The notes: generated by a model from the letters alone, not told the origin. Positions 1 to 63,006 are shown, numbered from the stretch's first letter. The stretch is DNA of 63,006 bases from a virus (IMGVR_UViG_3300037840_000064:1-63006); one strand, 5' to 3'. Numbers and translations: made by a program.

Positions 1-52
1 TGATTCTTAGATTGTGCTAGACCCTGACTCCGATGGAGGGTTGCGTCAATTG

Positions 53-295
53 TTATTGTTTCGGCTCATCCTTGGGCTTCTCGGCAATCTGCTTTTGCAA
101 GTCAGCTATCGTTTTTTGCGCCTGTGCCAGTTGTGCCTCTGCCGCCGCCGCCTCATCCAAGGCGCGGTTACGTTGCGCTTGTAGAGCATTAAGCGCCTGC
201 TGTAAGAATGCTGGATCGGCACCTTGCGGGATCGGCTGCTGGGCGAGCGCCGAAGCGGCAAGCAGTGTGAGCATCATTGCGATTATGAGTTGCAT
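53..295 (-). CDS. Small signal-peptide coiled-coil protein downstream of tail fibre genes (possible fibre chaperone or spanin-like protein)
   Basis: MQLIIAMMLTLLAASALA|QQ leader, then heptad-like Ala/Gln/Leu helix; overlaps the stop of the upstream gene. Confidence 0.6.
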   Translation of the reverse strand: MQLIIAMMLTLLAASALAQQPIPQGADPAFLQQALNALQAQRNRALDEAAAAEAQLAQAQKTIADLQKQIAEKPKDEPKQ

Positions 296-1584
296 GTTCC
301 ACCCGTGAGAACGCCGAGCGTGAAAATCAAAGTTTTTGCTTGGTTGACGGTACAGGTCTGCGTCAAGCCCGGCGACAATCCCGCCTGAAATCCTGTACCC
401 ACAATGATGCCGGCACCGCCGTCCGTGGCGATATTTGCATTACCGACCGATAATCCACCGCTCGCCTGAAATCGAAACTTCTCTGTCACGGTTGGCGAGC
501 CGCCGCCAGTCACCGCTGTAAATATGGAGCAATAAGTTCCAAATGCAGTCGTGCTCCAATTTTCAGCCGCCCAACAGTTTATGCGAGCCTTGCTTGTCTC
601 AACTGCCGAGGACGATCCCGCTCCGCTGAAATTAATCCGGCCAATCTCGTCCCCGCTTACCAGCGGAGTAGGACTAGCCTGCGTGCCGTCGTAGCGGAGA
701 AAAGTATTAACGCCAAAAGAGCCAAAAGTTTGTACAGCATGACCCGCAGCGGTAGCATCCAAACCAAATATATTAACGCCCTTGCTTATGCTGGCAAGAG
801 TTAATGCCGTTGGCGTTACTGCATTCTGGTTAATCAGAAACGCGCCAGGTGCAGCATCAAGCCCACTTTGGGGAGTGTCATTGGCATAAGTGCCAAGGTA
901 AAGTGCGCCGTCGTTGAATAGGGTTAGTTGAGGGACTTGCGTAGTGGTTCCCGCCAAAGTCACCTTCATTTCCAGGCGCGTACATTCTGACGAAGTACTC
1001 CAATTGCAATCCGCATAAACCTGATAGCTACCCCGAGCCTCTATCCAGCCGGTAGTGCTGCTGCCGGTTCCGCAAAGCGCTTGATTGCAGCCGCCGCCGC
1101 CGAAGGATACAAGAGTGTCGTTAGCCAAGATTGCGGTCGGCGCTCCCAACGTCCCATTAGCGTGCGCCCCAGTAAACGCCGGAGAATTTCCAGTGCCTGC
1201 GGTATTTGTATTTGCGAGATAGACACTAATTCTCGCGCCGCCCCCGTCTGCCCCCGCCAAGATCAAAACATTGTCGGTTTGAGATATCGGCATAACGGGA
1301 GCAAAACTGATTTTTGGAATAACCGTGCTTGGAACCGAAAAACTGATGCCGCTATCGGTCAACCCCGTTCCCGTGGCGTTGTACCACGGCAAATCTTTCG
1401 GAGTTCCAAGGGTTCCGCCATTGATCGCATTGCAAGTGTACTGCGTTGATGCCGCGCGATTATCGCAAGTCGCGGCAGGCGCAGTCGGCACGATGCAATT
1501 CGGATTCGACGGCCCGCACCCCTGCGCCGCCGCCGGCAGCGCCGAGACAATCAGGAGCGCAAGCGCAAGTAGAATCTTCTTCAT
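283..1584 (-). CDS. Tail fibre/receptor-binding protein with Sec-type signal peptide
   Basis: Start moved to MKKILLALALL (TGATG overlap with upstream stop); Gly/Thr/Ser-rich internally repeated beta-type sequence; located after the main fibre gene. Confidence 0.65.
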   Translation of the reverse strand: MKKILLALALLIVSALPAAAQGCGPSNPNCIVPTAPAATCDNRAASTQYTCNAINGGTLGTPKDLPWYNATGTGLTDSGISFSVPSTVIPKISFAPVMPISQTDNVLILAGADGGGARISVYLANTNTAGTGNSPAFTGAHANGTLGAPTAILANDTLVSFGGGGCNQALCGTGSSTTGWIEARGSYQVYADCNWSTSSECTRLEMKVTLAGTTTQVPQLTLFNDGALYLGTYANDTPQSGLDAAPGAFLINQNAVTPTALTLASISKGVNIFGLDATAAGHAVQTFGSFGVNTFLRYDGTQASPTPLVSGDEIGRINFSGAGSSSAVETSKARINCWAAENWSTTAFGTYCSIFTAVTGGGSPTVTEKFRFQASGGLSVGNANIATDGGAGIIVGTGFQAGLSPGLTQTCTVNQAKTLIFTLGVLTGGTCNS

Positions 1585-1913
1585 CAGACAAATTCCAGAA
1601 TAGTGAGATTGCAGTTTCCGCTCGCGATGGCCTGCCACGCGCAATTGATCTGAAAGTTTCCCTGCGCCATGATCGGCAGCGTCGCTCCGGGGAATAAGGG
1701 AATGCCTTGATTTACGGCAATCGCGCTCCCGGCCGGCGCAAGATAGATGGTCTGCGTCGCACTCGGATTTCCAAACGTAATGCCGCGGCGCTGTGCGTTC
1801 GTCCCGATGACGCTCGCAGTAAGCGCCGTCGTCAGAGCAACCGACGTAAACACCGGACTGGCAATCGGGATTATCTGGTTTTGTTGGATCAGCGGTTCGG
1901 GCATGACGTTCAT
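1584..1913 (-). CDS. Hypothetical small virion-associated beta protein
   Basis: 109-aa ORF between two fibre genes, coupled to the downstream gene. Confidence 0.6.
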   Translation of the reverse strand: MNVMPEPLIQQNQIIPIASPVFTSVALTTALTASVIGTNAQRRGITFGNPSATQTIYLAPAGSAIAVNQGIPLFPGATLPIMAQGNFQINCAWQAIASGNCNLTILEFV

Positions 1914-1965
1914 CCGACTTTCGTTAGGAAAACTCTGTTGTTGTTTGCAGGCTTAAACGCACACA

Positions 1966-3906
1966 TCAACCCATAATTTCCGTCAGCCTCATCGTACCTA
2001 TACCGAAAGTGCCAGAACCAACGTTATTATTGCCATATACAGTGTACGCCTGGCTCGAAGAAACCCCTGGTGCATCGAGAACATCGAATACGCAAGGTGC
2101 CGATACAACACCGGCGCTGTTATTGATACCCACCGCCTGCGGCTCGCCGATAGCAGTCGATGTTCCCCGTCGAACCTGCGCACTTACTTGTGAAACGCTT
2201 GTCCCACTCACACCCGCCGCAGCAACACCGATTGCATTGATCAAAATAAGGTTTGCTGCACTGGTCGGTATAATGCTTGATGTAATGGTCGTAGCGGCCG
2301 CCGTTCCAGTGAGGCTGGTAGCACTGGCCGTCGCAAAGAAAACCGTCTGCACCGGGTCACCGGGTTTTTTGCACGAGGCCGGCGCCAAGCAAAATTGCAG
2401 CGTCGTCGGGGCGGACGCCCATGTCCCTGCCGTTCCCAAGCCCGAAGCATAGTCTGCGTAGCCGAGAATAATCACACTGTCGTTGCTGGTATTGGCCGAC
2501 GTATAAAGAACACCCGCCGTTCCTGATCCAGCGGTTATTCCCGTGCCGCTTTTCTGGATCGTCTCCCAGGCCGTGCACGGAAAGATCGCCGTCGCAGTTG
2601 AACATTTTGCAACCCCCAAAATCGGCGTGCCGCCGTTGTATGCGGCAAATATCCAGATTCGGAACGGGACATTGCTGCTCGACGTTCCGAGCGTCGCACC
2701 GGATGGAATCGTGATACCCAAAGCGCCTTGCGGTATGGCCCAAAGCGGATCGCCGTTCGCCAAGGTGGTATCCCGGAAGCGCAGCGGACCTCCTGAATAG
2801 GTGATAGTCAGTGCGCTCGCACTAGCAACCGCCGCGAGGCTTCCATTGACCGGACCATGTACGTCAAGCCACCACGTCCCCGACGACAAGGCGTTGGTGC
2901 TGATCCACACCCAAGAACCGGATGGAATCGTAATCGAGGTTCCCGACCCAACACCGGGAAAATTATCGTTGGCGTTCGGCGTAATCGTGCAGATGCCAGA
3001 GATCGCGTAAATCCAGAAACCGAATCCGGCCTGCAACGTATTGGCGCGAGGCAGCGTATAGGTGATTGGTCCCGTGCAAATCCTCTGATTCAACTGAAAC
3101 GCGGACGTAACGCTCTGGCTTGTGGAATCCGCAGTCGCAACGAACGTCTGCCGAAGTGTTCCCGCCCCATCATCAGCCAGACCATAGGAACCAACATTCT
3201 CCGTCGCCGCACTGCCCAAACCCAAGTCTGTCCGAGCCGCTGCAATCGTCGGCGCATTAACCACCGGCTGCATCGCCGACGAGACCGTTCCCGCAGGCAG
3301 CGTCGAAATCGCAACCGGAACACATCCCGTCGCATCAAATCCGAGCGCCTGGTTCGCTCGCTGTGCGGCAGCGGGTAACGGCGCGAGACTCCCACAACTA
3401 TCCGAAACCGGAATTGCAATCCCTCGCCCAAATAGCGCGTTCAACTGCTGAATCTGCATCGACAGAAGATCAAGCGCCGCTTCAACCGCAGTCGGGAATG
3501 CTTGCCCCTGATTCGAGCTTACGGTTTGCAGATAGGGCAGCGTCCGCGCGATGGTGATCGTCGTTCCAGACGCGATAGGGGAACCAACGAGAGGGTATGT
3601 GACCGAGCCGCCGAGGCCCCAGATTGCTCCCGGCAGCGGTGCGGTAAGCGTGAGCGTGTATTGCGTGTTCGGCGTAAGCGTCGTCTGGTTGCCGTTCGCG
3701 TCCGTGTAGATCACAGTAATGTCGTTGGAGGCGACGCCGATAAACGGGAACGTGAAATTCGTAATCGAGCCATTGCCGCCGATCACCACGGACGATTGCG
3801 CACTCGTAACTGTCGCGCGCACGTAACCGAGCCACGCCAAGTCGGCAATCTCGCCCAGGACAATAAGGCCGATGAACGCGAGCAGGAGGCGTGCGGCTTT
3901 TTTCAT
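1966..3906 (-). CDS. Tail fibre protein with T7 gp17-like N-terminal attachment domain, preceded by a signal peptide
   Basis: TVTS..GNGSITNFTFPF..ITVIYTD..TITIARTLPYLQ..VEAALDLLSMQIQQL is the podovirus fibre N-terminal pattern; AARTDLGLGSAAT fibre motif. Confidence 0.85.
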   Translation of the reverse strand: MKKAARLLLAFIGLIVLGEIADLAWLGYVRATVTSAQSSVVIGGNGSITNFTFPFIGVASNDITVIYTDANGNQTTLTPNTQYTLTLTAPLPGAIWGLGGSVTYPLVGSPIASGTTITIARTLPYLQTVSSNQGQAFPTAVEAALDLLSMQIQQLNALFGRGIAIPVSDSCGSLAPLPAAAQRANQALGFDATGCVPVAISTLPAGTVSSAMQPVVNAPTIAAARTDLGLGSAATENVGSYGLADDGAGTLRQTFVATADSTSQSVTSAFQLNQRICTGPITYTLPRANTLQAGFGFWIYAISGICTITPNANDNFPGVGSGTSITIPSGSWVWISTNALSSGTWWLDVHGPVNGSLAAVASASALTITYSGGPLRFRDTTLANGDPLWAIPQGALGITIPSGATLGTSSSNVPFRIWIFAAYNGGTPILGVAKCSTATAIFPCTAWETIQKSGTGITAGSGTAGVLYTSANTSNDSVIILGYADYASGLGTAGTWASAPTTLQFCLAPASCKKPGDPVQTVFFATASATSLTGTAAATTITSSIIPTSAANLILINAIGVAAAGVSGTSVSQVSAQVRRGTSTAIGEPQAVGINNSAGVVSAPCVFDVLDAPGVSSSQAYTVYGNNNVGSGTFGIGTMRLTEIMG

Positions 3907-4070
3907 TCTTTGCGATCGCTTTCAGATTTCATGCGATGGTGAGCAAGCCACCCGTGCGGGTGAGGTTCGTTCGGCAGGAAAGGCGCTTTCTCCTTGCGGC
4001 GCGGCCTTACCTTCGCTCGCTGCTTCTGCGGCGCATGGACTGGCGTAATTGGCGGGCGAATATCGGCCAC
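3903..4070 (-). CDS. 55-aa basic hypothetical protein (below ORF-track cutoff)
   Basis: GTG start overlaps the upstream TAG and its TGA overlaps the fibre ATG (MADIRPPITPVHAPQKQRAKVRPRRKEK...). Confidence 0.5.
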   Translation of the reverse strand: MADIRPPITPVHAPQKQRAKVRPRRKEKAPFLPNEPHPHGWLAHHRMKSESDRKE

Positions 4071-7000
4071 TAGTGGGCAACCGTGCTTTGCAAGATCGCG
4101 TGCTTGGCGTCCAATGCCTGTTTCATGATCTCTGGATATTGCATCAAGATCACGGTTCGCGCCATATCCCTTGAGCCGTCCACAGCCGTTTTCAACTGTT
4201 CTTGCCGGATTTGCTGCGGGATAAGATTGAAGCCCGGATTCGACACCATGGCATTGACTCGCATTTTGGCGACGCGACCGGCGATTCGGGTGAAGTCATC
4301 GTATTGCTGATCGGTCAAAGTCACGCCGCGAATCTTCCTCTCCGGCCTAGCGGGATAGTATTCGGCCTTCTGTAGCGCGATTGTTGCCGGATCGTTTACC
4401 GCAGGCGACCACGACATCATCGACCCGCCGCGCATCGGTTCCCCCCATAGGTCGCGGACAGGGAAAAGCTGCTCGCTCATGCCCGGAATATGGGCGCGTA
4501 AGGCATCCATTTCCGAGCGCACGGAACGCCATACCGGATCGGTCATGGACGCGATTTGGCGAAGGCCGATGGAGAACGGCAGAAAATCCATCGACATATT
4601 GCGCAGGTACTTCATGCCGCTGCGGTCCCAATTGCGCGCTGCATCAATAAACGAGGAAAGCCCGCGCATCCAGGTTTCGTCGGCAACAACCTCCGAGAAT
4701 CCGAACAGGAGTGCGGCAGCGCCTTGCGCCAGACCCTTCTCGCTCATCGTATGACCGATTTCGACCATATCGGCGACGCCGGCAACGAGAGGACCAAGTG
4801 CGCTCAGATATTTCCGATAGGGGATATACTCGCCGCCAATCTTGAGGCTGTACGGCTTCCACCCCGTCATTTCCATCACTTCGCGCTGCTTCGGATCGGA
4901 AGGACCGCCCCCCGTCATGATGCCTTGCATGGTGAGGCCCATCACGCTCAATCCGAGCCCGGTCCCCACCATGATCTGCCCATATTGCCGCTGCATCGCG
5001 ACCGGCCCGTTACGACCCAACAGATTATTGCGCGCGTCTGAGGACAAGAACGCCAAAGGCGTGCGCTCTACAAAGCCCTCGCGGAGAATGTTCGCACCTA
5101 TCTGCACGAACGGCATAACGAGTTTCAAGGCGATGTGGCTATTGACCCACTTCTGAAAATGGTACTGCCCCGAATCGAAGGTCGGACGCTTCATCAGCAC
5201 CATTTCGAGCGCGGTATTATGTGCTTCTGCCATCGCCGAGTCCGGCGGCTTGCTCACAAACTCGGCCATGTGCTGATTGAATTCATCGGTGCCGGGCTCG
5301 AAGTCTTCCTTTATCGCGTCGCGAAAGGCCATCGCGGAGATTTCGGATTCGTAGTTCATGCCGTAGTGCATGGTGTGGATCGCGGCGACCGAGCGCGACG
5401 GCGTTTCCAGAACGTAGCCTACCTTGCCGGGAATCTGTTGCGGACGGTAGGCGATTTCCGAATTGAAAAGATCGACGCCGGACGGATCGCCCTTCATCAC
5501 AGATACGCCGGTTTTCAGCGCACTATATGATGGCATTATTCCTTCGCGAGCGCCGTAGAGCATTCCGTAAAGTCGCGGCACAATCTCGCCTGCAACGATT
5601 CGATCTTCCGGCTTGATCGCCCCGACTGCCGAAAGCATCCGCCCCGCAAGAGCAGACGCAGCGGTTTCAGGAACGGCCCGCCATAACTGCAAAACCTGAT
5701 TGCCGATGGAGTATCCAACGTGAGTTAGTGGTCCCGAAATTAGATTGTTGATGACGTAGCTGATAACACCGTCGCGGACCTTCTGCCCGAGCAGTTTTTG
5801 CGAGTCCTGAATCCCTCGCGCGACTTGTGCCGGTGTGCTTGCAGCACGGCCTAGCGTCATTTCCTGCTGTAGTTGAAAAAGTGTCTTGCCCGTCGCATCC
5901 TTCAAAACCGCAGCGAGTTCTTCCGCGTTCTGTGTCGCGCCCTTCATCGTGCGGAACGCGCGAAGCCCACGGCCCATTTCCGCCGTAATGCCGGACAATG
6001 TTTCGTGTGCCATCAAAAATCTTTGTCGCGCTTCCGCGTAGGCGACTTCATCCGTGCCTTGCATGGTCCGGCTGACTTCGGCGGCAAGTTTGGTAAACGT
6101 ATCGCGCATTAACCAGATACGCGCGGCAAGCGGCACACCATCCTCGACGGACATCTGCCGCAGGCGGTCCATGTTGTTTGCGACGATCCGCGGATCGACG
6201 CCCATCGCGTCCGCCAAATCCATGATGGACTGATCGGACACGACGCCTCGCGTGGCGGCGTCTAACTGTGCAGCATTTTCGTGGTAGAGCGTTCGGATTG
6301 CGTCGTTGACGGCGGCGGGAGTATCGAGGTTTTCCAGCCGGATATTTCCGACCTTATCCATCTTCGCCGCCGGCAGTGTGTCCAGCGGAACGTGAGGCCC
6401 GATGGGAAGCGGCTCTATGGTTCCTGCGCTGCCTTCTCGTGTTCGTAGCCCAGCGCCTTGCGGTACAATGTTGCCGCCGCCCTGTGGCTGCGTGCCGAGT
6501 TCCGCGCTGCCAGCGCCGCCTGGACCGATAGTGTCGGGTCTGCCGCGATCTTCTCCCAATGAGATTGGTTCGCTTGCGCTAGTTCCAATTTTCTCTGCAC
6601 TTCCTCGATGCTCATCCGCTATGTCCTTGGGCAGTTCCGCTCTGGCCCTGGCATCCTCGTTACCGATACGATCCGCCGCCCGCTCCGCTTCGTGCGGCTC
6701 GGTCAGAACGGCGTCCGACTCATGAATATCCTGCAAATCGGGCCGTTTGGCAATCTCGGGCGCAATCACGGTCCTTTGAGGCTGTTCGGCAAGCATCCGG
6801 TCGAAAACACCCCGAATATCGTCACTGATCGGAGCGCCTAAGCCCCTGATGGTCTGGTAGATATTCATCATCCATTGCTTGACCTTGGCGAATACGCCGG
6901 CAAGCTGCGGAGAGGGGGCTATGCCTTCCCGAAGATATTGCTCAAATCCCCTGGCGAACTTCTCATGGGCCTTGGTTGCCTTGATCTTGGCCGCCCGTGA

Positions 7001-10000
7001 GGCATCGGCGCCTAGGGTTAAGTCCTGTGGCCCTTTGAGTCCGAGCCAATCCATGACGGTCTGTGCGTCTGCCTTAAGGTCTGCGGGCGCGGCTTCGTGG
7101 GCGGCGTCACGGACAAGTTCCGCGAGGTATTGGTGGCCGGATTCGTGAAAGAACGTCGAGGCGTTGGCCTCGGCGGTTAGCCTCATTAGAGGGCGGACGT
7201 TCTCCATGCCGATGTAGTCGTGGCCGGGGACGGCGTTGGGGTTTAGGACGATGCCGCCGCGCGCTTGTTGGAATAGTTCTTGCTGGTCTTTTTCATCCCC
7301 GAACAGCCCCACGTCCATAGGCTTCTGTTCGGCCTTTGGCTTCAACGGCTGATCGGCCGCGCGTTGCGCACGTTCGGCGTCACTGATTCTCTCGGCGCCT
7401 GGAATCTGTTGCTGACCTTCGGCCTCGCGCTCCGCGATCAAGTCGCGTTCGCGTTTCCGCTGGTAGAACTCCGTCCAAGTCTTTTCTCGATAGCCTTCGC
7501 GATCTGTTCGTGCGCCAGCGCCAGGTGTGGCTTCTTCGCCTTTAGCAGTTGCTTCGCGCGCTTCCTGTGCTGCTCCGGTGTCATCAGGTACATCCCATCC
7601 GGGGATATACTCGGCGCGTTCGGGAGCGTTTTCGGTTTCGACGGCATGATCGTCTGCCTCCATCACGGCCCGTTCGTGGGCGATGTCGGGTTCCAGTCTT
7701 TGTCTGTCCATCAGTTCGCGCATTCTCGCTGAGATGGATGGTTCGATTTCGTTGGGTTTTATTCCAACTTCTTGCAGGTAATCGGTTATGCGAGAATCAA
7801 GTTCTGCTTGTGCGGCTCTGTGCTGTTCCAGTTCGGCGGCGTCGGGCACACGCTCGCGGGCTTCCTGCGGTTCAACACCTTGGCGATAAACTTTGGTGCC
7901 GCGTTCCTCGCGGTCCATCGCCTGCAACAGCGTGTCGAGATTCGACGTGGCCTCGCCGGCACTCACACCGCTTTGGCCGTGGTCCTGAATATAACCGGCC
8001 TCGACCGCCGCCTCGCGAGCGCGATCTAGCTCCATGCCGTCTTTGCGAATCAGCGGCCCAAATCCGGGAATCCATTTCTGGTCCTTACCGAAGATCGTTC
8101 GCACGTCGCCGATGTTCTTGTCGTCGGCTTTTATTCCACCCCGATCTGCGATGAATTGAAGGAGCGACCAGCGTTCTTGCGGCACGGCGCGCGGGCCGCG
8201 TGCGGCTTTGGGGCCGACGTGGGTTGTGGTGATTTCGGATTCGGGGATGGCCTCGGCTACCGGCGTCGGCGCAATTGCTGGCGCTCCTGTGGGCGCTGGC
8301 GCTGTAGGTCCGCCCGGCCCGCGAATCTGCGCACCCTCGGCCTTGTAAAGTTCCTCCGCGCCGCCACGCGCCCCGCCAAGCCTTGCGGCTCTTGCCTCGT
8401 ACCGCGCCGCGACAAGCTGCCCCGCCGCCTGTGCTTCCGTTTCCGGCCGCCCCGCTGCGATCAACTGGCGCTTTACGTCGTTGACGATGAAATCCCGCTG
8501 TGCCTCGATTGGCTTGATAACCTGATCTGTCGGAACGCTCGGCTTGTTCTCCGACTTGTGGTGCCCAATCGCATCTTCCGGATTGATGTGCATCTGTCCG
8601 GGCGGCGGATTCGTATTAGGCTCATGCTCGATATGATCGAGATAGCCGTCCATTTCGTCGGTATAGGCTTTCCAGTTCACGCCATCGGCTTCGACTGCGG
8701 CGCGCTCTGCGGGTGTTGCAACTTTGGTATGAGCATCGTCGTAGCTCATGCCCCGCTTCATCGCTTCGGCTTCGACGGTTTCGTGAATAGCAAGATACTT
8801 GTGCAGGTTTGCCGGATTGCCGTCTTTGTCTTTGAGAGTCGGCGAGAATTCCGGGATGCTGTGATCAACGACAACCGTTCCGTCTGCGGTCGAATTTGCG
8901 CCTGAGAGAACGGTATGCGTGGCGTCGATCTTCGCTGGCACTCCCGTCACTTCCGGCGGCGGAAACATTCCCCACGACTGCGATACAGGTGGTGCCACTG
9001 TTGCCGCGTTCGTACTTGCCGCCGCTTCCTGATACGCCGCCTTGACCTGTGGCGAGAGTTCGTCGAGTTCTTTATTCACGCCATCGAGATAAGCCTTCAC
9101 GCCCGGTTCGGACTGCCCTTGCGCCTCTCGTTCGGCAAGCCACTTTTGCAAACCGTCTTGCTGCTGCTTCAACGTGTCGTAGCGCGCAAAGACATCGGGC
9201 GCGGCTTGGCGTGCTGCTGTGTGAATGTCGGGGGTGATATTCTCAGGACTCGGCATGACTGCGGCAGGCGGCGGCGTCATCGGCGACGGCTGTTCTGATT
9301 TTCCCGCTACCGGCGGCGGCGCGGTCTCAATCTTGACCGGCTCGCCCTTTGGCACTTCGACTGGCGCCGTACCAGCCCAACCACGTTCACCGGCACCAAT
9401 CACACGCATCTGCCGCGCGGTCTCAATCAGTCCCGGCGAATTACGATAGGCTTCGCTAAAACCAAGACCCGGTATCGGCATTCCACTTACAGGACCGTGC
9501 AGACCTGTCGGGAAGGCTTCCGGCAAAGCCGCAATTTCGCGGGCAATATTTGGTGCCCCGACTTCCTCACCTAATTGCTGGACAACGGCCTGACCGCCGC
9601 GAAACATTCCCGGCAAACCACGCCTGATTACGGCATCAAGAGCGACGGCGGCGGGACGTAACAGAACCTCGTTCGCGGTCTTAACGAGGCTCGCTTGCCC
9701 TTTCTGATAATCGTTGAAAATACCAATCTTTTTCAGATACTCGGTACTTTCATCGGACAATCCCAACCGATCCGTGCCCCAGCCTTGCTCGAATCCCTGC
9801 CCGAACGAGTCCAATATCCGCGCAACCGGGCTCACCGTTTTGTCGCCGAAAATTAGATCATTGACCGGCGAATGAGAGATACCAGCGGCCTTCGCCTTCC
9901 TGTCCGCCTCGACGGAAGCCGGAAACAACGAATCAACATCCTGCGCCCCGGACTTCTCCGGGAACAAAGCATCCACATCCTGCGGGGCAGGCGCGGCGGT

Positions 10001-10030
10001 TGGCTGTTGTGCTGGAACGTCCTGCATCAC
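4070..10030 (-). CDS. Giant internal virion/DNA ejection (polyvalent-type) protein, 1986 aa
   Basis: Size and position between lysozyme-bearing ejection protein and tail fibre; ASTFFHESGH...HEKFARGFEQYLREG zincin-like block typical of phage polyvalent proteins; C-terminal RDLWGEP-type region. Confidence 0.8.
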   Translation of the reverse strand: MMQDVPAQQPTAAPAPQDVDALFPEKSGAQDVDSLFPASVEADRKAKAAGISHSPVNDLIFGDKTVSPVARILDSFGQGFEQGWGTDRLGLSDESTEYLKKIGIFNDYQKGQASLVKTANEVLLRPAAVALDAVIRRGLPGMFRGGQAVVQQLGEEVGAPNIAREIAALPEAFPTGLHGPVSGMPIPGLGFSEAYRNSPGLIETARQMRVIGAGERGWAGTAPVEVPKGEPVKIETAPPPVAGKSEQPSPMTPPPAAVMPSPENITPDIHTAARQAAPDVFARYDTLKQQQDGLQKWLAEREAQGQSEPGVKAYLDGVNKELDELSPQVKAAYQEAAASTNAATVAPPVSQSWGMFPPPEVTGVPAKIDATHTVLSGANSTADGTVVVDHSIPEFSPTLKDKDGNPANLHKYLAIHETVEAEAMKRGMSYDDAHTKVATPAERAAVEADGVNWKAYTDEMDGYLDHIEHEPNTNPPPGQMHINPEDAIGHHKSENKPSVPTDQVIKPIEAQRDFIVNDVKRQLIAAGRPETEAQAAGQLVAARYEARAARLGGARGGAEELYKAEGAQIRGPGGPTAPAPTGAPAIAPTPVAEAIPESEITTTHVGPKAARGPRAVPQERWSLLQFIADRGGIKADDKNIGDVRTIFGKDQKWIPGFGPLIRKDGMELDRAREAAVEAGYIQDHGQSGVSAGEATSNLDTLLQAMDREERGTKVYRQGVEPQEARERVPDAAELEQHRAAQAELDSRITDYLQEVGIKPNEIEPSISARMRELMDRQRLEPDIAHERAVMEADDHAVETENAPERAEYIPGWDVPDDTGAAQEAREATAKGEEATPGAGARTDREGYREKTWTEFYQRKRERDLIAEREAEGQQQIPGAERISDAERAQRAADQPLKPKAEQKPMDVGLFGDEKDQQELFQQARGGIVLNPNAVPGHDYIGMENVRPLMRLTAEANASTFFHESGHQYLAELVRDAAHEAAPADLKADAQTVMDWLGLKGPQDLTLGADASRAAKIKATKAHEKFARGFEQYLREGIAPSPQLAGVFAKVKQWMMNIYQTIRGLGAPISDDIRGVFDRMLAEQPQRTVIAPEIAKRPDLQDIHESDAVLTEPHEAERAADRIGNEDARARAELPKDIADEHRGSAEKIGTSASEPISLGEDRGRPDTIGPGGAGSAELGTQPQGGGNIVPQGAGLRTREGSAGTIEPLPIGPHVPLDTLPAAKMDKVGNIRLENLDTPAAVNDAIRTLYHENAAQLDAATRGVVSDQSIMDLADAMGVDPRIVANNMDRLRQMSVEDGVPLAARIWLMRDTFTKLAAEVSRTMQGTDEVAYAEARQRFLMAHETLSGITAEMGRGLRAFRTMKGATQNAEELAAVLKDATGKTLFQLQQEMTLGRAASTPAQVARGIQDSQKLLGQKVRDGVISYVINNLISGPLTHVGYSIGNQVLQLWRAVPETAASALAGRMLSAVGAIKPEDRIVAGEIVPRLYGMLYGAREGIMPSYSALKTGVSVMKGDPSGVDLFNSEIAYRPQQIPGKVGYVLETPSRSVAAIHTMHYGMNYESEISAMAFRDAIKEDFEPGTDEFNQHMAEFVSKPPDSAMAEAHNTALEMVLMKRPTFDSGQYHFQKWVNSHIALKLVMPFVQIGANILREGFVERTPLAFLSSDARNNLLGRNGPVAMQRQYGQIMVGTGLGLSVMGLTMQGIMTGGGPSDPKQREVMEMTGWKPYSLKIGGEYIPYRKYLSALGPLVAGVADMVEIGHTMSEKGLAQGAAALLFGFSEVVADETWMRGLSSFIDAARNWDRSGMKYLRNMSMDFLPFSIGLRQIASMTDPVWRSVRSEMDALRAHIPGMSEQLFPVRDLWGEPMRGGSMMSWSPAVNDPATIALQKAEYYPARPERKIRGVTLTDQQYDDFTRIAGRVAKMRVNAMVSNPGFNLIPQQIRQEQLKTAVDGSRDMARTVILMQYPEIMKQALDAKHAILQSTVAH

Positions 10031-12708
10031 TGGCTCATCGGCACGGTTGGCATCGCAGGCGCGGGCGGCTTGCGTGTTGCCCAGCCCTTAGCAATCGCGG
10101 TCGCATCGGCGGTCGCCTTATCGACGTTGCCGGCACGATACGCCGTAACCAAATCGGCAAGCGATTTGACTTTGGTCACGTCGAAGGTTTCCGGCGACGC
10201 TTGTTCGTGAATCGTGTCGGCATACCACTGATCCATCGGTCGGCGGAATCCAGCGATGGCTTTGCCGAGATAATCGGGACTGTCGGGATTAAATAATGTC
10301 GGTGCCGACTTCCCCTCTTTCCGCGCGGCATCATACATCGGCAACACTTGCGCCAGAAACTTCAAATAAAGTTCATCGCCCTTCGGGTCTTTGATGTGCA
10401 GCCCTTCGTCCGTCCCCGTGATCTGCGCTCGCGCGTTCTTCAAAAACTGCGCCTTCATTTCGGATTCGGCGACGCCTTCGGGGGATTTGCGCGCTTGGAT
10501 TTCGGTATTCAGCTTATCGACGCCGGAAACGGTCAAATCGCCTTGCGCGGGAGGCGCGTTATATGCCTGTACGTCGCGCTCCATATAGGAATGCAAGACG
10601 TTGTATCGTTTTTCAGCCTCATCTTCGCTCGCATAGGATGGCCACTTATCCCAACCCACACCTTGAGCGCGTTTGATTGCCTCTTGCGGAGGAATAATTT
10701 TACCGTCCCACACGGTCGGAATGCTGTAAAAACGCCCGTCATGTTCGACAGATGCCTGGAACAGAGTCGATATGCTACCGTCGGCGTTTCGGACTTTCCC
10801 TGGACCAGCAAGATTATCTAGATGTCGTTGGTAGAGATTGCTTTCTTGCGGCGTCAGCGCAAGGTCGCGTTGTGCATCACTCAGAAAATTCTTCGGCGGC
10901 TGCGGTCCTACGTGGCCATACAATTGAGACGAATCCGTTATGCGATTCGGGTCGCCTTCGGGCAGATGAATGCGGCGGTACATATCGTAGAATCCCGCGC
11001 CGTAAGTTCGTTCCGTTTTCTCAGTCCCCGTCGCTTTTTCCAACTGTTCCGTCATCCTTACCTTGGCATCCTTGGTCATCGGCAATGCGTCGATCTGCGC
11101 CAAGGTCATCGTCGGCTTGTCGGAATGGATGTCCATAAACACTTTCCATTCGGTCGCGTCGGATGTGTCCTTGGCCTGCTTCGCCGCGAGCGTATCGGCG
11201 CGCGAGGCAATCGCGAGCTTCGACATGGTATCCTGCAACACCGCCTTACGCAGTTCGGGACGGTTGGCAAGCAGCGGATCGGTCGCAATCTTCCTTTCCA
11301 CATCCGCAGGATCGGGCGTTGCGCCCGCCTCCCCAGAATTGATCGCGATGTTCTTGGCAAAGCGATTCGCAAACGAAACCGTTTGTGCGTTCGGTTGAAG
11401 GCCACCCGGTAGCGAAGTCCATTCGTTGCTCAAGGCATGACCGACAGCCGATAAAAATCCAGGATTATTTTTGTTCGCCGCAAGATCGTTGTCGAGATTG
11501 CCGGTAAGATTATTGAAGCCCTTGAACGCCGCGCCGTTGAAACTTTTACCGTAGAGTTCGGACGCCTTCCGCGCCGCCCACTGATCCTGCGATTCGGCGG
11601 TAATATCCGTCAGCCCAAATCGGTCCTTGTCGGCATCCCATGTCGTCTTTGTGATCTGATAGCGACCGAACGCCGACGTAGGACCATACTGTGCCGGGAA
11701 CATCACGCGCGGATGATCGGAATAATCAAATCCCGGCCGAACCGACTGAATCGAACCGCCGCCGTACAGTGTATCGTAACCGCCGCCGGGCGTTTCGCTG
11801 CCGTGAATCGTATCCAAAAGCCCGCGCATTTCCGGGGAAAGGCTACTATCGACCGTGCGCCCCTGCGGCGCCGCGTAGTAGTCCCCGAGCCTCCCGACCG
11901 TGCGATTGAACGCGGCAGTCTTGACGTACTTATCTAGAGTCAACCGGGATGCCGGATCAATGTCCTTGCTGTATCGCTCGAAGATTTGCAGCCCATGCGT
12001 CAAGGCATCGGGGTCTTTGGTGTTTGTAACTGCGGTCTCCACCCAGTTCTTGACCGCGCTACCACGATACTTCGAGACCTCGACATCCAAGGTCTGCGGA
12101 TCGTAGCCCATCGGATCGAAATAGTTGTGAGCCTCCTTGCCGATGACATCGAATTGCTGATCGAGCTTGTTGAAATCTCCGGTTTGAATCGCGAGACCAC
12201 CGATATTCGACGCTGAGACAATATTATCGGCCGCCGTCTTGGTCGCCCACGCGGTATGCTGCGCATCGGCATGGTGCGTAGCAGCCCCGACAAGCCAATC
12301 CATCGTCCGGCGCGTATTGCCAGCGACAAGGGCTTTCGTCGGCAGATTCCCCGCCTGGGATTCGGCTGATGTTTGTAGATCGGCAATGTTCTTTTTCAGG
12401 TCCGGCAGAGCCAGTAATGCCGCGCGCCCCTGTAACTCGGAGTGCTTGGAGACCAGATCGCCGGCTTGATCGGAAAACCACGAATGCAATTCGCTGGCGT
12501 GAATCTGATTGTTGTATTCGTTCTGTTGGGTGAGATAGGACAGTCCGGCGTCCGCGCCCTTAACCAATCCTTCGCCCGTCTGCTTCAGCGCCTCGGCGCC
12601 GAATGCGCCAAATGACGCAGGCGACGACGGAATGCGCTCGTAATCGTCGGACGGGGCGCCCGAGGGATTTATCTCAGGAAAATCCACATTTAAAATGTGA
12701 CCGGCCAT
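10027..12708 (-). CDS. Internal virion/ejection protein with lambda-lysozyme-like muramidase domain
   Basis: LLDTIHGSE..YDTLYGG..DHPR..TSAFGRYQITKTTW..SQD..EWTSLPG matches lambda R-type lytic transglycosylase motifs. Confidence 0.85.
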   Translation of the reverse strand: MAGHILNVDFPEINPSGAPSDDYERIPSSPASFGAFGAEALKQTGEGLVKGADAGLSYLTQQNEYNNQIHASELHSWFSDQAGDLVSKHSELQGRAALLALPDLKKNIADLQTSAESQAGNLPTKALVAGNTRRTMDWLVGAATHHADAQHTAWATKTAADNIVSASNIGGLAIQTGDFNKLDQQFDVIGKEAHNYFDPMGYDPQTLDVEVSKYRGSAVKNWVETAVTNTKDPDALTHGLQIFERYSKDIDPASRLTLDKYVKTAAFNRTVGRLGDYYAAPQGRTVDSSLSPEMRGLLDTIHGSETPGGGYDTLYGGGSIQSVRPGFDYSDHPRVMFPAQYGPTSAFGRYQITKTTWDADKDRFGLTDITAESQDQWAARKASELYGKSFNGAAFKGFNNLTGNLDNDLAANKNNPGFLSAVGHALSNEWTSLPGGLQPNAQTVSFANRFAKNIAINSGEAGATPDPADVERKIATDPLLANRPELRKAVLQDTMSKLAIASRADTLAAKQAKDTSDATEWKVFMDIHSDKPTMTLAQIDALPMTKDAKVRMTEQLEKATGTEKTERTYGAGFYDMYRRIHLPEGDPNRITDSSQLYGHVGPQPPKNFLSDAQRDLALTPQESNLYQRHLDNLAGPGKVRNADGSISTLFQASVEHDGRFYSIPTVWDGKIIPPQEAIKRAQGVGWDKWPSYASEDEAEKRYNVLHSYMERDVQAYNAPPAQGDLTVSGVDKLNTEIQARKSPEGVAESEMKAQFLKNARAQITGTDEGLHIKDPKGDELYLKFLAQVLPMYDAARKEGKSAPTLFNPDSPDYLGKAIAGFRRPMDQWYADTIHEQASPETFDVTKVKSLADLVTAYRAGNVDKATADATAIAKGWATRKPPAPAMPTVPMSQ

Positions 12709-12714
12709 GATCGA

Positions 12715-13239
12715 TCAAGCCGTGCTTGCATATTTTGCGTAAGACCCGCCGACACTCGATGCCGAGCTTAGGAAACTCCCCAGCGCCGACCACGGCGCCG
12801 CGCTGCTCGCCTGGCTCGATTCCGATTGCAGCAATTCCGATTCCGCCGTGTCGCCGGTTGCAGCGACCGTATCGGCGTAAGCCTTCTTTGCCGCGTTGGA
12901 ACGGATGGTCAAAGCATCGAGCATCCCGAGTTCGCTTTCGGCCGCGCGCACCTTCGGGGCGGACCCCTTATTGACATCGATACCGGAAGCGCCTTGGCTC
13001 GCCAGCGTCGATCCGACCGCGGCGCGGGTCTTGAGTCCCTGATTCACCGCTCCAATCTCGCCGGACTGCGTATCCATCGCGGCATTGCTCAACGCAATCT
13101 TGGCGTTGTTCGCCGCAACTTGAGCCTGATAGGACGCATTCTTGGATGAAGCCTCCATCGAGCTATAGGAGCCGACTGCGTTAAGACCCGCACCGGCAAG
13201 TCCCGCAGCCAATGAAATCGGAAGGATTGCCGCGCCCAT
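12715..13239 (-). CDS. Small internal virion (ejection) protein
   Basis: Ala/Gly/Ser-rich with hydrophobic ends and GASGIDVNKGS motif; canonical position. Confidence 0.7.
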   Translation of the reverse strand: MGAAILPISLAAGLAGAGLNAVGSYSSMEASSKNASYQAQVAANNAKIALSNAAMDTQSGEIGAVNQGLKTRAAVGSTLASQGASGIDVNKGSAPKVRAAESELGMLDALTIRSNAAKKAYADTVAATGDTAESELLQSESSQASSAAPWSALGSFLSSASSVGGSYAKYASTA

Positions 13240-13244
13240 TTAAG

Positions 13245-13301
13245 CCCCTATGGCCGTATGAATCTCTCGGAACGGTTGAGAGATTAGGTAGCCAAGCTAA
13301 C
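13245..13301 (-). repeat. Solo copy of the 57-bp cassette-end repeat (upstream-type end)
   Basis: Minus strand GTTAGCTTGGCTACC...TACGGCCATAGGGG, same length and conserved blocks as six other copies. Confidence 0.85.
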
Positions 13302-13309
13302 CAAACATT

Positions 13310-13867
13310 CTAAGCATCGAAGCCAACATGAAACCTACAATACAGCGCACCGTTAAGTCCCACAGGCTCGGCTTTTTCCACAGCAAAGCCGAGAATCCGA
13401 AGAAACTTGATCGCCTGCGCATAGTCGGCAGCCACGAACGACTCAAGTCGCGGTCTTAACTTCCTCATGGCTGCCAACTCTGCTTTCGCTACCCTGACAA
13501 ACGAGAACGGCACAGACTCGATAGCAGCCGATGTATGCAACCACGGCACGCCAAGATCGGACAAAGGACTCACACCAGCGCGCAATCCTATTCCCAATCC
13601 CCAAATCGCCGCAACCTTGTCAGCCACCAACGCCGTCTTGCACATGATCGAATTACGATACGCCCGCCACAGTGCTTTCTTGACGCCAAATCCGAGATTG
13701 AGAATTTCCAATCGGTCCTGTTCGCGCAAGGACTCCGCGAGCGCATAGATGTGCGCGATCTCGGTCGGCTGGATAGTGTACGCTCTCGGCACGGATTGAT
13801 CGTCAAACGGTATCGCGCGGTGACCGTAGCCGTTCATCCCTATGGCCTGGTCACGCATTGGGGACAT
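13310..13867 (-). CDS. T7 gp13-like / GNAT-fold virion assembly protein
   Basis: LREQDRLEI..GVPWLHTS..AIKFLRILGF pattern; located after the nozzle gene. Confidence 0.7.
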   Translation of the reverse strand: MSPMRDQAIGMNGYGHRAIPFDDQSVPRAYTIQPTEIAHIYALAESLREQDRLEILNLGFGVKKALWRAYRNSIMCKTALVADKVAAIWGLGIGLRAGVSPLSDLGVPWLHTSAAIESVPFSFVRVAKAELAAMRKLRPRLESFVAADYAQAIKFLRILGFAVEKAEPVGLNGALYCRFHVGFDA

Positions 13868-16800
13868 CGCCTAATTCGAGTTCCGGGATGAACGCAAGGA
13901 TTTCAGCCGGGAGAGGCAGCAATTGCTGCACCGCGACCATACCCGGCGACGCCTGACGATCCGGGGTGGCAGTGGAATAATCGCCCGCGATCACTTCGTA
14001 TCGATCACCTGAGAACAATGGCACGGCGTTGCCCGCGCCCGCAAGCGCATTCGCTTCCGTGAGTTGCGTCATTAAATTCGGCGCCTGATTCCAGGGTATC
14101 TCGATCTGATTCTGTTGCTGCGCCGCAATCGGCTGATCCTGCCCGATCATGATGCCGCGCGTATTCGCCATCCGCACGGTCACACCCTGAATCCTCTTTC
14201 TCTTGCCCTGGATCGTTTCGCCCGGCATGTCGGCGTGCATCGATTGCGCCTGTGCGATGAACGGCAAGCCAATGAGAACCTGACTGGCGGGATTCGGCAG
14301 GGTCACCGAGCCATTGACCACCACAAGCCCCACGACCGGCGTCCCGTCGCAAAGGGCATTGACCGTCATCCCCTCCAAATGCTCCAAGCCCGATATGGAA
14401 CTCACAGGCTGCGTCAAGGTCCACGATCCCGCAACCGCCGGAACCGGCATATTGTTCGGATCGTTCGCAATCGTGGTCGCAATGGCTGCCTGCGGCGCCA
14501 CCTGTGCGGTTATCAGAGTCGGGGAGACGTAGAGCACGGACGTTCCAATTCCGCCTCCCACGCGCAACACAGCCCCGTTATTGCCCGATGAGAACACGGC
14601 GCCATCCGCCGTGAAGGTCACCGTATTATCGACCACAAGGGAGATATTGACCCCGGAGCCCGTCGCGTCCGTGACGATGATTCGCGGCAGCTTGTAATTG
14701 ACGCCAGGAGTGATGGTAAGGCCGGTTATGACGCCAGCAACAACGGTAAAGCCCGTCACCATCGCACCCGAACCCGTACCGGCGTCATCAACAATCTGCC
14801 CGGCCGGCGTCGCCGAATATCCACTCCCGCCGAGAATGATTGCGCCGAGCTGCACACCGCCGGCGCCATGCGCCGCGGACGCGACAAGGTTTGCATTCGG
14901 GGCCGGCTGCGGCAGCGACAAGGCGCTGTCGAGACAATAGGATTGCTCGACGTTTTGCCACAAGCGATTGTCCATGCGCTCCTGCATGTACATCCACTGG
15001 CCTCTGCCCGTCACGTACCGCTTGACGATGAAATAAGCCGCGTTCACGGGAGGCTCGGACGCAACAGCGACGGAAGCAACCAAACCGCAAGTATCGTGTC
15101 GCGCCCATCCACGCATTTCCTGTTCGGCGATATAGGTCAGAGAGAGCATCTTGCCGTCGTTACGCACGGCCCAGATCAGCCGGTACGGACTGAACGCGAG
15201 CGCCCATTGCACGAGATTCGTGTTCTGGAAAAGCTGACTGGACAAGAGCGTGATGTCCTGCCCCGTGTAGATATTGAAATAGAAATTGTAGTTGATCTCA
15301 TTCACAAACCCGTTGAGAGAATCGACGTAGAGCAGATTGTTTCGGATTCGTATCGGAGCAATCGTCGGCGACGATCCGATGCCTTCCTGCGCTTGCGCGT
15401 TCTGTTGCGATGGCGTGATAGGAGACCCCGCGCCAGCCGTTCCAGAGACTTGCCAGGTTGTGCCGCCCGTGAATGTAACCAAACCGCCCGGCATGGGCCG
15501 CATCCACTGAATACCGTCGATCTGTTCACCCCACGGCGTTCCCGTGATCGAATCGGAATCGATGGGAGGATCGGCAGAATCGAAATTAAGATACGATCCG
15601 GGTTGCGACATTTCGTAGGTATCGGGCGCCGTCAACGAATAGGCGTAAGTGCGCCGTTGCTGAAAATAAGCCGCGACTCCGGGGAAGGTCCCGGACTGAG
15701 GACCGACCGAGAGCGTTCCCGTCGCTCCCGCCCCGCTTCCACTGTCGGCAAAGACCGGCAGATCGGTTGGCAGATAACCCTGGCCTGGATTTTCTATATA
15801 GGTGCCAATCCAACCGCCGCTGCCCGTGAACGTTATGGAAGCAACATTGGTTGGGTATTCGCTATTGGTGCCATCCGTCACGGGACCGCCAGGGCTGCCG
15901 CCGCCCGATCCCGCGGATTGAATGAATTGCGTGCTACCAAATAATTGAACGTTTATAGTTGTAGAATTCGACGCAACGACAAGCCCCTGTGCCGTCGCGG
16001 TTCCTATTTGCTGCGTGACTGTTTCCCCATTCGAGAATGGGTTGCTCGCAAACGTAATTTGCTGGCCCGTGAGCGCAGCGCCGATAATCGGGACGCCCAC
16101 GAACCCTTTGCCCGTCGCGCTATTGATCGTAATGCTGGCAGTTGCCGCCGTATAGTTGGCCCCGATATTGGTCATCGGTATGTCGAGAATCTGTCCGGCA
16201 GCAAATGGATTCGTATGCAACGGCGGTGTGGTGGCGAAGTCGGCAATGATGTTGGTGTCCTGCCAACTTGTCGTGCGCGACGAACCGACATAACCGAACA
16301 ATTGCCCGGCAAAATTGCCGACATTGGTATAATCGGGCGCGGCCCGATAGATTTTATATTCCGACGCCCCCGGAACCGACGGCCAGCTTACCGTGTTGGT
16401 GCCAAACTGCCCGGCAATATCGACAACGGTTCCGACAACGCCTATGGTTGACGGTTGGCTTTCGTCTCCTGTCGCGCTGTCGATGGCCGTCACCACATAG
16501 CCATAAGCCGCCGGTCCCGGCCCGGTCGAATACGCCGTACCGACCACCGTACAGCTTCCCGGCGCCGCAATAGCTGACGCAAAAGACGGCTGTCCTATCG
16601 TCCAGTTGTTTGCAGCAAGTCTCGCCAATTCCTGCGGCGGATATTCGGTCTGCGTCGCCTGATTAACGAGAGTGAGCGACATTGTGTCGGCGCTTTGAAC
16701 GAATTTCAGATAGGGCAGATCGGCGGCGTGATAGGGAGTGACCAGCGTGTAAATGCGCGCTGCCGTGCCGCCTGCGGTAAAAGCGCCATAGGCTGTCGAA

Positions 16801-17303
16801 TTAACCGGAGTACCAAACACGTCCTGAATCGTGACGTTATTTCCGGCCACATTGCGCACGACCACAGTCCGCGCATTAAGCTGTGTCATTCCGCCGAGAC
16901 CAATCAGAAAAATCCAATCCCCCACGACATAATTGTGTCCTGGAATCGTGAGCACACAGGGATTGGCTTGCGACGCGCCAGTGATCACAAAAGCGGCCTC
17001 GGTGACATAGCCGCCGTTGGCGACCACGCGCATATATTGTTCGCCAAATTCCAGGATGTACGACTGAAAAATATTGAATGTGAATTGGATATTGCGCGGC
17101 GGATAGGAACTGGCGGAAGCCGCCTGTTTGCAGAATCCGACGAACGCAAGGCCGCCGCGACTCAGCAAGCCTCCTTTATAAGAGACAAAGAAATTTCGGG
17201 CGACCGAACAGGCTTTGTGCCAGCCCGCGAGGTCCAACCTTCCGTAGAGCGATGGCGAGACTTCGCCGCTGGAAAATGACGATTGGATGATCGGCGTGGC
17301 CAT
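13851..17303 (-). CDS. Tail nozzle (tail tubular protein B, T7 gp12-like) with inserted domains
   Basis: SFSSGEVSPSLYGRLDL start, FPGVAAYFQQR, GWARHDT and GLEHLEG motifs. Confidence 0.9.
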   Translation of the reverse strand: MATPIIQSSFSSGEVSPSLYGRLDLAGWHKACSVARNFFVSYKGGLLSRGGLAFVGFCKQAASASSYPPRNIQFTFNIFQSYILEFGEQYMRVVANGGYVTEAAFVITGASQANPCVLTIPGHNYVVGDWIFLIGLGGMTQLNARTVVVRNVAGNNVTIQDVFGTPVNSTAYGAFTAGGTAARIYTLVTPYHAADLPYLKFVQSADTMSLTLVNQATQTEYPPQELARLAANNWTIGQPSFASAIAAPGSCTVVGTAYSTGPGPAAYGYVVTAIDSATGDESQPSTIGVVGTVVDIAGQFGTNTVSWPSVPGASEYKIYRAAPDYTNVGNFAGQLFGYVGSSRTTSWQDTNIIADFATTPPLHTNPFAAGQILDIPMTNIGANYTAATASITINSATGKGFVGVPIIGAALTGQQITFASNPFSNGETVTQQIGTATAQGLVVASNSTTINVQLFGSTQFIQSAGSGGGSPGGPVTDGTNSEYPTNVASITFTGSGGWIGTYIENPGQGYLPTDLPVFADSGSGAGATGTLSVGPQSGTFPGVAAYFQQRRTYAYSLTAPDTYEMSQPGSYLNFDSADPPIDSDSITGTPWGEQIDGIQWMRPMPGGLVTFTGGTTWQVSGTAGAGSPITPSQQNAQAQEGIGSSPTIAPIRIRNNLLYVDSLNGFVNEINYNFYFNIYTGQDITLLSSQLFQNTNLVQWALAFSPYRLIWAVRNDGKMLSLTYIAEQEMRGWARHDTCGLVASVAVASEPPVNAAYFIVKRYVTGRGQWMYMQERMDNRLWQNVEQSYCLDSALSLPQPAPNANLVASAAHGAGGVQLGAIILGGSGYSATPAGQIVDDAGTGSGAMVTGFTVVAGVITGLTITPGVNYKLPRIIVTDATGSGVNISLVVDNTVTFTADGAVFSSGNNGAVLRVGGGIGTSVLYVSPTLITAQVAPQAAIATTIANDPNNMPVPAVAGSWTLTQPVSSISGLEHLEGMTVNALCDGTPVVGLVVVNGSVTLPNPASQVLIGLPFIAQAQSMHADMPGETIQGKRKRIQGVTVRMANTRGIMIGQDQPIAAQQQNQIEIPWNQAPNLMTQLTEANALAGAGNAVPLFSGDRYEVIAGDYSTATPDRQASPGMVAVQQLLPLPAEILAFIPELELGDVPNA

Positions 17304-18098
17304 TTAAACAAACGCGCCTCCGGGAAACCCCAAACTCGACCAGCCGTAATAGCACATGGCCGTATCCCAGCCGAACCCGTAGCCGGTTATTCCCCGTACC
17401 GCCATCCAATCAGGCACATGGTCGATAGATGTAATCCCCTCATTGCCATCCGAAATTCGCGCTGACTGCACAACCGATGTTGCAATCTCGATTTGCTCCT
17501 TGAGGACTTGCGCATTGCGAGCGAGAGGATTGACCAGCCATGCGCCGAGAGTCGCAATCGCCGCGTTCTGAAAATGAGCATCCCACAGATCGACATTGGT
17601 CACGCGGCACGTATAGACAATCGCTGCAAATTCCAGATCGGTCAGGATGACTTTTATCTGATTGCCCGCAGCATCGGTATCGTTTGCTACAATAAATTTG
17701 TAGCCGGGATTACCCCACGGCCACAGCGGCGTCGTCTGGACGCCAGCCGGAAACGGATTGCCGCTTCCGGTCAACGGCTGATTGCAGAGCAAATATCGCG
17801 CGAGCAAACAATCTGGCGGGTACTGATAGGCATACTGCCAGGGATAGGGAGGAATTGGCAGCGTCGTGCCGTTGGGATTTTCAGGAGTGCCTTGCGCGGC
17901 TTTGAGGACGATACCGTTTTGTTGTTTTCTTGTGAAATTCCAATGTGCTGAACGATGCAGGGCATCAATCCGAATCTGGTATTGGCGCGCAACGACTATC
18001 GCGTTCGGCGGCGGGAGCGGGGGTTGTAGTGACGTAATGGAAAATCGCGCGCCGATGTTGTCCAAACTGATGTTGGCAATATCGACATCCGAAGTCAT
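17304..18098 (-). CDS. Tail adaptor (tail tubular protein A, T7 gp11-like)
   Basis: DIANISLDNIG..HWNFTRK..WQYAYQYPPDCL..WDAHF motifs; precedes the nozzle gene. Confidence 0.85.
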   Translation of the reverse strand: MTSDVDIANISLDNIGARFSITSLQPPLPPPNAIVVARQYQIRIDALHRSAHWNFTRKQQNGIVLKAAQGTPENPNGTTLPIPPYPWQYAYQYPPDCLLARYLLCNQPLTGSGNPFPAGVQTTPLWPWGNPGYKFIVANDTDAAGNQIKVILTDLEFAAIVYTCRVTNVDLWDAHFQNAAIATLGAWLVNPLARNAQVLKEQIEIATSVVQSARISDGNEGITSIDHVPDWMAVRGITGYGFGWDTAMCYYGWSSLGFPGGAFV

Positions 18099-18133
18099 CC
18101 CCCGCCTCCCGCCGTCCAGTCATAACCGCAGCA

Positions 18134-18805
18134 TTACACCGGATTGCTCGGCTGCGGGAACGGCATCTGCCGCGGCAAATCCTGACGCGGCGGCGGCGGG
18201 TAGGTCGCATCGACCGGAGACGGCATCGGCAGGATTCCGCTATCATCTTCCCGCGCTGGATCGGCTGTGTCATCCGACGCTTCCGCTTCCGGGACAGGCT
18301 CAAGCGCCTTCTGCTCGCCTTCCTGCTTGACTTTCAGCGCCTCGGCTTCCGCCTTGTGCCGCGCTTCCAAATCTTCCTTGACGGTCTCGGCAGGCGGATT
18401 GGCGGCAGTGAGAACTTCGGCGCGCTTGTCGAAGGCGGCGACTTCGGCTTCCTGCCGATGCTGCAAGGTCTCGGCTTCGACCTTGTGCCGCGCTTCGGTT
18501 TCGGCGACCAATTGCTTGTGGCGAAGCTCGGCGGATTCCTTGGCGTGTTTCAAGGCCAATTCGCGGCGTTCCGTAGTGCCGTCCAATGCCTCGGTTTCGG
18601 CAAGGTGACGCAGGCGCATATCCTCGCGTTCTTTCTCCATTGCCTCATCGACCGGGACGTACAGCGGTTCGTCGTGAAGCACGCCGCCCACGGACACGGA
18701 ACGGTGCGGACCGCGAACGCCATCGGGCAGCGCGACCACTTCGCCGGGACCGTAGACGTGATTGCTGATCTGCGCGGAAGTGAGTAGGCGGATTCTCTGT
18801 GGCAT
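18134..18805 (-). CDS. Hypothetical protein with repeated (R/K)HxxExxxL helical units
   Basis: RHLAETEAL, KHAKESAEL, RHKVEAETL, RHKAEAEAL. Confidence 0.65.
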   Translation of the reverse strand: MPQRIRLLTSAQISNHVYGPGEVVALPDGVRGPHRSVSVGGVLHDEPLYVPVDEAMEKEREDMRLRHLAETEALDGTTERRELALKHAKESAELRHKQLVAETEARHKVEAETLQHRQEAEVAAFDKRAEVLTAANPPAETVKEDLEARHKAEAEALKVKQEGEQKALEPVPEAEASDDTADPAREDDSGILPMPSPVDATYPPPPRQDLPRQMPFPQPSNPV

Positions 18806-18862
18806 TTGATTCCTCCTGGAATCGGATTGGGATTTAGATTAACGCGGGGCGCTTCCTTTGGT

Positions 18863-19258
18863 TCACGCGGCCTTGGTCTCGCCCGAGCCATAGAAGCGGG
18901 AGCGGCGCGCTTCCTGCTCGCCTTCGTCGTCCTCGTTCTCGGTGGCCAAGTGAGTGAACTGCAATTCGATCCGGCGGCATTTCTGTTTGCTGCCGTCGCT
19001 CATTTCACGCTCGTTCTCAGAAGCGGATGTGACCTTGGCCATGCCTGCGATATGGAGCATATCCCCAACTGACGGCAGTTCGCCGTCAAGGCCGAGCTTT
19101 TCAAGCTGCTCATCTTCGAGGCTGATACAGAGGCCGTAAGGATAGACCGGCACTGACGGCTTGGCATCCGCCGGCATCGGCTCCGCCGTCTGTGCCGTTT
19201 CCTTTTTCACTTCATCGATATCCTTGGCCATATCGATCATCGCACTGAAACGAGCCAT
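18863..19258 (-). CDS. Capsid staple protein (epsilon15 gp10-like)
   Basis: YPYGLCISLEDEQLEKLGL..PSVGD..AKVTSASE..IELQFTHL pattern. Confidence 0.7.
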   Translation of the reverse strand: MARFSAMIDMAKDIDEVKKETAQTAEPMPADAKPSVPVYPYGLCISLEDEQLEKLGLDGELPSVGDMLHIAGMAKVTSASENEREMSDGSKQKCRRIELQFTHLATENEDDEGEQEARRSRFYGSGETKAA

Positions 19259-19274
19259 CTGATCTTCCTTTCCG

Positions 19275-19406
19275 AATAAGTGGCGGCTTCGCCCGATTAA
19301 GCGTTCGTCATGACCGAGGCTTGCGCCTCACCTGATTTCAGCGCCGACATCGGGCGCGTGTGTGTCCTGCGGGCCGCCGGCCGAACAGGGAGGAACTGAA
19401 ATCAGG
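19275..19406 (-). ncRNA. Candidate structured RNA in the late operon
   Basis: 11-bp perfect stem 19331-19341/19396-19406 enclosing two hairpins, plus a GAGGC-GCAA-GCCTC tetraloop hairpin on the transcribed strand. Confidence 0.4.
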
Positions 19407-19413
19407 CTGGATT

Positions 19414-19698
19414 TCATGCTGCTGCGGCTCCTGCGGCCGGGGCTGCGGCTGCCGCCGCTGCGGGTGGTCCTGCTGGTGCTGCGGCAGCGGGTGGGGCCTG
19501 TGCGGCACCTTGGTTCTCCATCGCCGCCTCCTGAGACTGCCGTTCGGCCATCTGGCCAATCTCGTCCTCGTGCTGCTTGTGCAGTGCATCGCGCATCTTC
19601 GAGTGGCGCGTGTGCATTTCCTTGCGCTCGCGGGAATGGCGCTCGTGAGTCCCTTCCCCGCCACCACCCTCTTTGCCGTACCATTTGCGTTCGGCCAT
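19414..19698 (-). CDS. Small His-rich hypothetical virion protein
   Basis: 94-aa ORF, N-terminal RKWYG, Ala-rich tail. Confidence 0.65.
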   Translation of the reverse strand: MAERKWYGKEGGGGEGTHERHSRERKEMHTRHSKMRDALHKQHEDEIGQMAERQSQEAAMENQGAAQAPPAAAAPAGPPAAAAAAAPAAGAAAA

Positions 19699-19707
19699 TT
19701 TCTTCTC

Positions 19708-19920
19708 CTATGATCGGACTGAATAAGTTTTACCGCGCAATCGCTTTTCAACTTCCACTGCCTGCGCTGCAGCAGCTTCTTCGGTTAGATCGCCGCCGTT
19801 CAAAACAATAAACGGAGGATTCGCAAGCAGTTGAAGCGTCTGTGTAATCAAGTGAAGTGAATCGCGGATTGCCGCGAAGGCTTCGACAATATCGGCATCT
19901 GATAATTGCCGTTCGGCCAT
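19708..19920 (-). CDS. Hypothetical protein
   Basis: 70-aa ORF; start region duplicated as a 15-bp direct repeat (19688-19702 and 19910-19924). Confidence 0.55.
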   Translation of the reverse strand: MAERQLSDADIVEAFAAIRDSLHLITQTLQLLANPPFIVLNGGDLTEEAAAAQAVEVEKRLRGKTYSVRS

Positions 19921-19922
19921 TT

Positions 19923-20189
19923 TCAGTCCTTTCCATACCAGCGTTCGCCGCGTGATTTCTTGCTTTTCGCCGACAATGCTAGCCCGAGGCGGCCAGCGGC
20001 GGCGAGTGACTTGTTCTTGCTGTGGCTGTCGCTTTCCATTTGTTCGTGAGTTGAAACGCCGTGTTCCTTGGCGCGGCGCGTCTCTCTGCCGGGATGCTTG
20101 ATCGCTCCCTTGATCCAGTGTTTCTTCGCCACAGCCTTATTCCCCGGCACCATCCGTCTAGCCATGTCGGCGAGCGTTAACGAGGCCAT
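19923..20189 (-). CDS. Small basic protein whose first 16 aa copy the major capsid N-terminus
   Basis: MASLTLADMARRMVPG; WIKGAIKHPG motif; TGATG-coupled start. Confidence 0.7.
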   Translation of the reverse strand: MASLTLADMARRMVPGNKAVAKKHWIKGAIKHPGRETRRAKEHGVSTHEQMESDSHSKNKSLAAAGRLGLALSAKSKKSRGERWYGKD

Positions 20190-20395
20190 CAACCGTACCA
20201 CTTCTTATGGCGGGATTGCACTCTGTCCCCCGTTTTATTTGCGACCGCAATTGCTTCGCTTTCGGGAATTCCCTTTCTAATCAAAGCTTCGGCTTGGTTC
20301 TTCGCTGTGGTCGCGGCTTCGCCTTTCAGTTTCTTGTTGTGCTTCGAGGCGAAGGCTTTGCCGGATTTCCAGGGCATGACTAAAAATTCACCCAT
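20189..20395 (-). CDS. Small basic hypothetical virion protein
   Basis: MPWKSG..GIPESEAIAVANK..KKWYG; start may be the internal MPW. Confidence 0.6.
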   Translation of the reverse strand: MGEFLVMPWKSGKAFASKHNKKLKGEAATTAKNQAEALIRKGIPESEAIAVANKTGDRVQSRHKKWYG

Positions 20396-20425
20396 TCGTC
20401 GCGCTGCGCATATTGGCGAGCATGT

Positions 20426-21265
20426 TCATGGATGATCCGTTGATTGGTTGGCCGTGGTCATATTGTTAAGCGTCCAATTATTGCCCTCGCCAGAACTATC
20501 GGCGCCGAGCGTCGCGGTAGACGTGCCATTGGAGAACGATAGGAAAAAATCGAACGTGCCAGTATAGGTGCCGCTGTACGTCTTGGGAACGCCCGGCGTC
20601 CCGGTGATGAAGCTCGTCGGCGTGAGTTGCTGGCCGTCAATGTAATAGAACATCGCCATCTTCATGTTGGCGAAGTTTGCGGGCACCTGATTGGAGCCGA
20701 TGCGATAGGTTGCGGCAAAATTGTTCGACAGATTTGCGTTTTGTGCCGGGTAGGTTGCCGTGCCGAACGCCGTAATCAGCGTGCCGTCGACATAGATTTG
20801 AACGCGATTAGCTGCCGTAGCCTGCGTCGTGTCAAAGGCTACGTGCAGATTGTGCCATGTCGTTGTGTCGGTGAAAGTCGCGGTGGTTTGCAGATTAACG
20901 ACAGTCGTGCTGGCCGTGCTGCCTAGAACTTGGACGATACCCGCGCCGAGCAAGCGAAGCGTCAATTCATTGGTTGCGGTCCCGTCGCCGGAGTAATAAA
21001 AGACCTGAGTAGCGCCGGTAGCCGTGTTTTTCCACCACAGATTGACCGTGGACTTCTGCTGGTTAATCCCGACCTTGCCGGTAGCGGAGAGACTCTGCGA
21101 CGACGCTGACGTGAAGATCAGAGAATTTGTCGCCGATGAAACAATTCCTGAGGGCAATATACAAAATCCCGCCGAACACCCGTTGAACTGCGCTTTAGAT
21201 GTATTAAGCGCGAGCAGCGAGAGTGCCACCGTCAGCCAAATGACAAGAGCGACGCGCCATGTCAT
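20426..21265 (-). CDS. LamG/concanavalin-like domain protein with signal peptide
   Basis: TVNLWWK..WHNLHVAFDTTQATAANRVQIYVDG..YYIDGQQLTPTSF..DSSGEGNNWT motifs. Confidence 0.8.
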   Translation of the reverse strand: MTWRVALVIWLTVALSLLALNTSKAQFNGCSAGFCILPSGIVSSATNSLIFTSASSQSLSATGKVGINQQKSTVNLWWKNTATGATQVFYYSGDGTATNELTLRLLGAGIVQVLGSTASTTVVNLQTTATFTDTTTWHNLHVAFDTTQATAANRVQIYVDGTLITAFGTATYPAQNANLSNNFAATYRIGSNQVPANFANMKMAMFYYIDGQQLTPTSFITGTPGVPKTYSGTYTGTFDFFLSFSNGTSTATLGADSSGEGNNWTLNNMTTANQSTDHP

Positions 21266-21777
21266 GTAAGGTCATTTCCGATCACATAGAAATCGCACGT
21301 CGCAGCGCCTCCGGTTCCTGTCGTCAATGAAAGGTAAACCGTATTGATGGTCAGCCGGGTAGTTGCAATATTCGCGGCTAGCGTTAGTCCCAAAACAACT
21401 GCTGCACCTGTCAGCGCCGTGTAGGCTTGAGCAGCCGCAACGAGTGCCGTGCCGCCTTTGCTGGTCGCAGGATAAACGCCGCCCGCAGCCAAGGTGAAGG
21501 TGCCAGAACAATTCGTTACGACGATGGATGTTGGCACCCACGCCGTGATCGAGGCCGGGATGATGCAGGATTGATCCGTCGTGATGTTGAAATTCGCCGC
21601 GCGGATCGAGCAGAGAACGCGATTGACCCCGATATGAAGATTCGTGACTTGGCACGACGTATTGAGGTCGCCAGTGCAAGGCGAAACCGAACCGCCGCCG
21701 CCGAACTGAGCATTGCTCGGAGAAATCAGCGACGATGAAAGAAGGAGCGCAGCGAGCGTCCTTTTTATGCGGCCCAT
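21262..21777 (-). CDS. Signal-peptide, Cys-paired beta protein (putative head decoration/fibre)
   Basis: MGRIKRTLAALLLSSSLISPSNA|Q; six Cys; located in the virion operon. Confidence 0.65.
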   Translation of the reverse strand: MGRIKRTLAALLLSSSLISPSNAQFGGGGSVSPCTGDLNTSCQVTNLHIGVNRVLCSIRAANFNITTDQSCIIPASITAWVPTSIVVTNCSGTFTLAAGGVYPATSKGGTALVAAAQAYTALTGAAVVLGLTLAANIATTRLTINTVYLSLTTGTGGAATCDFYVIGNDLT

Positions 21778-21779
21778 GA

Positions 21780-22595
21780 CTACCACCACGTGCACGTAAA
21801 CTTGTGGCTAGTCGTTGCCGCGATCACGGACAGTGCGTGATTGAGGCCGAAGCCCGGTGGCGCCGTGAACGAGCCGAAGCCAGCAAACGTCGTCGCCGTT
21901 GCGGCCGGCAGTGGATAGCTGCCCGCGCCGGATGCTGCCGCCGTTGTGGTGAATGAAATCCATAGCGGCTCGGTCGCGTCGATGTTGGCGATGGTGAATC
22001 CGTGCAACGTCGTCTGCGCCGTGAAGGCGTTCTGCGCGCCGCCGCCGGACGTTATCGTACCGGAGCAATCGGTCGCGGTGACATTCGAGGGGCCGGCATT
22101 TTGCACTATGCCGTTCGTCGTTCCCGGCGTCGTTTGGTCTATACCTACCTTGCCGATGATCGCCGATCCAGCAACAACACCGACCGTTGCGCCAGTCTGT
22201 TGCGCTGGTGCCGCGCCTTGTGCCGCGAGAATAGCCGCGAGCGTCGTCTGTGTTGCGGCGCCGGTCGGAAGCACGCTCGCCTTGACGTTCACCCATTGGC
22301 CGTTTGTCGTATCGCCGAGCAGCGGCTGAAAATTTCCCGATCCGTCCTTGAAACCGACCGGCGTGCCGTTGGCGCCGATTGGGCCAGCGAACGCGACCGA
22401 AAGACCACCGCCGCCCCCACCGCCAGTTTGGCAAAGGTTGCCGTTCACATCGATGGTGAAAGGTCCAGGATTTCCCGCCTTAAACGCCGTTACGACCGTT
22501 CCGCACGTCGCAACCACAAGCCCGGTTGTATTTTGCGCCCACCCTGGTACTCCCGCGAGCAACAACCACGCAAGAGCAAAGATCAATCTGCGCAT
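21780..22595 (-). CDS. Signal-peptide putative head fibre/decoration protein
   Basis: MRRLIFALAWLLLAGVPGWA|Q; AGSAIIGKVGIDQTTPGTTN fibre-like motif. Confidence 0.65.
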   Translation of the reverse strand: MRRLIFALAWLLLAGVPGWAQNTTGLVVATCGTVVTAFKAGNPGPFTIDVNGNLCQTGGGGGGGLSVAFAGPIGANGTPVGFKDGSGNFQPLLGDTTNGQWVNVKASVLPTGAATQTTLAAILAAQGAAPAQQTGATVGVVAGSAIIGKVGIDQTTPGTTNGIVQNAGPSNVTATDCSGTITSGGGAQNAFTAQTTLHGFTIANIDATEPLWISFTTTAAASGAGSYPLPAATATTFAGFGSFTAPPGFGLNHALSVIAATTSHKFTCTWW

Positions 22596-22624
22596 GGCGC
22601 CATCGCTCCAATGCTTGTCCCAGA

Positions 22625-23908
22625 TCAGAACCGCGCACTGACTTTTATACGGCCCGTGGTCGAAGAACCATTGAGAAAGGCCGCCCCGCCTGCGGTGGCC
22701 GTCACGGTATCGCCGATGGTTACGATACTCGGCGTGCTCGCGCTGTTACAGGTCAGCGTCCCTACCGCCGTATTGGTCCCTGCAAGGTTCCATTTCAGGC
22801 CGCCTGCGGTAAATGCACAGGTCGGCACGGCGCGCATGGTCACCGGCAAATGAAGAACACCCACTTCTACGTTGGTGGCAGAGACCATCCCCGCAGCCAG
22901 GTAGGCCCCGTTGGTTTCGGGAATGAGATAGTAGTAAGCCTCTTGCAGCGCCATTTCTTGGGACGCGGGACGCCGCGCAAACGACCTTGCATTTCCTGCG
23001 TTCGCCGCGAGCAACGCTCCGCTCGTTCCGGCAGCGGTCGTTAGCGACGGGTTGCGGACCAGTTGCGCGCCGGTAAACTCGAACCAGTCGGTCGCACCGC
23101 CATTCCCAACAGGGGTATAGCAGATCACGACTGCAAGCTCGGTCGCCGTTGCCGGGATCGGCGCAACAACGGTATAGCGCGTCCACGTCGTCGTGATCGG
23201 GACCGCTATATTGCTTGCCGCATTGGCTTGGCCGGCCCAGGTCGAAGAACCACCACCACCGCCGTTGAAGGCGAATGCGAGCTTGGAAATGCCTTCGTCA
23301 GTCCCGGTACCATAGACGATGGAGACATTCAGGGCAGAACCAGCAGCGGAGAATCCCGCGCCGGCCTTCACATGAAAGTCAAACTCGGCAGTCTGCGACT
23401 GAAATTTCGTGCTATCGGCGCTCGATATCTCCTGTAGGACACAGGCCGGAATCGTCCCGCCGGTCCCGGACGCTTTGTTGATTCGCAGTGAGGCTGCGTA
23501 GGAAACCGGAATATCAGCCGCGCCAGTCTGCTGGGTTCCCGTGATAACCGTCGTCGAGCCGCCCCATGCCGCCCATTGATCGGCGACATAGGTAATTGTG
23601 GTGGAGACCGAACCCACCGACGTTCCGTCCTGGAACAGATTCGTTCCAAAATCCCCGCCGATCAAAGCATTCTCGGCATTGCCGCCGGCAATCGACTGGC
23701 CGTAGGCACTCAGCGTCGCGCTTGTTGCAAAGCACGACACCGTGCAGGGGTAATTCAAGGAGACTTGCTCAGTGCCATTGAGCGTAAAAAGCTGCTGCAT
23801 CCCCTGGCCGATGGCGCGTTGCACCGGCCCGACAGTTCCGAGCGCCGCCAGAACAATCCCGGTAAGCGCGCAGAGCACCACAACACGCAGGCGAGAGAAG
23901 ATTTTCAT
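22625..23908 (-). CDS. Signal-peptide putative carbohydrate-binding head fibre protein
   Basis: Hydrophobic leader; NALIGGDF..YVADQW..TTTWTRYT..GAQL..PVTMRAVPT fibre/CBM-like pattern. Confidence 0.7.
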   Translation of the reverse strand: MKIFSRLRVVVLCALTGIVLAALGTVGPVQRAIGQGMQQLFTLNGTEQVSLNYPCTVSCFATSATLSAYGQSIAGGNAENALIGGDFGTNLFQDGTSVGSVSTTITYVADQWAAWGGSTTVITGTQQTGAADIPVSYAASLRINKASGTGGTIPACVLQEISSADSTKFQSQTAEFDFHVKAGAGFSAAGSALNVSIVYGTGTDEGISKLAFAFNGGGGGSSTWAGQANAASNIAVPITTTWTRYTVVAPIPATATELAVVICYTPVGNGGATDWFEFTGAQLVRNPSLTTAAGTSGALLAANAGNARSFARRPASQEMALQEAYYYLIPETNGAYLAAGMVSATNVEVGVLHLPVTMRAVPTCAFTAGGLKWNLAGTNTAVGTLTCNSASTPSIVTIGDTVTATAGGAAFLNGSSTTGRIKVSARF

Positions 23909-23950
23909 CGTGCTATCGCCGTTTGCTGCGGCGCTCCTGTCAGAATGCGA

Positions 23951-24634
23951 TTAGGTTGTGGTCTGTGCCGGCGCGGCAGGCACGGTATTCGGCATTGGCG
24001 GCCGGCGCTGCTGGCGTTGCGCGCGAGCGTCCATGGTTGCGCGAGCCTGCGGCTGGTGCATTGCGGGAGCGCGGCCCGGATCGGGAGCGATAGGCCCGAC
24101 CGAAGCAAACGGCATCGGCGGTGTATTCGGCGCCATCGGCCGGAAGCCGGGAGTCACGGCGGCGGGACGGCCACGCTTTTCGTCCGCCATCTTCGCGGCG
24201 AGCCGAAGCACATGCGGCCACCACTGATCCATCGGGAATTCCGGGTCGCCCTCGCGCGGGCGCAACTGGAACGCCGCTTCGGTGATGAGTTCTTGCGGGA
24301 TGTTCTTGCCGTCCAGCGGAAGCGAATTCACCCAGTTCTCGAATCGTTCACCCGCCGCGCGGTTGAGCGGCAACCACGCATGAGACGGGATAGCGTCGCT
24401 GGTGAAGATTTCGCCGACTTCAAGGAGCGTAGGCCCGGCTTGGCCGGTCTCGGCGGAAGCGAGGATCAATTGCACTTGGGCCAGTGCTTCGTAAGTCGGC
24501 GCCGTCACGCGGCGTCCGTCATCGGACACAAAGGCTTCGGGAAGCTGTTCGGTCATCGGTAACTCCAATTTTGAAAAGTCGAACAAGGTTTGCGCCGTGC
24601 CCTGAAACTTTTTTGCGGGCGGTCTCATGGACAC
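23951..24634 (-). CDS. Hypothetical protein of the head module
   Basis: 227-aa ORF in operon orientation. Confidence 0.6.
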   Translation of the reverse strand: MSMRPPAKKFQGTAQTLFDFSKLELPMTEQLPEAFVSDDGRRVTAPTYEALAQVQLILASAETGQAGPTLLEVGEIFTSDAIPSHAWLPLNRAAGERFENWVNSLPLDGKNIPQELITEAAFQLRPREGDPEFPMDQWWPHVLRLAAKMADEKRGRPAAVTPGFRPMAPNTPPMPFASVGPIAPDPGRAPAMHQPQARATMDARAQRQQRRPPMPNTVPAAPAQTTT

Positions 24635-24664
24635 GGCGCGTCACAGCACGGGGAGGCCGCGCTG

Positions 24665-25225
24665 TTAGGAGGCGACTTTGTAGTTCGAGCCGTAGAACGC
24701 CAAGGTGCTCTGCGCGTCGTCGTCGCCCAGCGTCACGTCCGAAGTCACGGTTCCGGTCGTGGCATTCGAGCCCGCGACCGCATAGTTCAACTGCACGAAT
24801 CGCGGCAATGCCTGGCCGGTCTTGCGCATCGGCCAATCGAAGGATGCGATTCGGGTATTCGCCGTGAGCAGCGCCGCGGCGATGGTGTCGGTCTGGATGT
24901 AAGTGACGAACGTCAAATCCGACCGCAGGCCGGAGACGTGAGAGGTCGCATTTTCCGGCGCACCCTGGAACTGAATCTGCAACGACGTGAGTGTTGCAAA
25001 CGCGGTCCCGACATTGACCACGACGCGGGGCGTGCCTTCGCCCTTGCCGATGCCCAAATCCTCGCCGAAGTAGGTCTCGTTGACCGAGAAGATCGCCGAA
25101 GGCGACGGCGTGTAGGTCGTCGTCAGGCTTTGCCCGGTCAACTGATCGTAGAAGTTGGTCGATTGCGCCGACGCCGTGATGGCCTGCGCGGAAGAAAACT
25201 GTAGTGCCAGATCGAGCATACCCAT
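24665..25225 (-). CDS. Capsid cement protein (BPP-1 Bbp16-like)
   Basis: MLDLALQFSSAQAITASAQSTN..DLGIG..RFVQLNYAVAG..TTGTVT pattern; directly after the capsid gene. Confidence 0.8.
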   Translation of the reverse strand: MGMLDLALQFSSAQAITASAQSTNFYDQLTGQSLTTTYTPSPSAIFSVNETYFGEDLGIGKGEGTPRVVVNVGTAFATLTSLQIQFQGAPENATSHVSGLRSDLTFVTYIQTDTIAAALLTANTRIASFDWPMRKTGQALPRFVQLNYAVAGSNATTGTVTSDVTLGDDDAQSTLAFYGSNYKVAS

Positions 25226-25256
25226 CGGGCGCTCTCCTTTCGGTTCTGAGTTGCGC

Positions 25257-26291
25257 TTAGACCACGCGGCTTTCGGTATCGAGAATCTGATCGACCACGC
25301 CGATTGCGATGTTGCGGAAGTTCACAATCGGGCGGCCGGCGTAATCTTCCGGACGCAACAATACATTTTTATCTCTGATGGCCTGGATGTCCATGTACTC
25401 CCGCGAGGTACGATCGCAGTAGAATTTCAGGCGGATCGAGGGAGCGACGCGATCCGGCGCGTCCGTCTTGACGATGCCGGAGACCATGCGGCCGGCGGTC
25501 GGAAGCCGGACAACCGACTTCGACATGATCGCGAAGATGTCCGGGGGAGTCGGGCCGGCGAGCCCTGCGGTCGTGGTGTCGAAGTTCGCCATGCGGATGA
25601 CGTAGCGCCAGTCCTCGATGGCGAGACCGCCGTTGCGCGAGAAGTAGGACGTATAGGCTTCGTAGCGCGCCGTGCCGTTCGACGTGAGGGCCGGAACCAA
25701 GTCGCCCTTGTTCTCGAAGATCAATCCGGCTTTCGTGCCATCCGGATAAATCTCGTAACAGGTCTGGTCGCCCCAGCCGATGAGCCAGATCGACGTATTC
25801 GACGATCCGGTGCCGCCGGCATCGAACACATTGACGCCGTTCGGGGTATTGGCGATTGCGGAGAAATACGTCGAGAAACCGGAGAACTGTTCCGGCGTCG
25901 TCCAGGCATTGCCGTAAACGAGGAAACCGGTCCACTGCTGGGACATGCCCTCCATATGGGCCACGTCCTCTTTCTCGCGGTTGGCGTTGGTATTGCCGCC
26001 AAGATCGGCGAGGCGCTTGTCGATCTGCGAGTAGGCGTCCAGCATTGCCATGCCGAACGTGATCTGCGCGGCACTCGACTTGGTGTAGCCGACGCCTTGG
26101 TTGAAGCGGCGCAGCGTGCCCTTGGGCAGCGCAGTGCGCAGCGTGACAACGTGGCCGGTTGTGAGGTTACCCTTGACCAGCGGGGCATCCTCGTCGATCT
26201 CGTTGCATTGAGACATCAATTCGGCCATGTCGGCGATCTTGCCGCCAGGGTCCATGCGACGGCCGACATCGGCCAGGGTCAAGGAAGCCAT
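25257..26291 (-). CDS. Major capsid protein (BPP-1 Bbp17 / epsilon15 gp7-like)
   Basis: LTLAD..AELMSQCNEI..RTALP..RRFNQG..NTSIWLIGWG..GLAIEDWRYVIRMAN..DQILDTE motifs. Confidence 0.92.
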   Translation of the reverse strand: MASLTLADVGRRMDPGGKIADMAELMSQCNEIDEDAPLVKGNLTTGHVVTLRTALPKGTLRRFNQGVGYTKSSAAQITFGMAMLDAYSQIDKRLADLGGNTNANREKEDVAHMEGMSQQWTGFLVYGNAWTTPEQFSGFSTYFSAIANTPNGVNVFDAGGTGSSNTSIWLIGWGDQTCYEIYPDGTKAGLIFENKGDLVPALTSNGTARYEAYTSYFSRNGGLAIEDWRYVIRMANFDTTTAGLAGPTPPDIFAIMSKSVVRLPTAGRMVSGIVKTDAPDRVAPSIRLKFYCDRTSREYMDIQAIRDKNVLLRPEDYAGRPIVNFRNIAIGVVDQILDTESRVV

Positions 26292-26322
26292 GGATTAGAA
26301 GCCTTTCAAACTTGGCCGTCTG

Positions 26323-27255
26323 CTACGTCGTCTTGACCGAATCGTACCAGCCGCGTTGGCCGGGTTCCTTCGAGGTCGTTGCGTGCAGAGGCAGGGTTCC
26401 GGGAACGGGTTCAGGCTCGCGCAAAAGCTCATAGATTCCATTGAGCGCCTTAATCATCAAACGATGGTGAGAAACCCCACCCGCGTCCATGACGGCAATC
26501 AAAGTGGTGGCTTCGTCTTTCGACAATCCCACCATGGTTTCCAGAGCGTACTTAGCGTTACCCAGCGTGGTTTCGATGCGGTTGCCGCCTAGCTGTGGGT
26601 CTGCTTTGAGTTCGTTGACCCGCTGCTCGACAAGTCTATTCCACACGTCATGCTGGTGCTTTGCGACCTGTTGTCCGATGCGATTGACTTCCTCGACATA
26701 GAGATTGGCCAAATCCTGCCGCATGGCACTCATGGCGGCGTGATCGGCCTTGCTGGACAGTTCGGCTTTGCCGATAAGCTCGTCGAATTTAGCGACGCGC
26801 TCCTTGTCCAACTTCACTGTGTCGGGGATTTTCAACGCTTCGTAAACAGGAGGGGCCTGCGGCGTTGCTTCCGGGGCTTCCTTGGTATCCGCCGGCTTCG
26901 TCTCAGGCTTGACTTCCCCTTCGGGCTTGGTCTCGGCCTTCGCTTCTACGGGCGGCTTGGTCTCCCCACTTTCCGTGGGGGACTTCGTTGCATCGGGCTT
27001 AGTCTCCGACGCTGAATCTGGTTTGGCTTCGGGTTTGGTCTCGACTTTGGTCTCTGCCGGCTTCGCCTCTGTGGCGGCGGCATCGTGGCCGTTGGCCTTC
27101 GGATCGGGCTTCACTTCGGCAGCAGGCGCCGCGCCTTCGTGCTTTGCCGAATCGGCGGTCGCCAAAGGCGACGCGGGCAAAGTCGGCGAATCGACAGCTT
27201 TCGTCTCCGCAGGAACAGCGGCAGCCGGATCGGGTTTTACTTCGCTATCAGCCAT
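26323..27255 (-). CDS. Capsid scaffolding protein
   Basis: Low-complexity ETKP-rich N-terminus and helical C-terminus; immediately upstream of the capsid gene. Confidence 0.8.
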   Translation of the reverse strand: MADSEVKPDPAAAVPAETKAVDSPTLPASPLATADSAKHEGAAPAAEVKPDPKANGHDAAATEAKPAETKVETKPEAKPDSASETKPDATKSPTESGETKPPVEAKAETKPEGEVKPETKPADTKEAPEATPQAPPVYEALKIPDTVKLDKERVAKFDELIGKAELSSKADHAAMSAMRQDLANLYVEEVNRIGQQVAKHQHDVWNRLVEQRVNELKADPQLGGNRIETTLGNAKYALETMVGLSKDEATTLIAVMDAGGVSHHRLMIKALNGIYELLREPEPVPGTLPLHATTSKEPGQRGWYDSVKTT

Positions 27256-27637
27256 TATCGCTGTCTTGCTTGTCGTTCTGCTTTAGCAGTTGCGCGTTGT
27301 GCGATTGACGGTCGATTTCCTGTTCCTTGAGCATCAGCATATAGAGTTCTGCGTGCCTGCGAAGCCTTTCGTCCCACCATGCACCGATATTTCTTTCGCC
27401 AAGGTCCAGATAGGTCCGGTGGGTGTCGGAGTGGCCGCTCTCATCCACGGCAACAAAGGTCCGGCCCAGGTGACAAGTCTCGTAAACGTGACGGTACAGA
27501 AGATCGCGGCCCTTTGGATGATTCATCCATACCCGGATCGTTTCGTCGTCGTCGTGGTCGCGGCGAGCGGCGTCGCTGGCCGCGGCGTCGATTGCGGCGG
27601 GGTCGGTTGAGTCGTAGATGCCTTGGGGACCGGGCAT
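27248..27637 (-). CDS. Bbp19-like protein
   Basis: WMNHPKGRDLLY..TYLDLGERNIG pattern; upstream of the scaffold gene. Confidence 0.65.
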   Translation of the reverse strand: MPGPQGIYDSTDPAAIDAAASDAARRDHDDDETIRVWMNHPKGRDLLYRHVYETCHLGRTFVAVDESGHSDTHRTYLDLGERNIGAWWDERLRRHAELYMLMLKEQEIDRQSHNAQLLKQNDKQDSDNG

Positions 27638-27889
27638 TTATGCGGCGATATTAAGCGGTTTGCCGTTTTCGTCCTTTTGCCACGCGCGATAGAGCATCGT
27701 AGCATCGAGGATGATTATCTCGTCGTATTCTGCCGCATAGGAGAATGCCGTTTTCTTGGCTTGTTCAAATTGATTGAGGCCGAAGCCGGTCAAGTAAGTT
27801 ATTTTATCGCCCTTGCGCGCGAGTAGCCAAAGAGCAACTGATCCCGGCTGCTGCACTCCTGGCATTGGCTCATCCGTTACAACGGTCAT
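27638..27889 (-). CDS. Hypothetical protein
   Basis: 83-aa ORF with AGAGGA RBS. Confidence 0.55.
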   Translation of the reverse strand: MTVVTDEPMPGVQQPGSVALWLLARKGDKITYLTGFGLNQFEQAKKTAFSYAAEYDEIIILDATMLYRAWQKDENGKPLNIAA

Positions 27890-27901
27890 TTTTTCCTCTT
27901 G

Positions 27902-28339
27902 TCAGTTGATTTCCGCCAAGTTCGTCATCACCTTGCCGCGACCGTTCTTGAATTCCGCCCATTCGACAAAGCCACGGATCATCGTCTTATCATTGGCAAA
28001 ACCCGTCAGTTCCAGCCACTTCTTGAATCCCGGCGCGGAGATTTCGAGGGCATCGACGATTTCGGCGGTCAGCGCGAGTTTCACGTCGAGTTCGGCGCCG
28101 AAGAACTTGATCGATTCGTCTGCGCCGCCGCGCGAAGGACCATTATGGAGCGCATTGCGGATATGGAAGCGCGCCGCAGCGTTGGCTTGCCGTGCCGCCG
28201 CTTCGGTCAGTATCTTGCGAAATTTCTCATCCACATCCTTGCGGATGTGGCTTTGGCCGCCTTTGACGAACGCGGAGATATTCTGCCCGATAGGAAGATT
28301 CGTCATGGCTTTCTTCGGTTGCATTAGCATCCCCGGCAA
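27902..28339 (-). CDS. Hypothetical protein, C-terminal half resembles a scaffold helical domain
   Basis: FKKWLELTGFANDKTMIRGF versus scaffold LIAVMDAGGVSHHRLMIKAL. Confidence 0.55.
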   Translation of the reverse strand: MPGMLMQPKKAMTNLPIGQNISAFVKGGQSHIRKDVDEKFRKILTEAAARQANAAARFHIRNALHNGPSRGGADESIKFFGAELDVKLALTAEIVDALEISAPGFKKWLELTGFANDKTMIRGFVEWAEFKNGRGKVMTNLAEIN

Positions 28340-28387
28340 ATTGACGGAGTTTCCCGCAGATCGGGAGGGATCGGCGCTATCTGGCTT

Positions 28388-28582
28388 TCACCGAAAGGGA
28401 CTACCTGCACCGCCTTGCAGGATGAAGCCGAAATCGTGCCAGCCCAAAAGAAAGAGTAACACGAACAGCAAGAGAAGATTGCCACCCCAGCCGTAGCTCC
28501 AAGTCGATCCGCGCTGCCACCAGATGCCGCCGAAGATCAACCAGAGAATCATCAACATCCAGAACAAAAGACCGATAGGCAT
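28388..28582 (-). CDS. Small two-TM membrane protein
   Basis: Two strongly hydrophobic segments; AGGAGG RBS. Confidence 0.7.
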   Translation of the reverse strand: MPIGLLFWMLMILWLIFGGIWWQRGSTWSYGWGGNLLLLFVLLFLLGWHDFGFILQGGAGSPFR

Positions 28583-28594
28583 CGTAGCCTCCTT

Positions 28595-29140
28595 TTAGTT
28601 CCTCGCAAACCCCGGCGGCAGAATCAAAGGCGTCCCCTTTCTACTCTGCACCACGCGCCCAAGCAATAATCCCCGGAACGTCTTTTCCTGCCGCTCAAGC
28701 CGCTGCGCCATCATTGACCACATATAATCGCCACGGAAGCACGTCGCCAGTTGGCGCATTCCGCCGGTCGTTTGTTTGATGCCGTCAAGAAACTTTTCCC
28801 GAGCAGCACGCCACGATAGCGGCTCGCCCCGCACAGCCTCAGTCTCTTGTTGCTTCATGACCAGATCGACGCCGCCCAGAGCCACGGCATCGCGGCGTAT
28901 CTTATCGAGCATCTGCGCAATCTCGTTCCACACCGAAGCAGTCAGAGGTTCCCGCTTCGCAAGGTGCACGCAAGCGTCGCTCGCCATCTTCAAGCCTTCA
29001 ACCACGCGCTCATACGATTCTTTCTCGATCATGGCCGTGCCAGACGGATGCGGAATCGGATCGCCGTCGCGCCCGCGAACAACGAGGTTGTTCGGGTTCT
29101 GCGGATCGTCGGCTTCGTAGGTTTTGACTTCTTCGGTCAT
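28595..29140 (-). CDS. Hypothetical protein with an internal helical duplication
   Basis: ESYERVVEGLKMAS and AAREKFLDGIKQTT halves. Confidence 0.65.
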   Translation of the reverse strand: MTEEVKTYEADDPQNPNNLVVRGRDGDPIPHPSGTAMIEKESYERVVEGLKMASDACVHLAKREPLTASVWNEIAQMLDKIRRDAVALGGVDLVMKQQETEAVRGEPLSWRAAREKFLDGIKQTTGGMRQLATCFRGDYMWSMMAQRLERQEKTFRGLLLGRVVQSRKGTPLILPPGFARN

Positions 29141-29519
29141 TGTTCTTCGGCAGCCGCTTTTCGTAATTCTTGCGTGAACTTCTTTAGACCGCGCCGCAAA
29201 TCCTCCAACACTTGATCGCGATATTCAACGCTCCCATCTTTCCTTTTGATTTCGTAGCAAGGAAAGAATACACCATTGCAATCAGGAGCGGTTATCAGTT
29301 TCATCGCAAACCCCTACTGCAACTGATTCTGCGGCCCAAACATTTCCAGAAACTCGTGTTGCGTCAGCATGACGCGCTCAAGGTTCGGATTGCCCGTTCC
29401 GATCATCTTGCCACTGATGACGACGAAATGCCGATGCGGATGCCTATCCTCTTTTGGACAGGTCATAAGCATGGCAACCGTGCGATCAAGCAATAGCGCC
29501 GTGATTGCACTGATCTGGT

Positions 29520-31364
29520 TCACTGCCCGCCTCCCGCTGGCGGCGCAGCGCCCGTGCCGCCGCCGCTCAGCATCAATTGCAACGCATTCTGGCCGCCGCC
29601 CGTATCCGTTTGTGACAGATTTTGTGCGGCGGATGCAATGGCCGGAGTGACCTTTTCGGCAACGTGTGCCTGTTGCGCCGCCTGTTGGGCTTGCGTTCGC
29701 TGCCCGCGAATCTGCTGGATCGTCGCCTGATCGTTCCAATCCTCCGGCGGAAACTCGACGGCCTCGCCATAGTCGCGGATGTATTTGTCTGCGTTGATGT
29801 TGTCGAGAACGCCGGGCATCGCCGCTTCCATGCGGCCCGCCATAACCATCGTGCGCTCCATGCCGGCGGTTTTTGCGGCCTGCTGGATCAATGCGAGCTT
29901 GGACACGAATTTGACCTGGATCGGAACACCTTGCAGCGAGGCCGGCTTTGGCGGGATCAATCCGCGGCGATTCATGATCGAAACGATTCGGGTAAGTCCA
30001 ATGCCATCCTCGCGAAGATTGCGCTCGATGACAGGACCAAGCCGCAACAGTTTCTCGCCGCGGCGCTCTTGCAATTCCAACTCGTTGCGCGGCTGCACGC
30101 CTTCCATCTGCGAGATCATTTCAAACACGTCGTTGGCGAACCATCGCTCGATGCGCTTCTGCAACGTGACGATCTTGTTCTCGATGAATTCCACAAAGCG
30201 CGGATCGACCGTATAAGCGGCTTTCATGCCGGCGTTCTGCGCCAGGTTCGGGACGTATGTGACCTTGCCGGGAAGCGTCGAAGCCGGTTCGTTCTTCAAC
30301 GTCGCGTCCGCGAGCATCGGCGGACGAACGCCCTTGTCGATGGCCTCGGCCTCGCGCCGCGTCATCTGGTTTAACTGACTGATGTCCGGCAGCGCATCCA
30401 TGCCGAGTCCGCGACCATAGGGCTCGCTTGATCGTTGCGTCCAAGGCGCATACATGAACGGCTTTTCGCGGTAGCCCCGCACCGACAACGGCTGTGGCGT
30501 GTTGAGACCGCGCAGCCAATACGTCTCGCGATAGGCATAACCGCCCGGCACCACGCCGAGTCTCGGCTTCTGTCCGTACTGATTCGCGGGAAAATTCGGT
30601 TCGATTGAGTGCGCGACGATGAATTCGGTTTCGAGATTCGCGCCCTTGGTATTCCAAAGTTGTGCAACGTCGCTGCCCGCGACAGCCTTTGGCCCGAATC
30701 GCTGCACGATGGAGCGCACGGTCAGAACGAATTCCCGATCAAATGTCTCAATGGAATTGTCCGACCCCGCCGCCCCAAAATATTCCCCGGCGCACGGCAC
30801 TTCGCAATTGATGATTCGCTCGCGATTCTCGTAGATCAACATCGGCGCGGTTCCGAACGTGATCTGATCCTCGTAATACTGATGTTTGCGGTCGTAGTAA
30901 TTTGATCCCGCCAGAACATCGTAAGTGATCTGCTGAAACTCGTTGAGCCATCGCTTACCGGCGGTATCCAGTTCGACGCCTTCGGGCGCTTCGAACTTGA
31001 ACCAGACTTTTGTCGGCGATGACAGGCCGTCCATCATACCGGCGGCACAGACGCCGATTGCTTGGGTCGTTGTCGAATCCACGACGTTCTGATTGATCGG
31101 CAACCCGCGCGTCATGTTGTTGGGCGTGATGACCCAATAATAGCGCCGCGGCAGCGCCTGCTCGGCTATCGCGCCCCAATGCATCCACCATGGCGTGCGC
31201 CAGTTGCGCATTCCAAGGAGCACCTGTTCGAGATAATTGCGAAAGTCCTCCCAATCCTGATTGGAAGTCCAGGTCTTGCCGTCGATGATCGCGGGCGTGA
31301 GCGCCAACAGCGACGCGCTGGCGTTCTCATAATAGACTTCGGCGCGTTCGGCGGTGAGCGCCAT
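29520..31364 (-). CDS. Portal (head-tail connector)
   Basis: VVDSTT..CAAGMMDGLSSP..WF..SNYY..FGTA..PYGRGLGMDALPD..ERRGEKLLRLGPV T7/BPP-1-type portal motifs. Confidence 0.93.
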   Translation of the reverse strand: MALTAERAEVYYENASASLLALTPAIIDGKTWTSNQDWEDFRNYLEQVLLGMRNWRTPWWMHWGAIAEQALPRRYYWVITPNNMTRGLPINQNVVDSTTTQAIGVCAAGMMDGLSSPTKVWFKFEAPEGVELDTAGKRWLNEFQQITYDVLAGSNYYDRKHQYYEDQITFGTAPMLIYENRERIINCEVPCAGEYFGAAGSDNSIETFDREFVLTVRSIVQRFGPKAVAGSDVAQLWNTKGANLETEFIVAHSIEPNFPANQYGQKPRLGVVPGGYAYRETYWLRGLNTPQPLSVRGYREKPFMYAPWTQRSSEPYGRGLGMDALPDISQLNQMTRREAEAIDKGVRPPMLADATLKNEPASTLPGKVTYVPNLAQNAGMKAAYTVDPRFVEFIENKIVTLQKRIERWFANDVFEMISQMEGVQPRNELELQERRGEKLLRLGPVIERNLREDGIGLTRIVSIMNRRGLIPPKPASLQGVPIQVKFVSKLALIQQAAKTAGMERTMVMAGRMEAAMPGVLDNINADKYIRDYGEAVEFPPEDWNDQATIQQIRGQRTQAQQAAQQAHVAEKVTPAIASAAQNLSQTDTGGGQNALQLMLSGGGTGAAPPAGGGQ

Positions 31365-31365
31365 G

Positions 31366-31581
31366 TCAGCCCAGCAATTGCGAGTTCGTCGTGGTGGGCG
31401 CTACAAGCGTACCCTGCGCGCTGGTCTTGGTCGTGGCGTCGGCAAGCGCCGCGGCTTTGCTGGTTTGATTGGTTCCGGCGGCCGTCACGGTGGCGTTCGC
31501 CATGGTGGGCGGTATTGCCGCAGCCGGAATTGCCGGCGGCGGGGGTGGCGTTTCAGAAGGAGGGGAGAGCATTGCACCCAT
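31366..31581 (-). CDS. Small Pro-rich virion assembly protein (T7 gp7.3-like position)
   Basis: MGAMLSPPSETPPPPP...LLG C-terminus; immediately upstream of the portal gene. Confidence 0.65.
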   Translation of the reverse strand: MGAMLSPPSETPPPPPAIPAAAIPPTMANATVTAAGTNQTSKAAALADATTKTSAQGTLVAPTTTNSQLLG

Positions 31582-31592
31582 TGTGATTTTCC

Positions 31593-31907
31593 TCAGATGA
31601 CGAGCAGGCTGACACCTGCCGCAAAGCCAAGTACGATGGAAGCTGCGACGAATGCGTAGATTAACGGCGTCGGCATCTTCATTAGTTGCACGTAATAGGA
31701 CAGATAGGTCATGCCCATCGCGGCGATCGAGCAACGCCAGGCGAAGGGATTGCCGACAATCAATCCAGCATACATTACAGCGACCAGATAAATCGCACTA
31801 TTGACGATGACGGCAACAACCAGCGACCAATACAGATCGCGCGCTTGCGTGGGGTGCGGGTCAACGCCCATGGCTTTTTCGTAATCGACTGGACGGTGTG
31901 CGTTCAT
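31593..31907 (-). CDS. Three-TM membrane protein
   Basis: Three hydrophobic stretches; GGAGG RBS. Confidence 0.65.
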   Translation of the reverse strand: MNAHRPVDYEKAMGVDPHPTQARDLYWSLVVAVIVNSAIYLVAVMYAGLIVGNPFAWRCSIAAMGMTYLSYYVQLMKMPTPLIYAFVAASIVLGFAAGVSLLVI

Positions 31908-31910
31908 AAT

Positions 31911-32117
31911 CTACCTCCCAAGCGGATCGTACTCGGCTGTAAACATCGGCCGCCGCGGTTTCAATTCCTGTTCGAGCATCCACAGTTGCGGGCCATTCAA
32001 GCTCTGTAACGCCTTTGACGCAACCTCGCGAGTCACATGATCGCGGCGCATGATGTAGCCGATGGCGCGCTCGCGCTGCGCTTGATCGTCATCGGGTTTG
32101 GTAGGCGAGGGGATCAT
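31911..32117 (-). CDS. Small protein ending in the same AEYDPL motif as TerL
   Basis: Start at MIPSPTK; C-terminus MFTAEYDPLGR. Confidence 0.6.
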   Translation of the reverse strand: MIPSPTKPDDDQAQRERAIGYIMRRDHVTREVASKALQSLNGPQLWMLEQELKPRRPMFTAEYDPLGR

Positions 32118-32907
32118 ATTCCGCTTGCCATGAGACTTGCGATTTCCCGGTAGTCCACTGATCGGCCGGCCGCACGCACGCAACGCTTAACCCGGACATG
32201 ATGAGGTATCTCGTGTCGTCCATCAAGTGATCGGCCTGCCCATCCTTGATCCGACCATGCTCGTCGCGCTGGTAGAACCGATATTCCTTGATCCAGTTGA
32301 CCAGGGTCCGAAAGACTTTCAGGCGTCCGGTTGTGAGTCGTTGCCACACGGCGACGATACCCGATTCAGGTCCGGTCATCGTATTATCCGCAGGCGTCAA
32401 ATTCAAGCCCAGATCGTTGACGTAGATTGAAAACAACGCCTGACCGTCCTTTTGTCCACGTCCGCGCGCTGCCGGATCGATGACTCCGGGAATCCATAAG
32501 CCACGAGCACGAATTGCTGCGGCATGGATCGGCGGTTCGGCCTGCCCCCGATAGTGTTCGCCGTACAGATACACCACATCGTTGTCGCGGTCCCACGCGC
32601 CCCACAGCGCGGCGGTTCGCTTCCAGCCCACGTCGAGCGCATAGCACTGCGGCATCCAATCGGGGATGATGAACGGATCGCAGAGGATTTCGGATTCGGG
32701 TACCGGATAGACCGCGCCTTGACCGAGGGATGGTTTTCCGAGTGAGCGCGCTTCGAATTCGTGCGGCGGGATGCGGGATTTTTCTTCCGCGATCATTTCG
32801 GGGGTTAGGTGCGGAACGTCATTCCAGCCGGCCATCACGACAAAGCGGGAACGTTTGGCGATGACTTCTTCGGCTGGGCCGGATGAGAGCGAGGGAGCGT
32901 CAGTCAT
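32089..32907 (-). CDS. terL: Terminase large subunit, C-terminal nuclease half (P22 gp2-like)
   Basis: MAGWNDVPHL..EARSLGKPSLGQGAVYP..ALDVGW..IDPAARGR..DHLMDDTRY RNase H-like motifs. Confidence 0.9.
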   Translation of the reverse strand: MTDAPSLSSGPAEEVIAKRSRFVVMAGWNDVPHLTPEMIAEEKSRIPPHEFEARSLGKPSLGQGAVYPVPESEILCDPFIIPDWMPQCYALDVGWKRTAALWGAWDRDNDVVYLYGEHYRGQAEPPIHAAAIRARGLWIPGVIDPAARGRGQKDGQALFSIYVNDLGLNLTPADNTMTGPESGIVAVWQRLTTGRLKVFRTLVNWIKEYRFYQRDEHGRIKDGQADHLMDDTRYLIMSGLSVACVRPADQWTTGKSQVSWQAEYDPLAYQTR

Positions 32908-33073
32908 GCAGTGACCGAAACAATAGCCACGTTTCATCACCGGGGCGCGATGCAGGATCGAATTTCATTTCGCACCAATGTCCGACCGGAATATCGTCAA
33001 GTTCGGGGCGATTACCGATGTGGATGCCGCATTGGAGGTTTCCCGCGCGTTCCCAATTCTCAAGACCAGCCAT
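32900..33073 (-). CDS. 57-aa hypothetical protein between the terL halves (below ORF-track cutoff)
   Basis: MAGLENWERAGNLQCGIHIG...; TGATG-coupled start; stop overlaps the terL-C start region. Confidence 0.5.
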   Translation of the reverse strand: MAGLENWERAGNLQCGIHIGNRPELDDIPVGHWCEMKFDPASRPGDETWLLFRSLHD

Positions 33074-33387
33074 CACCAAGCCTCGACTTGTAATCCGACG
33101 CGGCCATATGCAATCGCCTCAGGTGCGGTGATGATAAGAACGTTGCGAAAGTTCACGATTGGCTGGCCCGCATAGTCATCCGGGCGCAACAGTATGTTCA
33201 TATCGCGAATGGTTTTGATGTCCACAAATCGCCGAATTGTCCGATTGCTATAGAATATCGGCCGGATGACTGGCGTAAGCAGCGCTCGCACCGGCATCAA
33301 ATTTGCCGCCTTGACAAGGGCGGGTGCTGCGAGCGCTGCGCCAAGTCCAAACAAAAAACCACGACGAGAAGAAACGATTTTGCTCAT
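33073..33387 (-). CDS. Twin-arginine leader fused to a copy of the major capsid C-terminal segment
   Basis: SRRGFLFGLGAALAAP leader; 30/48 ungapped identity to the capsid C-terminus by manual count. Confidence 0.75.
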   Translation of the reverse strand: MSKIVSSRRGFLFGLGAALAAPALVKAANLMPVRALLTPVIRPIFYSNRTIRRFVDIKTIRDMNILLRPDDYAGQPIVNFRNVLIITAPEAIAYGRVGLQVEAW

Positions 33388-33734
33388 TGAGTTCCCGCCT
33401 CAAGTTTCGCCACTACCCGCCAGCCGCTAGAGTCCTCTAAGATGCTGTTGGATTCTTCAACCATTTGCGCAAACGCAGTCACGAATGGCTGGCCGTATTT
33501 TACCTCTAATTCCTCGAAAGTCGAACAGAGCGGCGGATCGATGCTTGGAATGGGATAAACATTGTAGCCGTTGACACCCGGAACTTCCGCCCAACTGATT
33601 CTCCACAAATTTCTCGAATCGCCGCCATCAAGCACATTCATGGCATTCAGTGCTTTAGCCTTCGGCAGTCCGATAAGCGCAATCGCTGCACTACCAAACA
33701 GCCAATTAAAAAACTTTCGCCGAGTTCCGTTCAT
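33384..33734 (-). CDS. Twin-arginine leader protein with weak capsid-like segments
   Basis: TRRKFFNWLFGSAAIALIGLPKAKA leader; ATG abuts the terL-N stop. Confidence 0.7.
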   Translation of the reverse strand: MNGTRRKFFNWLFGSAAIALIGLPKAKALNAMNVLDGGDSRNLWRISWAEVPGVNGYNVYPIPSIDPPLCSTFEELEVKYGQPFVTAFAQMVEESNSILEDSSGWRVVAKLEAGTQ

Positions 33735-34529
33735 CTAAAACTCCGATTCCCCCGGCAACCGCCCGCCAGGAAGGAACGCCTGCACTACATCCGACATGCC
33801 TTCGAGCGGCGTAAAGGTCAAGAGCGAGAGACCGCGTTTGGTCATGAGCCGAATCGACGCCTCAGTGTAAATTTCTAGGGGAGGTTCCTCGTCTCCCCAG
33901 AAAACGTCCTTTGCGGTTCCCTCGAACGATCCGCGTCCCTGCTCATACGATTTGATGCCGAGGCTCGACCAGCCACCAAATTGAGACTTGATCGCAGCCG
34001 TATCAATAAAATCCGGGATGCCGCGCTTCCAGGTTATGTCGCCGATGTCCTCTGCGGGAATCAGTCCCGTACCCGCGACGGTCTTAGATCGCCCGTTCCA
34101 TTTGACCGGACCAAACAACGTCTCGCGCTGAATAATATCGCGCGTCGTTTCGTTGGTCTTACCGGCGGCCCACGCCTCAATTGGTCGATCAAACCGATAG
34201 CCCGGCCACCAAACAGGATAGCGGCCAGTCAGATGCAGTGTAAGTTCGTAACCGCCGAGGCCAAAAGTTTTTCCTATTCGATTGGCGCACAGAGCTAATC
34301 TTTCACGATGCGGTGACCCATCGCAACCTTCGGGACACCATGTCTCGATTGGATCGTGCTGACCGCCTGCCGCAAAGAACGCCATGTGGCGGTCGTAAAG
34401 CTCGCGCCGCAATGGCCCATCATTAGGATAGAGGGTGTAGAGCCTACGGAACGGCGCCTGCTTCGCTATGTTCTCGCGAAGCTTCGTGCTCAATAATTTC
34501 CGGCCCTCCGGGGAGAGCGTCGAGAGCAT
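33735..34529 (-). CDS. terL: Terminase large subunit, N-terminal ATPase half
   Basis: Walker A ANRIGKT, Walker B VFWGDEEPP, motif III LTFTPLEG; start uncertain (34529 or 34613). Confidence 0.9.
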   Translation of the reverse strand: MLSTLSPEGRKLLSTKLRENIAKQAPFRRLYTLYPNDGPLRRELYDRHMAFFAAGGQHDPIETWCPEGCDGSPHRERLALCANRIGKTFGLGGYELTLHLTGRYPVWWPGYRFDRPIEAWAAGKTNETTRDIIQRETLFGPVKWNGRSKTVAGTGLIPAEDIGDITWKRGIPDFIDTAAIKSQFGGWSSLGIKSYEQGRGSFEGTAKDVFWGDEEPPLEIYTEASIRLMTKRGLSLLTFTPLEGMSDVVQAFLPGGRLPGESEF

Positions 34530-35094
34530 CGGCAAGAGCGCGTTGATCTTCGACACTGAGACCTGCGAAGAAATTGTAATTATTCGTCGTCGCTGGAACT
34601 TTATCGGGTTCATCGTCCTGCGGCAAGCCGCCGAGATTCTTCAAGAGCGTGAAATTGGCTTGATTCTTGTCGTGCAGCTTGATCTTCGGACGCCCCTCGT
34701 CGTCCCATTCGATTGAGGCCAAGGCTTCGCTCAGTTCCGGCGGCAGCGCCGTGATGTCCTTGAGGGTGTAGCGGCCAGTGCGGTTGCCGTCTTGGTCTAG
34801 GACAGGCTCGAAATAGTCGGGGAGCCGAGCCTTGCCAACGCGATCAATCCGCATCACGACAGTCGCCAAGCGCACGTCCCGGAACGCAATGGCTTCCTCG
34901 AACAGATGTTTGATGCGCTTTTTGACGACGGGAGAATTTGCCAGACGGCGCGCGTTGTGCTTGTTGCCTGGATAACCGGCTTTCTCGTAGCCTACTTTTC
35001 GGGCATTACGGCGCACATTTGGGTCGGAACTCAGCAGAGCTTCGACGACCTCTCGCGCAAAAATCTCATGCGCTGGATTGTGCAGTGCACCCAT
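34444..35094 (-). CDS. terS: Terminase small subunit
   Basis: LHNPAHEIFAR..EKAGY..ARRLANSPVVKKRI HTH; KIKLHDK motif; upstream of terL. Confidence 0.85.
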   Translation of the reverse strand: MGALHNPAHEIFAREVVEALLSSDPNVRRNARKVGYEKAGYPGNKHNARRLANSPVVKKRIKHLFEEAIAFRDVRLATVVMRIDRVGKARLPDYFEPVLDQDGNRTGRYTLKDITALPPELSEALASIEWDDEGRPKIKLHDKNQANFTLLKNLGGLPQDDEPDKVPATTNNYNFFAGLSVEDQRALADALDALPGGPEIIEHEASREHSEAGAVP

Positions 35095-35127
35095 GACGCT
35101 GATTCTTTTCGAGTCCGCTTTGCCTCA

Positions 35128-35514
35128 TTATCGCCCCGGATTATATCGTTCCCGCTGAACTCTGCGCAAGGGGATGGCGGCGGATTCTTGGGGCTGGTCG
35201 GATTCGGCTTCGTTGGCTGGCGGAAGGTTGGCTTCGGCTTCGGCGGCGCGTTGGGCGAGGATGTCGTTCGTTACGCCGTCTACTGGCGTTGATCCCTCGT
35301 TATGCGGCTGGTAGTGTGTAGGCAACGTCACTTGAGCGAGAATTTGAGACTGCATCATCCCGATCAGCGGCGCCCTGCCCTTACTCAATCGGTCGAGCAC
35401 CACGCGCACAAACGTTGCGTTGTCCATGCCTTCATCGGCCGCCATTTCGCCGATCCATGCGAGTTGTTCGTCCGTGACGCGGACCATGATTCGCTTGGTT
35501 AAGTCGGCGCTCAT
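35128..35514 (-). CDS. Ribbon-helix-helix DNA-binding protein
   Basis: KRIMVRVTDEQLAWIGEMAADEGMDNATFVRVVL. Confidence 0.7.
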   Translation of the reverse strand: MSADLTKRIMVRVTDEQLAWIGEMAADEGMDNATFVRVVLDRLSKGRAPLIGMMQSQILAQVTLPTHYQPHNEGSTPVDGVTNDILAQRAAEAEANLPPANEAESDQPQESAAIPLRRVQRERYNPGR

Positions 35515-35530
35515 TGGGCCTTTGCGGAAT

Positions 35531-35628
35531 CAGGACGGTCGCTCAGTATCCCAAACGACCGTCCTGCAAGCTGGGGGCTTATCACCACGTAACGCGCACA
35601 ATATTGCCCCTTACGCTACAACCGTCAA
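35531..35628 (-). promoter_or_regulatory. Putative late promoter followed by an 11-bp perfect hairpin
   Basis: Minus strand TTGACG-N17-AATATT (35628-35600); inverted repeat CAGGACGGTCG/CGACCGTCCTG at 35531-35566. Confidence 0.55.
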
Positions 35629-35812
35629 GAGGCTTCGCGCTCGCCGAGGATGCGCTGTGACTTGGCTTTCGAGACTTTGTCGCCTGGAATGTTGTAGTTT
35701 TGCCCACTTGGCGTGGCTTTGCGACGATTGTGGATAGTTTCGAGACCGCGCTGGCGAATCTGATCGTCGCGCTCGCGTTCGGCATCGGTGTAGGGTTGGG
35801 CTGAGGCGTATT

Positions 35813-36559
35813 TCATGCGGTTTTTCTTCGTCGGTAGACTCTTTTGGGCCTCGCGGCTTCACCGAGCCACACAAACCAATTCCCCTTACCCTCCATTCTT
35901 GTCTCAGGGAATATAGCGCTTCCCTTCACGTCGCGGTAGTCCCTCTCGAAGTCCATCCATTCCGTGGTTCCGTAGTCGAACCACACGTATTTGTGGCATT
36001 TGCTCTTGGCACCGTGGTTGGGCTTGTTCAAGAGCCGCGTTTGCGTGGCCTCTTTACCATTTAATATTGGTTGGTTATGCTGGTTAGCATCAGATTCCGC
36101 AATAATTCCGGGCAGATTCGGCATTTCTTGTCCGACTCTTTGTCCGACTCCTTGTCCCAATTTTCCGCTTCTGACGCGCGGCATTGCGTTGAATTTGTTG
36201 TAATTGCAAATGGTTATGATGGTAACCCTCTGGGAGCTTTTAATCGTGTCTTTTGTATTAATCCTTGTCCGAATCGAATTGACCACGATCATCTGGGCGT
36301 CTTGCAGGCGGCGCAGGAAATATTCGACGCTTGACTTGGGCCACCCTAAAAGCGTCGCCAGCGCTCTAATCGTGCTCGCCAATTGCCCGCGCTCAACGTG
36401 CGCTGATCCCCAGCGCCCAGCATGGGCCTGTGGCTTCCACGCGGCGGCGGCAATGAGTTTTTCCCAAGCGACGTGCCAATCGGGACGATTCTTGAATAGC
36501 GGATGGTCGAAGATGCTACGCGATACAGCGATGTAGCCTAGCTGCCGCGTGCTGCTCAC
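35813..36559 (-). CDS. Replication initiator-like HTH protein
   Basis: GYIAVSRSIFDHP..VERGQLASTIRALATLLGW..ITICNYNKF pattern of phage replisome organisers. Confidence 0.75.
   Translation of the reverse strand: MSSTRQLGYIAVSRSIFDHPLFKNRPDWHVAWEKLIAAAAWKPQAHAGRWGSAHVERGQLASTIRALATLLGWPKSSVEYFLRRLQDAQMIVVNSIRTRINTKDTIKSSQRVTIITICNYNKFNAMPRVRSGKLGQGVGQRVGQEMPNLPGIIAESDANQHNQPILNGKEATQTRLLNKPNHGAKSKCHKYVWFDYGTTEWMDFERDYRDVKGSAIFPETRMEGKGNWFVWLGEAARPKRVYRRRKTA
36128..36157. repeat. 12-bp-period tandem repeats inside the initiator gene (candidate origin iterons)
   Basis: TTGTCCGACTC at 36128 and 36140, partial TTGTCC at 36152. Confidence 0.5.
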
Positions 36560-36861
36560 CTGAACCCCCTCGGTCCCGGATGAACCGGAGTCAATGCTGT
36601 CGGCCGCGACGTACCCAGCGTCATATTGAGGCAGGCATTGGCGCTGGACGACATCGGTGAGTGTAGGAGTTGTCTGTCGAAATGAACGCCTACGAGTGGC
36701 GTTAAATCAACTTTTGGTCCGATGGTGAAATGTTCTTCGCCTCGTTCTCTTGCTTTGAGCATGGCGTGGGCGAAGTTTAGGTTCATTTCGATACATTCTC
36801 GGCGGTCGAAGAAACCTAGGGATGAGTCTGTTGGTTGGTTGGGGTCTGATGAAAATGGCAT
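36556..36861 (-). CDS. Hypothetical protein
   Basis: 101-aa ORF coupled to the initiator gene. Confidence 0.55.
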   Translation of the reverse strand: MPFSSDPNQPTDSSLGFFDRRECIEMNLNFAHAMLKARERGEEHFTIGPKVDLTPLVGVHFDRQLLHSPMSSSANACLNMTLGTSRPTALTPVHPGPRGFR

Positions 36862-36879
36862 GGGGATTCCAATTGTTTG

Positions 36880-37918
36880 GTTAGACTGGCTACCTTGGCT
36901 GTCGATTCGGTTGTTAGGACTTTACGGCCATAGAGGTTTTAGGAAACCCGTTGTATTCGACGCCATCGAGTAGACGACCAGCGATCTTTTTGCCGCCGCG
37001 CACAAGGCGATCATCTTCGTGTTTGGTACCGTGGAATTCCGCAGGCTGAGCTTGTGCGGCAGGCCACCACTCGCCCCATTGCTTGAAGAAAAATTCGACG
37101 CCTGCAGCGGCGCATTGGTCACGAATGTTGCGCGCCCATTCCGGGTGCATCGGCCGTGCGTCGTAGCCGCTTTCGCCGCCTACTATTACCCAATCAAGTT
37201 TGGTTCCATTAATGAGGCGCAGCCCATCGCGACCGTCCGAGAGATCATCTGATTCTGGAAATCCGATATGATCTTTAGGCCAACGAATGCTGCGAAGATC
37301 GATCGGCGCTAACAATGGTTCGGCCGAAATAAATCTGACCACCGCCGGAGTCTGCAATAAGAATGCGATTCGTTCGTCAGCTTCCTCTTGGCGCTCGCAC
37401 GAAACGCCAAACCACACATTCGATAATGGCCAGGATTCCGGGTGTCTATTATCGCGCGAATAGTGCAGCAATCTCTCCGCGCGCTTCGTCAGCACTTGGA
37501 ACGTATGCTGCGGACAATGTCTGATGACGGCGAAAATCTCATTGATCCATTCGTCTTTCATAAACTCCGCAAAAAGATCAGTCATCGAGCAAACGAACAC
37601 CATGCGCGGCTTTTTCCAATGGAACGGCGCCTGCAACATTTTCTCGTCAAGAAAAATCTCTATGTCTTTGCGGTGCCCAGGCTTGAACGGCAGGCCGGTG
37701 CCGAGCCGCAAATTCATTGCCTCAGAATAGCAATGGATACAGCCCGTCGTATCGTGCTCGCAGTGCCAGCCGAGTTTTCCGGTCGCAAGATTCTTGGCGC
37801 GAATCGGAGTCCAACTCGCATCGGTCCACTCAATATCGCTTTTTGCTCCCACTTTCTCAATCCTCTATGGCCGTAAGAATCTCACAGAACAATCGAGCGC
37901 CAAGGTAGCCAAGCTAAC
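36880..37918. mobile_element. Single-gene cassette 1 bounded by 57-bp inverted repeats
   Basis: IRs at 36880-36936 and 37862-37918. Confidence 0.8.
36914..37852 (-). CDS. Phage Gp37/Gp68 (DUF5131) family protein
   Basis: SDIEWTDASWTP..C..GCIHCYS..FVCSMTDLF..FQVLTKR..RFISAEPLL..WVIVGGESG..FFFKQWG. Confidence 0.92.
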   Translation of the reverse strand: MGAKSDIEWTDASWTPIRAKNLATGKLGWHCEHDTTGCIHCYSEAMNLRLGTGLPFKPGHRKDIEIFLDEKMLQAPFHWKKPRMVFVCSMTDLFAEFMKDEWINEIFAVIRHCPQHTFQVLTKRAERLLHYSRDNRHPESWPLSNVWFGVSCERQEEADERIAFLLQTPAVVRFISAEPLLAPIDLRSIRWPKDHIGFPESDDLSDGRDGLRLINGTKLDWVIVGGESGYDARPMHPEWARNIRDQCAAAGVEFFFKQWGEWWPAAQAQPAEFHGTKHEDDRLVRGGKKIAGRLLDGVEYNGFPKTSMAVKS

Positions 37919-37928
37919 AAACAAATAA

Positions 37929-39278
37929 CTAAGACACCACGCGCGCCTGCGGGTTTGTTAGATCAGTGAACGCTGCAAATTCCGCAAACGTCGGCGCCAT
38001 ACCCGGCAAGATTATCTCCGAAAGGCAAGAAGGTGAACCCGCGTCCGCCACAGGAGGGTTTGAGGACTGACGGTCAGACGCGGGTTCGGACACTGACGCT
38101 ACGGCGAGGTGAGCGTCAGTGCCAACCGAATCAGGAACGGATTTGGTATCGTGATTCGTTTCCGATTCGTCAGCGATTTGTTCTGCTGAATTTTTCGATT
38201 GGTTGCCCCAGGTGTAAAAGTTAGGTGGCAAAACGTGTTCGTCATCTTCGCGCGCAAACAATTCGAGCGCAGGGAGATTGCCCGTCATCGCATTAATCAT
38301 GTCGCGATAATAGGTCGGCTTTGCTGAGTGATCCGTGGCGCGCTCACGGTGATTCGATCCGACTTTTACGTCGGTATCCGGCTTGGGGAGGCCGCGCCCG
38401 CGTTTGAATAAGCACAGGACTTCATCCTGATCCCAAACGATAAGCCCGAGCCCATGATCTTCGGGGCATTCCTCATCGGTTTTTGTCCAGATGAAGCACG
38501 TCGAATAGGCGTCGAAGCCCCATGCTTGCGCGACCGCGTAGGCGAGCGGGAGTTTGACCTTGCAGCGGCCTAGAGGCGTATCGATTTCCGTGGGGTGGAG
38601 CGCGAGAAGGTGGGCGCGGGGTATCCAGAGGAATAGCCACGAATCAGGCAGGGCGCGATTCACGATCGGCATTGCGAGGATTTCGTCCCAAGTCTCTGTT
38701 GCGTAGTGGTTTTCGTAGGCGCGGTTGCCGATGCCGGCTTTGCGGCGCCAAGCGGGGTCGGCATAGATCACGGGGAACTTGCGGCCGGTCGGTTGGAGGG
38801 CTGTGGCATCGGAAAGGGTTTGAGCCAAGTTGCGGCGGCTTTCGGCGTTCCGTGGGCCTTCTTCATCCTCGATAATCTTGGCGCGGCCGGATGAAATTCG
38901 TTCCCGAGTCGCCTTTTTCACGTCATTTAAGGCTTCGTCGGACATTTCGGCATATCGCTGCGCTCGTGAGGATAGGTTTTTGCCCACCCCTAAATCCGCA
39001 AGGGTTGCGCTTGGAAACGGTTTTTCGGATGTACCGTTTTTCTTGGGGCGCCCTTCCCGAATTTCCCCGGCCTGTTTCGCCGCCGCTAAAATCTTACCGA
39101 GTTTCGTTTCCGTGTCGATTTGGAAAACCGTAGCCTCAGTCAGAAGCGCCCTATCCTGGATTTGCTTGGCATAGAGCTTCACATGCTCAAGCTCATCGCG
39201 AATCGAAAGAACTTCTTGGACTTCGACCGCCGCTGCCAGGGCCGTGCGCAAGCGCGCATATTGGGCGAGGCTGCTCAT
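37929..39278 (-). CDS. MT-A70 family adenine methyltransferase with N-terminal extension
   Basis: VIYADPAW..LFLW..AWGF..FIWTK..HSAKP..LELFAR. Confidence 0.85.
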   Translation of the reverse strand: MSSLAQYARLRTALAAAVEVQEVLSIRDELEHVKLYAKQIQDRALLTEATVFQIDTETKLGKILAAAKQAGEIREGRPKKNGTSEKPFPSATLADLGVGKNLSSRAQRYAEMSDEALNDVKKATRERISSGRAKIIEDEEGPRNAESRRNLAQTLSDATALQPTGRKFPVIYADPAWRRKAGIGNRAYENHYATETWDEILAMPIVNRALPDSWLFLWIPRAHLLALHPTEIDTPLGRCKVKLPLAYAVAQAWGFDAYSTCFIWTKTDEECPEDHGLGLIVWDQDEVLCLFKRGRGLPKPDTDVKVGSNHRERATDHSAKPTYYRDMINAMTGNLPALELFAREDDEHVLPPNFYTWGNQSKNSAEQIADESETNHDTKSVPDSVGTDAHLAVASVSEPASDRQSSNPPVADAGSPSCLSEIILPGMAPTFAEFAAFTDLTNPQARVVS

Positions 39279-39586
39279 ATCAGCCCCTTATCCTTCGCCA
39301 GCCATTGCGGAATCGTCAAAAGGATCACTCCGCCTTCGGCCTTGACATACTCAATCTGTGAACGGGGAAGCCAAATCCACTGCGGCTTGCCCTTTTTCGC
39401 CGGGTCGGAAACCGCAATCGCCTTCTTTTCGGGGTTGTCCATCATCAATCGCACGGTCAGATCGATCAGGTCCGAAGCGCCAGTGACGCGCGGACCGCGA
39501 CCAGGCCGATGCTGTTCCTCGTTCTCGCCGAATCGCCCGCGCTCGCGTGGAGCGAACATATCGTCGGTGCCAATTTCTCGCGGCAT
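39275..39586 (-). CDS. Hypothetical conserved phage protein
   Basis: KKAIAVSD..WIWLPRSQIE..LTIPQWLAKDKGL. Confidence 0.7.
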   Translation of the reverse strand: MPREIGTDDMFAPRERGRFGENEEQHRPGRGPRVTGASDLIDLTVRLMMDNPEKKAIAVSDPAKKGKPQWIWLPRSQIEYVKAEGGVILLTIPQWLAKDKGLI

Positions 39587-39587
39587 G

Positions 39588-40052
39588 TCATTGGCCTTTC
39601 GGGTTATGAGTTGCCAACGGCCTCAACTCCCCGCGATAGCTCGGCATGTCCTTGATGCCCAGGTGCATCCGTTCGTCGAAATGCCGATCTTCGATTCGCT
39701 TCGTCATTTTCATGCTCGCCGGGTCGAGATCGAAGATCGGTTTTTTCTCGCGCTCGAAGAACGCAATCTCATGTTTGACGCCGATGCTTTCGTGCCAGCC
39801 CTGCATGTGAGCGACGATGAGAATATCCGCGCGCTCCATCATTGCTTCGTCGAATGGGAGCCAGATTGTTAGGTCGAGCAGGTCTAAACCGCCGTAGAAT
39901 CCGATTGGGTGAGTGTGCGCGATTGGACTGTAAACTTTGATGCCGGACGTTAAGAGCTTTGCGGCGATCTGTGAGGCTTCGATGAATGCGACTTCGAGAC
40001 CGAAAGGAAAGCGGGAATAAGGAGTCGCTAAATAGGCCAATGAATTCGCCAC
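39588..40052 (-). CDS. DUF1937 / nucleoside deoxyribosyltransferase-like protein
   Basis: YLATPYS..VYSPIAHTH..GWHESIGVKHEI. Confidence 0.8.
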   Translation of the reverse strand: MANSLAYLATPYSRFPFGLEVAFIEASQIAAKLLTSGIKVYSPIAHTHPIGFYGGLDLLDLTIWLPFDEAMMERADILIVAHMQGWHESIGVKHEIAFFEREKKPIFDLDPASMKMTKRIEDRHFDERMHLGIKDMPSYRGELRPLATHNPKGQ

Positions 40053-40766
40053 TTTCTTGCCTCCCTACGAAAAGTCGAGATTATCGAACAGCGTTTCCCG
40101 CTCGTAATTAGGATACGGGTTAGGCCGTCGCGTCGTCAGGCTCTCATCAACAAAACGCCTTCTATGGGCATCGCGCAAGTCCCTTCGTTCTGAGGAAGAT
40201 AGAGCGCTGAATGTTTCCATCGTTTCCATTACGAACGCTGTGATTTGTTGGTCGGTTTTTGTTAGATCGTGACTCATGCACGCAGCACTCTGGTTTCTTT
40301 TTCCTCGGCAAGTCGAACAGCGTCTATGGCGAGAGTCAATTGTGCGACGGTTTGGAGGTACATCCTCCACCGATTATAGACGTTGAGCCATTCCTTCTTG
40401 CCTTCGAGTCGTTCAAGCGCCTTGCCGACAGTTTCGGCTCTGCGGAAGGCCCAGGCCCGCTTGCGGGTGAGGATGGTTATGGCGGGGGTTTGGGTCACGA
40501 GGGTTTGTTCCCAGCGGTTAGACCGGACTCGGTCACCGTTGCGCTGTCCAGACGAATCAGATTTTGCCGCGCCCAAGTGCGATACTTGCCCTTCCACGTG
40601 CGAACGCAGACCCATAGATCGGGGCGCCGGCCAAAGCCGGTCACTTCGGCGATTCGGTCCGCCGAAGCCTGGTTTTTGTGCATCGCGAGAGCGCCAATGG
40701 CCAAATTAGGCCCACCTGGACGCGCTTTGGCGTTCCAATTACGAGGGATTTCAACGGGGTATGGCA

Positions 40767-41156
40767 TCATTCTAACCCACTATCGAGAAGTGTTTCCCGT
40801 GAAACATTGGAATCCGGCCCTTCTGCAGCTACTTCATCCGAAAATGGCCAATCGACCTTCCGAAAGTCGGGATTATCCTTTGCCAACATAATCATAGCCC
40901 AACCGCTGCAGAGGTGGCCGGCACGGTCGGGTTGATGGCAGTGGAACTCGACACCCTCCATGAGGCATTTCAGGGCGTCCATTTGGGTCTCTGGCGATCC
41001 GTTGGCGACGTGATTACCCTTGCGGAAAGCGCAGGAATTGCAGCGGGGCGGTAGTTCCGGGAACCGCAGCCGCGCCTTTGGCTCGGCATCGTCACAAAAG
41101 CGGGCCAAGTGAACGCCAAGCTCGCGGCCTTCGTCGGTGGCGCGATTGCGAATCAT
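40767..41156 (-). CDS. Cys-rich hypothetical protein
   Basis: CNSCAFR..KC..FHCH..LCSGW. Confidence 0.65.
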   Translation of the reverse strand: MIRNRATDEGRELGVHLARFCDDAEPKARLRFPELPPRCNSCAFRKGNHVANGSPETQMDALKCLMEGVEFHCHQPDRAGHLCSGWAMIMLAKDNPDFRKVDWPFSDEVAAEGPDSNVSRETLLDSGLE

Positions 41157-41362
41157 GCTGCACCTGGAGGCGGATAAAAGTCCGGCCGCTGCTCATGCCG
41201 GGGGATTTGGAGGGCCTTTTCGATCTTAAGCACCTGCGCCACGGGGATTTGCTCCCACTGGTCCACAGCCTGGGGGGTAATCTTCAAAATCCGAGCTAGG
41301 GCGCTAGGACCGCCCGCCCGAACGATGGCCGTCTTGAGTGCCTGTTTTGTCGTCATTGCCAC
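41153..41362 (-). CDS. cro: Cro-like HTH repressor
   Basis: AGGPSALARILKITPQAVDQW..IP..RHEQRPDFY (YdaS/Cro pattern). Confidence 0.88.
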   Translation of the reverse strand: MAMTTKQALKTAIVRAGGPSALARILKITPQAVDQWEQIPVAQVLKIEKALQIPRHEQRPDFYPPPGAA

Positions 41363-41427
41363 AGGTAATCACAGTTCGAAAATAATTTCAAGTAGTGCTT
41401 GACAACATTCAAGGGCGCCTTTAATCT
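41363..41427. promoter_or_regulatory. Divergent promoters with two operator-like palindromes
   Basis: Plus strand TTGACA(41399)-N17-TAATCT; TCAAG-N5-CTTGA (41388-41402) and TCAAG-N5-CTTTA (41409-41423). Confidence 0.7.
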
Positions 41428-41455
41428 CCAATTATCGAACACAGGGGACTGAGCC

Positions 41456-41614
41456 ATGACGAAGCAGATTTACCGCGGCTACGACATCGAAGAGAGGGAC
41501 GGCAAATGGATCGTCAGCCTCGGCGGCGTGGTCAAAGCAACTGCCGATAGGGAACAGGCCGCCATCGACTTTATCAATATCGAAAAGCGCCAGCATCCCA
41601 CAGCGCAACGTTGA
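41456..41614 (+). CDS. 52-aa first early gene (below ORF-track cutoff)
   Basis: AGGGGA RBS; MTKQIYRGYDIEERDGKWIV... Confidence 0.6.
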   Translation: MTKQIYRGYDIEERDGKWIVSLGGVVKATADREQAAIDFINIEKRQHPTAQR

Positions 41615-41677
41615 CCGACATCCGGCGGCAAAGAACACTCCTATCCCTCGTGACCCAAGACATAGAGACAAAACCCC

Positions 41678-43393
41678 ATGCTCCCCGAACAAACAAAGAC
41701 GATCATCGCCAACGGCCTCAACGCCGCAGCCTTGGCACATCACTCCGATCCGATGTTCAACCACGCTAAACTGTTAGGCGCGGAGCTTCGGAGGGAACAA
41801 CTGGAACGCAGATACGAGCATATCGTCTTGGCGCTGGCGGGTCTGTTGGCGATTAGCGTCGGCATCATTGTTTGGTTCGTGTTGGATCAGGAAGGGGCTT
41901 GCCTCATTCTTGAACACGGGCTCGCGCGCTGAACGGAAAGTCACACGGGGTTTGGGAGAGTGAAATGAGAACCACCATCGCACAGTGTTGTTTAAACGCC
42001 GCCGCCATGCTCGATATAGCGGACGATGGCCAGCGGCGTGACATCAACGCCATGCAACGTTTGCAGAAAGCCAATCGCGGTCAAGCTGAGCTATTACGCG
42101 AAGCCGCACGCATTGCGGACGAACTTGCCGCAGCGCTTCTCGCACTCGCAGTATTGGGCGAACAGGGAATGAAGCCGGACTACAACGAGTGGCTGACATT
42201 TCACGACAAGGTCGCACACGTCGCCCGCGAAGCGCTTAGCAAAGTCACCATCTTTTCGGATGCAAAGGTGACCTCACCATAACCACAGAATACCCGTGAC
42301 CCAAATCGTACCTTAAAAACCAACAGGGGCTTACAATGAGCAATGACATTCTCAGGGGCTTTGAAGGCTCCGAATTCTCCGAGCCGGTGCGCAACGACCG
42401 CCAGACCTTGATCGACGTTCTCAGCAGGACGTGCCAAGCGCGCCATAACTCGATTGCGACCGTGCATCGCGAGGCCGTTCAAACGCTGGCAAGGCTTTAC
42501 ATTCCCCATATCTCGACTTCACCATCGCCGGATCAGTTCCGCGACGTTGCCGACTTTCTGCTCCATTGGGCGCGGATCGCGGATCGGGTTTTGAAGATCG
42601 TCGGCGAGGAAGCCAATTCCAACACGTCGGAAGTTCTCGATATGTCGGATTTCGACGGGTCATTCATCGGCGCCATCGAAGGCAATGCGACGTTCCAGCT
42701 TGAGAAATGCGCGCAAGCGGTCGAGGCTGAGGAAGAGTATGGCGATTATTACGCGGACGATTCCTCCTACGAGGAAAGGGCCGAGTCGTGAGCGATCACA
42801 AAGCAGCACTCATGCAAATCCAGGGCATTCTCGGCGCCTGTGTCAGACAGCGCGCGGCCTCTGACGACAAGATCATCGCCGATCATATCGAGGAAGCCTA
42901 CAAGATCGCGCTTGCGGCGCTTCACGGTCCCGATACGGCACCGCTCATGGTGAAACATACCGAAGATGTGTTGCGGTTTGTGATGTTTGGAGAACGGCCG
43001 TGAGAAACCTCAACCGTCACAACCGCCCCACGCGCTGCGTCGATGGCCGGATCATGCGCCACGATCCCCAGCCTGACGATCCGGGTTTAGAAACCGACAT
43101 TGGCGAATGTCCCGACTGTGATGGTCAAGGCTGCCAAGAGTGCGATTGCTGCGGCAAGAAAGGTTTCACGTCACGCTGTTGGCTTGGCCCACTCGAAACT
43201 TTCGCCTGCGACGCCTGCCGAAATGTGTAAAGACCTCTGGATCATCGACTATGAAAGTTGTTTCAACGATTACGGCGATCACGTCGAACGATTTGGCGAA
43301 GAAGAAGCTCGCCAGCGGTTCCGCGCCAGCCTCAAAGCCTTGGGCTTTGATCCGCACGAGATCAACGATCACTTGAACGATCTGACTTCCTAA
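41678..43393 (+). other. Run of small early hypothetical genes (41678-41932, 41965-42282, 42336-42791, 42788-43003, 43000-43230, about 43223-43393)
   Basis: Co-oriented, mostly overlapping ORFs; 43000-43230 is a CxxC-rich zinc-finger type. Confidence 0.6.
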
Positions 43394-43417
43394 CGAGCAA
43401 CACAACAGGAGCACGCA

Positions 43418-44644
43418 ATGGACCTCTTTCAACCTGCTACAAACACCGCCGCATTTGTCAAAATGGGCATCATGGGCAAGGAAGGAGCCGGCAAGACCAA
43501 GACTGCGGTTAAGGTTGCAATTGGGCTGGTACAATATCTTAAGAAACTCGGCATCAACTATGCCGACAAGCCGGTTGCCTTTTTCGATACCGAGACTGGG
43601 TCTGACTATGTCATCCCGGATTTCCAAGCCGCGGGCATTCCGTTTGTCGTCACCAAGACAAAGACGCTCGCTGACTTGGTCCAAGCAATCGATTGGGCGG
43701 AAAAGAATGCTTCCGTTCTCATCATCGATTCCATCACTCATCCCTACCGCGAAATGATAGCGGCCTATCTCAAGTCGAAGAAACGGACCTTTTTGCAAAT
43801 CGACGACTGGAATTATCTCAAGGGTGATTACGGATGGTCGATGTTTACCAAGCGCTACATCAACAGCAAGCTTCACATCATCATGTGCGGCCGAGCGGGG
43901 GATAATCTGGAACAATATACCGATGACGAAGGCAAGCGCCAGCTTGAAAAAGTTGGCACCAAAATGAAAACTGAAACCGAAACCAGTTTCGAGCCGTCGT
44001 TGTTGGTATTGATGGAACTTCTGGAACGCAACACCCGCGAGCAAGGGTCGCGTAAGCGCAAATTCATCAACCGCGCAACCATCGTCAAAGATCGCTGGGA
44101 TAAGATCAACGGCGACGAAATCGACGATCCAGACTTTGCAGATTTTCTCCCCCACATCGAGCTGCTCAACATCGGCGGCGAACACGTGGGCGTGCGCGAC
44201 ACTGGCGACAGCCAGAGCATTCTCAAGACAGAACCTCGCGATTGGGCGCCAGTGCAAAAGAGCATCGTCCTCGACGAAATCGAAACGCTGCTCACACTGA
44301 AATATCCTTCGACCGGCAAGGAGGACAAGGTTGCCAAGCTCAAGCTCATCCTCAAGCACTTCAATGCGACGTGGACCGAGATTGAGACCACCATGCAACT
44401 CATTGATCTTCGCGCCGGCTACGACAGCCTCTATCAGGAACTCGAAGGCAAGCCCTCGAAATACGCCCGCATTCTCACGGGCGAGCCGCAGGGGGACTTC
44501 ACAGTCATCACCGAGCCCGTGACACACTCGAACGCAACGCAAACCGCGCTCGCGCTCAACGACGATCTGCCGGACTTTGTGAAGGGTCCGCTGCCTCCTG
44601 GAATTCACGTCATCCAGGACAACAGCAAGGGTCTGGGCGAGTAG
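43418..44644 (+). CDS. Sak4-like / AAA_24 recombination ATPase
   Basis: GKEGAGKT Walker A, FFDTETGS, VLIIDSITH Walker B, HIIMCGRA, VKDR. Confidence 0.85.
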   Translation: MDLFQPATNTAAFVKMGIMGKEGAGKTKTAVKVAIGLVQYLKKLGINYADKPVAFFDTETGSDYVIPDFQAAGIPFVVTKTKTLADLVQAIDWAEKNASVLIIDSITHPYREMIAAYLKSKKRTFLQIDDWNYLKGDYGWSMFTKRYINSKLHIIMCGRAGDNLEQYTDDEGKRQLEKVGTKMKTETETSFEPSLLVLMELLERNTREQGSRKRKFINRATIVKDRWDKINGDEIDDPDFADFLPHIELLNIGGEHVGVRDTGDSQSILKTEPRDWAPVQKSIVLDEIETLLTLKYPSTGKEDKVAKLKLILKHFNATWTEIETTMQLIDLRAGYDSLYQELEGKPSKYARILTGEPQGDFTVITEPVTHSNATQTALALNDDLPDFVKGPLPPGIHVIQDNSKGLGE

Positions 44645-44671
44645 CAGGAACAATGCGAGGGTCAAGGATTG

Positions 44672-45068
44672 GGTAGCTTGGCTACCTTGGCCCTCGAATA
44701 TCCTGCCAGGATTTTACGGCCATAGAGGATTGAGAAAATGAGCAAAGGTCCGGCAGAAAAACTGGAAGGCGCCGCACACGCCATTTCGACGGCTGCAATG
44801 CTTCTGCGGAAGGAGGAACCAACCATCAAAGACTTTCTCAAGGAATGCCGCGACATGGAGAACTTTGGGCACGTTCTCGACCCGACGCTTTACAATAAAT
44901 CTGAGCGCCGAGCCGTTAGCGCGTTGATGGAGCCGTTGTTTAAGGCTGCGGTTGACTTCCTGACAGCTTACGACATTCATCTGAGCCAAGCCCGCGCGGC
45001 GCTCGATAAAGTCTCTATGGCGGTAAAGCCCTAACGGCACGATCGACAGCCAAGGTAGCCAGTCCAAC
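44672..45068. mobile_element. Single-gene cassette 2 bounded by 57-bp inverted repeats
   Basis: IRs at 44672-44728 and 45012-45068. Confidence 0.8.
44738..45034 (+). CDS. Hypothetical cassette passenger protein
   Basis: 98 aa; C-terminal SMAVKP and the stop codon lie inside the repeat. Confidence 0.7.
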   Translation: MSKGPAEKLEGAAHAISTAAMLLRKEEPTIKDFLKECRDMENFGHVLDPTLYNKSERRAVSALMEPLFKAAVDFLTAYDIHLSQARAALDKVSMAVKP

Positions 45069-45080
45069 AAACAAACACCC

Positions 45081-45509
45081 ATGAAGCCCGATCACCCCCA
45101 AAGATTCATGTCACTGTCAGAGCCCGGCACGCTGCTCAAGCGCGCCTTCGGCATAACGCAGCGGATCAAACTGAAAGTCGTCGGCGATTCCGATCCGATG
45201 TATTTGGCGATGGTGAGACAACTTCCGTGTTTGGGTTGTAACGATGAACCGAGTGAAGCCGCTCACGTTCGCATGCAATCTGGACCGCACAACAAACACG
45301 GCGGCATCGGCATGAAGCCTCACGATAAATGGGCGCTCCCATTGTGCCAGGACTGCCACAGAGAACAACATCGGATCGGCGAGCGCGCGTTCTGGTCAAT
45401 CGTCGGCATTCATCCACTTTTCGTCTGCGAAAGACTCTATGCGGCGCGCGGAGATTTGGTTAAGATGCGAGACGTTATCTTCAACGCCCGCGCCGGAACA
45501 CTTTCGTAG
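45081..45509 (+). CDS. DUF968/Ref-like HNH-type nuclease
   Basis: YLAMVRQLPCLGC..EAAHVR..GMKPHDKWALPLCQDCHREQH. Confidence 0.8.
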   Translation: MKPDHPQRFMSLSEPGTLLKRAFGITQRIKLKVVGDSDPMYLAMVRQLPCLGCNDEPSEAAHVRMQSGPHNKHGGIGMKPHDKWALPLCQDCHREQHRIGERAFWSIVGIHPLFVCERLYAARGDLVKMRDVIFNARAGTLS

Positions 45510-45530
45510 TCGCTTAAACAGGAGCCAACA

Positions 45531-45746
45531 ATGGCAGTCACAGGCAAGGTCAAGTTCTTCAACGAGCAAAAAGGTTACGGGTTCTTCACCCGCGACGAGG
45601 GCTCGGGCGACGTGTTCGTGCATCGTACCGATCTTCCGCCGAGTCCTGGAAATCTATACGAAGGCCAGCCTGTAACTTTCGAAATCGAGCGGACGCACCG
45701 CGGGCTGCGGGCGACCAACATCAGTTTGGGCGTGCTGCCGCTTTAG
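45531..45746 (+). CDS. csp: Cold-shock domain protein
   Basis: GKVKFFNEQKGYGF (RNP1) and DVFVH (RNP2). Confidence 0.93.
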   Translation: MAVTGKVKFFNEQKGYGFFTRDEGSGDVFVHRTDLPPSPGNLYEGQPVTFEIERTHRGLRATNISLGVLPL

Positions 45747-45981
45747 GAGGGTGGAATGGCGATGACAGCTTTTGAACGGCAAATCCTCGCTGGATTAAAG
45801 GCCTCAACGGGCAATAGAAAACTTCGAGAAAAAGACATGCTCGAATGGCGAACTGGCGGAATTAAACCACGCAGCGGTGAACAAATTATCGAATTGCCAG
45901 TTCTTGGAGTCCAGGTCGCAATTCCAGCCGAATTGATGAGTGTGAAAAAGTAACGACAGGTTAACAGGGAGATTTGAGAAA

Positions 45982-46536
45982 ATGACGACACCTGAATTTT
46001 TGGAATTTCCGAAGATCGCCCGGCTGGCCCGCGAGATCATCGTCACCGAGAAGATCGACGGCAGCAACGGCGTGATATACGTCGGCGAGGATGGCGAGGT
46101 TCTGGCTGGCTCGCGCTCGCAATGGCTTATCGGCTCCGACAATTTCGGCTTTGCCAAGTGGGTGCAAGAACATAAAGACGAACTGCGCACGCTCGGCCCC
46201 GGTCGTCACTATGGCGAGTGGTGGGGATCGGGCATCCAACGTGGCTACGGGCTTCCCAAAGGCGAGAAAAGGTTCTCCCTGTTCAATACGTCCAAGTGGT
46301 CCGACGACGCTATACGGCCGCCCTGCTGCCACCTCGTGCCTGTTCTCTACACCGGCATCTTCACCACCTACTACATCGAAGATGCATTGCAGCAATTGAA
46401 GGAAGGCGGATCGCGTGCCGCCCCTGGATTCATGAAGCCCGAGGGCGTCGTGATCTTCCATCCGCAGGGCAACGTCGGCTTCAAAAAAACTATTGAGAAA
46501 GATGAAGAGTGGAAGGGCAAATCCGCAGCGGCCTAA
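45982..46536 (+). CDS. RNA ligase (Rnl2-like nucleotidyltransferase domain only)
   Basis: Motif I TEKIDGSNG, GSR, YGEW, FSLFN, PEGVV. Confidence 0.85.
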   Translation: MTTPEFLEFPKIARLAREIIVTEKIDGSNGVIYVGEDGEVLAGSRSQWLIGSDNFGFAKWVQEHKDELRTLGPGRHYGEWWGSGIQRGYGLPKGEKRFSLFNTSKWSDDAIRPPCCHLVPVLYTGIFTTYYIEDALQQLKEGGSRAAPGFMKPEGVVIFHPQGNVGFKKTIEKDEEWKGKSAAA

Positions 46537-46870
46537 AACGGGCACTGTCAACAAGTTAACACGGAGATTCATGTGGCGAGGGGTAAGCTAGGCCAGCCTC
46601 GGTGGGGAAAGCCCCGGCAAACGACCACCGGCCACATGGATTGAAAGGGAAGAAAAAATGAATGCCAAAGTGGACGAAGCCAAAACCTACTTAGAGACAG
46701 GCGGCCTCGGCGAGGTTGTTGGTCTCGCGACCATGGCAATAGATGCCGGCCATCCGAAAGTGCAGATGGATTCGGATATGGCCCTCGCGCTTTGTTTGTT
46801 GGCGGGCGAGGCATTAAAGCGCCGTGCCGCGCACTAGCCGGCTGATACGGAATATGTCGGGAGAAACTAA

Positions 46871-47431
46871 GTGAACTTTAGCCAACCTATTGTTGCCATG
46901 AGCCGGGTGTTTGCGATGCCTAACGCAGACACGTTTTCGGTTGGGCCGATTGGCGACTTTGTGCGCGGCTATCTCGCGAAGGCGAAAGTCAGCGTCGATC
47001 CGTTTGCCCGGAATCGCGACTGGTTTACCCACACGAACGATCTAAACCCCGCGACAACAGCACACCGCCATATGGACGCCGAAGCATTTTGCAGGGCGCT
47101 GGCCTCGGAAGGTATCAAGGCTGACCTAGGCATCTTTGATCCGCCATACTCACCCCGGCAAATCAGCGAGTGCTATAAATCGATTGGGTTGAAGGTTGGC
47201 ATTGAGGAAACGCAGAACGCTCGGCTTTATAAGCGCGTGCGCGATGCACTCGACACCATCATCGTCCCTGGTGGCCTCGTGCTTTCGTTCGGCTGGCAAT
47301 CTGCCGGCATGGGCATCAAACGCAATTATGAAATGATTGCGCTTCTTCTGGTCGCCCATGGCGGCGGTCATAACGACACCATCTGCGTTGCCGAGCGAAA
47401 GCGCGGCGATTTGTTTGACCGCTCCGAGTAA
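46871..47431 (+). CDS. Short adenine-specific DNA methylase-like protein
   Basis: VDPFAR, FDPPYSPRQISECY, HGGGHNDTI. Confidence 0.8.
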   Translation: MNFSQPIVAMSRVFAMPNADTFSVGPIGDFVRGYLAKAKVSVDPFARNRDWFTHTNDLNPATTAHRHMDAEAFCRALASEGIKADLGIFDPPYSPRQISECYKSIGLKVGIEETQNARLYKRVRDALDTIIVPGGLVLSFGWQSAGMGIKRNYEMIALLLVAHGGGHNDTICVAERKRGDLFDRSE

Positions 47432-47607
47432 TGACAGATTAGCCGGGAAAAACCATGGAACCAATTTTTACCTGTTTACGCTGTGAGACGGTCTACGAAA
47501 CGCGCCATCTGCCGCAGCCGGTGACGGAATGTCCTGTGTGCGGCTGGCGCCGACCAGAAGATCGCTCACCCACCGAACGCTATCTCGACGCCACGCAGGG
47601 CGAATAG

Positions 47608-48360
47608 ATGACCAGGATTTATACAGGCGACGTTCTGGAAGTTCTCCCCCGGCTGGTGCCGAAGGAGAGCGTCGACTGTTTGATTGTTGATCCGCCCTAT
47701 GGCGAGACCAGCCTGGAATGGGACCGGCGCGTGCCGGGTTGGCCGTCCGAGGTTCGGCGCATCCTCAAGCCGACTGGCTCCATGTGGGTTTTTGGGTCCG
47801 CTCGCATGTTCCTTGAGACTGCGGCGGAATTTGAGGGCTGGCGGCTGGCGCAAGACGTGGTGTGGGAAAAGCACAACGGCGCCGGGTTCTTCGCCGACCG
47901 ATTCCGGCGTGTCCATGAGTTCGCTTGGCAGTTCTACCGCTCCGATGCACAATGGGCCGATGTCTATAAGGCCCCTCAGTTCACCAATGACGCCGCGCCG
48001 CGCACGGTGCGCCGCAAGGGGCGGCCGGCGCATTGGACTGGCGAGCGCGGGGATTCGGTCTATCGTTCCGAGGATGGCGGTCCGCGCCTGCAGCGCAGCG
48101 TCCTCTACGTCCGCAGCGAACACGGCAGCGCCGAACACCCAACACAGAAGCCGCTCGCCATCGTCGAGCCGCTGTTGCTCTATTCCTGCCCCCAGGGCGG
48201 TCATGTGCTTGATCCATTCGCCGGCAGCGGCACGGTTGGCATCCTCGCCAAACGCCACGGCATGACCTGCACATTGATCGAGGCAAATCTAAAATATCGA
48301 ACGCTGATCGAACGCCGGCTGCAGGACGATGCGCCATTGCTCGCGGAGGTCGGAACATGA
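47608..48360 (+). CDS. N4/N6 DNA methyltransferase (beta class)
   Basis: VDPPY..HPTQKP..VLDPFAGSGT. Confidence 0.92.
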   Translation: MTRIYTGDVLEVLPRLVPKESVDCLIVDPPYGETSLEWDRRVPGWPSEVRRILKPTGSMWVFGSARMFLETAAEFEGWRLAQDVVWEKHNGAGFFADRFRRVHEFAWQFYRSDAQWADVYKAPQFTNDAAPRTVRRKGRPAHWTGERGDSVYRSEDGGPRLQRSVLYVRSEHGSAEHPTQKPLAIVEPLLLYSCPQGGHVLDPFAGSGTVGILAKRHGMTCTLIEANLKYRTLIERRLQDDAPLLAEVGT

Positions 48361-48893
48361 CCGATCTTGTCGAACGTCTGCGCAGTCGTCCAGGGCCAGG
48401 GCTATGCCAGGACTGTTTCAGTACGGTCATGGAAGAAGCGGCCGACAAAATCGAAAAACTGGAAACCGAATGTTCCGACTTAGTTGTGGCGCTAGTCGCA
48501 ATGCTGGACCTATACGGCAAGCCTCATCGCGAGGCATGGCTGAGCCACAAGGGGTGGGAAGAAGCAATCATCATCACCGAACGGGCGCAGACTGCGCTCG
48601 CAAAAGCCAGTTTTGTGTGAAGTTGGCGGCTAACTTCTGCAATGTCGGAAACTTCAACCGAAAGGAACGCAACATGAAATTTCCCAAGACCCTGTACGTG
48701 AAGATCGAGAAGGATGACGCGGCGGATTATTTCGTGGCCGACGCGGCAGGTTATGGCCTCGCTGAGCATGGTCAGAAGATCAAGATCGCGACCTACAAGC
48801 TGGTCGAGATCAACGAGGCCGAGCTTCTGATGGACGTGCGCAAGGTGAAGTAGCCGACATACTGAGGTTTAGTCGGGACGGGACACAAGGGGC

Positions 48894-48922
48894 TTGACAT
48901 AGGATAAACGCAATCCTATATA
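48894..48922 (+). promoter_or_regulatory. Sigma70-type promoter
   Basis: TTGACA-N17-TATATA directly upstream of the 48929 ATG. Confidence 0.7.
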
Positions 48923-48928
48923 GGGATT

Positions 48929-49198
48929 ATGGCAATTCACCACGCAGACCGTGCCGCCGATAATCCCCGCCTCCAATGTGCTTGTTGCGGGAAGTGGAAG
49001 CGCCTGCATGGTCGCAACCCCGATGGTTCGATGTTTTATCGGTTCTTCGGCGGATGCGGCTACACGGGCGGCGATCACCTGTGCGCCAAGACCGCAGACA
49101 CGAATGATGTTTGCGACGACTGTTGCCAGACAGAATGCAAGCGAATTGCGGAGCAAAGAGCCAATGCCAAACGCGCCCAAGAAACAGCCCAAGCGTAG
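48929..49198 (+). CDS. Cys-rich hypothetical protein
   Basis: CACCG..CDDCC; near-leaderless start after the promoter. Confidence 0.6.
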   Translation: MAIHHADRAADNPRLQCACCGKWKRLHGRNPDGSMFYRFFGGCGYTGGDHLCAKTADTNDVCDDCCQTECKRIAEQRANAKRAQETAQA

Positions 49199-49334
49199 CG
49201 TCGAAACGCATATCTACATGACGCCGGCATTGAAGCGCCAGCTTGAACAGGCAGCGGAACGGGGATGCCGTAGCGTTAACGGGCAAATCCTGCATTACGT
49301 GCAGCGTGGCATCGAACAGGATGCGCGGCCATGA
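49164..49334 (+). CDS. Arc-family ribbon-helix-helix repressor
   Basis: IYMTPALKRQLEQAAERGCRSVNGQILHYV. Confidence 0.75.
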   Translation: MPNAPKKQPKRSVETHIYMTPALKRQLEQAAERGCRSVNGQILHYVQRGIEQDARP

Positions 49335-50287
49335 ACCTCACCCCCGACAAAATCCCAACCGACGCCCCGTCATTTCGGAAATGGGCCGATGCTGCCTGCC
49401 CGCAATGGCCCGGCGAACTGCAAGTCCTCGCCTATCGCGCTTGGCAAGGGCTGGAAGGCATGTCGTTTCGGTCGGCTGCGGATCATGAAGCGTTTATGAC
49501 CAAGTACAAGCAACACATCGGAGCAGTGTGATGGCGAGATCAAAAAAGAAGCCTGAGCTTCGCGAGTTCATGTTTACCGGCACGGTCGAGCTACGTGGTG
49601 TTGTGTTTTTTGTTAATGCCGAAGATGAGGATGAGGCCCGCGAAAAAGCCAAGGCTGGAGAATACGACGATTACGATTCGAACGGCGCCGAAACCGTCAA
49701 TTGGGAAATGAACCCTGACTCGTTGGAAGTGAACGAGTAATGTGCGCCAGCCGGGAGAACACCCATACCGTGCAGCGGATGCGGATGGAAAAGAGCAGCG
49801 AGAAGGTGGCGTGATGAATTTGGCGGACTACTCATCGGGAACAGAACCGCTGAAAATTTGCGGGGCGGACTCGGAGGTCATAAGTGAACCGCGGCAACGC
49901 GGCTATATCGGAATGCGAGGACGCTCGCGGCCCGCCAAACTTTCCATGCTTCTGCGTCGTTAGTCGGGAACTGAGCATGATCGCACTTTGGTTTTGGGAT
50001 TCAACCATCGCGCTAAATAAGCGGAGGTGGTGTTATGTCCAGTCTCCCGCGATCTATGAAATGGCGGGGTGTCCAATCTGTGGGCATCCAGCGAGGGCAT
50101 GGTCAGAGTACGAACGTCACCTATGGTGCGACGCATGTAAAATTGATTTCATTCCTGAACATGCTGGGGTTTTTGACGGGCCAATCCCTGTCGCTACCTG
50201 CGCCATGCTAGGCATACGGTTTGACCGGCTTAATCTCGAAACGAACGAGATTGAGCCATTTGTGGTGGATTTCGGAAGAGGATAGCT

Positions 50288-50638
50288 GTGGGGCAGAACA
50301 AGAAAAAGAAGGCTCAGCTTTGGAAGCTGTTTCGTCGCCAAGAGGGGCGATGCTGTTGGTGCGGTATGAAGATGCTCCCGCCCGGCAGCTATAACGGCAA
50401 AGGCAAGCCACCGCCGCTATTGTGCACCTACGATCACTTAGACTGCCGATTGAGTGAAGATCGAGGAAAGCACGCGGGAGAATATCGGAACTGCGCCGCC
50501 TGTTGGACCTGCAATAATAATCGAGCGCAGATGCAACAGGCAAACACGTCGAAACAAGTGCTGTGGGAGAAATCAGGTGCCTATCCCCGAGAATTACGAG
50601 CTTTGCGTCAAGGCGCGGACGGCGGGGACTCGCCATGA
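50288..50638 (+). CDS. HNH endonuclease
   Basis: RQEGRCCWCG..TYDHL..NCAACWTCNNNR. Confidence 0.8.
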   Translation: MGQNKKKKAQLWKLFRRQEGRCCWCGMKMLPPGSYNGKGKPPPLLCTYDHLDCRLSEDRGKHAGEYRNCAACWTCNNNRAQMQQANTSKQVLWEKSGAYPRELRALRQGADGGDSP

Positions 50639-50886
50639 CTGATCCAATAGAGGCGATTGTAGCCAATGCCCTTCGCGGCGCTGGTCTGGATTTCACTACC
50701 GGCGACGGCGGCGGCAACGCTGCCGACCTGGATTTCTATTTGACCGGCTACGACGTCCATATCGAGGTCAAGCAGTTTCATAGCCCGCGCATTGCTAAGC
50801 AAATGGCACGGGCGCCGAATGTGATCGCCATACAAGGCCGAGCGGCAGCGGAGTGGTTCGCCAGTCGGCTGCTTACACGGGGTTAA
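50635..50886 (+). CDS. Small PD-(D/E)XK-like protein
   Basis: LDFYL..HIEVKQF. Confidence 0.55.
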   Translation: MTDPIEAIVANALRGAGLDFTTGDGGGNAADLDFYLTGYDVHIEVKQFHSPRIAKQMARAPNVIAIQGRAAAEWFASRLLTRG

Positions 50887-51287
50887 CATGGAACCAAAAA
50901 GCAACATGGTCATACACGCTGGCGTCGCCACCAACCTCTATCCGCAAGGCCCGACATTCCATTGGCGCGACGGATGGATGTTTGCCCGCGGTGAGGGAAT
51001 GAATGTCCACGTCTGGAAAAATTCTCAGAAAGGTCCCCCTGATGTCAGCCTGTGTATCCCGCGTGGCGAATGGGATTCGATAGTGGGGTTTCTCTCTTAC
51101 CCGGAAAGTCCCCGCACCTCCAAAGCCACGAGACCGCGACGCAACTTCTTTTGGCAATGGCCGCGCGATGGAATGGTTTGGTTTGGGAATTATATACTTC
51201 ATGCTTTTCGGGTTGACACATACAGGCACTTGTGCTAGTGCCATGGGCATATCCGGGCAATCCTGCCCGGCTCCTATGGAGGGTTAG

Positions 51288-51677
51288 ATGAGTGACAGCT
51301 ATCAGGCGATTTATGATGCAGTGCGAAGCCGGATCAGCGGCGGCAACATCAGCGAGGCCGTTAGCGACGCGCTCCGCAGCGGCTTCGACTTTTCGCACGC
51401 GCGGGCCATGCTGCAAGAGCAAATCGGGGCCGTTGGCTACGAAATGGCCCGGCCATCGGCGATTTTTCGGCCGGTTTTGAGTGAAGATGGCGATCATTGG
51501 TGCGCGCTCTACGGCGCGGATATTGCATCGGGCTTGGCCGCCTACGGCAAGACGCCAGAGGCCGCAATGACGGCCTTTGACAAGGCTTGGTATTCCCAAA
51601 AGACCGGCGCAGCCATGAAGGCCGAAGAAATAGCCGAAGAACGAGCGGCCAACGGACAATTCGGGGTAGGAGCCTAG
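51288..51677 (+). CDS. IS passenger gene 1, HicB-like C-terminal pattern
   Basis: EDGDHWCALYG..GLAAYGKTPEAAM; GGAGG RBS. Confidence 0.7.
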   Translation: MSDSYQAIYDAVRSRISGGNISEAVSDALRSGFDFSHARAMLQEQIGAVGYEMARPSAIFRPVLSEDGDHWCALYGADIASGLAAYGKTPEAAMTAFDKAWYSQKTGAAMKAEEIAEERAANGQFGVGA

Positions 51678-51680
51678 GTC

Positions 51681-51989
51681 ATGGCAATCGAATTGGAGGA
51701 CGGAAAGATCGTCAAGTTGCCGCCGTTGACGATCTACCAGCACGAAGTCAACCTGGAATGTTTCCTTGGCGAAGCCGAGCACTTCGAACTGACTGATGAC
51801 AGCACAGTCGATACGACGGAAGCGTTCGCGGCCTTCGAAGCCATGAAGGCTAAGATTGCCAGTCAACGTCAAGCACTTGAAGCCGCATATCGCTTTCTGC
51901 GCAGGATCGAAGGCGATGGCTACGGCGGTATGGCGGATTTCGAGACTACCCGCCAGCTTTGCCGCGATCACGTCAGCGATAGCGATTGA
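51681..51989 (+). CDS. IS passenger gene 2, hypothetical
   Basis: 102-aa ORF with AGGAG RBS. Confidence 0.65.
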   Translation: MAIELEDGKIVKLPPLTIYQHEVNLECFLGEAEHFELTDDSTVDTTEAFAAFEAMKAKIASQRQALEAAYRFLRRIEGDGYGGMADFETTRQLCRDHVSDSD

Positions 51990-52001
51990 GGGGAAACGAT
52001 C

Positions 52002-53048
52002 ATGCCTCCCCACGCCGACGTGCTGCAATGGGAACACCTGCCGTTCCCCAAATCGCTCCGGGACTTTCAGCGGCTGTTCCCGGACGACGCGGCCTGCGCT
52101 CGCTATCTTGAGGGCGCCAAGTGGCCGAAAGGCCTTGAATGCCCGCATTGCCATGAACGCGGCGAGCCGTTCCGCATGGCGACGCGGACCAGCGTCCTGA
52201 CCTGCCGCAAGTGCCGCAAGCAAACGTCGCTGACAACCGGGACCGTGATGGCCCGGACTCACTCGCCCCTGACGACGTGGTTTTGGGGTGCCTATCTGGT
52301 CGCTACGGTTACCCCCGGCATTTCGACGGTCCAATTCGAGCGCCAGCTTGGCTTGACCCGCGAGACGGCGTTCCAAATCCTGCACAAGCTGAGGGCCGGC
52401 ATGGTGCGCCAGAACCGCGACAGGATAGGTGGCAATCTGGCGCGCGGGGATCATGTCGAAATCGACGAAACGTACATAGGCGGCAAGGTGCGGGGCGAAG
52501 GCAGCGGTCCTAAGCCCGATCATACCGTCCTGGTCTGTGCCGCCGTCGAAGTCCGCACGCGGCCAGCAAAGAAAGGCGACAAGCCCATGCGGCGCGGCGG
52601 GCGCTATGCCGGGCGCCTGCGCCTCGAAATCGTCGAAGGCCGAAGCGAGAAAGACCTGTGCGGCTTTGTCGAGCAGGCCGTAGAGCCGGGCGCCATCGTG
52701 ATTACGGACGCCTACCGGAGCTACAATTCGCTTGGCAAGCGCGGCTACCAGCATTTGCCGGTGATCGAAGGCGGCAAGCCGGAAGTGGCAGAGGAATATC
52801 TGCCAATCGTCCACTTGGTTTTCAGCAACCTCAAAAGCTGGTTGCAGGGCACGCACCACGGCCGGGTCAGCCCCAAGCATTTGCAGGCTTACCTCAATGA
52901 GTTCGTGTTCCGCTTTAACCGACGCTTCTACCCGTTCAATTCGTTCCGCAGCTTGCTCGGCATCGGCGCCAATGGCGAAGCGCCAACCTATGACGGGCTG
53001 TACGACGGAACTTGGAAGCATCCGACAATGGCTAGTCATCATGCCTGA
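52002..53048 (+). CDS. tnp: IS1595-family (ISXO2-like) DDE transposase
   Basis: Zn ribbon CPHC..CRKC, VEIDETYIGG, VITD, KHLQAYLNEFVFRFNRR. Confidence 0.95.
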   Translation: MPPHADVLQWEHLPFPKSLRDFQRLFPDDAACARYLEGAKWPKGLECPHCHERGEPFRMATRTSVLTCRKCRKQTSLTTGTVMARTHSPLTTWFWGAYLVATVTPGISTVQFERQLGLTRETAFQILHKLRAGMVRQNRDRIGGNLARGDHVEIDETYIGGKVRGEGSGPKPDHTVLVCAAVEVRTRPAKKGDKPMRRGGRYAGRLRLEIVEGRSEKDLCGFVEQAVEPGAIVITDAYRSYNSLGKRGYQHLPVIEGGKPEVAEEYLPIVHLVFSNLKSWLQGTHHGRVSPKHLQAYLNEFVFRFNRRFYPFNSFRSLLGIGANGEAPTYDGLYDGTWKHPTMASHHA

Positions 53049-53123
53049 CCATCAACCCGTGGGGCCTGTATGTGTAAAGCCGAAAAGCATGATATACTTA
53101 ACTCCCGGACCCCCTAGATGTAG

Positions 53124-53837
53124 ATGACCGCATATTACAACGAAAACGACCCCTACGCCGCGCAATGGCTGCGCAATCTCATCGCGGCCGGGCACATCGC
53201 GCCCGGCGACGTTGATGCACGCTCGATTGTGGATGTAAAGGCCGATGACCTTGAAGGATACGAGCAAGCGCATTTCTTCGCCGGTATCGGCGGATGGTCC
53301 CATGCCCTCAGACTTGCGGGCTGGCCCGACGATCGATCTGTCTGGACCGGCTCCTGCCCGTGTCAGCCGCTTTCGTGCGCGGGACAGCGAAAAGGCCATG
53401 CCGACGAACGACACCTCTGGCCCGCTTTTCACGACATCATCGCCAAGTGCGGACCTGCAATCGTGTTTGGAGAACAAGTTGCGGGCGCGGATGGGCGGGA
53501 ATGGTTCGCCGGGGTACGCGCTGACTTGGAAGCATTGGGATATGCCTGCGGGGCCGCCGATTTGTGCGCTGCGGGCGTCGGCGCGGACCATATCCGACAG
53601 CGAATTTATTGGCTGGCCCACGCCTACGGCCCCCGTCCGAACGAACGGCCATCAGGCCGGAAACAATCGCTACGTGACATGGGTGCAAAGGACTTTTGGC
53701 GGGAAAATAAACCCGGCCCGAACCCTGTGGCAGATGGGGTTTCCTGCCGCATGGATAGGGTGCGCGGCGGCGGACAGGCCATCGTCCCGCAAGTCGCATC
53801 GGAGTTCATAGGTGCCTTCATGGAGTGCCAGCCATGA
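53124..53837 (+). CDS. C5 cytosine DNA methyltransferase, large (alpha) subunit
   Basis: FFAGIGG (motif I), SCPCQP (motif IV), GEQV (motif VI variant), HIRQR (motif VIII), GQAIVPQVA (motif X). Confidence 0.88.
   Translation: MTAYYNENDPYAAQWLRNLIAAGHIAPGDVDARSIVDVKADDLEGYEQAHFFAGIGGWSHALRLAGWPDDRSVWTGSCPCQPLSCAGQRKGHADERHLWPAFHDIIAKCGPAIVFGEQVAGADGREWFAGVRADLEALGYACGAADLCAAGVGADHIRQRIYWLAHAYGPRPNERPSGRKQSLRDMGAKDFWRENKPGPNPVADGVSCRMDRVRGGGQAIVPQVASEFIGAFMECQP
53245..53811 (+). CDS. Nested alternative-frame methyltransferase small (beta) subunit
   Basis: GWPTP and KINPARTLWQMGFPAAW (motif IX-like); true start uncertain. Confidence 0.7.
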   Translation: MTLKDTSKRISSPVSADGPMPSDLRAGPTIDLSGPAPARVSRFRARDSEKAMPTNDTSGPLFTTSSPSADLQSCLENKLRARMGGNGSPGYALTWKHWDMPAGPPICALRASARTISDSEFIGWPTPTAPVRTNGHQAGNNRYVTWVQRTFGGKINPARTLWQMGFPAAWIGCAAADRPSSRKSHRSS

Positions 53838-53941
53838 CCCGTATCGACGGGCTGAATGATCGCGAAAGCAAGTTCAAGCTATTTCCCGGCGCCATGATTG
53901 CGAGCCTCGACATAACGAACAGGCACTAACCGCCGAACAGC

Positions 53942-55577
53942 ATGGAGCTTTTAATGCGTGTCGTTCGACCAATCCAATTCGACAGCACAAGAAAGCGCCG
54001 TCGAAATGAGAAGGCCGCAGCAGCTCGCAAGAAAAGAGAGGCGCGCAAGTTTTACCTGGAACGAGCGATCTGCCGAATGACATGCTTCATAGAGCCGGAA
54101 TGCCAATGGCTCGAAGGCGACGCCGCCAACGACAATCAGTGAGGCCCCGATGGTTCTCTTAGAGTGCAGCCCGCCGTTTCAATGGAAGCCGTCGCTACGA
54201 ACCGACATCGGCGACGGCTGGCGGTTCATGTGGGGATGGTTCGCTGTCGCCTATGTGCCGTATGGGTTTGGTGAATACATCGAAGGCTTGGCCCAAGCGG
54301 GAATTGAACTTTACGACAAAGGCGAAATTGAAATCAGGCGTTAACCCGTCCAAAGCATGGAGGTTCAAAGTGGAACTGACTTATCCTTCCGACATTGAAG
54401 CGGTCGCCAAAATTCCAGATGAACGCAAGGAAGCGTTTGAAAAATGGATGGCCGCGCTCGACGCCGAATACGTCAAGGCTGGATCGCCCTACGGTACAGG
54501 TCCGCTGGCAACGGTGACTGGCGTGGAGTGTTGGCTATCCTACTTCGATGACGAATACGATCCGGCCGATGCAATGGCCGACGACCTGTCCAGCGCCGAC
54601 TAAACCCCCATGAGCGCCTGTCCACACAGTTTTGATGATCGAGAGAGTTCTGTGTACACGGAAGGACTTTGCCCTCTGTGCTTATGCGCCAAGTTGGAAC
54701 GCTATCGGATAGCTTTCTCTTGGATGGAAGATCAGGACCCACAGCTTGTCGAAGCTGCCCGCGAAAAATTTGGATGTTGACGATGACAAAGCAGGAACCT
54801 CCAACCGAACTTACACTTTGGCTCACCGAGGCCATTGATAGATGGCGCAAGGTTGACCCAGATGTGAAGGTATCGGAGATTTTGGAGTCGCTTGAAGATA
54901 TTCGCTACACTCTGACGGAATCACTTACGCGGCATACGCCGAGATAACCGGGAACAACAAATGCTGAAATGGTGGTTTCTGATCTTCCTTCGTGGCATCG
55001 CCATGGGCGGCCCATACGATAATCAGCAGGAATGCCTTGATGCACTCAAGAAGGAAATGGTGCTGCCATTTGTTGATCCCGGCTTCGATAACGCCAAGCC
55101 CCACGGGCTTTGCTTCCAAGCTGCACAGCCGACTCATCCCTGAACAGCGGGCAGAATCATGAGCGAAGGCAAGCTATTGGAATCGGACGAGAGGCGCCTT
55201 GAACAGCTTCACACAAAGCTGCTCGACTACCTCGTGCGCCAGCAGATGGACGGGAAGCGCGGCATTCGCGGTCCCGGCATCGAGTTTTCAGATACCGAAC
55301 TACACGCGCTGCTACGATTGACCAGAGTGCGTGCCGCTAATGAGCAGACAGCAGGGGGAAAATCGTGAGCGAACTTGACGACACGATCAAACACTTGGAT
55401 AGGGCTTTAGAGCTTACCAAAGAAATTGATGAGCTAAACGACCGCTGCATCAAACAGGCTAGGCTTCGAGGTCTGGTCTTGGGATTTGGTACAGGCTTCG
55501 TTCTTGGCCCGATATATTTCTGGTACGTCTATCCGTTCCTATACCATATCCCAACATGGCTCGCAGGCGGCCGCTGA
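53942..55577 (+). other. Run of small early hypothetical genes
   Basis: Co-oriented short ORFs; 54961-55143 has a hydrophobic leader and two Cys. Confidence 0.55.
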
Positions 55578-55600
55578 TAAGCGAATAGCCGGAAACCGAT

Positions 55601-56056
55601 ATGCGCCAGACCATCGAAGATTTTGTCCGCGAATCGAACCGGATCGAAGGCATCACGCGCGACCCAACGCAGGATGAAATCGACGCAGCCAATCGATTCA
55701 TGATCCTATTCCAAGTCAGTCGCCATACGATCGGGCTCTATCAATCTGTGATCGCGCCGGACAAGCCACTCCGGGCCGAGAAGGGGTTTGATGTTCGCGT
55801 GGGCAACCACATTGCGCCGGCCGGCGGCCCGCAAATTGTGAAGGCCCTGGAAGCCATTCTAAAGCGCGCCAATAAGGGCGCCGAGCCGTGGCTAATCCAC
55901 ACCGAGTTTGAGAGGGTGCATCCCTACATGGACGGCAACGGCCGCACGGGGCGGATGCTGTGGGCTTGGCAGATGCGCGGGCTGGGGCGCGATCCTTTCG
56001 CGCTGCCCTTCCTGCATCGGTTCTATTATCAGACGCTCGATCACATCGGGCGCTAA
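55601..56056 (+). CDS. Fic domain protein
   Basis: HPYMDGNGRTGR canonical Fic motif; ESNRIEG. Confidence 0.92.
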   Translation: MRQTIEDFVRESNRIEGITRDPTQDEIDAANRFMILFQVSRHTIGLYQSVIAPDKPLRAEKGFDVRVGNHIAPAGGPQIVKALEAILKRANKGAEPWLIHTEFERVHPYMDGNGRTGRMLWAWQMRGLGRDPFALPFLHRFYYQTLDHIGR

Positions 56057-56335
56057 TGGCCAACAAGCAGGGGAATGAAAATGCTGCTTGAAACAATCTT
56101 CTTAGCTCAGGTGTTTGGTTGCATGGCGCCGGGCAATCCCGATCACTGCTACATTTCAGGCCATCAGAATCCGCCGACTCTTGTTGGCGATGGCACAGCT
56201 ACGACAACCTCGGCGCCCCTACCAACGTGCCCGGACGGATATACGCTGATGTCAGATTTGACGATGCACCCTAAGTGCGCCAAGGACATCATCGAGCCGT
56301 CGTACAAATAGGCACATACAAGAGATTGACCGAAG

Positions 56336-56385
56336 CATGCTTATCCGGTTTAGACACACATGCTTATCCGGGTTAGACACACAGG
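56336..56385 (+). repeat. Tandem pair of IS1595-like terminal repeats
   Basis: CATGCTTATCCGG(T/G)TTAGACACA twice (23-bp period); similar to the TIR at 51200. Confidence 0.65.
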
Positions 56386-56394
56386 AGCTACATC

Positions 56395-56733
56395 ATGACT
56401 GAGGCAACCGATCGCGATGGGGCTATCGAAATGGCTAGCGCGTTGACGATCAAAGTCGATCAGATTTACGAGCGCAACGACAGCTTGGAAGCGGAGAACG
56501 ACTCGCTCAAAACCGCATTCCAGGCAGTGTCGCAAGAGAATGAACATTTGCGCAAATACGCCGAAAAGCTGGTACGGCAACGCGACGCGGCCATGCGCAA
56601 GGTCGATCTGTACGAGTCCAAGATGAAGGTGATCTTTGCGGAAGCACAAGAGACGTTGCGCGCGACGCATCCGCCCAAACAGGACGCGGCTGTCGTTAAG
56701 TTTGCGCCGGCCAATGTTAGAAACGAAAGTTAA
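56395..56733 (+). CDS. Coiled-coil hypothetical protein
   Basis: Heptad pattern; AGGAG RBS at the end of the repeat. Confidence 0.65.
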   Translation: MTEATDRDGAIEMASALTIKVDQIYERNDSLEAENDSLKTAFQAVSQENEHLRKYAEKLVRQRDAAMRKVDLYESKMKVIFAEAQETLRATHPPKQDAAVVKFAPANVRNES

Positions 56734-57867
56734 CACGGGGTTAATGCCCATGAGCGATCCGGGAGACGAATTGTGGGACTTGGACGACTATCCAACGGAG
56801 GATTTTATGGCGGGTGGTAAAAAAGAGACTGACCCCGAAGTGCTCGCAAAGCACTGTGAACTATTTGCTCAAGGAGCGAAGCGAAAATACGACGCCGAAG
56901 CAGGTGGTGATATGTGGCTCTTTGAATTGTTCCACCATATGAACGATTGTGCAGAGGCATTGCGCAAACAGGCGCAGTTAGGACGGGAATGAAATGGGCA
57001 TTCTGACAATCACGCAAGACCTCACAAAGGCAACAAGCCGGCGCGAAGATGATGCCGCGAGTAAACTGCTCGCCGCCGCTCTGCAAAACGATGCCGAAAC
57101 TGTTGGGCATATGCTGACCAACAACCGCACAGTCATGGCGTTGGTTGATCGTGGCGTCCTGAAACTCTCTGGTATGAAAACCTAAAGGACGTATGTCACC
57201 ATGAGTAAGCAAGGAAAGATTCAAGGGCCAATGTCTGCCGATGATGCCCCGATCGTTTTAAAATGTTGGGGATGTTCCGGTGAAGGAGGCGGTCGCGTTG
57301 GAATAGTCGGCTGCAATAAATGCGCCGGAACGGGCGCTATCTTTTGGGTCGGGGGTCGCACCTTCTCCTATACGCCGGAAGGTGAAAAACGAGCGAAAAA
57401 AATTCTTAAAGTTTACGACTAACAGGACGCTAGTCGTCTTTCTTGATACCGATATCCCACACCCTGACCAGCACCGGCCCGGCATTAGGTAGCAAACTCA
57501 CCTGGTGCTGGGGGCTGGAAAGCCTTCAAAATCGGGCAAGTTTACTGACCTGGTGCCGAGGAGTTCTCGGCATGGTAGAATTTCGGACAATATGTCACCG
57601 GATAAGCCGCGCCTCGGTACGAGCGAGACAATCGCTTTTATCGCCCTCATTCTTGCGCTGCTTGGGATAGCGCCCGCGCGCCATCCGGGAGCGTCACCTG
57701 GATTTTGCGAGTATCCGGCTTAGAAGGCTTTTTTGGCACGCTCGGCTACAAGGTTCTTGGGGGTATCTCCTAGGATGCTCCAAAGAACCTTGAAGGGCGA
57801 GTCCTTCTGTGAGACTATTATGAGACTATAAGCGCGATTGATTCGCAGCCCTGAATGGGCTGCAATG

Positions 57868-57898
57868 AAAAAGGCCCCGTCCCGCGAGGGAAAGGGCC
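57868..57898 (-). terminator. Rho-independent terminator after the tRNA pair
   Basis: GGCCCTTTCCC-TCGC-GGGACGGGGCC-TTTTT on the minus strand. Confidence 0.75.
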
Positions 57899-57909
57899 AG
57901 TCTTGAAGG

Positions 57910-57983
57910 CGCGGACGGCAGGACTCGGACCTACGACCTCTGGCTTAGCAAGCCAGCGCTCTCTCCAACTGAGCTACGCCCGC
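57910..57983 (-). tRNA. Atypical tRNA, anticodon GCT (Ser) on a short-variable-loop Gly-like body
   Basis: GCGGGCG/CGTCCGC acceptor, GCTC/GAGC D stem, CTGGC-TTGCTAA-GCCAG, T loop TCCGAGT; no encoded CCA. Confidence 0.75.
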
Positions 57984-57989
57984 AAACGG

Positions 57990-58066
57990 TGGATACCGGA
58001 GTCCCGAGTTGAACGGGGGTCACGCAGTTAACAGCCACGCGCTCTACCGTTGAGCTATCTCCGGCA
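57990..58066 (-). tRNA. Atypical tRNA, anticodon GTT (Asn)
   Basis: GCTC-AACGGTA-GAGC, CGTGG-CTGTTAA-CTGCG, CCCG-TTCAACT-CGGG, encoded CCA; extended acceptor stem. Confidence 0.75.
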
Positions 58067-58245
58067 CCGACCGTCAGTCCTCACCCTGCCCTCATCCGGC
58101 AGGGTGAACTGCTTTTAAGCAGCATCGCCAAGCTAGGCGTCGCAGAGATTGTTCGTCAAGGAACAGTATTAGAATCGCGCTTAACCCACCACATTTTGGG
58201 GGTAGCGGGGATAAGCTGTGAATAGCCCGTTTTGAGCAAACAAAC

Positions 58246-58788
58246 TCAATCGTTCGGAAACCCCATAACCATCGGTATTTCTTGCCGATTCTGAGTGAGA
58301 AGGCCAATAAAGAAAGGGATTTTCTCGGCTTTGATGCTCACGTTAGCCGTAAGGCTTTGAAATAACAGCGCGACCATGTACTGGCCCGGCCCCTGGTCAG
58401 CCTTCACGACGCCCTTCTCCCGCTGGCCGCGCAGCGCGACTCCCACGCGCTTCGTCATAAGCCGTAGGAGCTTTTGATCCTCGCGGTTCAAGGCGCGCTC
58501 TGTGAGCAATTGCAGGGCAACGTCGCGGCACGTAAGCGGCTCGTTCGCTTGCCGTAGGATGGACAGGCAAATCCGGGTCATCTGGCCCCGGTTGCTCCAA
58601 TCCTTGGGCGGGCGGAACGCCTTCGGCTGGATCGTTTCGAGCTTAAAATCCGGCTCAAATTGCAGGATCGTGGCGTCGATGTTTTCCAGGTCCAGAACCA
58701 TGCGCCGTAAGGCTTCATGGGCCTTCTCAATATCGCCCGCCAGTTGGGCGCGGCGCTTGACCAGTCCTGAAACAACGAAGGCGTTCAT
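58246..58788 (-). CDS. Hypothetical protein with coiled coil and winged-HTH-like region (element passenger)
   Basis: VSGLVKRRAQLAGDI..LSILRQANEPLTCRDVA; C-terminus after GPGQYM may be read-through into unrelated sequence. Confidence 0.7.
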   Translation of the reverse strand: MNAFVVSGLVKRRAQLAGDIEKAHEALRRMVLDLENIDATILQFEPDFKLETIQPKAFRPPKDWSNRGQMTRICLSILRQANEPLTCRDVALQLLTERALNREDQKLLRLMTKRVGVALRGQREKGVVKADQGPGQYMVALLFQSLTANVSIKAEKIPFFIGLLTQNRQEIPMVMGFPND

Positions 58789-58863
58789 GCCGGAATCGGT
58801 AGCATTTCCGGTAGGATAGGCCTATAGTCTGGCAGGTGAGTTTGCTACCTAATGCCGCATTTT

Positions 58864-59376
58864 TCATTTGAGGGTATGCAAAACCAACGGCATGACGATG
58901 GAAATAATGAGTGCCAAGCCAGCAATCAGCATAGTTACGCCGCTGTTTGTGACTGCCGTCGTTTCATTCCTGACGCGCGTTGCTCCTAATTGTTGGTCAA
59001 CCTGCTTGGTCTGTCCCGCCATATTGGCAACATACGTCGAGAGAGGCTGAATCGATGCGGCAACTTCTCGCAACGCCGAAGCCAAATCTTCCTTGGTTGC
59101 GTAGCTGCCGCGCTCGCTGCTTATTTGCTCGCGGAGTTGATTGGCCTTCTCGTCCTTATAGCTTTGAATTTCGCGCGCCAGTCCAAGTGCGGCCTTGTCG
59201 GCTTCTTCCTTGATCTTTAGCGCCTTCTCACGCTCAATGTTGACTTCGGAATAGCGTCTATCGCGCTCGGCCGCGAATTTCTCATTGGCAGTCTCGAGTG
59301 CCTCCCAATGTTCTTGGAGAGTGATTGTGCCTTCTCGTTTGAGAAGGTGTTGATTATTGTCCCCGGCCCCAGCCAT
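58864..59376 (-). CDS. Coiled-coil protein with C-terminal TM segment (lysis region)
   Basis: Helical body with a single C-terminal hydrophobic segment. Confidence 0.7.
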   Translation of the reverse strand: MAGAGDNNQHLLKREGTITLQEHWEALETANEKFAAERDRRYSEVNIEREKALKIKEEADKAALGLAREIQSYKDEKANQLREQISSERGSYATKEDLASALREVAASIQPLSTYVANMAGQTKQVDQQLGATRVRNETTAVTNSGVTMLIAGLALIISIVMPLVLHTLK

Positions 59377-59378
59377 CG

Positions 59379-59798
59379 CTATGCCACCGAAGGTTTCCCA
59401 AAATGCCCGTTGACGTAGGTGTTCAGCCGCGAGTTTATTTCGTCGACGCGCCTGCCTTCGGCCATCTGCCGGTCCTCGATGCGATCGATCCGGCCGCTTT
59501 GCTGGGCGAGCGTAACGAGCACGCTGCTTAACGCTTCGATGCCTTTTTTTAATTCCTGGATTTCCTTGGATTGCTGGGCGCCGATCATTTCAAATCTGGT
59601 AGCCATGTTGGCCATGCGCCAGACAATTGCGCCTCCCCCCGCTATAACGCTGATAATTTCCAGCGCTCGCAAGATGTTTTCCAAATCCGCGCTGCTCATC
59701 CAATCCATCGTTATCCTAACAAACCCGCCAATACTTTCGCATTCATCCACAAGTCCCAAGACTAAGGTATGGCCGGCATTGTCGCGCGGCCATACCAT
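59379..59798 (-). CDS. TM plus coiled-coil protein (holin/antiholin-like)
   Basis: IISVIAGGGAIVW TM followed by heptads; start probably the internal MDWMS. Confidence 0.6.
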   Translation of the reverse strand: MVWPRDNAGHTLVLGLVDECESIGGFVRITMDWMSSADLENILRALEIISVIAGGGAIVWRMANMATRFEMIGAQQSKEIQELKKGIEALSSVLVTLAQQSGRIDRIEDRQMAEGRRVDEINSRLNTYVNGHFGKPSVA

Positions 59799-59824
59799 AC
59801 CGACTGACGCTACTCCCCCGGCGC

Positions 59825-60577
59825 TTACCAGAGAACGCTAAATCCAGCGAGCACCTGATTGGTCAAACCGCCACTGGCCACTTTGGTTGGGATAGGGCCG
59901 ACGGTGATTGATTGCTGCGAAACAACGTCTTTGATGTAGGTTCGCAGTGCGAGGCCGTTGGACAACTGCTCCATCTGAACAATGCCGAACATAGGCGCTG
60001 CCCGGAATTCCTTGTTGCTCGACAGACCTTGGAAGTTGAGAGAAACGTCATTCCAGTGTACACCGCCCATGAGACCCACCTGGATATTCGATGCAGTCAC
60101 GCCCGCCGGCAGAACATTGAACGGCGGCAGTGTGCCCAGGTTGGGAGCGTTGGGAAGCCACTGCATCAGATTGGCGGCCGGTGTATAGGCAACGACCCTG
60201 AATTCGCCTTCGAGTGGGCCGCCAATGCTAAAGCCCTGTTGCGAGCCGTTGAAGTTTGTGCCGCCGACGTCGGCTTCGACAGAGTAAGCAAAGGGGCTGT
60301 TTTTTGCGCCCCAAGCGTAGCCTACGGTCGCGCCGAACGCGGCGTTCAGTTCAACGAGGCCATTGGGATTGACGGCACCACCGGGCACCGCTGCGGCACC
60401 ATTGACGGGACCACCGCCGCCTTCGGTATAGAGACCGAAGATGACGCCCGAACTTCCGTAAGGATAGCCGGTGAAAAGCGGGCTTGGCGGATTCGCCTTG
60501 GCCGCCATATCCGCCGCCATCGCCGCCGTCGAACTCAGGAGCGCAAGCGCCCCGAGGATTCCAAACAACTTGCGCAT
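59825..60577 (-). CDS. Outer-membrane beta-barrel protein (Omp25/RopB-like)
   Basis: Signal peptide then AADMAAKA..P, GATVGYAWG, SVEADV, C-terminal aromatic residue (AGFSVLW). Confidence 0.8.
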   Translation of the reverse strand: MRKLFGILGALALLSSTAAMAADMAAKANPPSPLFTGYPYGSSGVIFGLYTEGGGGPVNGAAAVPGGAVNPNGLVELNAAFGATVGYAWGAKNSPFAYSVEADVGGTNFNGSQQGFSIGGPLEGEFRVVAYTPAANLMQWLPNAPNLGTLPPFNVLPAGVTASNIQVGLMGGVHWNDVSLNFQGLSSNKEFRAAPMFGIVQMEQLSNGLALRTYIKDVVSQQSITVGPIPTKVASGGLTNQVLAGFSVLW

Positions 60578-60680
60578 GATTCTCTCTCCACTTGTGAAGT
60601 TACGATCATACGCCTAACAGAAAATACCGTGACTTTATTACAACATCACAGATTAAACGACGGGACCGAAAAAGTTTCTG

Positions 60681-61021
60681 GTTAGACTGGCTACCTTGGC
60701 GCTCGATTTTGTTGCGAGGATTTTACGGCCATAGAGGTCAATTTCAGTAAGCCTTCGGGTTCTGAAATGGCCAATAAAGCGCATCGGCGCGGCCCGTAAA
60801 GACAGCCCAAGCATGTTTCAGTCGCGAGCCGAGTGTGAACATGCCGTAGGGTCGCGCTGGTTCATAATCCCCGCCTTTGACTTGGCACGATGGCCCTTCT
60901 TTAATGTGTTTTATCAATTGCCGGATTGTCCATCCGTAAGGAGCTTGGTTCAACATTTTTCCACTCTCTATGGCCGTAAGAATCCCAAAGAACAATCGCA
61001 CGCCAAGGTAGCCAAGCTAAC
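60681..61021. mobile_element. Single-gene cassette 3 bounded by 57-bp inverted repeats
   Basis: IRs at 60681-60737 and 60965-61021. Confidence 0.8.
60744..60956 (-). CDS. Hypothetical cassette passenger protein
   Basis: Start MLNQAPY 8 nt after the repeat; YEPARP..RLKHAWAVFTGRADALYW. Confidence 0.7.
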   Translation of the reverse strand: MLNQAPYGWTIRQLIKHIKEGPSCQVKGGDYEPARPYGMFTLGSRLKHAWAVFTGRADALYWPFQNPKAY

Positions 61022-61178
61022 AAACAAACTTACTTTCCTGTCGGCGGCGCTTCCTGCACCGTTTTCAGAATGTTCATGAAGTTCGGGACCAGCGCCAAAA
61101 GAGTTGGCATCCCTATCTTTGGCACGATGGCTTCGATGTCTGCCGCATTCTTTTGCAGGACCAATGCGATTGTCGGAT

Positions 61179-61520
61179 TCATGCTGCCACCTTTGCGGCG
61201 ACCGCCTGCGCCGCCTGGATCGTAGGGACCACCTTATCGCTTGGCGCGGCAGATGCCTCGGCAGCAGTGGTCACGATGGCCTTGACGGAAGGATCGGCCG
61301 CCGCGCTCGCCAACCGGCTCTGCGTAGTCATGCCCATGCCGCTCAAGGTGCTCATGACGGCCGAGCCAACAAAAGCGATGATGCCGCACCATGCCGTGAT
61401 CGGCTTGATGAGTTCGGGCGGGACGGCATTGGTCAAGACCAGCGTGCCGCTGGAAATACCGATAGCGACGGTCACAAGAATGCTGATCCAAAAGCGTACA
61501 GTCGGGTCAATGTGAGGCAT
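61179..61520 (-). CDS. Putative holin (two TM)
   Basis: Two hydrophobic segments; downstream of the endolysin; AGGAG RBS. Confidence 0.6.
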   Translation of the reverse strand: MPHIDPTVRFWISILVTVAIGISSGTLVLTNAVPPELIKPITAWCGIIAFVGSAVMSTLSGMGMTTQSRLASAAADPSVKAIVTTAAEASAAPSDKVVPTIQAAQAVAAKVAA

Positions 61521-61773
61521 TGCGATCTCCTGTCATAGTGCAGCCAATTTCAACCCACTCCGATCCTTCGACCGCATACGGCTTGTGCCGGTCGAATTCG
61601 AGCGGGATAGCATTCATGCAATCGCCGGGATTATCAAACACCAAAGGCGGCGACGGGACGGTGTATCTGAGATCGGTCACGCGCATGGGTTGGTCGAACA
61701 CAACGCGCGTGCAGTCTGTCGGCGCATTGACCATGCAAGCCACGCCGAAGAAAAACCAGTGTAGCGGAGTCAT
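61507..61773 (-). CDS. Small Cys-containing hypothetical protein
   Basis: 88-aa ORF with four Cys in the lysis region. Confidence 0.55.
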   Translation of the reverse strand: MTPLHWFFFGVACMVNAPTDCTRVVFDQPMRVTDLRYTVPSPPLVFDNPGDCMNAIPLEFDRHKPYAVEGSEWVEIGCTMTGDRNASH

Positions 61774-61901
61774 CTAGCTGCATCCCGTCGTCAAACAATC
61801 AAGGTGAAGTTTTATCACGTAGAGCAGCCCAAGGCCAATGACGGGCATAGCGAGCTCGTAGATTGCAAAGGCAACGATGCCAATTACAGCGGCAACGGCG
61901 C

Positions 61902-62543
61902 CTAAACGCCAAGCTCGCGCTTCCAAAGTGCCGTCCATCGTTCCCGCTCCGCAAGGCCATTGAGACCGCCATTGAGCCGTTTGGTGGTATTGATGATGTC
62001 GCCCTTCTCCGCGAACGGCAGACAGCCGCACAGCACGAAATCCGCGACGCCACATTCGAGCGCGTGTTCGGGTGACGATAGGAGCCCTGGATCGGCGATC
62101 ACGTCAAGGCCAGTCGCTTCCTTGACTTTCTGATAGCCTTCCTTGCCGGTGCATTGAGATAGCCCGCGGCCCTGGAAATTGTAGCCATCGTCGGAGGGCG
62201 GCGGCGCATTGCCCATGCGGCCTCCATAGGCCACGTCGCAGATCATGCGCGGGTTATGCGCGTAGCGTTGTGCCATCGTGCCGGTGAAATGCGACGGCCA
62301 CAACCGCAGCAATTGCTCGGCGGTGAAGTTGTCGTTCTCCACCATTTCGAGGCCGGCGCCGCATTCCTCGCTGAATTGGCCAAACATCATGGCGACGGTC
62401 AGCGGCGCTTCAATCTTGTATTTCTCGAATACCGCGGGCGCGCTCGCCGCCATTCCCTCAATCAAACCGGGGACATGCTGGTCGCCGTGGGGCCAGAGCT
62501 TTTGAAGATGAAGCAGAAGTTCGATTGTCATTGGAGCATCCAT
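61902..62543 (-). CDS. Endolysin, glycoside hydrolase family 19
   Basis: GQFSEEC..VENDNF..YGGRMGN..DGYNFQGRGLSQCTGKEGY..TKRLNGGLNGLAER; start 62543 or 62531. Confidence 0.9.
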   Translation of the reverse strand: MDAPMTIELLLHLQKLWPHGDQHVPGLIEGMAASAPAVFEKYKIEAPLTVAMMFGQFSEECGAGLEMVENDNFTAEQLLRLWPSHFTGTMAQRYAHNPRMICDVAYGGRMGNAPPPSDDGYNFQGRGLSQCTGKEGYQKVKEATGLDVIADPGLLSSPEHALECGVADFVLCGCLPFAEKGDIINTTKRLNGGLNGLAERERWTALWKRELGV

Positions 62544-63006
62544 ACATAATACCAGTGAGCCACCATGAAGGAGAATCCACCCGCAGCAACGATGCAAACA
62601 CCGAGAATGACTTGCTGGCCGCGCGTCAGTTTCTCCGACTCATCCAATAACCGAAATGGAACCTCGCACGGATATTCTCTCTGATATTCGTCGGGAGGTT
62701 TGCGCATTGTCTCCTACCAGATGGTTGAACGTGAGACCGTGACCGCTCGTTCGGATTCTAATGACCCAGACAACCTAACGATCATTGCATTTCCGTCCTG
62801 GCCGGAATGTCCTTTTCAATCGCAGGTACGAGCCCCTCACTTTTCTTAATCAGAATACTCGCACGCCGCACAGATTCAACCCCTGCGTCCAGTGCTGTCC
62901 ACATCGGAACCGATATAATCAGTTCGGTCGGTTCTCCCTTGTTCACGATCCAGCATACCCCTTCGACGCCATCCATGAAGCCTACAACAACTTTTTGAGC
63001 GGAAAG

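Follow-up and report, generated by a model that had tools for sequence, protein, structure and literature searches.

Paired 57-bp inverted repeats at conserved gene junctions of soil phages: possible adapters for the exchange of accessory genes

Cassettes of the window and anatomy of their ends

The window, by which we mean the whole stretch of 63,006 nucleotides analysed here, is a complete 63-kb soil phage in which three single-gene cassettes are bounded by 57-bp inverted repeats (Table 1). All three had been recognised in the initial annotation, and we confirm their six 57-nt ends, the one ORF that each of them holds, the start codons lying 9, 9 and 8 nt inside the upstream ('up') ends, with the spacer ATTGAGAAA in two of them, and the repeat-encoded endings of two of the proteins. 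A seventh, solo copy had been missed; it forms the 5′ leader of the ORF at 12715–13239, directly upstream of which it lies. The Pfam profile of the DUF5131 passenger stops at residue 304, and the final residues SMAVKS and the stop codon of this protein are encoded by the downstream ('down') end. The 98-aa passenger of cassette 2 has no family match in Pfam or PHROGs. In all three window cassettes both ends lie inside transcription units and share the orientation of their neighbours.

Table 1. Cassettes, repeat copies and neighbouring genes in the window
Feature	Coordinates	Strand	Remarks
Cassette 1, up end	37862..37918	-	After TAG stop of methyltransferase gene; then ATTGAGAAA and GTG start of passenger
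Cassette 1, passenger	36914..37852	-	312 aa; DUF5131 / phrog_2045
Cassette 1, down end	36880..36936	-	Outer edge 19 nt from start of ORF 36556-36861
Cassette 2, up end	44672..44728	+	27 nt past stop of Sak4-like/AAA_24 gene
Cassette 2, passenger	44738..45034	+	98 aa; tail SMAVKP* encoded by repeat
Cassette 2, down end	45012..45068	+	Then AAACAAACACCC; HNH endonuclease gene begins 12 nt beyond
Cassette 3, up end	60965..61021	-	Then GTGGAAAA and ATG start
Cassette 3, passenger	60744..60956	-	70 aa; phrog_21988; own stop codon 7 nt ahead of down end
Cassette 3, down end	60681..60737	-	57-nt end
Solo up-type end	13246..13302	-	Between ORF 13310-13867 and ORF 12715-13239
Empty docking site	40274..40277	-	Two resident genes overlap by ATGA
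Resident DNA methyltransferase gene	37929..39278	-	Conserved upstream flank of hot spot c1
Resident 101-aa ORF	36556..36861	-	Conserved downstream flank of hot spot c1
Resident HNH endonuclease gene	45081..45509	+	Conserved downstream flank of second hot spot; candidate actor only
Sak4-like / AAA_24 protein gene	43418..44644	+	Candidate single-strand-annealing recombination function of the phage
IS1595-family transposase gene	52002..53048	+	Zinc ribbon and DDE domain; no flanking 57-mer; candidate, no link to cassettes

The motif GGCTACCTTGGC is found exactly in all six cassette ends of the window. Allowing up to two mismatches it gives 16 matches versus 4.36 expected, a number reached in 0 of 100 shuffles, and TTACGGCCATAGAG gives 7 versus 0.15 expected; by a repeat search of the window, the cassette arms are 72–84% complementary. 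Every end, or adapter, is built of two near-invariant arms, outer (GTTAG..TGGCTACCTTGGC) and inner (TTACGGCCATAGAGG, then nTTG; only 15–19 nt), on either side of a central part of 22 nt; the centre varies, while both arms show equal, near-total conservation in either orientation. The AAACAAA outer flanks noted in the initial annotation turn out to belong to the repeat, which continues outwards on both sides in a less conserved form (GTTTGTTTGGTTAG); with its outer GTTTGTTT extension an end measures about 65–70 nt. Two imperfect palindromes had also been ascribed to each end, but the folds of the seven 57-mers, each taken alone, are no more stable than those of shuffles (z between –1.61 and +0.79).

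The adapters are fitted to the reading frames around them. The up adapter lies behind the stop codon of the resident gene before it, or itself provides that codon, and is continued by a Shine-Dalgarno spacer of type GTGGAGAAA or ATTGAGAAA and the start codon of the passenger. The inverted down adapter terminates the passenger, often by encoding the tail SMAVK(S/P)-stop, and its outer CTAACCAAACAAAC passes into the start of the resident gene that follows. Among the 17 cassettes with one single frame open across the interior into the down end, the SMAVK frame is used in 15, frame 1 in one and frame 3 or 1 in one; counted by independent families, the bias is 10 for the SMAVK frame versus 2. No sigma-70-like promoter was found within an end, a scan of 36000–46000 giving 6 sites versus 5.1 expected.

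Distribution, docking junctions and passengers

The HMM search proposed earlier, run with nhmmer and a model of the seven window copies, yielded 105 ends in 15 phage records (the window and 14 more phage contigs of IMG/VR) and at 23 additional metagenome loci. They make up 43 pairs of 130–1287 bp, every one of them convergent inverted repeats, and 19 solos; two pairs are duplicates of the same phage, so that 41 are used for counts. The repeat was not found in 185,579 bacterial or archaeal species genomes, where the HMM accepts none of 20 pattern hits, and blastn against 50,697 phage and 72,556 plasmid records gave no match to it. The complete genomes G002, G005, G008, G012 and G013 all carry the repeat, and in these five there is no tblastn match (E ≤ 1e–5) to the capsid, portal, tail and terminase proteins of the window. 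An ORF behind an SD-like motif just inside one end is present in 38/41 cassettes. The fixed polarity from an AGCTTGG end to a GACTGG end that had been described holds for 3/3 cassettes of the window but for only 17/41 overall, 11 being reversed and 13 having ends of the same type; the true polarity of the ends resides in their central and inner part.

Adapter pairs occupy a handful of conserved junctions: between the methyltransferase gene and the 101-aa ORF (c1), upstream of the HNH gene, at the site of cassette 3 (c3) and at 40274–40277, and a junction can be empty or can hold a solo end or a cassette. Thirteen records have a cassette at c1, with lengths ranging from 206 to 1161 bp. Upstream of the HNH gene a cassette stands in 11 records, a solo down end in L129/L142 and L099/L101, and another element in G006, G008, G012, L161, L163 and L166. 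The c3 site has no 57-mer in G012, G005 and G001, which carry a small hairpin-like sequence instead. The site at 40274–40277, empty in the window, bears cassettes in G007 (505 bp), L149 (372 bp) and L142 (1287 bp). Further empty alleles are found in G006, both at the solo site of the window, which is filled by a different variant in G001/G011, and at the site corresponding to 731–1203 of G001. In L136 (3550–3679) the cassette itself is empty: its 130 nt comprise the up end, ATG CAA GCC and the down end, the ATG of the up end being joined in frame to the tail, and it folds with –62 kcal/mol (z = –6.05).

The passengers are very diverse, 33 of the 40 proteins being singletons. Five DUF5131 passengers all reside at c1, with a mutual identity of only 27–58%, and one family alone among the 40 proteins occurs at two junctions, where the passengers G001_731 and L149_3426 share 77% identity over 122 aa. 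Orientation variants of a passenger were not seen among the compared contigs. With unrelated passengers per junction, empty and filled alleles, and one family at two junctions, the earlier proposal of accessory-gene cassettes that move among phages is borne out, and the alternative passengers and empty sites that it called for do exist.

Breakpoints and the possible mode of exchange

Comparison of assembled contigs shows that the DNA between the inner arms has been replaced among phages. In near-identical phages similarity breaks exactly at the inner arm TTACGGCCATAGAGG; for G007 and L149, whose flanks are 96–100% identical and whose interiors are unalignable, it ends after CCATAGAGG and restarts at CAAGCCTCTATGG. 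Among the genome pairs compared at c1, similarity in the up end exceeds that in both 290-nt flanks in 21/21, and similarity in the down end does so in 17/21. The central 22 nt mostly tracks the genomic site and not the passenger: the up ends at c1 have the centre G(T)TGCGATT.TTCT...AGATT. in 8/13 cases, the exceptions being G000, G010, L112, L099 and L116, and those upstream of the HNH gene have (C/T/G)CTCGA.AAT.CTG..AGGATT in 10/11. The solos of the window and of G001, at the same site, differ in arm and centre. Empty and filled alleles at four sites show no target-site duplication, in agreement with the initial annotation, and the element replaces the intergenic spacer; outside the four mapped sites flank-strand calls are noisy.

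Because the centres mostly track the site, similarity breaks at the inner arm, there is no target duplication and bacterial copies were not found, we favour, with a probability of about one half, a reading in which the 57-mers are resident junction adapters of a mosaic soil-phage group, whose passengers would be exchanged by short-homology recombination between co-infecting phages. Replacement would proceed by a double crossover at the short conserved arms, carried out by the phage's own annealing or recombination functions (the Sak4-like gene adjoins cassette 2) or by host RecA. Solos and the 130-nt empty cassette may be intermediates or remnants, and, more speculatively, the inverted geometry may stem from an ancestral palindromic intergenic element with genes inserted into its centre. 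Several features are left unexplained by adapter exchange. An inner arm of 15–19 nt is short for homologous recombination, which neither needs nor explains an inverted arrangement; the equal, near-total conservation of both arms in either orientation looks more like protein recognition, and neither the shared in-frame SMAVK tail nor the frame bias is accounted for.

It is here that a dedicated enzyme might come in, although we hold this to be unlikely. Such an enzyme would recognise the near-invariant arms at fixed docking junctions, in particular the inverted core TTACGGCCATAGAGG, and would be a site-specific recombinase or an endonuclease whose break is repaired from the filled allele of a co-infecting phage, in a homing-like manner; this would be a new kind of phage-borne cassette exchange. 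ORFs would be inserted precisely and in frame, with a ribosome-binding site supplied on one side and a C-terminal tail with its stop on the other, and the whole would function as an integron for phages with another geometry and another enzyme. The invariance of the arms around a variable centre, the coincidence of exchange boundaries with the inner arm, the 15/17 frame bias, which suggests a precise joint, and the in-frame L136 empty cassette are consistent with such a system. Candidates are the conserved HNH endonuclease beside one hot spot, with relatives in 10/14 other records by tblastn, and a domesticated IS1595-like protein, genes of this type being present in 7 other sequences, the L142 fragment counted, with 5/14 records among them (G003, G005, G006, G008, L136). 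However, three further phages whose HNH gene is 78–80% identical lack a 57-mer in the 3 kb around it, no relative of the transposase was detected by tblastn in the complete genomes G001, G002, G012 and G013, and no integrase, invertase or recombinase family was detected among 60 window ORFs scanned against Pfam or PHROGs, nor an integrase or invertase family among 23 passenger proteins scanned; the lack of passenger orientation variants also speaks against it.

The initial annotation had instead favoured a gene-capture vehicle with the 57-bp ends as part of the moving unit, either mobilised in trans in the manner of a MITE or acquired as integron cassettes are. Non-autonomous transposons of this kind (mobile insertion cassettes or passenger-carrying MITEs), with 57-bp TIRs served by the phage IS1595-family enzyme or a host IS, fit the architecture of inverted ends around one passenger with no internal transposase, as well as the many copies, the presence/absence polymorphism between related genomes and the MITE-like 130-nt form. 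No cognate transposase had been evident in the initial annotation, yet the window encodes a full one of the IS1595 family, and an L142 cassette encodes a 170-aa protein with the IS1595 zinc-ribbon domain only. We nevertheless consider a transposon highly improbable. Centres mostly follow the site and breaks fall at the inner edge; the four empty/filled comparisons, with the spacer replaced, lack a duplication; and none of the species genomes has a real copy. Transposase genes are devoid of flanking 57-mers: that of the window is surrounded by 48-nt arms with –10-like motifs, unlike the 57-mer, and for that of G008 nhmmer with --max finds no second end within about 1.3 kb. By tblastn, 4/8 complete or near-complete genomes have no transposase relative. 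No IS with these ends was found, either in the 15 phage records or at the 23 metagenome loci, no transposase or integrase was found inside or beside any cassette, including the enclosed transposase or recombinase that had been suggested as a check, and attC arrays are missing. In our reading, the ends are not those of a travelling transposon, nor of a classical MITE or integron.

The adapters might also act as RNA, the 5′ and 3′ ends of a cassette pairing into a long stem of the polycistronic transcript that is cut by RNase III or gates translation, with gene exchange as a by-product. The position of the ends within co-oriented transcription units of the window, the Shine-Dalgarno spacer borne by the up end, a possible duplex of 20–28 bp between the outer arms and the stable fold of the empty cassette would suit this role. 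We find it improbable all the same, since across 39 cassettes there is no wobble bias (54 G-U-keeping changes in sense, 56 in antisense only, 212 transversions), the central 22 nt of paired ends are not complementary, solos work without a partner, single ends fold like shuffles and no Rfam family was found. It should be noted that the arms hardly vary, and hence covariation is no guide there.

Comparison with known systems

No earlier description of these cassettes was found in the literature searched. Mobile insertion cassettes and passenger MITEs are non-autonomous IS derivatives whose TIRs surround passenger genes and which have no transposase. TIRs enclosing a passenger, polymorphic multiple copies and an empty MITE-like form are common to both, whereas the phage cassettes lack a target duplication, no cognate IS sharing their ends was found, the ends behave as resident parts of the site and the repeat is confined to phages. 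Integron cassettes, governed by the attC/IntI system, have one attC each and form a tandem array behind attI/Pc. The phage cassettes resemble them in context-dependent ORFs with no evident promoter of their own, very diverse passengers and imperfect-repeat boundaries; they differ in that no integrase was found in the 60 window ORFs, and in being single units with two inverted ends each at several separate junctions. MPME1/2 of mycobacteriophages, a single mobile element of ∼440 bp with short repeats and its own small ORF, is likewise small, specific to phage genomes and bounded by inverted repeats, but it is not an adapter pair with interchangeable passengers. An invertible segment or shufflon was rejected, as no invertase family was found among the ORFs and passengers scanned and in the contigs the ORF stands behind the SD-like motif inside one end in 38/41 cassettes. 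A REP/REPIN-RAYT system was set aside too, the repeat being absent from bacterial genomes and its single ends not being significant palindromes.

The closest analogue is the PeSL (promoter-early stem-loop) cassettes of T4-like phages (Arbiol et al. 2010, PMC2839356; Comeau et al. 2014, PMC4122927). There, short conserved motifs between genes border small dispensable ORFs of plastic regions, the indels and replacements that separate related phages coincide with these motifs, and recombination between motif copies is the mechanism proposed for gene shuffling (PMC2839356; PMC4122927). In our case too, the indels and replacements that distinguish related phages are bordered by a conserved intergenic motif. 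PeSLs are direct repeats that combine a sigma-70 promoter with a terminator stem-loop and may give mini-circles (PMC2839356; PMC4122927), while the ends described here are inverted in 43/43 pairs, have no sigma-70-like promoter and, taken singly, no significant fold. They instead provide stop codons, a spacer for ribosome binding and an encoded C-terminal tail. With such adapter pairs and many unrelated small accessory genes swapped between them, these uncultured soil phages seem to possess a built-in plug-in system for new genes.

Cassettes and their carriers

The cassette system is a real and well-populated feature of uncultured soil phages. The three window cassettes and six 57-nt ends reported in the initial annotation lie exactly where it placed them, far beyond chance. 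Each cassette holds one ORF in the same direction as its resident neighbours, passenger starts fall 9, 9 and 8 nt past the upstream end, and two unrelated passengers finish with the repeat-coded tails SMAVKS-stop and SMAVKP-stop. The DUF5131 passenger at 36914-37852 completes its Pfam profile at residue 304 of 312, so that its tail is an appendage. The window also has a seventh copy, a solo, directly upstream of ORF 12715-13239.

IMG/VR, metagenomes and bacterial genomes were searched for the 57-mer by exact-pattern scans, and the hits were then filtered with an HMM trained on the window's seven copies. The IMG/VR scan gave 27 loci on 14 contigs (G001-G014); by the HMM, 15 phage records contain 64 ends, of which 8 are solos and the rest make up 28 convergent pairs. 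The metagenome scan gave 66 loci, 37 of which pass the HMM and 23 of which are new once copies of IMG/VR contigs are dropped. Together this makes 105 ends: 19 are solos, some of which lie near contig ends and may be half-pairs, and the others form 43 pairs spanning 130-1287 bp. Because contigs G003 and G009 repeat parts of G008, and G011 repeats part of G001, counts are based on 41 non-redundant cassettes. No copy was found in bacteria or archaea: 185,579 species genomes hold 20 scattered single pattern matches, about the chance number (~39 by our own estimate), and none passes the HMM, in a scan that demands an exact match at 19 conserved bases and would thus miss diverged relatives. Cultured phages have no megablast match to 36000-46000, blastn matched the 81-nt up end (the end before the passenger start) to no cultured phage or plasmid, and a literature search of limited reach found no description of the repeat or the cassette system. 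Five repeat-bearing contigs (G002, G005, G008, G012 and G013) have no detectable capsid, portal, tail or terminase in common with the window; G002 shares 406 nt with it, essentially the repeats alone.

The window is linear, 63,006 bp, 100% complete by CheckV and 57% G+C. Scans of 60 of its ORFs against PHROGs and Pfam show the layout of a tailed phage (tail spike, internal virion protein, tail protein, major head, portal and terminase pieces). They also gave a DnaD-like loader, four DNA methyltransferases, a Sak4-like/AAA_24 protein, an HNH endonuclease, an RNA ligase-like protein and a cold-shock protein, and no integrase or invertase family. Rfam scanning of the whole window brought only two tRNAs to gathering score, and the 57-mer belongs to no Rfam family. 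Both tRNA genes, together with ORF 58246-58788 (-), which has no PHROG family, lie in a 1.38-kb segment enclosed by a perfect 25-nt inverted repeat (57480-57504 / 58833-58857), which might be a further bracketed module or else an invertible segment. A 74-nt stretch, 49744-49818, at the beginning of ORF 49742-49963 shows 93-100% identity in G012, G005, G013 and the metagenome locus L146, which have little other nucleotide similarity; parts of it occur in 2-3 copies per genome in G001, G004 and G012, and region 49300-50300 has no Rfam match at E<=1.

Six soil-metagenome runs contain parts of 36001-46000, one of which may be the source, and the runs containing the bulk of the 36-46 kb stretch come from soil metagenomes. 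Contigs of four soil runs could be placed on 36001-46000; the RNA run covers no cassette. A joint at 36937/37863 and two opposite-strand joints in run contigs touch repeated ends only (39-60-nt sides, 85% likeness), so they may derive from other cassettes; beyond a soil origin we draw nothing from the run data. The cold-shock-domain gene 45531-45746 (+; CSD E 1.4e-17) has the top contig depth in all four soil runs, presumably because bacterial homologues map there too.

Docking junctions, cassettes and other features (window coordinates unless a contig is named; L numbers are metagenome loci)
Feature	Location	Strand	States or evidence
Cassette 1	36880-37918		at junction c1
Cassette 2	44672-45068		at HNH junction
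Cassette 3	60681-61021		at junction c3
Solo copy	13246-13302		site empty in G006 (9-nt spacer instead); different variant in G001/G011
Junction c1	methyltransferase / orf101		filled in 13 records, cassettes 206-1161 bp
HNH junction	upstream of HNH gene		cassettes in 11 records; solo down end in L129/L142 and L099/L101
Junction c3			cassettes in seven records; no 57-mer in G012, G005, G001
Fourth junction	40274-40277		cassettes in G007 (505 bp), L149 (372 bp), L142 (1287 bp)
Passenger, DUF5131			Pfam
Passenger, 5-hmdU DNA kinase helical domain	G008 24300-25154, c1		Pfam
Passenger, HTH_3	G004		Pfam
Passenger, 170 aa	L142		IS1595 zinc ribbon only (Pfam)
IS1595-family transposase, full-length	52002-53048	+	zinc ribbon E 8.4e-12; DDE domain E 1.7e-34
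tRNA gene 1	57910-57983	-	Rfam gathering score
tRNA gene 2	57995-58064	-	Rfam gathering score

Ends, junctions and passengers

Both arms of an end are nearly invariant in either orientation, with ~22 variable nt between them. The outer arm reads (GTTTGTTTG)GTTAG(CT/AC)TGGCTACCT(TGGC/AGTC), and the inner arm, facing the passenger, is TTACGGCCATAGAGG followed by nTTG. An AAACAAA flank had been described earlier; it is a weakly conserved outer extension of the repeat itself. The proposed polarity, from AGCTTGG to GACTGG, holds in only 17 of 41 cassettes. Judging from the aligned ends, true polarity sits in the centre and in what comes after: up ends mostly read ..TTCTGTGAGATTC-TTACGGCCATAGAGG-(G/A)T(G/T)GAGAAA-ATG, and down ends, which come after the passenger, have centres of other types. 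Stops of resident upstream genes often lie inside the up end, some being the TAG of GTTAG; at one site the TAG of a CTAGTC arm variant stops the resident gene, giving ..LAT-stop. Next resident genes begin 3-20 nt past CTAACCAAACAAAC of the down end. Stops close all three frames in 23 of 41 up ends and two frames in the other 18, little above chance expectation, and we base no claim on it. Consensus scanning found no promoter or terminator in the ends; a weak terminator-like hairpin of 6 stem pairs lies just before the c1 up end.

Where a passenger reads into the down end, 15 of 17 unambiguous cassettes use the (Q-x-)SMAVK frame, which amounts to 10 independent families versus 2 (estimated binomial chance ~5e-4); a frame ending in LWP-stop would append fewer residues. 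The SMAVK frame is also used at L129/L142, where the resident gene upstream of the HNH junction reads on in frame into the tail (..FAKERPASMAVKSEQNG-stop), and in an empty c3 cassette at L136. The latter consists of an up end, ATG CAA GCC and a down end, coding for the micro-ORF MQASMAVQTPR-stop, and folds to -62 kcal/mol.

We defined junctions by mapping each element's 500-nt flanks to the remaining sequences and then reading them. The comparison reveals a few conserved junctions, each able to take several states; both the empty sites and the alternative passengers that the initial annotation proposed looking for were found. The fourth junction is empty in the window, as an ATGA overlap of two resident genes. 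An inserted element takes the place of a short native spacer, and target duplication, which had not been seen in the window, is absent from every empty/filled comparison.

Other intergenic elements occupy some of these places. At the HNH junction, G006, G008, G012 and three more phages carry an unrelated conserved element, GTTGACCGAGTCCGG-N20-CTCTCGTGACCCA, and at c3 of G006 two inverted copies of the GTTGACCGAGTCCGG element bracket a gene within 28882-29313. More generally, this second element reads GTTGACCGAGTCCGG, ~20 variable nt, then CTCTCGTGAC(C/A)CA, and is found at window 40534 (-), 12 times in G012, 10 in G008, 7 in G002, 5 in G006 and in others. A gene start often lies 5-15 nt past it, and at the HNH junction of several phages the upstream gene takes its tail and stop from this element, which is possibly a phage promoter or leader. 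Without a cassette, c3 (G012 13627-13710, G005 ~27110-27170, G001 ~45440-45500) has a hairpin-like element, GTGTCATTCCAGAT...CACGGAAA(G/T)TCACAC, whose right half also occurs at window 41925-41965, just upstream of ORF 41965-42282.

An all-against-all blastp of 40 passenger proteins left 33 singletons, and a Pfam scan of 23 assigned a family to only a few. DUF5131 forms a family of five (27-58% mutual identity), all at c1, while passengers G001_731 and L149_3426 are 77% identical over 122 aa at two different junctions. Five divergent DUF5131 proteins and a kinase helical domain beside a methyltransferase gene hint that the c1 slot collects DNA-modification or anti-restriction functions. The otherwise unrelated passengers G010 26920-27519 and L116 502-975 have a common 14-residue C-terminal stretch (..SFPGDPDLEL.., 93% identical) just inside the down end, outside the 57-mer coding.

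Possible routes of exchange

Between G007 and L149, flanks are 96-100% identical, ends 80-93%, and interiors unalignable; similarity stops directly past CCATAGAGG and restarts at CAAGCCTCTATGG. In all 21 genome pairs compared at c1, the up end is more alike than either flank; for the down end this holds in 17 of the 21. Interiors are 9-39% identical except between homologous passengers. For the most part, variable centres go with the site regardless of passenger, with some exceptions, and in the family present at two junctions each member has the centre typical of its junction. The breaks at the inner arm and the site-specific centres suggest that the ends behave as resident docking adapters and that the moving unit would be the SD-plus-ORF between the inner arms, with whole-end replacement probably only occasional.

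Several mechanisms can be considered. Pairing between cassette ends at the RNA level is rejected: across 39 cassettes the mismatches are not biased towards G-U (54 sense-compatible, 56 antisense-compatible, 212 transversions), end centres are not complementary, solos exist and single ends have no significant fold; the arms themselves are too invariant for covariation to argue either way. Hairpins of attC-like or REP-like type were also dropped, since the seven single 57-mers fold no better than shuffles. As to transposition of MITE type, by a transposase acting in trans, the window, where no cognate recombinase or transposase had been evident, does code for a full IS1595-family transposase. 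Its tblastn relatives are in G005 (77% and 25% identical), G003/G008, G006 and L136. However, none of the IS1595-like genes (window, G005 twice, G003/G008, G006, L136 and the L142 fragment) is flanked by the 57-mer, so that copies enclosing a transposase, which the initial annotation suggested seeking, did not turn up; unfiltered nhmmer gave no second 57-mer around the G008 gene. The complete genomes G001, G002, G012 and G013 have no tblastn relative of the transposase, and target duplication, a cognate IS and, in the 185,579 species genomes scanned, host copies are all lacking; we consider this route very unlikely. The window's transposase gene is bracketed by 48-nt inverted arms (51180-51227 / 53064-53111) that carry TATAAT/TATACT motifs of -10-like type together with a repeated CATGCTT(T/A)TC(G/C)GG..ACA box, which also stands twice in tandem at 56336-56381; these arms look like putative outward-facing promoter/operator copies and not transposon ends.

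A dedicated, enzyme-driven site-specific mechanism is kept alive by the two adapters being inverted copies of one sequence, by the strong conservation of both arms in both orientations and by the SMAVK frame bias, but we consider it unlikely: no recombinase was found among the 60 window ORFs scanned, and three further phages with the HNH gene have no 57-mer within 3 kb of it. Reading the strand of flanking genes from the longest ORF was abandoned as too noisy at 57% G+C. With RNA pairing, transposition and site-specific recombination unsupported, what remains is that passengers might be exchanged by recombination at the short shared arms, which the phage's Sak4-like annealing protein would make plausible. 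For PeSL (promoter-early stem-loop) motifs of T4-like phages, a parallel recombination is proposed in two reports (PMC2839356, PMC4122927).

Significance and comparison with known systems

The cassettes offer a concrete, sequence-defined device, in which phages whose virion modules are unrelated carry the same adapter pair, and a few docking sites serve at least 35 unrelated passenger families. Acquisition and shuffling of small accessory genes (morons, anti-defence, DNA-modification) by phages is mostly described only as 'mosaicism'. With the adapters as a search handle, uncultured soil phages could be mined for accessory genes; the adapters also provide a model of cassette exchange, short-homology or site-specific, that can be tested. 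They apparently supply stop codons, a ribosome-binding site, a tail and a lead-in to the gene that follows; should this appearance hold, they are a natural insulated expression slot that might be reusable in phage engineering.

The diversity of passengers bears out the earlier proposal of accessory-gene cassettes among phages; the integron- or MITE-like vehicle that came with it is not supported. By their defining features the system is not a MITE/MIC, integron, shufflon or REP, and by analogy it appears to work most like the PeSL-type modular shuffling.
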